A stretch of 63,095 bases of DNA, counting the filler, from Lenisia limosa (lineage: Eukaryota > Protista > Breviatea): the NCBI GenBank assembly GCA_001655205.1. It is 17 parts of 17 records of this genome, joined end to end, with 100 filler letters (N's around TTAATTAATTAA, not from the genome) between each part and the next. Parts side by side here need not be neighbours in the genome. Positions count along the whole stretch, not along the records: positions 1 to 8,003 come from LPNZ01006104.1; positions 8,104 to 10,133 come from LPNZ01004732.1; positions 10,234 to 11,783 come from LPNZ01001246.1; positions 11,884 to 13,135 come from LPNZ01009966.1; positions 13,236 to 15,766 come from LPNZ01003234.1; positions 15,867 to 17,698 come from LPNZ01011110.1; positions 17,799 to 20,017 come from LPNZ01007688.1; positions 20,118 to 22,974 come from LPNZ01010646.1; 9 more parts are not named here. The stretch is one strand, 5' to 3'. How positions within the stretch are numbered: position 1 is the first letter of the stretch; each line of letters starts with the position of its first letter. Both the position numbers and the translations under genes were made by a program. This document shows, piece by piece, positions 1 through 63,095 of this stretch. The notes under the pieces were generated by a model, which worked only from the letters and a program-made list of their open reading frames with translations, did no database searches and had not been told where the DNA came from.

Positions 1-192
1 GGGGGGGGGGTGTTATGCCATCGTAGTATTGAGAAGAAACAAATGCTGTACAGTCATAATAATAGTGCAACTTCCGCTGCACTCTGTTATCCCACTTTGT
101 TGCACTACCGATTTGAATTGATTTACGGTGTTCGCCTGGCGTTCTAGTGTTGATTCCACCTCTTACCATTCCCAGCCAACAAATGCGAGCAA

Positions 193-1116
193 ATGGCCCT
201 CCCCTCAGCCGTTGCCACCCCCTCTGCAACCGCAATGGTCCTGCCCAACACCACGTTCATCAAAACAATCCACGTCCCCTCCAAGGGCGAGCTTCCCCCC
301 CTGGAAATTGGTGCTGAATTATCAACGGTTTCCGAGAACCACGCTCCACATGACGATGGCGACCCATATAAAACCCCTCCACAGACCCCGAGACGTGTCC
401 TCCCCAGGTCATCTACCCTGGAGTTCCGACCAATTGCGTCGAGCCCGGGCTGCAGGTCATGTGGTCCGCTCAGTGCGCGTGACAATCACGCGTGCACGCC
501 AAGCCGCACGCCAAACCGCTCTACCCTCCGCCGTCCTGCCCCCATTGACACTGCCCAGGACGACGAGCCAGTCTTCACAATGTACCACGTCAAGGCTGCG
601 GACGAGGCGGTGGACGGCTTCAATATCCAGGTCCNNNNNNNNNNNNNNNNNNNNNNNNNNNNNNNNNNNNNNNNNNNNNNNNNNNNNNNNNNNNNNNNNN
701 NNNNNNNNNNGTCACTAGCCGACGGGAACAAGCCGCTGGATACCCCTGTTTCAACCACTCCAGTCCGACAGAACTCGACGCTCGATCGCCAGGACTCTCT
801 GTTTGCCGACTACAAACTGCCGACCACACCGGGCCTCGAGCTGTCCACCATGAACAGTAGCTTCAACTTCTCGAACCGCGGTGACGTGTCATGGACGGCT
901 CGATCATCGGTGTCCGAAATCAGCTCGCACCGCGGCAGTCTGACAAGCTCCAACGCCGTTCTCGCGGTTAAGAGTCGAAATGAGCTGAAGAAGCGACAGA
1001 AGGAGCTGCATCGTGCCGGCGGCGTGCGGAAGGTCGCCCTCGCAATGAAGTCAAAAAACAGGAGTCAGGGGGCTACTCCGCGTCAGGGGCTCAAGCAGGT
1101 GCCAAAGGTTGTGTAA
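193..1116 (+). CDS. Probable terminal exon(s) of an unknown Ser/Thr/Pro-rich protein
   Basis: The 307-aa frame stays open on both sides of an N gap, is GC-rich and ends in TAA before an AT-rich tract. No recognisable domain. Confidence 0.55.
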   Translation: MALPSAVATPSATAMVLPNTTFIKTIHVPSKGELPPLEIGAELSTVSENHAPHDDGDPYKTPPQTPRRVLPRSSTLEFRPIASSPGCRSCGPLSARDNHACTPSRTPNRSTLRRPAPIDTAQDDEPVFTMYHVKAADEAVDGFNIQVXXXXXXXXXXXXXXXXXXXXXXXXXXSLADGNKPLDTPVSTTPVRQNSTLDRQDSLFADYKLPTTPGLELSTMNSSFNFSNRGDVSWTARSSVSEISSHRGSLTSSNAVLAVKSRNELKKRQKELHRAGGVRKVALAMKSKNRSQGATPRQGLKQVPKVV

Positions 1117-1382
1117 CGTTGTATTACTAGGATAGGTGTGTTGTATGTCATTATTAGGAATTCTTATGTTGTTGGAGCTATTTATTGTTGGTGCTGTTCA
1201 AGACTGGAAAGGGGGAACTTAATTATTCGAGACCTTTCTTTTGCTCATCCACGTCCCTTGTTGAAAGAAGGCTAATGCTGATTTTGACGTGATTGATGTG
1301 ACGTTAACGACCCTCTTTCAGCGGAAAATACAAGATTATATTAAGATGAAAGAACCAAAAAACAAAACAACAAAAGAAACCT

Positions 1383-4300
1383 TTAGTCCTCAGGAGGGAC
1401 CTCTCCACCCAGATCAGTGATCGTTGCCTCAAGCACCTCTCTTCGGACCTCCCCTTCCGCAAGATAAACCATCAGCTCCTCCATTTCATTCTATGGGGGG
1501 GGGGGGTAAAAATGGAAAATTTATGCATCACACACAAAAAGAACACAAGGGTGGTTGAATCCAACAACAGCCCAGGCCAATCCCTGAAGCCCCGCATTCC
1601 ATCACTCGTTAAAGGGGCTGGCCTAAATAAAAGAGGGTAGTATGCCTCATGTAGTCATGGCGTTCATATATTGTATAGAAGTAAAGCCCCCACACCTGGA
1701 GAGCCATATGAGCCGCCTTTTCCTCCTTAAGCTCGGCAACGGGGTTACCCTCGGGTGCCGTGCAATTAGCCTGGGGGAGGATGCTTAGAAAGGAAATGGA
1801 AGCGTAAACAACATCAAAACACTCTGTCCTATCAGAGCTCCAATAGTACAATTAGTCTTGCCCCCCCCCCCCCNNNNNNNNNNNNNNNNNNNNNNNNNNN
1901 NNNNNNNNNNNNNNNNNNNNNNNNNNNNNNNNNNNNNNNNNNNNNNNNNNNNNNNNNNNNNNNNTAATCTGGTTAAGGCGGGCTTTGTCGGTGTTATTGG
2001 CCTCCTGAAATGGGTGGTTGGTTGTAAGTAACGCAAGTGATGGTCCTGTTGGTGAAGACTGTTGAGTGTAGACATAATGAGAGTGCTAAAACAAATGTCA
2101 CCCACTTGGTTCTGAGTAATTTGCTGGGAAAGTTCCTTGACCAGCGCAGCGTCGGCTGAGGGCTTCGACTGAAAACGTCAGAAAAAGGAAATATTAGAAA
2201 AGAAAAGTTGTGAGACAGACAGCTTTCAGTTGAGGGGTGAAACAATCCCTCACAAATAGTCTTATCTGCAGGAATGACAACTGTTACCCCCCTCTCCCGC
2301 ACCAGTTCCTCAATTTCGTTGTTCTGGGACTGGATTCTTGATTTAAGCTAAAGTGTCAGATGAAGATTAAGTTAATATGACAGACAGTGATTACAAGAGA
2401 ATGTACATCTGTATAATATACTAGTATAATACATGATATATTAGGAGAGTGTAAACGTGATTAATCCATAAANNNNNNNNNNNNNNNNNNNNNNNNNNNN
2501 NNNNNNNNNNNNNNNNNNNNNNNNNNNNNNNNNNNNNNNNNNNNNNNNNNNNNNNNNNNNNNNNNNNNNNNNNNNNNNNNNNAGCCGTCTCGGCCGCCTC
2601 TGCATCATATCGTGCCCTATGGGGATTAGCTCATTGCAGCCATTCAAGGGGTGATGGTCTGTTTTGGGACTATAGGGAACTATGGAGAGTAGTGAAAGAA
2701 TGTGGATGGATTCAGGAGGCTTACACGAAATACGCTAACAACACTAAATAACACTGCTTCAAGCCAAGCCCTCAGTATTGACCCACCTGTGCTGCTGGAA
2801 GGCCAGGAACTCGGCCGACTGCATCTGAACACTCATTTCCTCAATGGTGGCAGCAAGGCGCTTGTTCTGTGGAGAGTGTTAAAACGAAACTCTGATGAAT
2901 AATACCAGCGGAAAGGTACTACTGACTACTCACTCTGCCGAATAAAAAAAAGTAAAAAAACAAAGATGATTTCCTCATTCGAAATTGTTAAAATAGATAT
3001 GTACCATTTTGGAAGTATTATGATCAAAAAGACTCACAATGAGGAATGTAAAAATTACAAAGAAGAACACGCATCCTACCTCAGCGTCTTTGTTGGCCAG
3101 TTCTTGGTTCAACGCGCTGACGTCTTCTTCGTGCTGCATAGTAAGCAAGGAGGAATTATACTGGTCACTACATTTTGGGCACACTTTTCTTTACATTGGG
3201 CTTTAGTTCGCCTTTTTTTAATACGGTTTCATATGACATTGAATATTACTATATTATACTGTAGCAGTAATATATATCATATTTAGTCGGGGTACAAACC
3301 TGTCGCACCGCTGTTTCAAGAGCGTTTTGAAGAGCCATGAGGGCTTGAGGGGCCTAAAATGTAAGAATACCAAAGCTAATAAACTGGGAGGCAGGGTACC
3401 TCCTCCCCCAAATTACAGTGATAGAACCCTTTCGGAGTTCCCCCCCAAAAAGTAGCAGCCCTTTTCTGAGACAGTGTATCTTGCAATAATGTCCAACCAC
3501 CACCACCAATGCTTACTGCGTTGTTTTCGGGAAGATATCCATTGGAAGATTGCTGGGCCTAAGGGGTGAGAGAAGTGGGGAAGGGGGGTTTCAATTGACA
3601 AACAGTGACCCACTCCCGTCAGAACTGCCATGATAGGTTACGGAATATAGGCTATGCAGAACAAAGCTAAACCCACTTGGTTAACAGGATGATGCACAGG
3701 GGACGGGGTGTAATGCGCATTGGGCAGGGGCTGTGAGAGTCAGACTTGAGTGACATTTGTCAAGCATAATACCAATGACACCAACCATAACAGGCTGTGT
3801 CACTCTGATGGGGTTGTTTTGGGAGGGCTGGTAAGTTTGCTGACTGCCGAAGAGGGAGGGCTAAGGGGTTACGGATTATGGGCTTCAGGTAGTGGATGGT
3901 TGGATACTCTACAACAGCTTACCTTGGGAGTGGAGAAGGGGGACTGCGAATTGGCGGGGCTTGAATTGGACGAAAGAATAGAGGGCTGGAGGGGTATGTC
4001 ATGTGAATATCAAAAGCAAAATATATTTTGTAAATCCTCACTTATCAATAGGTAATGGGGGGGTGGGGGGAAGGACAAAAACAGGTGACGAAAAAACCAA
4101 AAGGTGTACCAAAAAGAATCCTCGCTTGAGGGAGCAATTATTGATTCACCGCCGTCTGGAAAAAGACTGAAACCATTGATAATCCTCGAAAAAGAACAAC
4201 ATTTCCCCTTTTCGGACCAAAATGAAGCCCTTAAGCCATTAATCACTTTCAAAAAGCCTCATCCCCCCACTTCAGGCGTGAGGGCCTCGGGAACCGGACG

Positions 4301-7300
4301 CATCATTGGAGACTGAGTGTTCACAGCAACCTTGGTGGCCTGGGCAGTGGTGGGCGAAGGGGTTTGGCTGGGCGGTAAGGCGTGGCTTGAGTTTCTTTTC
4401 CAGAGACGGAATTTGCAATAAAACAGCAAATAGCTTCAGTTTTTATATTATAGGTTTTAAGAAGAGAAGCTGTTGTAGTCAGAAATATCAAAAAGTGTTT
4501 TTAAAAATCAGCTCCCCATACGGAACAGTTTGGAGGAACATTTGGGGGTTACGTTCGTAGCTCTTGAGGGAGCTTTTCACAGAGTCTGCAAAGGTTAATA
4601 ATATATTATACCTGCTCAGCATCACCCAATGGTATCTCTGACACCTTTAATGGTTTCAAGATCACCATTCATTGTCGCATCATTGTGACGTCTTGAAATA
4701 ACCAATGTTCAGTATCCCATCTTTGACCCCAGATTAAGCGAAATCGGGACGGGTAATTCGGTCGAGGAAGTGAGACGGCACGCCACAGCCCTGCATACCG
4801 ACAGCATCGTTGTAGAAGGACGCAAACGGCGTGTCGAATACAATCGCATCGCGAGAAGAGGCATCCGTGTTTTGTCCCTCTTCAGCTGCGGCAAAAGCCT
4901 GCGGGGTGAGTGGCGTCACTAGAAGGCCTTTACTATCCTGATTATTTTGGAATATGAAGAGCACATAACTCGTATGATTGATGATACGTATGCACCTTTT
5001 GGTCCATTCAGCCCACAGGTTGCCTTCTGAGCTGTTCCATTTTGGAGTACAGGGTCGATATCCCGATTCTCTTCTGAAGGGTGTCCAGGAGCTCTTGTCT
5101 GGAAGGTAATAAGGGTCCTGTTTCTACGAGCTGAAGCGCGAAGTGATATGATCGAAATTGAGACACATTGGGGACAAAGTAGTGTAAAACATCACACGAA
5201 GTTTCATTCAAGAGAAATGATAAACTAAAAAAGAAGATTGGATTTTACCGACGCAGTGAACCCGACGCCCACCTTGCCATAGCCCCTTGATCGGGACCGT
5301 AGATGCAGGCTTCAGCAAGAATGAGGGCCGCAAGACCAGCAATTGTATCGTTCCTTGTGTTAGTGGCTTCCACCATCTTATACGTTATTAATATCGGCAA
5401 AAAACATGCTGTTTTGAGCTGGAAACGCTACAAATTGAAGATAAAATAGAATTATGTCTGATGTACTAAAATCTGAACAAAAAGGCATGCATATCAGCAA
5501 AATAGTATATCAGAAGCAGCCCAGCACCCACGAGGGCCACGGCGTTGTTGGATGTCAGGAGTTGTTCGGCTGCCTGGCGTGACCTTCGAAATCAGGGGAG
5601 GGCGAGGGGGGGGGGGTATCTTTAAAACAAAACCNNNNNNNNNNNNNNNNNNNNNNNNNNNNNNNNGGTTGCGATAATGCGCAAGAGGCCAGCAACAGAG
5701 GCTTCTTGCTGCGTTGAGGCTTGAAGCGTCTTTTGAAGAACTGGTGGGGAATGAGAAAGAGAAAAAACAATGGGATGATCGGAGATTGTAATACCAAAAA
5801 AATCGTCAAGGGATTAATTTAATCCCAAGCTTGTATTGCTTTTGCCTCAGAAACCCTCTAACGGTTAACACAGGTGGGAAGGAGGGTGGCGGTGGGGACG
5901 CCTGGCTCGGGCAAATCAAGGGGAATTCGCAGCATGATCTCCTGGTGCGTAAAAATAAATTGGTGGAGTGTAGCTTATCATAAGAAAGCACATTAAAAAA
6001 GAGGATGTCTCACAATCTATATGACAGAATGATAAATATGGTATTGCATCACTGTGGTGAAGCAATTTGCACATCAATAGAATCACCCGCCAACTTTGCA
6101 CGTGGAGTTGTCCTGTAACACGCCGGCAAAGCCACAACAGGCAAACCTAAACCAGTTGGAAACGAGTAAATTGGCATTGTAGCACAGTAGAAGGGGAGAG
6201 GGGGTGAATCTCTGAAGAAGCTGACCAATTGCTTTCATATCCATGGGTGATATGTTACGACAATATCCGAAGACAAAAAACTTGCAATCCTCCACTACAG
6301 CGTACCATGTGGCAAGTCCATCCGGGTTGGATTCGCATGAACGCACAGTAGCAAGGAGAAGCCTCCCTGTAGAGTGAGGCTTCATTCTTAGTGCTTCATT
6401 TCAATCAGTATTGGAATATCAGATAAGCCCTTTAACACAGTCCACCGTGAAAAGAAGACAAGAAGAGAAACAAACTAAACCCATTTTTCACCTTCACTTG
6501 AATGCGAAACATGTTCATTGTCCTCCATGTCTAAAGGGGTAAGTTTAGGCAGAGAATATAATATCCACGAGCGAAATTTCAATTTCATGGGTATCTGAGA
6601 TCTGAGAAGTACCCAAATAATATATCCCTCTTTTTCGCTTTTTCAGTATATCGAATCTGTGTAATTTAAATCATGAGAAAATAGTCAACTCAAATATTGG
6701 ATTTTCTTCCACCCACCCGGCGAGGGCGTAATGCTTGAAGCCATGCGCATTTGACCCTCGGGGTACTGGTGAAGGAAGGACTGAACCACCGAGGCGGCGG
6801 CGGACCGAAGGCCCAGGTGTTGTGAGTGGATGGTGAACACCGTGGCTCGGCGGAGGGGTGAGCCGACTAATGACTGCAATGGTAAGTGATAATTATCCTC
6901 CAGTTATGATGTCATCTGAACTACACCTTGAAATTTTTTGCTGCATGCAAAGCCCGAAACAGGCATATGTCAAATTAGAATTGAAAAGCGATAAGGCTGA
7001 CAATGCAGAATTATGGTAATACCAGCTTGTTAATATATAAAGACTGACCGCCCATTGCCCACAATTTCACCAAGAACTGACACGCGTCCGGTGGTCTAAA
7101 GGAGTGGGAACATGGGGTAATTATGATAATCTGACTAGCCGTTCATACTGTCAGTTTATAATGTAAGGAGGACAGTTTTCCGAGTAGATGAACGCAGGTA
7201 TCGTTGTATAGTAGAGAGGACACCATAATAACAGACTGAATGTAGATGCTGTGCATCATACACGAATACAATTGTAGAGAGAACACTACCCTTCAGTCCG

Positions 7301-8003
7301 CAATACCTTGAGATCTGACGCCGCGAACGAGACCTTTGCAGCTTCGACATTGGCCACGAGGTCCGCGAGAGTCTTCAGAGCCTGGTAAGGGTTAGTCTTT
7401 CAGGTTGAATGTCAAATGAAAGGGGGGGGGGGGGTCAAGGGCTTNNNNNNNNNNNNNNNNNNNNNNNNNNNNNNNNNNNNNNNNNNNNNNNNNNNNNNNN
7501 NNNNNNNNCACCACCCCCTCCCCACAATAGTTCTGAGGTCGTCAAATCCGTGGCACTCGAGAGCGATTGCGGTGACGGCTGACACGAGGCCGGCCTGGGT
7601 CATTGCCTTCTGGAGGTGTGAGATAAAATAGTTATTGACTTGAACATCAGGTGGAAAATGGGTTTATTTTAAAAAATATACAGGTATATTTGTACCCACA
7701 ATATTTTTGGCAGTATTGGCAGCGTCAGAGCCCGACGTTAACGACCGCACCAGTTGGACCGATAAGGAAAGCATCGCGGCCGACTTGTCAGTCAGACGAC
7801 CCGGCCTAGGGAGTGAAATGAGGGCTTCGAGGATTATCGATAGGTTGCCTAGGCACCCGAATAAGAGGAAAGAGTTGTTGCCAAGTGAACCATTTCACGA
7901 GTGGATACACCCAAAGAGAATGACATTCAAAGACAAGATTAAAACAGCCTTTTGCCTACACCAGTAGTGGCACAAGACGAGGTATCACGGCTGTTTCACG
8001 GAA
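1383..8003 (-). CDS. USO1: General vesicular transport factor p115/Uso1 (multi-exon, 5' end lost at spacer gap)
   Basis: Exons in p115 order: FRETAVIPRLVPLL; LSVQLVRSLTSG; QKAMTQAGLVSAV; HLGLRSAAASVVQSFLHQYPEGQ; IAGLAALILAEACIY; LLDTLQKRIG; coiled-coil exons; C-terminal NEMEELMVYLAEGE...ITDLGGEVPPED*, resembling the p115 acidic tail. Confidence 0.88.
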
Positions 8004-9155
8004 NNNNNNNNNNNNNNNNNNNNNNNNNNNNNNNNNNNNNNNNNNNNTTAATTAATTAANNNNNNNNNNNNNNNNNNNNNNNNNNNNNNNNNNNNNNNNN
8101 NNNGAAACTATCAACATTAACTGCTCTGTTGCGTCAACTCTAAGTCGATCTAAATCATCAAAAGCGAAAACGTGAAATAAATCTTGTTGGGAATATGCTT
8201 CCTATAAATCATAGTACATTCAGAATTTGAAAATTTGCTTATGAAGGCTTTTTAATCCAGTAATATACTGTTGAGGACATGTTTGAACAAATTAATATAA
8301 AAAAAAAGAATATGATATGTTATTTGGCGTATTTCAAAAGATTACGGACATTAATATCTCGTAAACTCCTACGATTATATAATAATATACAATTAAAACA
8401 AAAATTTACAAAGTCAACTCTTGTATAGTGTTACCTTCTCACTTTTTGTTTGCATTGCTCAAGGTCCATATTTTCTAACAATAGTTGCTGAGTCAGTTTT
8501 AATCGAGACCTGAAATCATTAAAAAAACACATGGGGGGGGGGGGGGNNNNNNNNNNNNNNNNNNNNNNNNNNNNNNNNNNNNNNNNNNNNNNNNNNNNNN
8601 NNNNNNNNNNNNNNNNNNNNNNNNNTCGGATTTTTGGCCTTGGGACTAATGTACCCAATAACTTCCTGCAATGTAACAAGTAACACCTACCCCCTAATAT
8701 TTTATGCTTCTTGGTGAGAATATTTGGATCATGTATTTAAGATAGTTCACTCCCTTTTTGATTAATAAAAGTGCGGTAAGCAATTAAAAAGACCCTTCGG
8801 GAAAATTCTGCAAGGTAATATTTTGTATGAAATAGTGGGGTAGAAAAAACGTAAAAATGCCCATTTTCCTAGACTTTTGAGGTTGTTCCAATTATGGACG
8901 TTTTTGGGCTTCGCTTTTTCACATTTTTGAAACACGATATTTGAGGAATTTGAATAATTTAAGTGACTACGCAAAACCAATACATACCCATCGTCGATAT
9001 ATTGTAGTATTAGCCTCATATAGCCTCCGTTAGGCGCATTCCAGGCAATTTTCACCTATTTTTAGAATTTCCATTTCATGGCTGTTTTATACGAAAAACT
9101 ACCCTGCGGAATTATCCCGAAGGCTCATTTTAATTACTTACCACACTTTTAGTAT

Positions 9156-9566
9156 TTATTTTGTTTCAAAATCAAAAAAAGAACTGAACCACCCTAATTC
9201 AAATAAGTTATCAAAAACTACTGTCATATACTTCGTTGGGAAAGAAGGGCGACCTTGCTTCCTTCCAGCTAGCTTGACATCAACAATACTGCTTCCGGTT
9301 GATTTCACATTCTGTTGAATTCTTTTAATTGACAACGAAAGGGTGGCGTGGGGGATGAACACAGCATATCCACTTGGGGTTGGAAATACCTGAAACGAGG
9401 ACATTTTATATGTCGAATCAGGAGGAAGATTTAAAAAATCAGTGGCTGCTTTCAGCAAATATCGGTGCTTTTCAGTGTCAGTAAGGTGAGTTTCCCAGAC
9501 GTTCTTCTCAACATGCATGTCAGCGACATCGTAGAAATTCGGGGCTGGTTTTCGACCGGGCCCCAT
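9156..9566 (-). CDS. Intronless ~136-aa ORF of unknown function (MGPGRKPAPNFYDVAD...FFDFETK*)
   Basis: Open frame from the ATG at 9566 with globular-protein-like composition. No family recognised. Lies next to a dispersed repeat. Confidence 0.4.
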   Translation of the reverse strand: MGPGRKPAPNFYDVADMHVEKNVWETHLTDTEKHRYLLKAATDFLNLPPDSTYKMSSFQVFPTPSGYAVFIPHATLSLSIKRIQQNVKSTGSSIVDVKLAGRKQGRPSFPTKYMTVVFDNLFELGWFSSFFDFETK

Positions 9567-10347
9567 CCTAAATCTGTGAAATACAGAAACAAAATGGAAG
9601 AAAAGAAATCGCCAATGCAAGCAAAATCGAGAAAAGTAGGTTGCTTTTTTAAAAAAAAATCTGAATTTCACTCATTTTGAACGTGCTAATACCCCCACCA
9701 ATGTAAAAAATGAGGGGGGGTTGGAAAATTCAAAAAATGAAGAAATTGTAAAAATATTTTTAATTATTGGACCTTTTTTTTTTCCACTTTATGGTTTAAT
9801 TTTCTTTTTTGTTCCATTTCACTCATTTTGAACGTACTAAATTTCTACGTAATCCTGAAAGCCCCAATAAGGTGAAAAGGGGGAGGGGGGCAAAAAAAAA
9901 GACAAATGGGGGGGTTTCGAAAATATAAATTTTTATTTTGACCCCCTATTTTTTAAAATACTAAATATATTTTTCTGACCCAAGATTGGATAGTGTTTTT
10001 TACAAAATCAACAGAATCCCACTTACGTTTGAGTTGCCTTCGTTGTCAGCTCTTGAAATACAGTTACTGTAACACAGTGATAATGTAAAAAAAGGGATAA
10101 AATAAAAAAAAACACAATTAAATAGTCCGGGGTNNNNNNNNNNNNNNNNNNNNNNNNNNNNNNNNNNNNNNNNNNNNTTAATTAATTAANNNNNNNNNNN
10201 NNNNNNNNNNNNNNNNNNNNNNNNNNNNNNNNNTTTCCCTGTCTGTACGCTGGAGTGATGGGATGCGGTGCTGCAGAAGCGACTGGGATATTTTTGTTCC
10301 ATAATTTTACAATTCTTTGTTTCATTTAATGTCCAATTCTAATTTTA

Positions 10348-11783
10348 CCCATAGGATAACGGCCTTCAAAGAAGCGGTTCATGGCAAATTGGCCATTGCT
10401 GGCTTTGACGATGGCGATGTAGCCTTCCTGTCACATACTAAGGTGGGTGGGGACTATGGGGACTATTGGAGGGGGGAGTAAACAAAAACTTTGTGTTGAA
10501 CAGAGGATTCACCTAAGTCAAGTCTCAAAGCAGTGTGCCTACTGGTTGGGCTTGATGGGTGTAATTACTCGTTTTATTTCATCTCTACATATTGTATTAC
10601 AACTAGGGATTCCTTGCGTCCGAAAAAGATCATCATAATATCGATATTTATAGAGAATTTATCGGGAAATTCAGTCTTTTTTGGGACTGTAGGGAAGCCA
10701 TAATTAAAACTGTAGTTTCTTAAACCGTCACATTTCCATCTCTAAATAGTACTTCATTCCGACACAGAAAATGACTGAATTTGTCGATAAATCATCAATA
10801 TATTTCGATCACTGCCTATCTTTTTCGTCTGGAGTGAATTACTAACTCCAAACTAGGGCTTCACACTGGTACGAAAAATATCAAGGATTGATCGAGGTCT
10901 ATTGATATTTATCGAGGGTTTATCGAGAATCCAGTCTTAGTTTTTGTATTCAAAAGGAAGCCATACTTCAAACCCGCTCCATTCTAACAATGCAGCGGAG
11001 TAACGGATCCCGGCAAATGACCGTGCTAAACAGACACGCTGGTAGGATGGTGTATTCTGACTCTGTGCAATTGGAATTATTGACATATAATTGAAAATCA
11101 CTGTCTGAAAAGGATGTCGTGTAACCTAGGTTCAAGTTCTCATTCTTTGCTTTGATTATCATTATCCAAAACAGTATGACATCCCCCCCCCCCCGCNNNN
11201 NNNNNNNNNNNNNNNNNNNNNNNNNNNNNNNNNNNNNNNNNNNNNNNNNNNNNNNNNNNNNNNNNNNNNNNNNNNNNNNTCTATTGTTTCCAAAACTGTC
11301 ATTTCACTTGTTTTGTTGTTATCATCGTGTGTGTTTTCAGCCAACAGAGTTGATTTGGCTTTTTTTTTATCAATTTTCTAATTTTACTCTCCTCCCATAG
11401 CTCACCAATCATCCATATCCTGTGTGGCCTTGTCCACTAACTGGTCGACTGCTGTCACCGGTGACTTTGACGGAAGAGTGGGTGGGGTATTAGGGGGTAC
11501 TCTTGGATGGGCGAGAAGTAACACCAATCCCCTTCCATAAAAGGCAGTTATTATCACCTCCCTTCTATTTTAGGCAAGTAACAGCGCTTGTCTTCCATAT
11601 AAGGCATTTAGTATGACCTACCTTCTATATAAGGCAATTAACAATGCAGGTGGTCACGTGGGACCTCCATACCTTCCGCCCGATCCTGGAGCTAGCGCAT
11701 CTTCCGTCGGTCATCAGCGGAATTACCATTGGCAGGGAAAATGGCCAAGTCTACGTATCAGCCGGACCTGAGGTGCGGGGGGG
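10348..11783 (+). CDS. C-terminal WD40 region of a BEACH-domain protein (WDFY3/LYST-like), partial
   Basis: Phase-compatible exons give ...AIAGFDDGDVAF...RHAAHQSSISCVALSTNWSTAVTGDFDGRVVTWDLHTFRPILELAHLPSVISGITIGRENGQVYVSAG. This resembles the GHxxxVTC...SGSxDxTCIIWDL...TGDI pattern of BEACH proteins. Confidence 0.6.
10604..10965. mobile_element. Two diverged H1 MITE copies (10604-10702, 10854-10965)
   Basis: TAGGG termini and conserved ATCGATATTT core; TSDs ATTACAAC/ATTAAAAC and CTCCAAAC/CTTCAAAC. Further copies near 15532, 15942, 20541, 26202, 38157, 39809, 40759, 59186 and 62330. Confidence 0.8.
11331..11400 (+). repeat. Splice-acceptor-associated repeat module (representative copy)
   Basis: CAGCCAACAGAGTTGATTTGGCTTTT...AATTTTCTAATTTTACTCTCCTCCCATAG directly abuts a coding exon. 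About 15 related copies lie in other introns. Confidence 0.85.
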
Positions 11784-12384
11784 NNNNNNNNNNNNNNNNN
11801 NNNNNNNNNNNNNNNNNNNNNNNNNNNTTAATTAATTAANNNNNNNNNNNNNNNNNNNNNNNNNNNNNNNNNNNNNNNNNNNNTTGGAGATCCCCCGTCT
11901 CACCCCTGTACAACCTAAGCTATGCGATGCGGTGCTGCAAGCGACTGGCCGGCTTTGTTTTGTTGTTTTGTCAGCCAACAGAGTTGATTTTGTTTTTTTT
12001 GTTTCATAATTTTCCTAATTTTACACCCCCCACCCAGGAAGATATCAAAAAAATAAAAAAAATGCATAGGGTAGGAGGTATTTTTATGTTCCTTCTTTCC
12101 CTCTTGGAACCTCCCCCCCCCCCCNNNNNNNNNNNNNNNNNNNNNNNNNNNNNNNNNNNNNNNNNNNNNNNNNNNNNNNNNNNNNNNNNNNNNNNNNNNN
12201 NNNNNNNNNNNNNNNNNNNNNNNNNNNNNNNNNNNNNNNNNNNNNNNNNNNNNNNNNNNNNNNNNNNNNNNNNNNNNNNNNNNNNNNNNNNNNNNNNNNN
12301 NNNNNNNNNNNNNNNNNNNNNNAAATAAAGCCCAAAATCAACTCTGTTGGCAAAACATTGAAAAAAAACAAAACAAAACAAAAA

Positions 12385-15300
12385 ACACGCGGAAATGGAA
12401 AAGTTGAATGGTGGCAGTGTGGGGGATGAAGCGGATAATAAATATGTACAAATTGAAGTCGCCTCTTCCTCTATAAGTGCACACTGACCACGAAAAGCCC
12501 TGACACGGATTGTGTTTTATCTTTAGTCAATCGTGTCAGGACTCCGGTCACAGTGTGTAGAATTAATGATTTGTTTTGCTTTTGCTTGTAATATTCCTCA
12601 AGTACACAGTCCCTCATATTATTTAATGTTCCTACAATAACTATTGTTAAGTTACCGATTTTTTAAAACTGTTTCATGACTATCCAATTTCACTCCAATG
12701 TGCTAATTCCCCAAACCCCAAACCCACCTCCACATCTTCGCTCAGCTCCTCCTCTACAACAGCTTCCTCAGGCTCCTGGAGGCGTAAATATGGAAAATGT
12801 TGGGGGAGGGGGTACAACAAAGTCTCTATTTAAACAAGGACTTTGGAGATTAAGTCTCTATTGCAACATGGATCATTAAGATCAGGGGAGGGGCGAGGAG
12901 TAAAATTTGATAAAACACAAACTCAACTCAGTGGCTAAACCTTTAGGAACCACAAGAGAGTTCGTCGAATGACAATAGAACAGCAAAACGAAAACTCTCT
13001 CTAAATAACTCCAACCATCATGTGCTCAAAACAATACTGTGACCGGGATTAGTCTTGACCGATTTGTTATGTGATTTCCCAAGGAAAATCGGTCAAGACT
13101 TCACGGTCACAGTACATGAGCTTTTACTTGCTCCGNNNNNNNNNNNNNNNNNNNNNNNNNNNNNNNNNNNNNNNNNNNNTTAATTAATTAANNNNNNNNN
13201 NNNNNNNNNNNNNNNNNNNNNNNNNNNNNNNNNNNCGAAAATGCACTTGTCCTTTTCAGCGGTATGGAACCCGAAGGGGTTTGAATGGCCTGGGGGGGTG
13301 GGGGTGGGGTGTATAAACTTGGGGATTTAACAGAGGGTTAAAACGGTCTAGCGGTTATTCAGAAGTTGTGCGTGTGTGTGTGGGTAAACTTGGAAAAGAT
13401 TCCTTCCACCCTACCAAGAGGTCTCTGCTTGCATTTCCTATTTGAAGCATCGGGGGAGTCATCTGCAGGGGTAAAATAACAAGAAAAAAGAAAGATCGTG
13501 CATTCAGGATGCTGTTTAAGGTATATCTGGGGGGATAAATTTGGTCCAACCGAAGCTATTAGGTATATTATTACCCCCCCCCCACACAAATAACGTCTCT
13601 GTTTCCCCAATTAACTCGTTTCTATACCCCCAAACAGGTAGTGGTATTAACGTCTCTCAACCCCCCAACAAGTAGTGGTATTAACGTCTCTGTACCCCCC
13701 AACAAGTAATGGTATTAACTCGTCTCTGGCGATTCCGGCCAAACGTGAGCCACGACCTGATCCCCTGGTTGCTAGTGGCCAAATGTTGGTCTTCCTGGAG
13801 GAGGTCTAGTGGTCTGGGGAGGTTTGTGAGGCGAAGGGAAGGGGAATTTCTAGTGGTCTTGGGGAGTAGAAATGGAAAAAAAATAATCAACTAAACTACT
13901 ACTCCCCCCCCCACAAAGCTTTTGGCCGCAAACGGACTTGAACAATTGGCGCTCGAGTGGATAAAATATCGTCAAGGTCCTCATATCTAATGGGTGAGGA
14001 ATACAATAATACAATCAAGATTCTCGGATGTATTGGCATTTATTACTTAAACCAATTGTGGATAAGATCTTTGTATTTACATATACAGTGACCGGGATAA
14101 GTCTTGACCGATTTGTAAAATTTTCAAGGAAAATACGTCAAGACTCTCCCGGTCTCTGTGGAAAAGTATGTTAAGTTACTCGTATTTATATATGATATGA
14201 TGTGGGTCAAAATAAAAGTACTAGTGTGTATTGGTTTTGGAAACATATCGCTTTTTCGGGTCACATGTGGGAACTAACATTTTACACATGGTGACATGAC
14301 CTCATATCCACTCGTGTGAAAACTGACCGACAAGTCTCAATGATACTCTGATACACTCGGGATAAATCATCATGTTATTCGTTCATCATTTCGACTCGAA
14401 ATTTGGAAATCATTTCACTAGCTTATGGATATGGGTCAACATATCACAATTCACAAAGTGATAGTGTTATAAACTTCTAATTGTCTTGAGACGCCTCTGA
14501 TTGGCGTCTCAAGCTGGGTTAAATAAAACGTCCATTGTATGCATCTTCAAAGTCCCCCCCCCCCCAACAAATNNNNNNNNNNNNNNNNNNNNNNNNNNNN
14601 NNNNNNNNNNNNNNNNNNNNNNNNNNNNNNNNNNNTCCTGCAATGGGGGTATGTTGCGAGTACCTCCCGTGGACTGCACGTGACTCCAGGGTTTCCTATG
14701 GTGGTAAGGAGGGAAATTGGGACTACCTGCAAAACAAAACTGACAATAACAATTACTTGAAAGAGTTTCAATAGCCCCCTCACCTTCCCTCCATATTACT
14801 CATAATATTAATTAACAATAAAAGGTGCCATTGCCATTGTGTAGCAGGGCGAAGTATGGGGTGTTACTTGCTCCCAAAAATAAAAGCAATATAGATAAAT
14901 CGATAGAAAACAAAAGAGAAAGGTTGGAAATAATGTTGTTAGTTAATGGGGAGAAATATGTGAGAGAGAAGAAAAGAAATTGGCGAATATTTGATACAAG
15001 AAACAGTATCAGAGTACTGACTGAAGAGCTTGGTTTGGTCCTAAGAACAATCATTTTTTCAGACAACTGATTATGTTACCTATGCTTTAGTGGATTCTGT
15101 GGGGTCCTCTTCCCACGCTGACGGTCAGGTTATGTTTAAATATTGATATCACTTTGTCCTTGTTCTTCGTTTTAACTTGTAGGATTCACAAAGTATGTTT
15201 GCATTACGTTACCAATGTAGCACCGTCGTTTTCTATATCGAAGCTCGAGATGTTCACCGCCGCTGTTTCTGGCGATAAATTATAGTTTGTTCAATTTGAT

Positions 15301-15766
15301 TGGCATGTTCACAAGAAATGTTCAATCCTCCCCCTATCATGAATGAGGTGACCCCTACTTCAAGTTGAGATTGATGTGACTCGCAAAATCAGCTACAATT
15401 CTGGCAGGCTTCATTATTAACGTACTCATTGAACTGAACGTATACCCCATGAACGAAATCTGAGAAAAAGAATAATTACCAGCCGGCCCTCTTTGGCGGC
15501 GAACTGACTTGGTATTGTTATAAGTTGGGATTTGGGCTTCACTTCGGTTGTTCGAAAAAGACCGGTAAAATATCGGTAGTTTCGAAGAATTATCGAGAAA
15601 TTCAGTCTGCTGTCCGAACCGAAGTGAAGCCCTTGTTGGAATTCCCATGATTTTCCGTATACATGTCAGAAGCCAGACCACCTTCTTCGGTGCTTTCACG
15701 GGGGACACAGGGGGAGCAGGCTCGAAGAGGGACATCAGGTCGGACGTTGCTTTCGTACGTGGAGGG
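12385..15766. other. Unassigned exon-like fragments on both strands
   Basis: Short AG/GT-bounded open segments, e.g. minus 12385-12468, 13412-13462, 13720-13810, 15680-15766 and plus 14636-14702. No recognisable family. Confidence 0.3.
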
Positions 15767-17814
15767 NNNNNNNNNNNNNNNNNNNNNNNNNNNNNNNNNN
15801 NNNNNNNNNNTTAATTAATTAANNNNNNNNNNNNNNNNNNNNNNNNNNNNNNNNNNNNNNNNNNNNAGCGCTTTTAATAACGGTTGTTTGGAGATGTGTG
15901 GAGTTGGTAAACGGAATTTTTAATCTACTTTCCCCCCTACCTAGGGTTTCACTTCGGTTCTAAAGACTAAATTTCTCTATAAATCCTCGAAAACTATCGA
16001 TATTTCACCGGTCTTTTTTGAACTGAAGTGAACCCTCTTTTATGTTGTACAATGAAGGGTTCACTTTGTCCCAATTTTACCCCCCCCCCCGACATTCCNN
16101 NNNNNNNNNNNNNNNNNNNNNNNNNNNNNNNNNNNNNNNNNNNNNNNNNNNNNNNNNNNNNNNNNNNNNNNNNNNNNNNNNNNNNNNNNNNNNNNNNNNN
16201 NNNNNNNNNNNNNNNNNNNNNNNNNNNNNNNNNNNNNNNNNNNNNNNNNNNNNNNNNNNNNNNNNNNNNNNNNNNNNNNNNNNNNNNNNNNNNNNNNNNN
16301 NNNNNNNNNNNNNNNNNNNNNNNNNNNNNNNNNNNNNNNNNNNNNNNNNNNNNNNNNNNNNNNGTGTTAATGGAAAGTCACTGTCCAATGTTATATTCTC
16401 TTCAACAGTTATCCAGCCGGCTTTTCAATTGGTTCTGCGCTCTTTGTTTTTTTGTTTATTTTTGTGTGTATGTGTTGTTTTTTGTCTTGTTTTTCTCCTT
16501 TTTGTTTTGTGTGTCTGAGTAGATTGCTGAAGCATTATTACTGAGTCAACAATACGGAATATAGAGTAATCAATGGCACCATTAAACATGAAACCTTCAA
16601 ATTATCACACCACAATTACATTGGTCCTTTTGCAGGATTTGGTTCTGAAATGCTTGAAAATAATAAAAACCTTCTCTCTTCATAATAAAAAGATAACGCC
16701 TTTGCCGTGAGTGCCACAGGTTTGCCAATCATAGACAGTCATCTCCGGTGAAGATCAGATTGAATACGTTGTTTAGTGACGCTGTGTATTGCTACGAAAC
16801 AGTTAAACCAGGGAGAGGAGAATGCATACCACTGTGGAAAGAAACCCCATTTCCATCCCAACTTTGCTGTGAGTGCCTTGATGCTGTTCTCAACAGACAG
16901 GAGGTGATAGGAACAAACATTGCTTGTTTCGTAATACATGAAACATAGCCTTGGACGATTCGAGCCACGTTTCGAAATTTTGACTGACTGACTGCTCTTG
17001 TTGCTGTCCACTTCTCTATAGTAAACCTTCAGTAATCATTGACTGAGTCTCAATAGGTTTTGTTTTGTTTTATAACACATCATCAGATATATTTTGTTTA
17101 TTTTTTTACTTTGTTACTTTTTTATTTTGTTTTTTAAAAAAAAAACAAATCTCGCCATCTCACCTCTTAGGACTGATTTGTCCCTTCGATAATCCTATTT
17201 ATTAGCTTCAGCAGAGTGGCTGTGTATGTCTTGTATTTTTAATGGTCAATTATGTTACTATGTTGCATAGGTCTCTGTGCAATTACTCTTTTGGACAAAT
17301 TGACAAATGTGAAGGAAGTTTCAGAAATGGAGTTCTTGACTGATATGCGTCTTGATAAATTTTGATTTTCCAATTGCCCAGAAAAAATCCTATCTCTAAC
17401 AATTGTTGTAATAACAATGCTCATTGTTCCTCTGTATCAATCCAATATGTATGGCAAAAAATGATGTGGTCTATAATAGTAATCTTCAAGATTTCATCAT
17501 TGACAAATAATCCATGTAATAGAAATCGGAAGAATTTGGATTCACAAATATTCAGAAGTTGATTCGCGAGGCAGCTTGGGAAAACCTATAATTTACATTA
17601 AACCTTTAAACTAAATATAATACAACTCTACACACCTAGAAATACCCTCAATATTCCGAAACAAAATCCGACGAGCTCGGTTCAGAGTAGCCACTTATNN
17701 NNNNNNNNNNNNNNNNNNNNNNNNNNNNNNNNNNNNNNNNNNTTAATTAATTAANNNNNNNNNNNNNNNNNNNNNNNNNNNNNNNNNNNNNNNNNNNNCC
17801 CCCCCCCCCCCCAC

Positions 17815-19298
17815 AGTCACAATAAAGCCTGCATGATCATCGTCAGTCGTCACCATTCCGACTGTTGATGTATACGTCTCACGACGGGCGGTTGTTGCCT
17901 GAGGGTTAGAATAGAGCCAAAATGGAGGGTTACAATTTGGGCACCTTGCAATTAATTGCCGCAATTATGGCAATTAATGTTGAATTAATTGCCCTAGTTA
18001 GAATAGAGACAAAATGGAGGGTCTAAAACGTTTTGAATTGGATGTTTTGCAGACAGGTCTCTCTTCCCCCCTTACGAAAACGAGTAATTCTTTTTTTTTT
18101 GTTTTTACCAAGAATCAGCTGGAAAATAGCTCCCCCCCCCCTCCCCATAAATAGTGACATTTTATTGGTTTCCAGAACTCTGGTCAAATTTAACAAATTT
18201 TAATACCCCCGTTACAGTGAACGTGACAATAAATGATTGATCTCCATCTTCATAATCATCGTCCACTCCTGCCACCTGTACTGGTAAGGGGGAAGTAGAG
18301 GAACGTGCATTTTGATATACTATCACTTAGAGACAAATAAACCATAACGAACAGAGACAGGAGTGAAATGATACGGACAATACCACCTATTGAACTGTCA
18401 CCCAGAAAACGCCCACATACATGAACAAGTTGGCACACATCGGCGTCGTCAGACTCAAGAGTAACTTGCTCCTCAAGCACAATTCCCTCACCCGTGTCAC
18501 TGGACGCTGTGTTTACTACAACCTAAACAGGAATTACGCCATGACTTGTAACAAACTGAGGAAGNNNNNNNNNNNNNNNNNNNNNNNNNNNNNNNNNNNN
18601 NNNNNNNNNNNNNNNNNNNNNNNNNNNNNNNNNNNNNNNNNNNNNNNNNNNNNNNNNNNNNNNAGCGATGATGGCAGCGTCGCCATTCTGCTCAGCAATA
18701 TGGTTGGAGGGCCAGCCGGGGGATGTCACGAAGGGAGACTGGGGGGAGTAAAACGAAGGAACTTTCGATGAAGAATGTGATAATGGATAACAGACCCCAC
18801 AGTGACACTATCATCGTCAAGACGGAACCCCCCCCCCCCCNNNNNNNNNNNNNNNNNNNNNNNNNNNNNNNNNNNNNNNNNNNNNNNNNNNNNNNNNNNN
18901 NNNNNNNNNNNNNNNNNNNNNNNNNNNNNNNNNNNNNNNNNNNNNNNNNNNNNNNNNNNNNNNNNNNNNNNNNNNNNNNNNNNNNGCTGTCGGAACCGCG
19001 AAATACACCGCATCCGTACTAGCGGTAACTGTGTGTCGTACCTCTTGCCATATGGGGCCTGTGGCGGAGGCATCGTCAATTGCCTAATATGGTAAGTGCG
19101 GCCATTTATCGCCTTCCGTATATAGAAAACATCAGGATTTATTTGCCAATAACGCCCCCAATAAGCACGCACCTGAAGGGTGACGTCCTTCGGGATATTC
19201 CAGTCGCTGGCGTCGAAGGAGAGCGATGAGGGCGACACGTCAGCTTGGTCTGCCGGGAATGTCGTAAGAGACACCTGGGGGTGTGAGGTGAGTAAAAT

Positions 19299-19350
<52 letters not shown>

Positions 19351-19870
19351 GTGAGAGTGAGAAACACTGGAAGGACATGCGGAGCTAAACACAACAAGAA
19401 GCCGAAATAAACATTCAACCGACTATCCCCCCCACCTGTACCCCCGCGGTCGGCTTGGAAGCGAGTGTCACCGTATACGACATAGAACGCCGATCGAAGG
19501 CCTCACTGATGTACACCCNNNNNNNNNNNNNNNNNNNNNNNNNNNNNNNNNNNNNNNNNNNNNNNNNNNNNNNNNNNNNNNNNNNNNNNNNNNNNNNNNN
19601 NNNNNNNNNNNNNNNNNNNNNNNNNNNNNNNNNNNNNNNNNNNNNNNCTCTGTGATGGTGGTGATGGAGTGATGTGTAGCTAAAAAGGAGAGAGATGGGG
19701 GTTATGATGGGGGATGCAAAGGATCTCTTTAAACGTAAACCACACATAACAATTATTCAGTCATAGACAACACCACAACAGACCTGGGCAATTGAAGGGA
19801 CGATAGCAGCCTCATCATCATCAATGTTGATCATGGGTAGAGCTGCACCCATTGCTACGAGGTCCTGGTA
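17815..19870 (-). CDS. Protein with tandem Calx-beta/bacterial-adhesin-like beta-sandwich repeats, partial
   Basis: Stitched exons: NIDDDEAAIVPS; SYTVTLASKPTAGVQ; VSPSSLSFDASDWNIPKDVTLQ; VRHTVTASTDAVY; VVVNTASSDTGEGIVLEEQVTLESDDADVCQLVHVAGVDDDYEDGDQSFIVTFTVTGATTARRETYTSTVGMVTTDDDHAGFIVT. Confidence 0.72.
19300..19346. repeat. (GA)n microsatellite
   Basis: Directly visible perfect GA run in an intron. Confidence 0.95.
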
Positions 19871-20117
19871 CTATCGGGGTAAGATGGGAGAAATCTGTAT
19901 ATATATATATGATATGTACACGCACAGTGCCCAGGATAAGTTGTGACCGATTTGCTATGTGATTCCCAAAGGAAAATAGGTCAAGACTTATCCCGGTCAC
20001 TGTACATATCATATGAANNNNNNNNNNNNNNNNNNNNNNNNNNNNNNNNNNNNNNNNNNNNTTAATTAATTAANNNNNNNNNNNNNNNNNNNNNNNNNNN
20101 NNNNNNNNNNNNNNNNN

Positions 20118-20238
20118 CATAAACAAATAAAACATCCTCATCATAAACAAATAAAACATCCTCATCATAAACAAATAGAACATCCTCATCATAAACAAAT
20201 AAAACATCCTCATCATAAACAAATAAAACATCCTCATC
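20118..20238. repeat. 24-bp tandem repeat (CATAAACAAATAAAACATCCTCAT)x5+
   Basis: Five near-identical units flanked by N gaps, so the array is probably longer. Confidence 0.92.
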
Positions 20239-20939
20239 NNNNNNNNNNNNNNNNNNNNNNNNNNNNNNNNNNNNNNNNNNNNNNNNNNNNNNNNNNNNNN
20301 NNNNNNNNNNNNNNNNNNNNNNNNNNNNNNNNNNNNNNNNNNNNNNNNNNNNNNNNNNNNNNNNNNNNNNNNNNNNNNNNNNNNNNNNNNNNNNNNNNNN
20401 NNNNNNNNNNNNNNNNNNNNNNNNNNNNNNNNNNNNNNNNNNNNNNNNNNNNNNNNNNNNNNNNNNNNNNNNNNNNNNNNCTGTTGGAGAAAAGAAATGC
20501 CCAATCGTAGGAATCAGGCGTCTTGGATTTATTATCTCTTTGGGCTTCACTTAGGTTCGAAAAAGACCGGTACAATATCGATAGTTTTCGAAGATTTGTC
20601 GAGAAATTCGGTATTTTTTTCGAACCGAAGTAAAGCCCTAATTGCAAGTCGATGGGTTCTTGGATTTTTCATTCAACTAATCAGATGGCTTCAAACAAGT
20701 GAATTCCTATTATGAATTTCTTTCTGGTGTTTTTCTCTCGCAAATCTGACGCAAAATCATGAAATTTGTCCCAATTTCAACGCTATTCACTCATAATTTA
20801 CGCATAATTTCCTCCAATCTTACACAAAACCACGCAAATCTTACCCCGCAGATGCAAATCCTCCACAACATCAGCACAATTATTGAAAACACTCATAAAC
20901 ATGACCTAAACGCCAATTTACGCCAATCTCACCCCGCAG

Positions 20940-22758
20940 ACGCACCTTGCAAGCTACGGATGCGTCGGGTTTCAAAGTATGCAGCTGGAAGCCGACTATT
21001 CCTCCGTCCGCGGCCCCAACCAATCTACCCCGAAACTGGCAGTGACGCTCGTTTTCTTACTATGGGCGGTGTTCCACCTGCGATACTCCGCAGCTATTAT
21101 GCCTGTCACCACCGCCATGATTGCGATTTGGGCTTCTTGTCTNNNNNNNNNNNNNNNNNNNNNNNNNNNNNNNNNNNNNNNNNNNNNNNNNNNNNNNNNN
21201 NNNNNNNNNNNNNNNNNNNNNTAAGTCTTGACCGATTTTCCTTGGAAATTCAGATAGCAAATCGGCCAAAACCTATCCCGGTCACTGCACATGAGTCAAT
21301 TAATGCATTTTGAACTTTTTAAATAGTATACAGTGAAGTCTTGACCGATTTGCTGTGATATACAGTGACTAGGATCATTCTTGACCGATTTGCTATTTGA
21401 TTTCCCAAGGAATATCGGTCAAGACTTCTCCTGGTCACAGTGTATAATGTGTATATATAGTACATCTATATTGATCTTTTATTGTTGAAAATAAACCTCG
21501 CACACCCTACAGATTAAATAGCAATTTTTTCCGAACGTCAAATATTTGGCCGGCGGTTGGAGAGAATTGTCACGGATATCCGAACATCAACTTTCGGTGA
21601 CGTCATATTTTTATTATGAAACTCAGAATTGTTGTTCTCTTATCTCAATAATAACTACTTTTAATACACTAAATCTCAATCACGCAAGTTACGCTCGTTT
21701 TCAGATATTTTTGTTCTTCGACCGAGCCAGGTTCTCCAACCGCAACCTGCTTTAAGCATTGACAAAAACCCCACTCACTCCTTTCCACCATTATTTTCAC
21801 CAGTGATGGGAAGCGACTAGCCTGGGTTTTGTTTGTTTTGTTGTTNNNNNNNNNNNNNNNNNNNNNNNNNNNNNNNNNNNNNNNNNNNNNNNNNNNNNNN
21901 NNNNNNNNNNNNNNNNNNNNNNNNNNNNNNNNNNNNNNNNNNNTTTCATAAATTTTCCTCTTTCACTCCCCCTCCCAGAAGCGAGTGGCCTAGGCTTTGT
22001 TTGTTTTATGTTTTCTCAACCCTCGTGTGTTGATTTCGGGCTTTTTTGTTTCATATAATCCAATTGTACCAACAGAGTTGGCCTTTTTTTGTTTCATAAA
22101 TTTTCAATTTTACCCCCCCCCCCCCNNNNNNNNNNNNNNNNNNNNNNNNNNNNNNNNNNNNNNNNNNNNNNNNNNNNNNNNNNNNNNNNNNNNNNNNNNN
22201 NNNNNNTCCTCGCGATACTCTTCCCCGTCGTCATCCTCCCTGTCCTGTTCTACTCATACTTAACCCTGGCTGACGATGGGCATCTTGTCTTCACAGAGGC
22301 GCATGAATTGGGTGACAGGGCTTCCCTTTATGGAAACTTCCCTTTCTGGAAACGTCCTTATGGAAGATTATAGTTTATTAGCAACTACCATATGCTTGAT
22401 ATATATACTCTCTGTTGTTGGATACCCCTTTATTTACGTTAAAGTTACCTTTAGAAAAAGAGTGAATTCTCGATATATACTTTTCAGGTGTCTCGGAAAC
22501 GAAAGTGAAGCTCTAGTTACCTTTTATGGAAGGTTGTATTTCCTACTTTTCTTGGAACCCTCTCAATACATTTTATGGAACCTTCCCTCTTTGGAACCTT
22601 CCTTTTATAGAAACTTCCTTTTACGGCTTAGTCACGGCCGAATCGAGCTTGATCACGGTGTGCCTCCTGACCTATTTTCTCCCGTACCGCATTAACCAGA
22701 CCATTTACATTATAACGCTCATTGGCGTCACGTTTGTGCTCTTTGCTTTTAGCGCCAA
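20940..22758 (+). CDS. Multi-pass membrane protein fragments, unknown family
   Basis: Hydrophobic exons: KLAVTLVFLLWAVFHLRYSAAIMPVTTAMIAIWASC; LAILFPVVILPVLFYSYLTL; LITVCLLTYFLPYRINQTIYIITLIGVTFVLFAFS. Confidence 0.55.
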
Positions 22759-22789
22759 ATTTGAATGGTCAGCTTGGGTTGTTCCCAAC

Positions 22790-22889
22790 TAGGGCTTCAC
22801 TTCGGTTCGAAAAAATACTGAATTTCTCGATAAATCCTCGAAAACTATCGATATTTTATCGGTCTTTTTTGAACCGAAGTGAAGCCTTA
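22790..22889. mobile_element. hAT-type MITE H1 copy
   Basis: Same TIRs; TSD TTCCCAAC/TTTCCAAC (7/8). Confidence 0.88.
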
Positions 22890-23074
22890 TTTCCAACCCA
22901 CGTTTTCATCAGCCAACAGTGTTGATTTAGGGCTTTTTTTTCTTAAATTGTCCAATTTCACTCCCCCCCCCCCCNNNNNNNNNNNNNNNNNNNNNNNNNN
23001 NNNNNNNNNNNNNNNNNNTTAATTAATTAANNNNNNNNNNNNNNNNNNNNNNNNNNNNNNNNNNNNNNNNNNNN

Positions 23075-26000
23075 AATTCGAACTTCGAAGTGATGGAGCT
23101 GTTCCTGGAGAAAGGAGCACGAATCAACGGGACTTGTTCTAAGGTTTGGGGAGTAAGAAAAAAAAATTATGCTGTTTGTTTTGTTGTTATTAATTCTATC
23201 ATCAGCCAACAGAGTTATTTTGAGCTTTTTGTTTTGTTTTTTTATTTCTAATTTGACCCCCCCCCCCCCNNNNNNNNNNNNNNNNNNNNNNNNNNNNNNN
23301 NNNNNNNNNNNNNNNNNNNNNNNNNNNNNNNNNNNNNNNNNNNNNNNNNNNNNNNNNNNNNNNNNNNNNNNNNNNNNNNNNNNNNAAGATCAAGTTCCTC
23401 GTTTCCAAGGGGGCGAGAATCGAAGCGACCTCGAAGGTAGGCTTTGATGTGTTGAGATGTTGACATGTACAGTGACCGGGTTTTGACCGATTTGCTGATG
23501 ATTTCCCAAGCAAAATCGGTCAAGACTTATCCCGGTCACTGTATATGCATACGTATATTCTACATATTTCCACCACTATGACCATAGAATCAAAGTGTTG
23601 ACCATATCCACTTGATACGATCATATGGCCGATTTCGAGTCGAGATTTTGGCCAATATTCCCCAGCTCACATTTCAGAACGATCAATTTGAGATGTTCGT
23701 CCTCATTGGTAACACGGAGATTGTATCCTACCTCATTAACAGCTCCATTGTGTCTGACGACGAACTCTCTGTGAGCCTCTTGTTTTATCACTCTTCACTA
23801 CTCTTGTTTTTATTTTTATCACTCGACGATTCCCAATAGTATACACTATGGCGCATTGACTTGGTAATCCCAGAAATGTCTTGATATAGTTATATGGCCA
23901 GACTTGCTTCCTAATATCAGCGAGATCAGATCCCAGGGATCTTTTCACTGTAGCAAAATATTCTCCAAATCAATAATCCCTTTTGTATGTCTTATCTTCT
24001 TTAGCGAGGCATTGTGACAAGTATCAGCAACAATAACCTGGATATGCTCAAATGTCTCATTTCCTTCATCCCGAGTGTCAACGATCTGCTTTACAATGTA
24101 TGAAGGATTATTGAGGGGGCGGTGAAGAGTTTTATAACTTTTATTTGACTCATTTTTTGAATATACTATAGTCTGAGGCTTCTTTTACAGATCTAGATTC
24201 AAATACTTCATAGCTGATAACAAATGAAAAGTGCTGCCAAAATACAGTCGAATTGGACATTTGATTATTGTTATCATTCTGACTTGTATTTGACCCTTTT
24301 TTTGCAATATAACAAAAATACAATTGGTGTCATCATCCTTTGTAATAAGATGTAAATATCATGATCTAGGGCGCCCCTGCTTTGTTCAGTGCATGCAAAC
24401 TTGGCCGTATGGAGATTATGAAGTACTTGATTGAAAGAGGAGCTGACCCCTCAATCCAGAGCGAAAAGGTTGGCGCTCAAAAAGAATAAATGTTTGTTGA
24501 AATGGAAAAGGGGGGGGGGGAGATGAAATGAGATTGGGAAAGAAATTCACGTTTGGACCAAACACTGACTGCGATAAGTACCGACACGATTGACTAAGTA
24601 TAAAGCTCAACATCCGTGTCATGACTTATTGCGGGCAATTTTCATTTCGGGGATGACACAGCGAAATAAAACAGCTATTTAGGGATGGTTGCTCTACTGT
24701 TGTAGGCAAATAATTGGGGGAATTAATGTGATTATGCTATTCAATATCTCTAATAAGCGTGATGATGTGGAAGGCTTTGGCAAGATACTATAATCCAATA
24801 TCTCTTATAAGCGTGATGATGTGGACGGCTTCGGCCAGATACAACTTGTTTTTTTCTCTTTTCTCTCATTTCTGTCATTTTTTAGGACTTCATCCAGGGG
24901 GTATTTTAAGGAATTGAAACAGCCTCACTTTTTAGGGGTGGTTGCCCTATGAAGCGGCGGCGGTGAGTGGACAGGCTGAAGTAGCTCACTACATGCTTAT
25001 CAACAACCTTTCTTGCGTAGTGGTATGAGGGATGTTGGGGTTAAAGGTATCTTCTAGTAATATATCATATCATATACTGGTGAAGGTATCTTCTCTATGA
25101 TATAGTGGTGTGAAGGTATGGTTCATATGTGAAATTCTCATAAAATACATGTAATACTCAAAGGCTTCAATTTCAGACGAGCCCTTATCTCAACATTCTC
25201 CGTCATAACTCGAAAACCTCCCTTGTCACCCCCATGTAGAAAAAAGACCAGTTAGAAATGGCCCTTCGTTCCGGCAGTCTCGACAGCGTTAAACACATTC
25301 TTGAGGGGGTCAAATTGAATACACCGATNNNNNNNNNNNNNNNNNNNNNNNNNNNNNNNNNNNNNNNNNNNNNNNNNNNNNNNNNNNNNNNNNNNNNNNN
25401 NNNNNNNNNNNNNNNNNNNNNNNNNNNNNNNNNNNNNNNNNNNNNNNNNNNNNNNNNNNNNNNNNNNNNNNNNNNNNNNNNNNNNNNNNNNNNATATGAT
25501 ATATCATACAGTCTATATGATAAATACACGTATGTAATCACATGTACCTCTCACCACACAGGGCAGAACGCCGCTCCACACAGCGGCCGAGTATGGAACG
25601 GTTGAGATGATCGAATACCTTCTCAACGAGGGCGCCGACATCCATGCACGTGACACCCAGGTGTGTTGGAGTCTACCCCCCCCCCTCTCTCACNNNNNNN
25701 NNNNNNNNNNNNNNNNNNNNNNNNNNNNNNNNNNNNNNNNNNNNNNNNNNNNNNNNNNNNNNNNNNNNNNNNNNNNNNNNNNNNNNNNNNNNNNNNNNNN
25801 NNNNNNNNNNNNNNNNNNNNNNNNNNNNNNNNTTTACCACCTAGGAACATTTTGCTCCCATTCACTTTGCTTGCTTCCAAAAAGAGCCCGCGGTTTTGGA
25901 GTGTCTTCTTTCAAGAGGCGCGTCGAAAGACACGCAAAATGGAAATGTGAGGCTTTTTTTTTTTGTTTTTTGCTTGTTTCTTTTTTGATATAATATTTTT

Positions 26001-26141
26001 TTAGTATTCACAGAATTTTTTTGTATTTTTTTGATATCTTCATCACGCCTGCAGGATATGACTCCTTTGGATATGGCTGTGGAGAAGGGCAATTTGAGAA
26101 TTGTGTCAGTGCTCCTCCAGTCTGGCGCGAAGTTCGACAAA
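23075..26141 (+). CDS. Ankyrin-repeat protein, roughly one repeat per exon, partial
   Basis: GAPALFSACKLGRMEIMKYLIERGADPS; GRTPLHTAAEYGTVEMIEYLLNEGADIHARD; FAPIHFACFQKSPAVLECLLSRGA; DMTPLDMAVEKGNLRIVSVLLQSGA and others. Confidence 0.9.
24741..24845. repeat. Dispersed ~55-bp dimeric repeat (CAATATCTCTTATAAGCGTGATGATGTGGACGGCTTCGGCCAGATAC)
   Basis: Tandem dimer here, at 43445-43540 and at 59395-59505. Partial reverse copies near 45450 and 47215. Confidence 0.8.
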
Positions 26142-26508
26142 GTTGGGAGTTTTATCATAATTCGATTACGTAATTCTCTTTTTATTTACTTTTGAACACA
26201 TGCCAGGATTTCACTTTGGTTCGAAAATAGTTCTGAATTTTTCGATGTAATTTTTCCGGTCTTTTTCGGACCGCAGTGAAGCCCTAGTGTTTTGATTGCT
26301 TCTTTTTTTTGGACTGTCCTGTACCCCCCGCCTTATTTGATCACCCCCCCCCCTCACGCGCTCTCATTATTACTGACTATATTTGCGTTTGTTTCATCTT
26401 TTTTTTTTNNNNNNNNNNNNNNNNNNNNNNNNNNNNNNNNNNNNNNNNNNNNTTAATTAATTAANNNNNNNNNNNNNNNNNNNNNNNNNNNNNNNNNNNN
26501 NNNNNNNN

Positions 26509-29500
26509 GCAGCCGGGGGTGTGTGGCTCCCTCGTGATACAGGCGGTTGTTGATGCCGGTAAAGCCGCGGCCAAGTGGAGGGACCAGGATGAAACCCCAT
26601 CAAAACAAGTGGACAAAGGTATGAACATTCGGGAACTTCCTTTTTTGAATGAAATAACCTTACCCATTCAGTTGCCACAGCTCCTCAACGACCCGCTCCA
26701 GCCCCATCCGTCCGTGTGTCCAGCCCCACTGTTTCTGACTATGGCTCCATCAATGACTCTCCTGCAGCTTCTCCGTAGGCCTACAATGCTCGTTTTATTA
26801 AGACAAATCTATATTCCACATTTTCATCCAGTTGCTTCATATGGAATCCACCTCTTTCACCAAGAAGCGTCTTCTACCCAAAATATTCGACTTGATTTTC
26901 ACATCCAGAAAAGCAAAGAAATCCAAGAAAGTGACAGCCAAATCGAGTCTATTGGCACATGCCGACTCGCCGGTGGTGTTTGACCTCGTCAAAACTACCT
27001 CAATTTTCAAGGTGGGCTCCACGTGTTCAAGATGGGCACCTACTATAGTGTTTTGTGTTAACTTCAGATGGAGTAACACAGCTAATACTCTCACCTTTGT
27101 AGGTTGAGGGTATGTCGTGCGCCTCTTGTGTCGCCAGCATTGAGCGGTCTGTTACTCAGCATCACGCCGTCATCAGCTGCTCAGTGGTGCGTTTTTGGTG
27201 TTGTCATGATATACTGTATGTATACATAGTAGTACTTAAACCCAATTGCATATTGAGGCATAATACCACTCTTCCCTCGTTTGGATGATATCGTTGAATG
27301 TAGTAATTCGAGGTTCCTCTTTGCTTCTTGGGTGTTGCGTTTACAGTTTTAACAATGTAGAATTTAATTGGCAAAAGAGTTGAAGTTGTTTACGACTCTC
27401 AAATCCTTGAAACTGAGGTGGGTCACGTTGTTTACCATTTGAATAAGACATTGCATACTCTAACATTGTAATATAACACATATACTTCGAGACCAATGGT
27501 AGACTGGATTTGTCGTTAAAATCCCACAAACTCTCAATATCACCGCAATACAATATGTGTTAATATTTGGGCGTTTACCAGTTCTGTAACAATGAAGGAG
27601 GTTGCAAGCTTGATCCGAAAACCGGGATTCAGTGCCACACTGATTGAAGACCAGTGAGGGGACTTTGAATATATCACATTGAGACACGAGTTTTTCATTA
27701 TCCTCATCATATACATATTGATCATCATCCACAGACAAGACGGAGTTGCAGACTTTGAGATTGAGGGGATGACGTGCTCGTCTTGTGTTGCCACCCTTGA
27801 GAGAACCTTGTCAAAAGCGGTTGCATGGGATGGAGGTGCTCTTTCTTTTTATGTTGAAGATATCTTTTTCGCTTTGATTTTAGATAAGATTTATTTGAAA
27901 ACTATTGCATCTTGATAGGTAGCACTTATCACCACCAGCTGTCATCATAGTCAGAGGTTTTATATGATTATCATCTCACCTTTCATTATTTTGTTTATTT
28001 CTCTTCTCAAAATCTCTCTCATCATCATCAGGCTGGTATTTTGGTCTCATCAGTCACTCTGCTACCACCACGTGTCCGTGTGACATACGATGCTGATCGG
28101 ATCACTCTCAGAGGGATTGTTGAGGGTGGGGGGGATTATAACATATTTGTTGTTGCTCAGTGCAGATTAAACAAGTGATGATATTCCTCCTGAGCGTTAG
28201 CTGTGGTCTTTAACCTGTTTAGCCATTGAAAAAGCAGGCTACACAGCCACGCCTTGCAAATCAGGTCCGAATGCTGACGAACTCAAACATGTCAAAGAGG
28301 CAAGAAAGTGGGGGGGATTAATAGCCCTTGATTTTGCTTTCTTTATATGTACACCGGTGGAACAAATCTGACTAGTCAGATGGCGGCGAATGTTTGTTGC
28401 AGCGCTCCTTTTGGTGGTTCCAATCATCATTATCTCCATGATCATCCCCCATTTCGACACCCCCTTGAGAGACGTCAGTTGGGCAAAATGATAGCGGATT
28501 GAAGGTGGATGTTATTGAGAATGAGTGATATGTTACTTTGGTGCAAATATCAGTGAGACAACCGTCACGATTTAGATTATGACAGAACGGATTGGTTTGG
28601 GCCGAGTAGAGCTTGGTACGTGCATAGGGCTGATATTGGCCACCCCAGTTCAGTTCATCATTGGTGAGGGGAACGCGAAGTCGCTGCCATTCTCTATATT
28701 TCATATCTACGACGATATACTGCGTTCTTGGTGTGAACCTAGGAGCCTATTATACTAATAATGTCTGTTATCCAGTAGTGTCATTATCCAGGTTACCCGT
28801 TCTACCGCAACGCTTTCAAGGCCCTCAGACATGGTGGAGCTAATATGGTAGCCAGCGGCGATCTATTTGGGACTATCTCCGCTACTCACCCCTCCATAGG
28901 ATGTATTGGTTGTACTTGGTACTACAGCAGCCTACATTTACGCAGTCACGCTCTTCATCTTCCAAGCTATCGACTCCGATGTTCTTCATGGGACCGGTGG
29001 GGGAAACTGCTTTTGTGTGATAAACTATTTTTGATATGTTTCCGGATTGAGAAAGCTGCATTGGCGTTATACCATAACACAGCCAAATACAGCTTGTTTA
29101 CTTCCCCCGCCCTCATCCCCTCCTTTCACTATCATACATTTTCCATTCATCCTCTGCCTAGGAAAGCCGCAGTTTGAAGGAGCCATGCTACTGATGTTCG
29201 TTTCAATGGGCCGATTCCTCGAGACCATGGCCAAGGTGGGGGTTACGTTGTGTCGGTTTCGTTTTTCTACTTTGTTTTTGTCTCAATAGAGTGGCTGTGT
29301 TTTTGTCTCAATAGAGTGGCTGTGTTTTTGTCTCAATAGAGTGGCTGTGTTTTTGATTGATATGGCTGTATTTTGGTATCACAGCTACAGTAAGCTATTC
29401 AATGCTGAGTCACCATGACACTTTAGGGCAAAACAAGCCAAGCCATTACGCAACTTATGGAACTCCAGCCCGATATCGCTGTACTGATCAAGGACGGTGG

Positions 29501-32500
29501 GGGTGGGGGACAAATGTGGGTGAGCAAAAACGATAAAAGACGCATCTTGACACTATTTTCACTTATAAATGGGATCATGTGACCGTTCACTTTTGTGTTA
29601 TATGCTCCTCTATCTATATGCATGGTATCTTACCCAATTCCGACCCTCAGATGGCACCACCAAGGAAATCCCCTTGGAGCTTGTGGAGCAACAGGATCGT
29701 CTGAGGGTGGGTTTGTTAATCGAATGTAATTAGTATTCATATTATTACGTATGAAATAGGTTGTTCGGCTGTCACAACAATATAATGAATCACAGGTGGC
29801 GTGAGGATAACATACAGAGGAACATCCTTCCCATTGCCTTTTGACTGTGCTTAGGTACTACCTGGAGGAAGGTTCCCAGTAGACGGAGTAGTAATTGGTG
29901 GGTTGGATCACTGGAAGTGTTTTGGATTATGTAGGGCTCCGTGCAATTAATTTTTTGAAGAAATTAATTCACAGAATTAGATTATGTTCCACTTCAAATT
30001 TTTCAATTATTTTTTTAATTAATTGCACGGAGCCTTAGGGTTATGTACAAATGGATGTGTACTACTTAAGCTTTAAACATTCTGTCACAGTGTCACAGAC
30101 ATTTAACAATCATTGTATTGCATTTTGAATATCTCGATTTTCTTCCAACGACCTTGCAGCGGGCCTTTCGCATGCGGATGAGGCGATGTTGACCGGAGAA
30201 GCTCTTCCAGTTAAAAAGGAGATTGGTGGGAAGGATGCCCTGATTTGGGCTGTGTTTCATTTTTGTTCATAGACCACGATTTTGCAGTTTGATTCGTGCA
30301 AATACAGTATCTATTTTTATTTCTGACTATTACCCTCTTACCCTTTCACTTCCCGAAATATCATTGTTGTTGGTGGTGGTATATTTATCAAAACTATCTT
30401 AACCCCCACCCCCGCAGGTAGTGACGTATTTGGTGGAACAACCAACGGAGAGGGTGTAGTGGACATTGTTGCGAGTCGCATTGGTCAGGACTCTGCTGTG
30501 GCACAAATCATCAGTTTGGTACAGGCTGCTCAGACTTCTAAGGTGTGTGTGTGCTTGGGGGGTCAGCTTTCATCATATTCTTTGCTGTATGCAGCAGTCT
30601 AATTACATCCTTCTTTACCGAATGCAGTCGAATAACAGTTACTTGAACGCATTATTGACCCCCCTCCCCCAGGCCCCCATCCAGAACCTTGCCGACCGTG
30701 TGTCTCGTGTCTTTGTCCCCGCTATTGTGGTACTGAGCCTGCTGACGTTCGCCTTCTGGTTCAGCATGCTAACCTATACTGGTAGGCTTCCGATTTGGTT
30801 TAATGAGAGTAATGTTGCATCCTATTGATCGCTCATATTCCATCGTATAAATATGGAGTGGAATTCACTCTGTCCAAGACACTCACCTCTGACCCTTCAG
30901 ACGCGTTTGGAGACGATTTCACGCCCCATGATTGGCCGCCTTGGCTCTTCGCCTTCACCACCTCCGTGGCGGTGGTGGTTGTGGCGTGTCCCTGTGCTCT
31001 TGGTTGGGGGGTGTCCCTGTGCTCTTGGTTGTGGCGTGTCCCTGTGCTCTTGGTTGTGGCGTGTATTAATCACCTTTTTCCAACGACTTATATCGCTGTT
31101 CTCTCATCTGACGCTTTAGGCCTGGCAACTCCGACGGCTGTGATGGTGGTAAGTGGCGGTCAAGTGGTACTATTATCTGTTCAAGATGAAAGTACTCCTC
31201 AAAACAAATTAATCAAAGATGTATTTATACCCTATGATAAAGATCTATATATTACTACTATATTTGGAAACCCTTCCCCAAAAAACTATCAATACTGACT
31301 GTTCTACCCTCTATTACTCCACGGCTATTTCTGACCATCTAGGGAACCGGAGTGGGTGCACGCAACGGTGTTCTGATTAAGGGTGGAGAACCGCTGGAGA
31401 ACCTCAAAAAGGTGGGGTGGCTGGGATTTCTTGACATCTATTTATGTTCACTTGGGTAACAAGAATCAAATTCAAGCTCTCCACAGAATATTCGCTGAAT
31501 GTGATGGATATACAAAAAGAGTTTTCTTTTATCACAATCAACTAAGTTGCGATATATGCCTGTTCTCCACTTATCTGACTAGGTCAATGCTGTACTGTTT
31601 GATAAAACTGGCTCTCTGACCCAAGGCAAGCCGACAGTCCAGGTTAGTGTAATGCCTAAAAACTGTTTTTCTTCGTCATATCAAAAATAAAATCGTCTTA
31701 CATATGATGTTATATTTTCTCTTTCGGGTCATAACAAACAGCAATTCATCATGCTTTTTATCTCACCTTAGTCGACAACTACGAACGCTGGAGACTTCGC
31801 CAAATACGCCTGTAGGGGGAAACGTGGCTTGTGGGTCCAGCCTGTTGTTTTGGATCTGTAATAAACCAGTGTGTAGAGAATTTTCACCAGCTTTATTGCT
31901 TTGGTGTATCTGTTCCGGCATAAAAAGCTTAGAGCTGCTCGTGGAATTGAATGATACCATTATCTGACCAACAGCCGCTGTAATAATATGACCCCTCAGA
32001 TGCTGTGGAGCAGAACTCGAGCCACCCATTGGCCACAGCCGTTGTGGCCTGGAGCGAAGGTGTTGCCGAGATCAGGGTAGGTGATGGTACTTCCATCACA
32101 TTGGAGGTCTGCTGTATCTGCCCCCCCCCCCCATGAATGTACTTCGCTTTAATCTCGCAGTCCGAAAGTCCCGGCAAGTGGTCAGCAGCAGAATCGGTGA
32201 CCAATGTCACGGGACGTGGAATGTCGGGACGTGTGGACGGCAAATTTGTCACTGTGAGGGGGGTGCCTGAAATTGATATTGTACTAGTATAATATATAAT
32301 ATATGAAATACGTAATGACATTTTATGAATTTCTCTCTCATTGATACCCTCAGATCGGAAGCCTGAAGATGATGGAAGAGGCAGGCTTCAACAATTCGGC
32401 TGTTGCTGACGAGATTCCCTCTTTCACAGGGTCTTGTCTGACATGTAGGGGGGTACACAGACATTGTATGGTTCCAGATAGTTCATATAATATATTCATA

Positions 32501-34224
32501 AATCCTGGAACGATTAAGACCCGCCGTTTACCACTCCAGGTGTTGCGATTGCATTGGATCAACAGGTCGTAGCCATACTGGGTAAGTCTTGCTACTATCT
32601 TGATGCTATAAAATATTCAGTCAAATGACGGTTTCTGCAAGTTGTTTAGCTATGTATGATATATTTTGATATGGTTTTTGTAACTCTTTTTTCTCACCCC
32701 CACTCCGCTAATCCCCCCTAGGCCTGAGAGACGCCCTTCGCGAGGACGCTACTGCCGCCGTACAGTACCTCAGGAAACAGGGCATTTTCGTGGCCATGGT
32801 AGGGGGGTTGAGCTGTTGTTGTCAAGGTTTCTCATTCTTATTCTTCATTGATGCTGTTCTACAAGCAATAAGCCTGATATTTGGAACATTCTCTTGTTTT
32901 CTCGGGGTTTATGCACTTTTTGTTTCTGAAGGAGAGCCATCGTTTACATGCGCTTATTGGTGCAGGTGACTGGAGACCGCAAAGGCACCGCTCTCTCAGT
33001 GGCTCAAGAATGTAGGGGCAAAGCTTTGGTAATAGTAACTCCAGTCGAAGATTATTGTTTTAATGTCACACTGCAATTCGCTCCCTTATTTCCTAGTGGG
33101 TGGACTGGATGCAGTGTATGCTGAAGCTCTCCCTGGTGAAAAGCAGCAAATTGTCATGGACCTCCAGAACCAGGTTTGTCTAACGCTTTGTCAGCACAGT
33201 ATCACATTTATGATACATCTTCGCCGTACAAGAGTTTATCCCTTCACCCNNNNNNNNNNNNNNNNNNNNNNNNNNNNNNNNNNNNNNNNNNNNNNNNNNN
33301 NNNNNNNNNNNNNNNNNNNNNNNNNNNNNNNNNNNNNNNNNNNNNNNNNNNNNNNNNNNNNNNNNNNNNNNGTGGGTATGGTTTCATATCCTTTTGATTT
33401 AGAACAACAAAACCAAAATTTACAATGACATAATAATGTGATATATTATTGTAAATGAGAACACAAACACCATGTTTTGTGTAACAGCCTACTCTTTAGG
33501 CTGCAGACGTTGTTTTGGTGCAGAACAAGGTCACTGATGTACCTGTTGCAATGGTGGGAATAGGCGGAGTTGTTTGGGGCTATTTTGTGGGAAGTGATGT
33601 GAAGGTCTTATCATCATTTTGAATGCTCATATGAACAGGCCAAATTTATGGGTATCATCACTGCATGTGCTTACGATTCAGGTATTAGCAAAGAAAACGT
33701 TTGGCCGGATCCGATTGAACCTTTTCCTTGCCTTCGTCTATAACCTCATCATGGTGGGGGGGGGGGGNNNNNNNNNNNNNNNNNNNNNNNNNNNNNNNNN
33801 NNNNNNNNNNNNNNNNNNNNNNNNNNNNNNNNNNNNNNNNATTGTAGGGAAATTATTCTATTTCAATATTGCATTGTCGATATTTGGGTTGATTATTCCA
33901 AAAGACCTCTTTATGACCTCCAGATTCCTTTTGCCATGGGTGCGGCTTATCCCTTCCTCGGCATTGTCCTGCCTCCCTGGGCGGCCGGGGCGGCAATGGC
34001 TCTTTCTTCGGTCACTGTGGTGACGTCATCCTTAATGCTCAAGTGGGGGGGGGGTTGATGCAAAAGNNNNNNNNNNNNNNNNNNNNNNNNNNNNNNNNNN
34101 NNAAGAGAGCTGAGAAAAGAGATAAGTGAACAGAAGGCATGTGAAGCCATCAGTTGTCGTTATTTTACTGTATTTATTTATTTCCAGGTCCTTCAAACCC
34201 CACAAGAAGCTCAAAAACCTCTAG
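26509..34224 (+). CDS. ATP7: Cu(I)-transporting P1B-type ATPase (ATP7/Ccc2-like)
   Basis: Two HMA domains (GMSCASC, GMTCSSC), DEAMLTGE, APIQNLADRVS, VVACPCALGLATPTAVMVGTG, DKTGSLTQGKP, SSHPLA, VTGD, FVYNL, MALSS. Stop at 34222-34224. The GDGxND exon falls in an N gap. Confidence 0.95.
29932..30037. mobile_element. hAT-type MITE family H2 (second copy 62665-62785)
   Basis: TIR TAGGGCTCCGTGCAATTAATT; TSD GGATTATG/GGGTTATG. The second copy has TSD GTTCAAAC/GTTCAACC. Confidence 0.82.
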
Positions 34225-34472
34225 ACGTTGTGTGACTGTTTATTATTATGTTATGAATTCGCTGTTTCCATAATTCTCACGCACAGTCATATTATGTCTT
34301 CAAGTTCAACTTTCCGCAAGCTGATGCCTCTGCTAAACACACCAAGGTTCCACGTTTAAAGCTGATGATAACGTATGACCAATCAATCCATGGCTGGGAA
34401 ACAATACAAACATAATATAAAAACTAGAACACGAAACACTTCAGCCCAGGCGAGACCGGAATAACTTACAAA

Positions 34473-37215
34473 CTAAACAGAGGGAGGAGAAGGGGCCTGG
34501 AAGGCTGGTCTGCGGACTGGCAGGGCAGGAGGGGTCTCAACTACGACCGCGGGTTTCTTAATCTGGGAGGTGAGAACGTTATACAGACAGGAACTATGAT
34601 GGATTAATCTCCGCAATGCCTACTGTCTCCTTCTGTTCCTTGAGTCTTTTGACTTTTGCTGACAGGGCGGCATGCTGTTGTCGGAGGCCCCAGGCCTAGG
34701 TTAATGAGTTGCATTCCCAATGTATTTGCCCCCCAAATAGAATACCAAGAGGAGACAGTCAAATAATAATAAAAAGGTCCATGATCTTTTTAAACCGTGC
34801 CAACCGCTTCGAAGTTCTGCAGAGGCTCAGAGAAGAAATACTCCTTCCAAACGTCAAGGTTGATGTTGGCCGTGTAAAGGCCTAGAATGGGTGGTGCGAC
34901 GGCAGGCTGGGGGAACAATTATGCTACAAAAACCAAATGGAAGGCAGGGAAAATAAAGAAAATTGAAAAATAAACCTACCCTGTAAGCGTGAGAGGTGAA
35001 ATTGGCTCTGAAGGCAGAAATGTGTTCCCATAGAGAAGGCGTGAAGAGCTTGACATTGAACTCAATTCGCTTTTCAGTCTGTCACATTAATATTCCGAAT
35101 GATGGACATAATAACAATTGTATCAAAGTTATTATTTTGCTTCGTTGAGGAGAAGCCCAATACTTTTAGAAACATCAATCGCGTTTAAAAGATATTATAA
35201 CAAGCCAAACAATACTCAGCATACAGTATCAAAGAGGAACGTGCCAAACTGTCCTGACACCACTTGCCTCGTCAGGAAATGAAGCAAACTAAAAAAGGGT
35301 GAGAAGGGAAAACAGGTTTTGCCTATAATCGAAATGATTACACCCTTCGCACTTGGCATTGAATTCGAACGCTGAGGGCCACCAGAGCTGCAAATGCCGT
35401 ACACAGTCCAAAAACTACGCTATAAACGGGCAGGGGTGGAGGATAGGTGTTATAATCTACACAACGATTGCGCAATCCATGACAGCCCTGTAACATACCA
35501 GGGTAAAGACTGGAGAGCTTGTTTCAGGCTTCGTGTAGCGTGACTATTGTGTGAGAAACACAACACAATTTGACAACTAAGCTAACATAAAACCCTAAAA
35601 GTTACCCTCCCTCTCCTCTGCAGATACAACGATCAAGATGATCACTGTTACCCTTCCTCTCCTCTGCAGATACAACGATCAAGATGATCACTATTCGACC
35701 CACCTGGAATGGGTGGCCGGCATGCAGCCATTCCCTCTCAATAAGGTGCACAAAGCCTTGGATGGTCCGACTTGATGATGTGGTGCACAGTGTTGTGATA
35801 GAGGACAGGATGAGCTCCGTGTCAAAACTGAGGGGAAATGAGAAACAGTTTCGTTTAAGAGAATCAACCAGACGCCATTCCAATGCCATCTCAATTACTC
35901 TGACCAATGTTCCCATTTCCTATCACCGAACATGCCCACCCGGTTGGCCCCTGTAGAAGGCATGACGAGCTGTCAGTGACCATGGTCTCAATAATCTGCC
36001 CGGAGGACTCCAAACAAGTCTGCACGTATTCAGGCCACTTCGACTTCTGCGGAAGGGGATCATTTAAGAATATCATACGTATCATATTATACAAGATATA
36101 AACCAATTTAAACCGAAGGGCCCCCATCAGCTTGGAACATTATATGTTGGCACCCACCTCGATGCTCAATATATGTTGGCACCCACCTCGATGCTCAAGA
36201 TCAGGTCCTTTTCTTTGCTGGTGATCAGCGCCGCCATTTTGCCATGGGCGGTTTTGATAGCCGCGATGGAGGGGATGGGGAGAAGGGTTTCCTTATATGG
36301 TAAGTGCGGGGTGAGGGTAACGAATAAATAACTTACAAAGGCAATAGCACGATACTGAATCACCAACAAAATATGACAAAGAGAAATAGCACAGTATAAA
36401 AGAGAATGATGCGCTCTTGTGAACATGGGGGGCACGGCATACCGATATGTTTTTGGATGCCAGGGATGCGAGGTTCGGGACAAGGTTGAAGATTTGCAGG
36501 CGCGAGGACTGCGCAGTCACAACATGTAGAAATGGGGCAACTATATCGTGCATGTCTCACAGCAGATTTAGTATTCGGCTAGAAATACTATTCAAGAACT
36601 TATAAAAATGAAACCAACCAAGTTCTCTCCCCCCCCCCCCCNNNNNNNNNNNNNNNNNNNNNNNNNNNNNNNNNNNNNNNNNNNNNNNNNNNNNNNNNNN
36701 NNNNNNNNNNNNNNNNNNNNNNNNNNNNNNNNNNNNNNNNNNNNNNNNNNNNNNNNNNNNNNNNNNNNNNNNNNNNNNNNNNNNNNNNNNNNNNNNNNNN
36801 NNNNNNNNNNNNNNNNNNNNNNNNNNNNNNNNNNNNNNNNNNNNNNNNNNNNNNNNNNNNNNNNNNNNNNNNNNNNNNNNNNNNNNNNNNNNNNNNNNNN
36901 NNNNNNNAAAGCAATCACAAACCAGGGCCATTTGTGAGGTGACACTTGAGGGCAGAATTACCAAATGCGGAAGAGAAGGACATGCAAACTCGAGGTTGAA
37001 GTCCGACACCGCCCATCCATTAACGGCAGTTGCCCTGTTGGAAAATGAGAACAATTGAGAGAAAAACGAAAACAAAAAAAAAACAATACACAAGCACAGA
37101 GGAACACAAGTGTTGAGCCCCCGCGCGCACCCCATTGCGTCCGCGTCCGCCAAAATGTCAAAAGGCGCCAGGTAATCGTCACTCTCAAATTGCGTCTTGT
37201 TTGAAAAGGCAAACG
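34473..37215 (-). CDS. MTMR9: Myotubularin-related pseudophosphatase, MTMR9-like, partial at 5' end
   Basis: GWAVSDFNLEFACPSLP; SKWPEYVQTCL; SSCLLQGPTGFDT in place of HCSDGWDR; RTIQGFVHLIEREWLHAGHPFQ; DCVRHLQLWWPSAFEFN; SGQFGTFLFD; C-terminal coiled coil. Confidence 0.85.
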
Positions 37216-37521
37216 TCCTGATGGTGAGTCTCAGACGCAGGATTATGCTATAATGTTTTAACTGTTTTGGTCTTGAGAACCATGTTTTGGTATCGTCATA
37301 CTTGACTGAATCACTTCAGCATTCCATAGAGCACCCCGCTCCCCTCCCTTTGTAACACGAGAGCACCCCCCCCCCACTGATTATTGTTAGTAATCACTTT
37401 AGCTACGGCGNNNNNNNNNNNNNNNNNNNNNNNNNNNNNNNNNNNNNNNNNNNNTTAATTAATTAANNNNNNNNNNNNNNNNNNNNNNNNNNNNNNNNNN
37501 NNNNNNNNNNTATGTGGGTCC

Positions 37522-38128
37522 TCAAAGCTCCGGACATCATTCAAAATTCCCGGACACATCAAAACTCCCGCACAGCTTGAAGTTAATGCCTTGTATAGGC
37601 CATTGCTAGTGTTTTTTGAAAATCTGTTTCGNNNNNNNNNNNNNNNNNNNNNNNNNNNNNNNNNNNNNNNNNNNNNNNNNNNNNNNNNNNNNNNNNNNNN
37701 NNNNNNNNNNNNNNNNNNNNNNNNNNNNNNNNNNNNNNNNNNNNNNNNNNNNNNNNNNNNNNNNNNNNNNNNNNNNNNNNNNNNNNNNNNNNNNNNNNNN
37801 NNNNNNNNNNNNNNNNNNNNNNNNNNNNCTGTCTACAAGGGTAAACTTTCCCGGATAGTTGCCATTTATTTCCTTGAATGTGGCCTTTTATAACGGTTTT
37901 TGCTTGTTTTTGACAGTGTTTGGACCATTAACAGAGAGCTCAGGGACTTAATTTGGTTTTGACCCGACAATATGTTAAATTCGGGTTTCATGCTTTAATT
38001 AAGATTGAGATTACAACAAAAGGGAAATAAGGTTTTTGGGTGGTTTATGGTGATTTTGTAGGGGAAAACTCAAGCTGTCCGGGAGTTTTGATGTGTCCGG
38101 GAATTTTGAATGATGTCCGGAGCTTTGA
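37522..38128. mobile_element. Foldback/MITE-like element with ~59-bp inverted arms
   Basis: TCAAAGCTCCGGACATCATTCAAAATTCCCGGACACATCAAAACTCCCG... at 37522-37580 is the near-perfect reverse complement of 38070-38128. Confidence 0.7.
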
Positions 38129-38268
38129 CTATACATATATGTATTATACACTTCGATTAGAGCTTCCCTATCCCAAAAAAGACTAAATTTGTCTATCAAT
38201 CCGATATATCGATCTATTACCGGTCTTTTTCGGACAGTAGAAGATATAATCCCTTAACACCCCCCCAC

Positions 38269-39563
38269 AGGACTATCGTTACGGACAACAATCTGCTGGA
38301 GGTTGACGTCCACATCCTTGGCAATGTCCTTGATGATGGAGGCCGTGGTCACTGTGGTGGCGTACTTGATCGGGGCCGAAACCTGCGGTGTTAGGGGTAT
38401 GAAAATGGGTGAGGGGTAGGGCTTCACTTCGGTTCGATAAATGACTGAATTTCTCGATAAATCTTCGAAAACTATCGATATTTTACTGAGTTTTTTCGAA
38501 CCGAAGTGAAGCCCTAGTGAGGGGGGTATGAAAGCCGTCCACACTTACCTCCCCTGTATCCATATTATGAACGCTTTTTCACAATAAATACTAGTTTTAT
38601 TGAAAATAATATATATTTCTTTCCTCCCATCCCTCCCACCTTAATAACAGGACCCTTTCCAAGAGGGCCCTTGTGGTCAGCATCATGCTTCTCAGTGTAG
38701 TTGGGATGGATCGCGTGGGCCTGGGGGGGGGGGGGGNNNNNNNNNNNNNNNNNNNNNNNNNNNNNNNNNNNNNNNNNNNNNNNNNNNNNNNNNNNNNNNN
38801 NNNNNNNNNNNNNNNNNNNNNNNNNNNNNNNNNTAACAAACAGACTACTACTCCCCCCATCACAGTATATCTACTAGTACATTGTAAGTAGAGTATCTCA
38901 TATGCGCATATGAGATACCAACCAAATCGGCGGACAGACAATAGGTATCACGGAAGGCGCAATCAATTTGGTCAGCATTGGCAACCTTTGGGGGGGAGTG
39001 AAGTTAGACAACTTACGAAACAAAAAAGAGCCAACAACATACGAGGGTTAAGAACAACAAAACAAAGGAAATTTTAATGAAAATTATTGGCGGGNNNNNN
39101 NNNNNNNNNNNNNNNNNNNNNNNNNNNNNNNNNNNNNNNNNNNNNNNNNNNNNNNNNNNNNNNNNNNNNNNNNNNNNNNNNNNNNNNNNNNNNNNNNNNN
39201 NNNNNNNNNNNNNNNNNNNNNNNNNNNNNNNNNNNNNNNNNNNNNNNNNNNNNNNNNNNNNNNNNNNNNNNNNNNNNNNNNNNNNNNNNNNNNNNNNNNN
39301 NNNNNNNNNNNNNNNNNNNNNNTGGACACTTTCGTTTCAAATTTGCAATTTCACCCCTCTCACTTGGCGGAAGATTCTCTGAAGGACGGACTCCATCATA
39401 ATGCTGTTGCCTCCCTAAATTGATGAGTAGGGGGCTGGGGAGCTCCATATCATATAAACTGCCCTCCACGCACCATCATAGAAGCCGAGCCGATCTCCTC
39501 ATTGTCGAATACGGCCATGATTGTAACGCGGTCTGCGGCGGCGGAGAGGTCGGCTTCCAGGAG
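38269..39563 (-). CDS. DNPEP: M18 aspartyl aminopeptidase, C-terminal part
   Basis: MAVFDNEEIGSASMM; AHAIHPNYTEKHD; IKYATTVTTASIIKDIAKDVDVNLQQIVVRNDSP. Confidence 0.9.
38417..38516. mobile_element. 100-bp hAT-type MITE (family H1), best-preserved copy
   Basis: TIR TAGGGCTTCACTTCGGTTCGA...TCGAACCGAAGTGAAGCCCTA with a perfect 8-bp TSD GTGAGGGG. Confidence 0.92.
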
Positions 39564-40214
39564 CTGCGGAGGGGGGGGGAGTAAAATTGGAAAATTATGA
39601 AACAAAANNNNNNNNNNNNNNNNNNNNNNNNNNNNNNNNNNNNNNNNNNNNNNNNNNNNNNNNNNNNNNNNNNNNNNNNNNNNNNNNNNNNNNNNNNNNN
39701 NNNNNNNNNNNNNNNNNNNNNNNNNNNNNNNNNNNNNNNNNNNNNNNNNNNNNNNNNNNNNNNNNNNNNNNNAGAATATCATAAGAAAAAAAATCCTTTC
39801 ATAACGCTAAGGCTTCACTTCAGTTCAAAAAAAGACTGGTAAAGTATCGATAGTTCAACGATTAATCGATAAATTCAGTCTTTTTTCCAACCGAAGTGAT
39901 ATCTACCGCTGTTAAAAGGCAAATGATTGGGTGAATTAATGTCACACTATATAATCCAATATCTCTGATATGTGTGANNNNNNNNNNNNNNNNNNNNNNN
40001 NNNNNNNNNNNNNNNNNNNNNTTAATTAATTAANNNNNNNNNNNNNNNNNNNNNNNNNNNNNNNNNNNNNNNNNNNNTCATATACATACATAGTATTATA
40101 GATACTACATATGCCTTTTTTAAATGTGTAATGCGCAAATTAGTATAGAGTATTGACTACAATGTCCTTTTCCATTATGAAAAACAATTTCTGGTTGAAC
40201 AATAAAAACACGAC

Positions 40215-41398
40215 CCCTCCACTAACGGGATGGTTTTGACGAGTTCCATTGTCTCAGCATTCCAAATCATGGTTTCTGGCTCCTTTCCGATCTGCACTGG
40301 TCAACAACAATGTCTTGTTGTGGTTTTGGTTGAATAAATAGTAAAACTCTAGTATAATTAGGGCTGCACTTCGGTTCGAGGAAAGACTGAGTCTCTCGAT
40401 GAATCCTCGAAAACTATCGATATTTTCCCGGTATTTTTCGGACCAAAGTGAAGCCCTAGGTATAATCCTTATATTTTTCAATCATTATGTTCCCCAACCC
40501 TAAAACGTGCTTACCTGCCCAGTTGCAACGTGAACCCCGTCAGGGTGCATAGCAATACTAAAGTGTAACACAATTTCGGTTAAATATAATCAGGTTACAA
40601 GAAAAATACATAGGGATACCATAAACAAAAAGTATCATGCAAGTTTTTCCATTGCACCCCCCACGAAACAATGTCGTCAGTATGTCCAATGAAGAATCGT
40701 TGTTTCTTTGTCTCGGGATTCATAACAACTGAATGGTAAATTGAAACATACTTGTGTATAGGGCTTCCCTACGATCCGAGAAAGACCGGAAAAACATCGA
40801 TGTTTATCCAGGATTTATCGAGAAATTCGGTCTTTGTTTGGGACCGTATTTACTATGATATGTTGAGAAGGAATAAAACAAAAAAGTAATATCTTGTCAA
40901 AGCCCAGAATATGTAGGAATGAAAAATGTGTAGGGATGAGAAAAATAGGTAGTATCTGGCCAGAGGTGCAACTATAAATAATAAAGGGATTAATCCTCAC
41001 CGGCGACCGCAGCAGTGAAGAACGCGATGTCACCGGATTTGAGGACACAGATGGTACTTCGTGTGTCGTAGCCCCGGAATCCGTGTCTAAATGGCGTGAA
41101 ATTGGCTAAAGTGGGTGATATTACTCAAACTGAGCAAAAATGACAGTAATTAACTAACGTGTGTAAAATTGCCTAAATTGTGCGATATAAACAAAAGTAA
41201 ACTGTATAAAAGTGACTAATACGTGTGAAATTGACTAAAGTGTTAAAATTGTGTGAATTGAGAACCCCAAAATGTCCTAGCAGATTCCCAATTTATCTAA
41301 TAATATGATATATGACCTGAGTTTCTGCCACCCCACAAACACATATTCCAATTCAAGCGAGACCTTGGGTTTCTCCGGGTTTTCCTTTAGTCTCAGCG
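40215..41398 (-). CDS. EML5/EML6-like microtubule-associated protein, HELP motif plus first WD repeats (fragment)
   Basis: PKVSLELEYVHGFRGYDTRSTICVLKSGDIAFFTAAVA; NPETKKQRFFIGHTDDIVSIAMHPDGVHVATGQIGKEPETMIWNAET. Confidence 0.85.
40359..40458. mobile_element. hAT-type MITE H1 copy
   Basis: Same TIRs; TSD AGTATAAT/GGTATAAT (7/8). Confidence 0.88.
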
Positions 41399-41512
41399 NN
41401 NNNNNNNNNNNNNNNNNNNNNNNNNNNNNNNNNNNNNNNNNNTTAATTAATTAANNNNNNNNNNNNNNNNNNNNNNNNNNNNNNNNNNNNNNNNNNNNCC
41501 CCCCCCCCGCAC

Positions 41513-44500
41513 CACAGTGTTTCGCCATCAGCAGCAGTAGCAAGATGGGTTCGTTCAATCCCGTCAGCAAATCGAATTGCACTGTCACATACTCCGCGAC
41601 ATGCAGTGAGTACGGCGGTAGTCTGGGGGTGGGTGGATATATTAGTCTTGGGGTGAGTAAGTGAGGGGTGGTGGTGGTAAACTCTTTGTTAAGGCAACCA
41701 GGCATGATCAAAGCAAATCAATGTTAATACAATTTAACGCAAAGAGTACGAGAAAGCAACCAATGCTTCCAATCGTTCGCCTACTTTGGGGTGAAGCAAC
41801 GCTGTGTCCCGCAGTCGCTTGCAATACACATCATGAGCTGCGGAGATATCGTCAACCTTTAGGGTGAGAATGAGCAAGGGTAAAAATTAAGCTAGAATGT
41901 CATTTTTTTTTTCTCTTGCCCGCAAATTAGGATATTCAGTATTTTTTACGTTTTAGTGCTATGCGTGGGGNNNNNNNNNNNNNNNNNNNNNNNNNNNNNN
42001 NNNNNNNNNNNNNNNNNNNNNNNNNNNNNNNNNNNNNNNNNNNNNNNNNNNNNNNNNNNNNNNNNNNNNNNNNNNNNNNNNNNNNNNNNNNNNNNNNNNN
42101 NCAAAAAAAAAGCAAGAGAAAAAAATGACAAGATTTTTGCCCGTCTTCTGCTCTTGTTGTTAATATAAGATCTATGCCCGTCTTCTGCTCTTGTTGTTAA
42201 TATAAGAGCATCAAGGGATAAGAACACCCTCCAGCCAGCACTCTCCAGCCAACACTTGTATTGTCAGCGTTGAGAGTTGCAAGAAGAATGTCGAAACCGC
42301 AGTCAGAGAGCTGGGAGAGTAAATTTGGAAAAAATAAAGGAATTATAACTCAAATTCGAAAGTTAGCCCCCCCCCCCCCACAGCGTTATTGAAANNNNNN
42401 NNNNNNNNNNNNNNNNNNNNNNNNNNNNNNNNNNNNNNNNNNNNNNNNNNNNNNNNNNNNNNNNNNNNNNNGCGTTTCGTGTAAAGGACAGCTTCTTCAT
42501 AAGCTGTTCGTGGCCTGGCATGCGGAATCTAAGGGGGGGGGGGGAAGTGAGAAAGGAAAACTCAAAATCAACTTTATAGACTAAATATTAAAGGAGAAAA
42601 TAGAATTAGAGTCTGGAATAGTTCGTTGTATGTTCTTCTTATCAAAAATTAATTTCCCAATCAAGTAGTATAATTTAAGTATTTCTTGAATTATGGTATT
42701 GATAAGATTTCACCTCCACAGCTGATAATAAATACAAACCTTGGTTTAGACACGATATAGTTGGCTCTGTGTAGCATTTGAAGAAGCGAAAATACCCTGT
42801 ATGATGACATCCAGAAGAGCTAGCTTCAACAAATCTAGTTTAAAAGAAACTAAAAGACCCTATTAACATCAAAAAACAAACAAAAACTAAAAACAAAGAG
42901 CATTGAGCGTTGTATTCTTGTTTATAGCCGTAAGCTGTCTCACCTAGAGTAGACCTCGAGTTGATGGGGGCGAATCACGGCCGAAAGCGGCCATTGAACG
43001 TTGGCAGATAGAACCAAGGCATTGGTGACTGAGGACTGGGGGATGATGATGATAGTGGGAGGATATAATGGGGGGGGGGTGCNNNNNNNNNNNNNNNNNN
43101 NNNNNNNNNNNNNNNNNNNNNNNNNNTTAATTAATTAANNNNNNNNNNNNNNNNNNNNNNNNNNNNNNNNNNNNNNNNNNNNGACTGTACACAAAGGTAT
43201 TCTTACTACGTATATATCTTGAACACATGTATTAGACATGTACAGTGACCAGGATAAGTTGCTATGTGATATACAGTGACCGAGATAAGTCTTGACCAAT
43301 TTGCTGTTTTCCCAAGAAAAAGCGGTTATGACTTATTCCGGTCACTGTATATAATATGAAAGCAGCACAAAGTAGCAAATGATTGGGTGCATTGACTCAC
43401 AAAAGTTGGGTGAAATGCCATCTTGACTGAATAAATATACTATAATCCAATAGCGTGATGATGTGGACGGCTTCGGCCAGATACTATCATCCAATATCTC
43501 TTAAAAACGTGATTGTGTGGATGGCTTCAACCAAAACCTTGTTTTTTTTGTATTTCTCATCGCTGGATAAATCAATATCGTCAACACCGATATCATATCA
43601 TCTTGGATTATTTCTCTTCTCCTCCATACATATACGCGTGACGGTTTGGTAGGCGCAGATACAACCTTGTTTATATTTCTCATTTCTACATAATGTACTC
43701 CGCTCACTCTTCTAAAGACGCATTTTTGGGGGCCGGAAGCGGAGTGGTTGGTTCGTTTTCATAGAGGGGTGGTGCCGACGGCTCAATCATATCAGGACTG
43801 GGAGGGGGGGGGGGTAAAATTGGAAAACTTATTAAAAAAAAGCCCTCTGTTGGCTGCCAGCATNNNNNNNNNNNNNNNNNNNNNNNNNNNNNNNNNNNNN
43901 NNNNNNNNNNNNNNNNNNNNNNNNNNNNNNNNNNNNNNNNNNNNNNNNNNNNNNNNNNNNNNNNNNNNNNNNNNNNNNNNNNNNNNNNNNNNNNNNNNNN
44001 NNNNNNNNNNNNNNNNNNNNNNNNNNNNNNNNNNNNTGAATAAAAGAAGGTTGTCAGATTAAGCTGTCTTTTCTCACCTTGTTGTGCCCCTAGTCAGCGC
44101 TCCAGAAGGCTTGGGTGGGGGTGACGACATTGGGGTTTCGGGTTGCTGAACCTGGGAAAACAATGAGCGAAATGTTCATACAGTGATCGGGATAAGTCTA
44201 GACCGATTTACTTTGTGATTTCCCAAGGAAAATAGGTCAAGACTTATCCTGGTCACTGTATGTAGTCCAGATTTTGGTTTAAAAAGCAGCAGTCAGCGAA
44301 CGAGATTATCAGTATAATTTAAACACAATACAGCTCATCTAAAAAGGGGGTGGCAGCGTCTGTAGTAAAACAATAAAAAGTGATAAAAGTGGTATTTTTT
44401 ATGAACAAAAGTTTTTCGAAAGAGACACCCCATTTTTTTTACCTACAACCAACCTGGTTTTTCTCATACTACCTACCCTCCCCCTACAAAAACAAAACAT

Positions 44501-47446
44501 CCAAAAAAAAACTCCCGTTCACCCAACAAAAGAAATAAAAAATACCCCCCCCCCCCTCACAGTAGGTTTTTCTCTTGGAGAGGGCGACTCATTGGGCAGG
44601 GGTGTTGGAGCCCTACTTGGGTAAATAATCACAAAGAGTAGACAAAATGAATTGCGACGGTTGAAGAGCTAATATTTCCCCTTATTTGGCATTTTTTTGA
44701 AGAAATTGAAAAGAATTATTCAACAAGTATCGGCTGAGAAGAGAAATTGGTTAGACATACACATTATTTGGCTGAGAAGAGAAATTACAACATCAGGTTG
44801 AGAAATAAAATTGGTTAGACACACAACAAGCAAAACCCCCCACTGCATAGAAGCGAGGCCGAACGGAGAAGTGGCGTTTAGTCCGTTTGAGGGTTTGAGC
44901 GGTGTGGAGTGCGAAGCTCTTTGGGGGCCTTGGGAGTGAGAAATACAGTGGGAGTAAATGATAGGATTTGGAGAGAGGGGGGGGGGGGAGNNNNNNNNNN
45001 NNNNNNNNNNNNNNNNNNNNNNNNNNNNNNNNNNNNNNNNNNNNNNNNNNNNNNNNNNNNNNNNNNNNNNNNNNNNNNNNNNNNNNNNNNAATAATTGTT
45101 CGTTAAGACATTTTAACTATATTTTTTTTATTTTTATATTTTTTATTTTTTATTTTTTTTCATCTCTATAGTATATCAGAATAATGGTGAAAGCAATGCA
45201 TTTGATATAAACAGTTAAAATGTCTTAATGACGAACAATCAAGAAGAAAGTAACTGTTTATGGTATCCCCATGTATATATATTTGTTTCCACATTTTTCT
45301 AATGTATATCATTTCTCTTTTTTCAAAAAGTATATCATACTTCAAATGTGACTTCATATCAAATCCAACCTGTGCACGCAGCTATGGAGGTTTTTAGAGG
45401 ACTAACAAAATGGATAAGAGTGGGGTGTTATATATAGCAATGGGAAATAGGTTGTATCTGGCCGAAGTCGTCCAAACCTGTGCACGCAGCCATTATGATA
45501 CTCAGAATAATGGTTGCGTTTGACGAGGATGCTGAGCCAAGGGCACTCCAAATGCTCTGAACAACCTCGGGAATATCGGGACTGAGGGGAGTGAGTGAAA
45601 TTGAAAAAAAAAGAAGCAAAAAGCCCGACTCAAAAGGCAAAAAGCCCGACTCACCTCTGGTATGCAGGTTTTTAAGAGAGAGAGAGAGAAAAAAGGGAGT
45701 ATGGGGGGGGGGGGGNNNNNNNNNNNNNNNNNNNNNNNNNNNNNNNNNNNNNNNNNNNNNNNNNNNNNNNNNNNNNNNNNNNNNNNNNNNNNNNNNNNNN
45801 NNNNNNNNNNNNATGGGGGGAAATTGAGTTTCTGTGTATGGTATTATTTTACGAAAGGATTTGGAATTTATTTTATTGTATGTTTTTGGCGAGGGGTGCA
45901 GATTGAAATTGTTCGAAGATCATCAAGAAAATCCCCACATATTCGATTGACAAACAGACACTTTGTCCTCAAACCTGTATTTGGCCGAAATGTTGATCAT
46001 GTCATAAACAATAGCCTGTTGAGAAAACCGTGTGATTTTGGACAGGTCTACAGCTGAGGCAACGGCAGCCATGAGAATGAGAAGGGAGCGTCTTTCTAAT
46101 TTTGAGTTAAAATACGGGGGAAGTGGGTTTGGAAATGCGGGTGAAGATTGTGCACTTCCTATGGTCCCCCTTACGGACCGCTAAGAACGCGAATTGCATC
46201 AAGACGGCCGAACATTTCTGTCAGGAAAAGCGCGCCAAAATGTGGGCGTTCGGAGGAAATGCGGTGTGCTACTGAGGAAACACCCTAAGAGGTCAGCGTA
46301 AAGGTGCGTAAAATGGGAAAATTTATGAAACAAAAAAAAAAGCCGAAAATGCTGGGAAGACACGAGGGTTGAGAACAACAAAACAAACAAAACAAACANN
46401 NNNNNNNNNNNNNNNNNNNNNNNNNNNNNNNNNNNNNNNNNNNNNNNNNNNNNNNNNNNNNNNNNNNNNNNNNNNNNNNNNNNNNNNNNNNNNNNNNNNN
46501 NNNNNNNNNGGGGTGAGTAATAATCAGTTTCATTGTTATGTTTTGATCTGTTTAATAAATGTCCTGTTAACAAACCTCGCGATGACCCCCCTTCCCCTTT
46601 ATTCAGCAAACATCCTCCTCAAACCTCGCGATAAGCCTCCCTCAGAGTCGAAGTCAGAGGCACAGTGTAGTGGAACGATGCAGTGGGCCGTGACTGCGGG
46701 AGGCTCTGAACAGTAAAAATTGATTGTTGGCTCTGGAACAGTAAGAAATGTTTCCAGTCACTTCGGTTCGGTTTAGGGGGGCACTTCTCAATAGAACTGA
46801 AGTTATATGTCTTGACCAACCTGGGTAGCGAACGTCTGTTTTGCACCCTCATTGTTCGGCGTTCTTGGATTCTGAGTTAACTGAAGGGGAACAGTAGGGG
46901 CTTCTTCGAACGCAGCTCCTATGGGTGTTACAGATATAGCAATCCACACCATCACGTTTATAAGAGATATTGGTATTACAGTGTCCAGGATAAGTCTTGA
47001 CCGATTTGCTATGTGATTTCCCAAGGAAAATAGGCCAAGACTTATACCGGGTATATAGATAAGAGCATGGCGCCATTTCGTTAATGACAGTTTACTAAAA
47101 CCAAGTCCTTAAGATACTACTCTTTATTGAAATCATATTGAGCAAATAAAGAATAAAAATACCACGAAATATTACTGATTCGAGAGAAAATAACATAAGT
47201 GAAAAAAAAACAAAACAAGATGGTTTGTATCTTGACGAAGCCATCCACACCATCCTGTGCACACAGCTTTCNNNNNNNNNNNNNNNNNNNNNNNNNNNNN
47301 NNNNNNNNNNNNNNNNNNNNNNNNNNNNNNNNNNNNNNNNNNNNNNNNNNNNNNNNNNNNNNNNNNNNNNNNNNNNNNNNNNNNNNNNNNNNNNNNNNNN
47401 NNNACCAGAAACATTGAGAAGAGACAGAGCGGCTTGCCTCACAGCC
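41513..47446 (-). CDS. Gamma-tubulin complex component (Spc97/Spc98 family), GCP6-like layout with long Pro-rich insertion
   Basis: N-terminal AVRQAALSLLNVSG; Pro/Ser-rich middle exons; GRIP2-like NALVLSANVQWPLSAVIRPHQLEVYSR and VDDISAAHDVYCKRLRDTALLHPK. Confidence 0.7.
44181..44258. mobile_element. 78-bp Tc1/mariner-type MITE (family T1)
   Basis: TA|CAGTGA(C/T)CGGGATAAGTCT...AAGACTTATCC(C/T)GGTCACTG|TA. Other copies at 13037-13112, 14086-14158, 19925-20002, 21222-21444, 23470-23541, 43243-43347, 46979-47050 and 47540-47567. Confidence 0.88.
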
Positions 47447-47794
47447 CTACATAGTGATATAGTGATATTTCGTTTGGACGGATTTTTTTTTTGAAAAAGA
47501 TAATTTTCATTAAAATTCGAGTGAATAAATAAAAACATACACTGACCAGGATAAGTCTTGCCCGATTNNNNNNNNNNNNNNNNNNNNNNNNNNNNNNNNN
47601 NNNNNNNNNNNTTAATTAATTAANNNNNNNNNNNNNNNNNNNNNNNNNNNNNNNNNNNNNNNNNNNNCACCGGCCAGTCAGCCGCCAACAACGACGTGAA
47701 CAAACAAGTGTGTACACAAGATCCTTCTTCTACCTCTTATACTCTTTAGAATTGCAATATTTTATATTTTGATTCGGCATATAAACCATATACC

Positions 47795-50700
47795 TTGCTC
47801 GTTTGCCTCATCGATGTTGTGACACATGATAGCCCAATCTTCAAGTGGGAGGGGGTAACTTTTAGACTTTTAGATAGTGTAGTATGTGGTGTTTCTGTGC
47901 CCCGTGTAATGTTTGAGAGTGACGAATTAATCTTTCTGCTTAGGGACGCCGTCCTACTTCAGTGCGTTCTCTGGAAGTTCTCTTCTTGTGGACCGTGAAA
48001 AATGGCTGAACAAGCGTACCTTACTCTTGGTAAGCTATCATAACGGGTTCGTTTTTTTAGGGCTGATGGATGCCCCACCTCCACCTTACTACCTAGACAC
48101 GTTTTATGGTTGTCATCTCTTTTGTGATTTCTGCTGGTTTATTGGTGTCAATCTCATTAACGATCCTCAAAAATGCCGCCAATAGCTCCAGTAGGCCCAA
48201 CAGCAATGCCAATAATTTTCCATGCAGTAATTGATTTCAATAACCTATTGACCCAAAATCTGGCTCAGTCCATACAAAAGCAACTTTTACTTGTTCTGGA
48301 AGCAGAGGAGGTAGGAGTTTCTTTGTATTGGTGCAAGAGCTGATTTTTTCAGTCGGCAGTGGAATCCCTTCATGAGACTTTTTACCTCCAGGAAATTGAT
48401 TTATCTAACTGGGGCAACCTCACTGCAGCCACGCCACAAATGGCAGTCAATCTCAAGTCATTGTATAGTTGGAGGGGGAATGTAGCTGATATAGTGCTGA
48501 AGATGGCCACAGTACTGAATGCTTACCATGAGGCTGATTTGAGCAGAAGCGTCAACAGCGGTAATTCTCATTTCAAACCTGAACCAAGGAGTCATCCTTG
48601 AGGCTACAAACTCTGATGAGGTGGGCTGAAGTCAAAATATAACTCCCAGGGTGAATATACGTACTTTGAACTTGCAAGAAAGGCGCCAATGATACTGGAG
48701 TGGTGGGTTCTTAACCGCCGAATGGAAAAGGTTCGCAATATGGTCTATTTACTTTTAAGATTACTGGAGTTATGGGAAACTCAACGCTCAATGCAATGAG
48801 TCGACACTACTACCAAGTCATGGAAGGATCACCAGCCGGTATGATATCAGGCTCTGAATACTGCGGCGTACACAATTCTCACCTATAAGAATCCAAGATT
48901 TTTTCTAATGTCTTCTTTGACAAGGGGCCTGACATGGCTCTTCGAATTGCAGTATCCATCGTGTATAATTATCAGTAGGTGGTTTATTTATCTATTATGA
49001 TATAGTATATGATATATATGCATGATTACTATATATATATTGCATATACTATGATTGCATATCATTTATATTCTACATATCATATTGTGTATACTATGTA
49101 CATATAATATGCATACTATGTATGTACATATTATATGCATCATATCTATAGAATGAATTGTACTATTCATATTAAGTATATTATGCATAGTAATATATTA
49201 TTTATGGTTTATTATATAGCATAATATTACTACGTATGATATCATATGAAGTTCATAAGGCACGTCACCTGACCGCCCAAAAATTGTCCATTTATTATTC
49301 CTAAATGACCATACAAAATTTCTGAGGATAAAAAACACAAAAAAATCACTGAACTGAACTGAGCTTATTCCATTTATGTACACTCGATCTCGCTAGATTT
49401 CTCTTTTGAGAATATATTATAACGTTGGGAGTTGTGGGATTGGTTTACACCAATGTTGCCCCTTCAATCCCTGGTACAAACAAAACTCGGTTCTCTTTCA
49501 TTATCCATCTGTACGATTTTGCATCGAAACAGATACATCTGATCTGAAACTGAACTAAATTCAAAGATTTTCTTCGAGAATTTGGCATATCAAGAGTTCC
49601 AAAGTTATCAAAAAATTTGTTCCGCTCAAAACAACGTCTGGCATTTAGTTTTTCAGTTGTCTCTCAATACCATTTCAAATTATTGATATTCTCTTGTTTT
49701 AATAGCCATGTTGAATATATCATATTGATGATACATTATATTTCTGATAATTGTGCCTTTTTAAGCTTTTATATTTTGCATTGTTCAACAAATACAGATT
49801 AGGAGGCTGTAACTTTTCCAGTGACACATTCCAAGGAACTTTCACACGGTCACTTCGCCTGGATTTCATCAGGGATACGATCAATATGCTACTCCAGAAA
49901 ATTGTCCATACTGAAGGAAGTATTTCCGTTTATATTGTCGAAATTGGAACTCGGGACCTACTTTGTGAGTTTTTTTGGTAATGTGACTTGAGATGGAATT
50001 CTTGTTCAGTTTGGCAATGCACTCCCACCCCAAAAAACAACAAAAATAAATGAAAAGCAATAAATAATGAAAAAACAATCACAATCTAGATTGTTCCACT
50101 CATGAAATTATTGACAATTCCATGGGAACCCAAAGAAGAGTGAACATTGCTTCATTAGAAGATACAGTAAGCCCCATGAGTGAGGCTTATTTTTTTTTTT
50201 AGATTTATCCCGCTATTGACAAAGAAGTTGGCGAAGGATCCTTTGTGTTACTTCAAGTTGGTACATTATAGCCACATGACTTTTTAGATGAGGAGTTTTT
50301 CTGTTGACATAAATGATTCATCGTACACTGTCAATGTAAGTGCCAGTGATATCATGTTCCTTCCAATTTATTGAAAGTATAAACCCCCAGGCAATGCAAT
50401 TAGCGCTGCGCGGATTGAATTGGGATGTCGTTGTCATTTCTGATGACGAAATAGCGCTCAGTGAATCTCGTCATGGTGTTTTGATGGCTATCAGATGGGC
50501 TATACTCATTGGTAAAAGTAATTATTTTGTTTACATTCAGGCTGTGTTTTTGTACTGTTCTGGATGTGTATCACATATGTCATTACAATGCCTTTACAAC
50601 ATCGCATACAAAGCCATGAGAGCAAGTATCTTAAGCTACAAATGGTTTGCTTTATCATTGATTTCGATTCTTTTAACCCACCCATATCACAGAGAAACAA

Positions 50701-53100
50701 AATGTTGATGCTTCACATGACCCACAACAAACCTGGGGATATCGATCACAGCTCCCCTTTCGACAGCGCTTTTGACCTGTTGAAAGAGTACAACAGCATT
50801 GCCCGTGGGTGACACTCCTTCTTATGCTTCAGAATCCAATGAAATCACGGAAGTTCTGAATATTCTGTCCAATGTAACCAGCCTTCTCAAGAGCAACTGG
50901 GAAAGCAAGATTTCGGTATGTATGAGTTGGGAGAATTATAATCCTGTGAATTGAATTCGCTATGATACAGAAAATCAACAGAGATTGATACTGATTTTGA
51001 ATTCTTACCTTTGGCCTTCTAGTCTCATCAATTTGTAGCATGTAGATGACGAAACCCAAAAATGGCTGAAGTCCTTCTTTGTAACAACAAAAGAAAAGTC
51101 CGCTGCAGTTTCTATCCGACCAAAAGTCACATTCAGGTTGGCAAATGTTCTTTATTGACTGTTTAGCCTTCCGCAAATGCAAGGAACAGGATGTTTTCTG
51201 CAAGGAAAGTAAGGGATTGAAAGTTATCTCCTAGAAGGAGATGATATCATCTCATTTTGTATCGTAATCAATTTCAGGTTTCATTCTGAGCTTCATACGG
51301 TACTAGATTACAGTAACACTGCAATGGTGTCGATATTTTATGTTCATAGTTTCACAAATGGTAGGTGCTGCTAATGAAATATTATTGATTGGGTGAATAG
51401 TATCGTTGTGTTATTTCTCATTTTTGCATATAGTATATCATAGATCGATATATTATATTTATGAGATTTTTTTAATAAGCAGGCCGCCCCTTGTTGCCGG
51501 TGGCAGTCCATGTCCTCATTAAGTCCAATATCCTCAGTCACATCCCTATTGACCTTTTGAAGTTCAAGTATGTACAATATGATAAAAATTTAGAAATTCA
51601 ATTTATAAACTTTTCTTGAAACTTTTTCTTAAATAGGGTATTCATATAGTATACATGAAATACACTCGAAGCTCAATACTACAGGAACTGGGTGATCGAA
51701 ATTGAAAATGGCTACGGTGATATACCTTTCCATAATTCAACTCATGCAGCTGGTGAGTTTGGAGGCTGAAACTCACCCTTTCATCAACAAATTATATGTA
51801 TTTCACAACCAGACGTTTTACTGACGCTTAACTATCTGCTGTCTTGTCCGTATTTTGCCAGAATTTCGCCGAACCTTCTTCTGTCTTGCATTCTAGCTGC
51901 AATTGTACATGATCATGATCACCCTGGTTTGGCTTCAGTTTTTCACGCGAGGTTGACGGTGTAGGTCTCAGTAATCAGTTTTTGATCAACTCAAAACACA
52001 CTCTTGCAATTCGCTACAACGATATTTCGGTAAGTGCTGTGACTGGCTCTCATCCCCCATTATCATTAATATTTCCTTGAATTGACACCACCATTATCAT
52101 TGATTTTTCAATGAATTGACACCACCAGGTATTAGAGAATCATCATATATCAACTGCATGGGCAAAGCTTCTCAAATCAAGGAACAACTTTCTCAGAGAA
52201 GTATGCATCCCTTCATCTTTTATCTCTTTCCCCAAAGGTCGATGCTGAGCTGCAAAATGAAATTCGACGTGACACCATTGAACTTGTGCTCTCAACGGAT
52301 ATGAAAAGGTACAAATTACTGTTAAAAACTATTTATCCTGTTCTCAAACTCATTTTGGATCTTTTTCAAACTTCTGATCTCCCAGTCACTTTGACTACAT
52401 CGCAAGGCTGAATAACCACATTAAAACAGGAGGTAGGCCCTTGGTCCATTATCGTATCAGAACACGGTGATGACGTTCTCAAATTCGCTTGTGTGATGGC
52501 TATGAAAGTAGCAGACCTTTCATTCACTTGTAAAGTGAGTTTTTGGGTCACTTTTCCTAAATGTCTAGCCATGGGTTATTACCCAAGAATGGTCCCAGCG
52601 AATGCTCTTAGAAATCTTCCATGAGGTTTGAGGCCTGCTTTGTTTCTCACAGAGTCAGGGCGACATTGAAAAGCGATTGGGGCTGGATCCAAGTGGGTTC
52701 AAGGACCGTGTTCAGCGTGACACTTCTAAAAGTCAGACACGACTTATTAACTTTGTTGTCAAGGTTTGTTCTTGTAGAACTGCATTTGGGAAATTCACCT
52801 GATGCCTTCTAGCCTCTTGTTGACGGGTTCTCTCAGTTGGTCTGTTATCATGACAGTTTGCTTGCCATTCTCGAAAGCAACTTTAAGCACTGGGAGGAGT
52901 TGAAAACGGTATCACGGGAGGTGATAATTGTTCTGATTTCAACACATTATATTTCATTCCAAAATCCATCCTTCTGCTTCCCAACCTTGTCAGTCAACGT
53001 TTGGACTCTCATTCTTTTCAGGTTGATATTTATCCCCACAAACCCTTAGACCAAGACTATACCCCCGATTCTGTTCGCAGTATGAATGACCCTTTAATGT
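47795..53100 (+). CDS. Membrane-anchored class I 3',5'-cyclic nucleotide phosphodiesterase (TM-sensor-TM-PDEase_I)
   Basis: Catalytic motifs PFHNSTHAAD, AAIVHDHDHPG, SNQFLIN, LENHH, STDM, KVADLS, GD, SKSQ. Two hydrophobic segments upstream: FMVVISFVISAGLLVSISLTIL and WAILIGCVFVLFWMCITYVI. Gene ends are approximate. Confidence 0.88.
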
Positions 53101-53657
53101 TTGTTGTGGGACAGGTGTAATCTTAGTGTACTGAGTTGTGATCTCAACTAATCTTCAAGATGGAGGAGGCAGGCAATTGAGTTTGTTAACATAGAAGACA
53201 GCCCGAGGCACCCTTTGGATTGTGTTCCAATACTGCCAATTGAAAGAGTAGGTGAATATAATGAGTATCAACATATCCCCCAATGTTTTATTGGCATTTA
53301 GAATCCTACTCCATTTAATGATGGGATCAGCACTGAGATTGATGTGCTTTCAGCTGGGTTTTTTCCGCCGCTTTCCAGGTTCGTCTCAATTAGATAATTT
53401 TCGCATAACCTCTTATACCACAGACAGTCTCCTTCGATTGAAACAGATGTTTAGCCTTATTTACTACTTTAAAAGTTATGAGTCTAGGTTTACTATGGTA
53501 TTATTACGGTTTATTTATGGTAATACTTCTAAAAGTCATGAAGTACTCTATGCTATTTGGAAAGACCAGGTTGCTGTATTATGACAAAATACATATTAGA
53601 CACTCTCTAATAGAAAAAAGAAACAGAATAAACAAACATCAGAATAACAAAATAATA

Positions 53658-54727
53658 TTACATTTTCTCTTTGCAAGAGGGACAGTTCCACGAGCGCTGC
53701 GAGCATTCGAGGCAGACGTAAGCGCCACAATGGGTACAGCGGCGCATCTCAGAGGAGCAAGTGCAGATATCGTTGCAGCCAGGGCAAACACGAGTTGAAG
53801 GGGCGTTCTGCCATGTGGGGCGAGAGGGCTCTTCTAAAAGACATTAGAAGATGAACACTTTTATAAAATATCAATCAGTGCAACGATCCTCAGCTAACCG
53901 GGTTGCTTCTGAACAGTGATGCTTTCGGTGTTGGTGACCTCAGAATTAGTGGAGGCCTTGGGGCTAGAGGGACGGTCCTTGTGTTCGTTAAGGCACTTGC
54001 GGCACTTGTGGTTCTGAAGGGTCACATTGGGGGGAGGGGGGGCATTGGCACTGTCATATTTTCATTGATAAGAAACAAAGAGCAGGCAGCATACCCATGA
54101 GCAAGAATCCTCGGGGCACGCCCATCCGTCACAAATGGTGCAGCGGACAAGGTTGGAGAGATTGTCAAGGTCACCACAGGTAACGCAGCATCTATGAGGG
54201 TCACAGGTGGAACGCAGAAAGGACATATTTCAAAAAAATGAGACTACTAACCTTCCAACGGGACACTTCTGGATGTCGGTCGGGGTCTTAAGGGGGAGCT
54301 TCTTGCAAGGCTCAACATCAACAAGGCCTTCTTGAACGGGTGCTATCATGGAGTGTTGTTCACCACAAGGGTGGACCTGATGATTTGTTAAAACTACCCA
54401 TCAATACTCAAAAAAAATTCAATAATATTGAATGTGAAGGGCATAAAATGACAAATCAGAAGGATATTGAATTCAGATGAAGTGAATTGCCCACTCACAG
54501 AAGCACACTCAGAGTCGCCACAAAGCCAAACAAGGCATTTAGAGCAGCGGGTCATTGATGAAATGAGAGAAACATCACTGCAGACCTGTGAAAGTAAGAG
54601 GAGGGGAGAGAGCGAGTCTTGGGCAATGAATGTAAACGCTTCCGATGGATGTGCGCCCGCTTACCACGCAGGACTTCATGCAAGAAGCCTTCTGGACATG
54701 GATAGTGTTGTTACGAGGAGAAACCAT
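53658..54727 (-). CDS. Complete 6-exon, 220-aa protein with three Cys-rich zinc-finger repeats
   Basis: Exons 54727-54665, 54585-54499, 54376-54252, 54191-54095, 54013-53899 and 53833-53658. All are GT-AG and phase-compatible, totalling 663 nt. Confidence 0.8.
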
Positions 54728-55239
54728 TGTTGTTTTAGGGTGTTACTAAGAACAGGAAAACTGAGAATGTCAAACAAGTTTAATAAAGGTTTGAATGTGA
54801 ACTATTTAAATTTAAAGGATGAAAAAATTAGGGAATTCTTTACTTAAATAGAACTTCGAGAGAAGAATAGAACTTTCTTGACGAATCTTCCTTTGAGAAG
54901 AAATTCTTCTAGAAGGATGAAAAATATCAATACATATTGAGTGATTACCTAATATCTCCTTAGAATTATATTATTAATATAATTTCCAAATAATTACAAG
55001 CTTAATATTGACAGAGGGAAACTTATTACAGCATTTGTTCCTGGCAACCGTGATCCATTAATTTGTGCAAGACCATTGGCATTTTGTCCCTGTTTCTTTG
55101 ATTCTTTTTTAATGTTGTAGCTACATGTGTTATTAGGGGTTTTCAGTATCTATTTTTTTCAAAGGTACAGGGGTTTCTAGAACAAACTTTATGATCAGTT
55201 CATGATCAGAGTAACCTGAGTGTTTTCTTTATCTGCTTC

Positions 55240-56400
55240 ATCGATCTAGTGTTGTGCTGTTTACGAATGGAGTCACCACTGCCTCGTTAGGGCTTGCAAC
55301 TGTCTCTTTGAGCCATCACAAGCAAGGTACGCGACTTTATGCATATAATATGATATCATATTATCATATATCATTGATATATTATAGTATATGATATGAT
55401 ATACACACCTCTATAATAAATATACTATATCATATAAACACCTCTGGGCTTTATTCACTTTTGTAGCTACAAGCTGCAGCCTATGGAGCCACAACTTCTG
55501 AAATGGTATACCTGACATGGTTAACTGCAAATATAACCTTCAGTTAGAGTAAGTAATAGCTTGTGGCGTTGATTGTCACGCTCTTTCAACCTGGATTCAC
55601 AAGCCAAAGTGCGATACATGCTTATGGATATGGAATTGGCATTGGCGATCTTTGCTGGCGAGTTTTCTATTGTGGTATGGAAATTGTTTTGACGAGAATA
55701 GGGGAAATACTGAATAACAATTTAATGGGAAGGGTATTTCACCTCAAGGTCCATTCCTCTGAGCAACTAACAACCTCACATGAGCACTTCTCACCGCAAA
55801 CAAGGAGAGTTTGTTAAACTTGAATAATAAGTAAATATCTGTAGCAAAATAGTTTTTTTTTTGATAAAGTTGGTAATCCTAATCAAGTTGCTCATTACTT
55901 TTATAGTCATTGCTAGGTTAATAAATTTAGCCGAATATCAAACATAGTATCTCTTCTTTTCTAAGTAAAAGTTGTGTTGCTTTTTTTTTTTTTTTTTTAC
56001 CCTTTTCTNNNNNNNNNNNNNNNNNNNNNNNNNNNNNNNNNNNNNNNNNNNNNNNNNNNNNNNNNNNNNNNNNNNNNNNNNNNNNNNNAATAGTGTTTGC
56101 GTTTATACAATGGGCGCAAGTGATTGTGCACTTTACACATGGTAGGTACCAAGTTCATGATGTCAATCTTGGTTCAGTCAGATGTGGTGACCCTCTCACT
56201 GGGGTATGTTAAGCAAATAATTAAAGCAGTATTATTCTTTTTCCTGGTGGAGTGGACAATTCACATAATAGAGGATGGTCTTTAAACTCTCGTGTAATTG
56301 TATCAGGTACCTGTTATTCACAGCGGGTAGCGTTTTACTCTCGCACAAGTTCCTGATACCCTTGATGGGGGAGCCATCCATGAATATGTGGGATTAGCAT
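55240..56400 (+). CDS. Small multi-exon hydrophobic (membrane) protein, unknown
   Basis: Short exon-like hydrophobic segments: VLFTNGVTTASLGLATVSL; LVALIVTLFQPG; MELALAIFAGEFSIV; VFAFIQWAQVIVHF. Full model not resolved. Confidence 0.35.
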
Positions 56401-57021
56401 TACTCATCATATCATATAGCTATTTCTTATCACTATGTTGATTATTTTGACTATCATCATATGATATAATAAGTGGAGGTTTTTTCATGTCTTTGTTGGA
56501 ACCATTCGAACCTAAATATGTTGTCAGTGATGATGTCATAGACTCGTGTTTATGATGTGTACCTCACTGATGCCATAGACTCGTGTTTATGATGTGTACC
56601 TCACTGATGTGGAGTGCGAAACTTTAGCGAAGGGAAGCAAGGCGAATACTGAGGTTAGCGTGTAGTTGGAGACTTAAAATGGTAAAACTTTTTTAATCCT
56701 TTGCCTTTACAAATACAAGTAGCCTTTCTTAGCTACTTTCAACCCTTGCTCCCAAACTGCTCGTTGACAGATTTTTTAAAATACACAGTCAAACCAGTTT
56801 CACAGATGCGCTTTGTTAACTTGTTTTGTGTTTACCATCCAAATATTTTAATGTAGAATTTGACAGTATCCTCTCATGAAATACTAATTCATATGATAGT
56901 ATTTTAGTGTAATACCATTGTTGTTATTATTTTTTTTGTACTATTTAGAAACAAATATTAATCAACTATATTTGTTAGCATTAAATAAACTCAGAAACAT
57001 AAAACACAGAAATTAGCCTTC

Positions 57022-58742
57022 TCAGAAAGAGATAGCAAGAGGGTCCGTTGGGAGCAGTAGAAACTTCCTTAGGGCAAAGAAGACAAGTAATCCAAAAAAG
57101 AAAAATATTAACATTGACAATGTGTCACCTTCCTAAAGGTGTAAAATAACAATACCAGTGCCAACACAAAAATAACTATCAAAAAGATAAACAAGTAGTA
57201 CTCACCTGATAAGCAACAGTGACTTCTTTGGTTCGCGGCTCTTCATTTTCAACAGGCTCCTAGTTTTCATCAGCTGTGTCCCCAAAACAAACCTCATCTT
57301 CTTGTTGAGTTACTTTGGGAACAGCAGCGGGGCTCGGCGGCCGTGAATCTGTTGGTATTGATGAAGATTCATCTGAAATCATCAGCTATTACTCACTATA
57401 TTGTCAATTACCTGGAAATTCTGGGGATATTTCAGTTTTATGCTCAGATGTAATACTCCCAGAGTCTTTTGTCACCTCTTCTTCTTGAAGTTTCTCCTCT
57501 GTTGCTTCGATCTCTTCACACTCACCACTCCTTGAAATGTTGCTCTCAGTACTTTGTATTGTGGGATTGGGCTCCCCCTTTGTACTTTTGTCACCTTCAG
57601 CTTCTGAAGGCATTTGTGACTCGGGTCTACAATAATGGGAATGGGAGTCTTGGATCCGGATGATAATTAGAGAAGTACACAGAGGAGGAAACATAACGTG
57701 AATTCAAAAAGTTGAGGAAGACAATATACACGTTTAAATAGTTGTCAGTATTTGGTATGGATAAATAAACATTCTAACATAACTTGGTATTTCGATATTT
57801 GAATTAATCTTACTCTTCAGCAGATTTCATTTGCTTGAGATGACTTTCCATTGTCTGCTCACATATTTTGCAGCTCCATGTTACTATAAAGTCACCCGTT
57901 TGCCAATTATAAGTGGTAAATTTAATTACTATACTCACCACTCTTCTCAGCAAGTCGCTTTCTCTCATCATCAGGAAGGTCAAGTGCTCCAATAGCTCCC
58001 TCTCCAGGAGCGCTCATGTAAGTTCGTAGAGCCAATAACGCCGTACGTACTGTGAAGTAAATAAAGTCTGCTGAATATACCCCCCCTCTACCATCCCAAG
58101 CTGGTTGCCATGATTCAGGATGGTACGCTGACATGGAGACACAGATTTTTGTGTTTGTTTCAAACCGTCCACTTGGCTGAAATATCATGTGATAGGCATT
58201 GCAAATCAAATATTATCAATGCATATAATAATCACACACCTTATTTATGTTCACAAAGTTCAACATGATTATATTGTTGCAAAGAGATGAAAAATAAAAG
58301 TCACGAGTAAATAAATACCTACACAAACCAAATAACGGAACTTATTGCCCCTCTTACCGTCAAGAAAACAATATTAGGAGGTTTGAGAGGGTAGTCTGGA
58401 GGGAAGATAATACGGCCGTGATATATACCTTGAATGGTCAAGAGGAAACCGTGGCTCTGAGTCAAACCTTCTGCCATTGGAGAGTCTGGTGGACCCTTGA
58501 TGCTGAAGTGCCACTCAAACATATTGTCCTAAGGAAATAAGACCCCCCCCCCCACCGGACTAAATGGTTGAAAACATGAATAAAGCCCTTAACTTTAAAG
58601 CCAATCTCCATCCCCAGAAACTGTGACATCATCAAACCTGCGTTGGGTAGGCTACAATGCAATCGGATGGACTGGTTGAGAGCTGCTTGAATTCTTTCAT
58701 TAGCCGCTGGACACCTCTATGTCCAGGGTTGGACGGCACCAT
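57022..58742 (-). CDS. UBE2J1: ER-anchored ubiquitin-conjugating enzyme E2 J1 (Ubc6 class)
   Basis: [18 protein letters not shown]; [16 protein letters not shown]; [18 protein letters not shown]; [25 protein letters not shown]; EGAIGAL; C-terminal TM tail [18 protein letters not shown]. Confidence 0.93.
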
Positions 58743-59599
58743 GACTTAGAATCGACAGCTGAAGAAATACAGAGGTGATTCCAGTTGACAAAGTTAGATT
58801 CAACAATTTTTAAACGGCGTACAACGTAAAGAGCGTAAGAGCTTGGAAAGGGGCTGAGCTGGGCTGAGATCTGTGGCAAGGTGGCAAGGGTGGCAAGCGG
58901 TGGCACCACGCGCTGGCAAATCCATTCTCCTAACTAACCTGCGCCACGTGTGCGCGTAATACAAAACATGCAAATCAGTCAAATTTCGACTCCATGGTAA
59001 GCCCTGGNNNNNNNNNNNNNNNNNNNNNNNNNNNNNNNNNNNNNNNNNNNNTTAATTAATTAANNNNNNNNNNNNNNNNNNNNNNNNNNNNNNNNNNNNN
59101 NNNNNNNGTTTAGCCATGACACCAAAACTGCAGCCCACTACAATATTTCAGGTATGTCTTGGGGAGGAGGATGATTGAGTATGTGTAGGGCTTCCCTACT
59201 TTCCGAAAAAGACCGTCAAAATATCGATATTTATCGAGAATTTATCGAGACATTCAGTCTTTTTGGGATAGTAGGGAATCCTTATTTATGTGTTCCTAAT
59301 ACTCTTGGCTTGTTGAGACGCCTTGATACATTCCGTCTCTATCGACCCTTTTTGTTCCACTATTATTGGGTGAAGTAATATCTAATACTAGACTCCAGTA
59401 TCTCTGATAAGCGTGATGATGTGGACAGCTTCGGTCAGATACTGTAATCCAATATCTCTTATAAGCCTGATGGTGTGGACGGCTTCGGTCAGATACAACT
59501 GTTTTTTCGCTATCCCAGTAGTTCAGTAGCTCTATATATCTAGGTCTTCCCTTCGGGCGTCCGTAAATCTAGCCCTTTTCTTACTGTGAAGTCCTATCC

Positions 59600-60681
59600 A
59601 CTTTTTTTGGTGGGATTTTAACTTTCCAGGAGGAGCAGTTCTTCACCTTGTGTTGGCTCTTCGCGGCGGGTGTTAGATTCAGGGGTCTGATTCCATTGGT
59701 AATGTATAATAAAAACTGATCTAAGATCTTGAGAGGAGGGCTGTAGAATGATTCACTTTGAAGAACAATGATTCACTATAACCGATTTCAATTGTCCTCT
59801 AAGTTGAACATTCGGATTTGAGGTCCTAAATAAGGCTTCATGGCAGTGTACCCGGGGCTCTGCTTGGACGTGTCAAACTCGAGGGGAGACGGGCCCTACA
59901 GGATCTTCTCCAGGGGAGATGGAAAGATCTGGGAAGATGGGTATCCAGAGGTCCCGCCTCATATTTATCCAAAACCACTTTTCCCCGTCTCATTTCTGAG
60001 AAAAAGTACTCTGCAACGGATTTCCATGTTATAGTACCGTAAACTAATTTTGATTTCATGAAGTCTCAGTTTGGATAGGAAGGGACTTCAGTGTTGTTTC
60101 ATTCAATTATAATTCATTTCATGCTGATAATGGCTCTAAATTTCAATATAAGGAAGCGCCACACTACGTCGCATTGCTTGGGTTTCTCGTGAAAACGTTG
60201 GAATTCCCTTTTTTTTTTACATGGAATTTTATGGAAATTTGAAGAAATTTATGGGATTCCCAAATAATATANNNNNNNNNNNNNNNNNNNNNNNNNNNNN
60301 NNNNNNNNNNNNNNNNNNNNNNNNNNNNNNNNNNNNNNNNNNNNNNNNNNNNNNNNNNNNNNNNNNNNNNNNNNNNNNNNNNNNNNNNNNNNNNNNNNNN
60401 NNNNNNNNNNNNNNNNNNNNNNNNNNNNNNNNNNNNNNNNNNNNNNNNNNNNNNNNNNNNNNNNNNNNNNNNNNNNNNNNNNNNNNNNNNTAAATTCCAG
60501 ATCGATAATTTAGCTTTATTTCGAAATAAAAAAACACCCCTTCCCCATACCCAGATTTTGACAGCATAGAGGGGCTCTGCAGGGGGCTCTTCGCGGTACG
60601 ACCTCTTTTTTGGAGGTTGGACGAAGGCGACCGGGGCGAATCTGAGGCCCGGGCCGTGCTTGGACCAGAGGGAGTCATATA
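59600..60681 (-). CDS. Low-complexity Ser/Pro-rich exons of an unknown gene
   Basis: TPSGPSTARASDSPRSPSSNLQKRGRTAKSP and GPSPLEFDTSKQSPG, with plausible GT donors. Confidence 0.3.
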
Positions 60682-60931
60682 NNNNNNNNNNNNNNNNNNN
60701 NNNNNNNNNNNNNNNNNNNNNNNNNTTAATTAATTAANNNNNNNNNNNNNNNNNNNNNNNNNNNNNNNNNNNNNNNNNNNNGGGGGGGGGGGGGTAAAAT
60801 TGGAAAATTTATGAAACGAAAAAAACCGCAACTCTGTAAGACGAAGGAAATTAGGGTGAGAAGACAGGTATTATACGTATGATAGATTTATATTACATCT
60901 ACCCCGTTTTATTGTGGCTAGCACCACATAC

Positions 60932-62842
60932 CACGAGCTTGAGAGCGGAAAGGACTTGTTTCTCAGCCTCGCGATGGAGTCCGATGTTGTAGTAGGCCTT
61001 ACCTAGCATGAACTTCCACCACCAGTCTTTGTACCTGAAGAGAGGGGGGGGGGGAGTGAAATGAAGGAAACTTCGATGGTAAATCTANNNNNNNNNNNNN
61101 NNNNNNNNNNNNNNNNNNNNNNNNNNNNNNNNNNNNNNNNNNNNNNNNNNNNNNNNNNNNNNNNNNNNNNNNNNNNNNNNNNNNNNNNNNNNNNNNNNNN
61201 NNNNNNNNNNNNNNNNNNNNNNNNNNNNNNNNNNNNNNNNNNNNNNNNGAAAAGGAGGGTTAGCTGAAAAATGGAGGCTGTAATCGATATTTATTTATAG
61301 CAAACATGAACTTTCACCACCAATCCTTGTACCTGACAAGGAGGTTAAATCAAATTTTGAAGGTTTTTTTTTGGGTTATTGCCTTTTTGGAGTTAAAAAC
61401 ATAATATATTTGAGGAATATACATACATGTATACGGCTATTGTACACTGCCATATTGTCTACGTATTGCAATTTTCACTCATATAGCCTCTGCTAGTCAC
61501 ATTCCAGGCCATTTTTAGAATTTTCATGTCTGAACTGTTTATATGAAAAACTACCCTCAGCAAAAAAAAAAAAAAAAAAANNNNNNNNNNNNNNNNNNNN
61601 NNNNNNNNNNNNNNNNNNNNNNNNNNNNNNNNNNNNNNNNNNNNNNNNNNNNNNNNNNNNNNNNNNNNNNNNNNNNNNNNNNNNNNNNNNNNNNNNNNNN
61701 NNNNNNNNNNNNNNNNNNNNNNNNNNNNNNNNNNNNNNNNNNNNNNNNNNNNNNNNNNNNNNNNNNNNNNNNNNNNNNNNNNNNNNNNNNNNNNNNNNNN
61801 NNNNNNNNNNNNNNNNNNNNNNNNNNNNNNNNNNNNNNNNNNNNNNNNNNNNNNNNNNNNNNNNNNNNTTCGGTAACATACATACGAACAGGGTATACTC
61901 GAAGACTGCTCGGGCGACAGCCGGGGAGGAAATCACCTAGGCAAAATAAGCTTGGGGGAAGGCGGGAGTAAAACGAAGGAAATATTGATGAAGAATATTG
62001 GCGTAAAGGNNNNNNNNNNNNNNNNNNNNNNNNNNNNNNNNNNNNNNNNNNNNNNNNNNNNNNNNNNNNNNNNNNNNNNNNNNNNNNNNNNNNNNNNNNN
62101 NNNNNNNNNNNNNNNNNNNNNNNNNNNNNNNNNNNNNNNNNNNNNNNNNNNNNNNNNNNNNNNNNNNNNNNNNNNNNNNNNNNNNNNNNNNNNNNNNNNN
62201 NNNNNNNNNNNNNNNNNNNNNNNNNNNNNNNNNNNNNNNNNNNNNNNNNNNNNNNNNNNNNNNNNNNNNNNNNNNNNNNNNNNNNNNNNNNCTGAGGGAG
62301 GGATGAACGGGTGAAAAGGTTTAATAATAGCTGGGGATTCTTCCAAAAGACCGCGAAAATATCGATATTTATCGAGGATTTATCGAAGATTCATTCCTAT
62401 TTGGAACCGAAAGTAAAGCGATAGGACTCCCCCTCCCCCCTCACCTTAGCAAGAACCAGCCTTTCGGGGTCAATAAAGGCGTCACTCGAGCCCGAGGCCA
62501 TTATGGACGCCGTACCAACACGCACAAATCTACGAAAAAAACGTGAATTTAAACAACCTGGATATTAAACGCCGTACACACCCGCACAAATCTAGGACGT
62601 ATTATAGAATATAAATCTTGGCCCAAAATGGGCCAAAAGACCACTGTTATACCAAAGTTCAAACTAGGGCTCTGAAATTAATTGTTTGAGGAAATACGAA
62701 ATTAAGTCTAAAAAGAGGTTCTCGTTACAATATGTCCACTTCAAATTTTGAAAATATTTTTATCAACTAATTGCACGGAGCCCTAGTTCAACCCCCTACC
62801 TGCCGGACGACGTGACGGGACGAGAGGTTCCCGGCCGCATTC
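60932..62842 (-). CDS. TTC8: BBSome subunit BBS8/TTC8, partial
   Basis: RPGTSRPVTSSGR; VGTASIMASGSSDAFIDPERL; PAVARAVFEYTLF; YKDWWWKFMLGKAYYNIGLHREAEKQVLSALK, the diagnostic BBS8 segment. Confidence 0.9.
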
Positions 62843-63095
62843 NNNNNNNNNNNNNNNNNNNNNNNNNNNNNNNNNNNNNNNNNNNNNNNNNNNNNNNNNN
62901 NNNNNNNNNNNNNNNNNNNNNNNNNNNNNNNNNNNNNNNNNNNNNNNNNNNNNNNNNNNNNNNTAATCACGAACCGAATAATCTGAAATTCAATGGGGTT
63001 AAAACGAAGGAAATTGTACTGAAAAATTTCTGAAACAAAACTCTGTTGGCTAACAACACACGAGGGTTGATGGTAAAACGAAGGAAATTTCGATG

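Follow-up and report, generated by a model that had tools for sequence, protein, structure and literature searches.

A high-copy module carrying predicted branch points at intron 3' ends in Lenisia limosa, possibly copied between existing introns

In the genome of Lenisia limosa, a microbial eukaryote with high intron density, introns of unrelated genes end in copies of one repeat, here called the module. It is 40-110 bases long and forms the last part of about one intron in ten. The module is a mosaic cassette whose 3' end is fixed at a predicted branch point and poly-C run and whose upstream end is ragged. Since the copies share this 3' part while the rest of their host introns is unrelated, they appear to have been copied into existing introns and not to have created them. 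We tentatively propose that the module spreads by copying from one intron end into another existing intron, with the poly-C run as anchor.

Sequence and evidence used

The window, meaning the whole stretch of 63,095 nucleotides analysed here, consists of about 17 L. limosa scaffolds joined through N spacers, so features on the two sides of a spacer are possibly not adjacent. RNA evidence came from assembled contigs of poly-A sequencing in the same study, run X2 included, and DNA abundance from contigs of DNA run X1. The acceptor list is our own curation, made partly with knowledge of the module. Gene labels were checked by Pfam search of exons, and the GCP and WD40 labels also against the PDB with single exons.

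The module recurs at acceptors far beyond chance

The initial annotation had cited 13 copies, and the described sequence was present in all 13 intervals. A 15-base core matched the window six times (0.14 expected) and a 23-base 3' block eight times (0.00 expected), and in neither case was the count reached in any of 100 shuffles. Table 1 adds plus-strand copies at 10262-10354 and 21811-21978, together with weaker ones. The 13-base end block matched 21 times against 2.6 expected: 10 of the 21 matches had the sense orientation and preceded a curated acceptor (from a list partly informed by the module) by no more than 25 nt, five ran through poly-C into an assembly gap, two were antisense just downstream of RNA-supported donors, and four had other settings. 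The available assembly is interrupted at its C/G runs. Away from intron ends, the window held a few weak matches only.

Table 1. Positions of module copies, reversed fragments and family B blocks in the window
Position	Strand	Feature	Remark
1491-1541	-	Short copy, 3' block and C-run, at end of last USO1 intron (predicted 1695-1491, 205 nt)	
10262-10354	+	Diverged long copy with upstream block, before predicted WD40-like exon	Extra copy; acceptor predicted
11308-11400	+	Full copy at predicted acceptor; branch-point-like motif immediately upstream of copy start	
11939-12037	+	Full copy with upstream block, maybe antisense to RNA-supported minus-strand gene of same scaffold	
12323-12382	-	Copy forming 3' part of intron of at least 405 nt starting at 12727	RNA contig
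12667-12700	+	Reversed 3'-block fragment, about 30 nt past donor 12727	
16068	+	Weaker additional copy	
19304	-	Weaker additional copy	
21811-22125	+	Three stacked copies: first ends with AG at 21978, second starts at 21979, truncated third at 22069	
22902-22974	+	Copy immediately downstream of MITE; C-run enters gap	
23144-23269	+	Ankyrin-gene intron at repeat boundary: 30-nt G/A-rich start (weak reversed fragment), full module from 23173	
38986-39067	-	Copy at acceptor of DNPEP intron 39363-38986 (378 nt including 228-N gap)	RNA-confirmed acceptor
39332-39361	+	Reversed 3'-block fragment, 5' end of DNPEP intron 39363-38986	
39564-39607	-	3' block at DNPEP acceptor	RNA-confirmed acceptor
42331	-	Weaker additional copy	
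43798-43856	-	Copy at predicted acceptor, intron 44078-43798, putative GCP gene	
45607	-	Weaker additional copy	
46285-46391	-	Copy followed by more branch-point-like motifs in place of C-run	Predicted acceptor 46285
60782-60852	-	BBS8 intron end: family B block fused at its branch-point position to truncated module copy	
62983-63095	-	BBS8-region chimera: family B block, module core, family B block, AG	
18739-18776	-	Family B, second acceptor-pinned block	Also 62003-61968 and 61078-61056; 6 matches vs 0.2 shuffled

Run X1 contained thousands of module look-alikes, a figure to be read as an order of magnitude only. Over the copy at 11950, depth summed across X1 contigs, which does not equal copy number, was 351, 45,950, 181,325 and 39,827 in four consecutive 31-base bins, whereas single-copy DNA had about 30. 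X1 contigs leaving the core followed a consensus through the 3' block and poly-C, and past the C-run their agreement dropped to 0.39-0.40. One short RNA contig carried the core, at an expression level that contigs cannot show. The exact gapped module pattern gave no match in metagenome and viral contigs. Together, the end-block positions, the RNA-confirmed DNPEP acceptors described below and the X1 abundance bear out the initial annotation's picture of a high-copy repeat pinned to acceptors in gene sense. The orientation holds wherever the host strand was identified; the copy at 11950-12037 is possibly antisense.

Host genes and RNA support

A DNPEP RNA contig (record 10, run X2) joins exons 39564-39473, 39413-39362, 38983-38922, 38719-38638 and 38380-38269, and the copies at 39564-39607 and 38988-39070 therefore end at used acceptors. 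Beyond DNPEP's own exons, RNA support for module introns comprised two acceptors and one donor only. The DNPEP and USO1 labels agree with matches to Peptidase_M18 and Uso1_p115_C, both under the Pfam curated cut-off; the latter match lies in the exon following module intron 1695-1491. Protein P0001 and its homologues supported the BBS8 label, while single exons gave neither Pfam nor convincing PDB support for GCP, nor for a WD40 label read by eye near 11308.

RNA also bore on a proposed GT donor at 12385, from which the module was thought to make up a whole intron. This was refuted: the intron starts at 12727, and an RNA contig spans 12727-12777 and then enters an exon that the window lacks. 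RNA contigs did not cover 11915-11950 and 12038-12070 and are neutral as to exons there. The plus-strand copies at 11308 and 10262 were also considered as reversed copies at minus-strand donors; we rejected this because the plus-strand exon chains score 47 against 6.

The module is a mosaic ending in an ordinary splice signal

The copies resemble one another through the branch point and C-run, to about 25 nt or less from the AG, and the final bases before the AG vary. That the module carries a branch point and pyrimidine tract was borne out at the level of predicted signals. YTNAC lay within 40 nt of the AG at 57 of 82 module-free acceptors (median 10 nt) compared with 13 of 78 control windows; the end of the module thus matches the usual splice signal of this genome. 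The same motif stood at the upstream junction in 4 of 15 scorable copies and in 21 of 398 intron-interior windows (p = 0.009, a post hoc test on small numbers), and junction letters in X1 resembled those at the upstream junctions of the window copies. Tandem joints occurred in the window and, at 36-62 bases, in X1; the truncated third copy of the stack at 22069 begins right after the branch-point position of the second. Family B blocks are joined to the module in the chimeric copies of the BBS8 region. The longer upstream block is probably not a repeated micro-exon, as two of its copies differ by a 2-base deletion.

A fixed 3' end with truncated 5' ends could also arise from a non-autonomous SINE-like retroelement, or from reverse-transcribed intron ends, primed at C-runs. 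The ragged 5' end, strong sense bias and stacking would suit such an element, as would the longer upstream block in four window copies. We nevertheless consider it rather improbable. Rfam searches up to E = 1 gave no match at any module copy (the longest copies being possibly still truncated), and hence no recognisable tRNA or other RNA head; no target-site duplication was seen around the copies; and the family consists of exchangeable blocks in mosaic, not nested truncations from one master. Nor was a reverse transcriptase recognised in the general exon prediction across the window. In the same Rfam searches, weak microRNA-family matches appeared at MITE hairpins only.

Selection offers another account, in which the module is an extended splice signal held by snRNA pairing, or by a factor for longer introns, without ongoing copying. 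Its position is fixed to the branch point, and module introns with both ends known (n = 4, 205-378 nt, three including estimated gap lengths) were longer than 54 others (median 146, p = 0.002), in line with this account and, for the lengths, also with copying into existing introns. Against it, 83 of the 91 acceptors in our list have no module, among them every one of the 28 in the copper-ATPase gene; stacks and chimeras require copying; and nine module sequences showed no shared or consistent fold (z from -2.39 to +1.22). We therefore give selection little credence.

Host introns are unrelated upstream and one is apparently older

The initial annotation had suggested that the module creates introns, in the manner of introners. 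The evidence lent this little support: similarity extends to the 3' splice boundary side and stops short of the 5' boundary, the whole-intron case fails, no terminal inverted repeat or target-site duplication of introner quality was found, and one host intron is older than its copy. Between 60 and 12 nt before the AG, six copies scored 31.1 against 12.1, whereas the donors of eight module introns were no more alike (mean pair score 11.0, 28 pairs) than those of 78 others (11.5, 2628 pairs; p = 0.88). A better fit is the alternative named by the initial annotation itself: a repeat that targets introns, or a splice signal that has been homogenised.

The older intron lies in an ankyrin gene whose exons each hold one repeat; four of six scanned exons are single Pfam ankyrin repeats and exon ends are 25-47% identical as DNA. 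The exon preceding the module intron aligns to the same repeat boundary, and the module occupies one of seven scorable introns, all at the same repeat position. Because this position is common to the other introns, the intron is older than the module copy. Among BBS8 orthologues, at loci mostly intron-poor or represented by transcripts, 23 of 80 had candidate introns, with none near the module intron and one matching a module-free intron.

A decayed inverted-repeat introner would reconcile some of these observations: a DNA element with G-run and C-run arms would have made whole introns, of which the 3' arm with its branch point was kept, whereas the 5' arm was lost to decay or covered by subsequent insertions. 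In a post hoc gapped test for reversed 3'-block fragments near the donor, eight module introns scored above 72 others (p = 0.0007), and the top two scores both fell in module introns. Such fragments occur near two to three of eight module donors: two lie 9 and 34 nt past RNA-supported donors, and a weaker one lies at 23148. The ungapped version of this test, a profile search that omitted one donor and had one training row shifted, detected nothing. The module makes up most of a few short candidate introns (23144-23269, and the putative 45653-45582 and 13914-13858), and exons before module donors end in AG in 5 of 8 cases against 26 of 78 others (p = 0.13). In the part of a recent survey concerned with classified introners, about 82% are inverted-repeat DNA transposons (PMC12130899). 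However, five of eight donors have no arm, the 5' ends are not mutually similar, no intron-spanning terminal inverted repeat was found in nine regions, the bases between C-run and AG differ among copies, and module introns vary from about 130 to more than 400 nt. With the older ankyrin position, these points make a decayed introner unlikely in our view. Were the module the surviving arm of an old introner, it would show asymmetric decay of introner-derived introns into ordinary ones, the point still open in the view that most introns originated as introners.

A proposed route of copying into existing introns

Our preferred reading, copying between existing introns, could begin with a break or stalled fork in a long C/G homopolymer that leaves a G-run end. 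This end would anneal to the C-run of another intron, 20-150 bases upstream of that C-run would be copied, and rejoining would occur at or just past the old branch point. The recipient intron would retain its own donor and AG and acquire another branch-point region. Since the most abundant template would also be the one most frequently copied, one family could take over, and copies would be tolerated because their end has the same YTNAC-pyrimidine-AG layout as ordinary introns here. Both the enzyme and the intermediate of this route are hypothetical. Some observations weigh against it. The reversed fragments near module donors are more simply explained by an element with inverted ends; a DNA process anchored on C/G runs should give reversed copies after long donor G-runs, but these are rare and short; and several long C-runs at acceptors carry no module.

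More speculatively, the module may be a selfish splice-signal cassette whose branch-point region, anchored by poly-C, overwrote the 3' ends of thousands of existing introns without transposase signature or intron gain. It would be a case of concerted splice-signal evolution, with a second family competing and recombining at the same place. If so, splice signals could be homogenised and replaced genome-wide by copying, without intron gain or selection at each site.

Comparison with known systems

Antisense Alu elements in existing introns supply a pyrimidine tract and acceptor; they insert widely and make new exons at cryptic sites. The module resembles them as a repeat inside existing introns that gives 3' splice signals, but it sits at constitutive acceptors and is nearly confined to intron ends in the window. 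In templated insertion during microhomology-mediated repair (polymerase theta, MMBIR), short tracts are copied from elsewhere, joined by microhomology and sometimes stacked. By analogy, the short tracts, putative microhomology joints and stacking of the module could reflect a related process; to our knowledge, templated insertion leaves dispersed mutational scars and has not been described as generating a single splice-signal family with thousands of copies.

With introners, as described in the sections of two surveys drawn on here (Gozashti et al. 2022, PMC9860276; Gozashti et al. 2025, PMC12130899), the module shares a high copy number, a splice signal, sense orientation and a location within introns of genes unrelated to one another, in a microbial eukaryote rich in introns. 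It differs in that its similarity is confined to the acceptor side, the sequence around its AG varies and one of its host introns is older than the copy. According to the same sections, these surveys accept a family only if its similarity extends to the two splice boundaries, and they discard insertions made secondarily in introns already present; a repeat like the module, a one-boundary family, would thus be invisible to them. A limited literature search found no account of a comparable repeat restricted to acceptors. Fungal introner-like elements are, in the portions of Collemare et al. 2013 (PMC3609843) considered here, near-identical whole introns with stable predicted folds. They too form many related, decay-prone copies that carry a branch point and pyrimidine tract and exceed ordinary introns in length, whereas module copies share a 3' part only and have no consistent fold. 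Those portions also set aside repeats inserted within regular introns, and this is the closer category for the module.

An acceptor-pinned repeat family

All 13 module copies listed in the initial annotation were recovered from the window (13/13), where the core gave six matches against 0.14 expected and the 3' block eight against 0.00 expected. Members of the family are mosaics of several blocks. An upstream block, present in four of the window copies, is followed by a T/G-rich block, either or both of two core blocks, and a T-rich block whose last bases are TTTTAC, TTTCAC or TTTGAC; then comes a C-run, separated from the AG by a few, variable bases. When contigs of X1, a DNA run of the same organism, were mapped at 80% likeness, 1,990 fell on 11884–12800. 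Summed X1 depth across the module was 351, 45,950, 181,325 and 39,827, with single-copy DNA at about 30, and the more diverged or shorter module copies in DNPEP reached about 10,000 against 23–34. Although summed depth does not measure copy number, we take these values to mean that look-alikes number in the thousands. Such abundance agrees with the 13–18 module copies in 56 kb of window. X1 contigs leaving the core followed a consensus path through the 3' block to the end of the poly-C, beyond which they diverged. The exact module pattern had no match in metagenome and viral collections. The module family at intron 3' ends is real, and it is both abundant and unusual. Two abundant MITE families also lie inside introns, in either orientation, with 10+8 and 9+5 core matches, and the first reaches an X1 summed depth of up to 337,000.

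Position and orientation at splice acceptors

The window of 63,095 bases, 6,918 of them N, comprises about 17 scaffolds with a fixed spacer between them; the organism is an intron-dense eukaryote, with short exons and GT-AG introns whose donors are G-rich and acceptors C-rich. Long G-runs often follow donors and long C-runs often precede acceptors throughout. Many internal gaps adjoin C or G homopolymers, and repeat-bearing intron ends are therefore under-represented in the assembly. A self-trained exon predictor combined with our own curation yielded 91 acceptors and 85 donors. Eleven acceptors scored at least 35 against other copies (eight module, two second family, one low-complexity match), and the module was found at 0 of the 28 acceptors of the copper-ATPase gene. 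Contigs of the RNA run X2 confirmed five DNPEP exons and therefore two module acceptors. On the scaffold at 11884–13135, an RNA contig spans 12727–12777 and then runs into sequence outside the window, so that an intron 405 nt or more in length ends with the minus-strand copy at 12382–12323; position 12385, previously proposed as the donor of an intron made up of the module, is unused in this RNA-supported transcript. Should the minus-strand gene extend across the gap at 12125–12322, the plus-strand copy at 11950 would be antisense within it.

Features of the window associated with intron ends and host genes
Feature	Position	Strand	Remarks
Second family block	18739–18776	minus	
Second family block	60836–60852	minus	
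Second family block	61035–61078	minus	
Second family block	61937–62003	minus	
Second family block	63073–63095	minus	
MITE, example	38417–38518		
MITE, example	13034–13118		
Candidate intron	13858–13914	minus	57 nt; ends complementary over ~9 bases; module-like middle; readable as intron on either strand
Possible intron	45582–45653	minus	72–73 nt; mostly module T-rich block; internal duplication; putative donor
Degenerate duplicate of BBS8 exon start	61281–61334	minus	has stop codon; ~300 nt upstream of intact exon
Ankyrin gene	23075–26141	plus	one repeat per exon; phase-0 introns at repeat boundary

Junctions and a possible route of spread

A YTNAC motif lies about 10 nt before the exon in 57 of 82 ordinary introns, against 13 of 78 controls. 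The module end is the normal predicted branch point of such introns, which would explain why a copy does no harm, or is of use, only in sense orientation on the acceptor side. Stacking of copies occurs, with tandem joints of 36–62 bases in X1, and junctions often directly follow an earlier branch-point motif or AG (22069, 60837, 63072, 11308 and 21979); a strict motif stood at 4/15 junctions against 21/398 intron-interior windows, a post hoc comparison (p = 0.009). A second block, pinned to acceptors like the module, occurs six times against 0.2 expected in shuffled sequence and forms chimeras with it, fused at the branch-point position. We infer that one intron end is copied into another, with the C-run as anchor. 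The simplest route would be template switching, a general mechanism, during repair at the homopolymer. Reverse transcription primed at the same C-run would be expected to leave similar anatomy, but Rfam matched no RNA head in the module.

Other evidence weighs against this reading. Two RNA-supported donors, each belonging to a module intron, are followed after 9 and 34 nt by reversed 3'-block fragments. An earlier ungapped test for such fragments was negative, but flawed; when scored with gaps across the initial 70 nt, the eight module donors exceeded 72 others (p = 0.0007), in a test designed after seeing the two cases. This post hoc pattern fits the trace of an old element whose ends were inverted, copying by fold-back between one intron's own G-run and C-run, or selection for pairing of intron ends.

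Relation to introners

Introners are defined, in PMC9860276 and PMC12130899, by similarity that extends to the splice boundary at either end of the intron, and secondary insertions are removed by filtering. Over the first 40 nt, likeness was 11.0 for eight module introns and 11.5 for 78 others (p = 0.88), against 31.1 and 12.1 in the 3' region. The module thus fails the test that defines introners, similarity at both ends rather than one, and its initial reading as an intron-creating introner for the most part lacks support. No inverted repeat spanning the intron was present in the nine regions examined.

Four of six scanned exons of the ankyrin gene are single Pfam ankyrin repeats. The exon preceding its module intron stops at the repeat boundary used by the others; exon ends are 25–47% identical, and the module is present in one of seven scorable introns, the end of the eighth falling in a gap. 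A recent intron-creating element would need to strike the exact boundary that other repeats already use, which argues that an existing intron received the copy or had it refreshed.

The BBS8 fragment matched one near-identical record (P0001), and its other matches, including oomycete, mammal, foraminiferan and dinoflagellate proteins, were only about 45–51% identical, leaving no close relative for comparison. In a set of 80 BBS8 loci made up mostly of transcripts or loci poor in introns, 23 had candidate introns, none of the 80 having one near the module intron (about residue 245 of P0008, a BBS8 protein record); one lay near residue 148, a module-free position. Metagenome loci L014–L018, L021, L035, L036 and L048 have candidate introns in common, close to residues 38 and 62 of P0008.

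No acceptor-only family of this kind is described in the literature searched, including passages of PMC11282704 and PMC12730881; supplements of introner surveys may bear on the screening of this genome. From the fungal introner-like elements, as presented in PMC3609843, the module differs in structure, the nine folded module sequences having no shared fold. It behaves like a repeat providing existing introns with splice signals.
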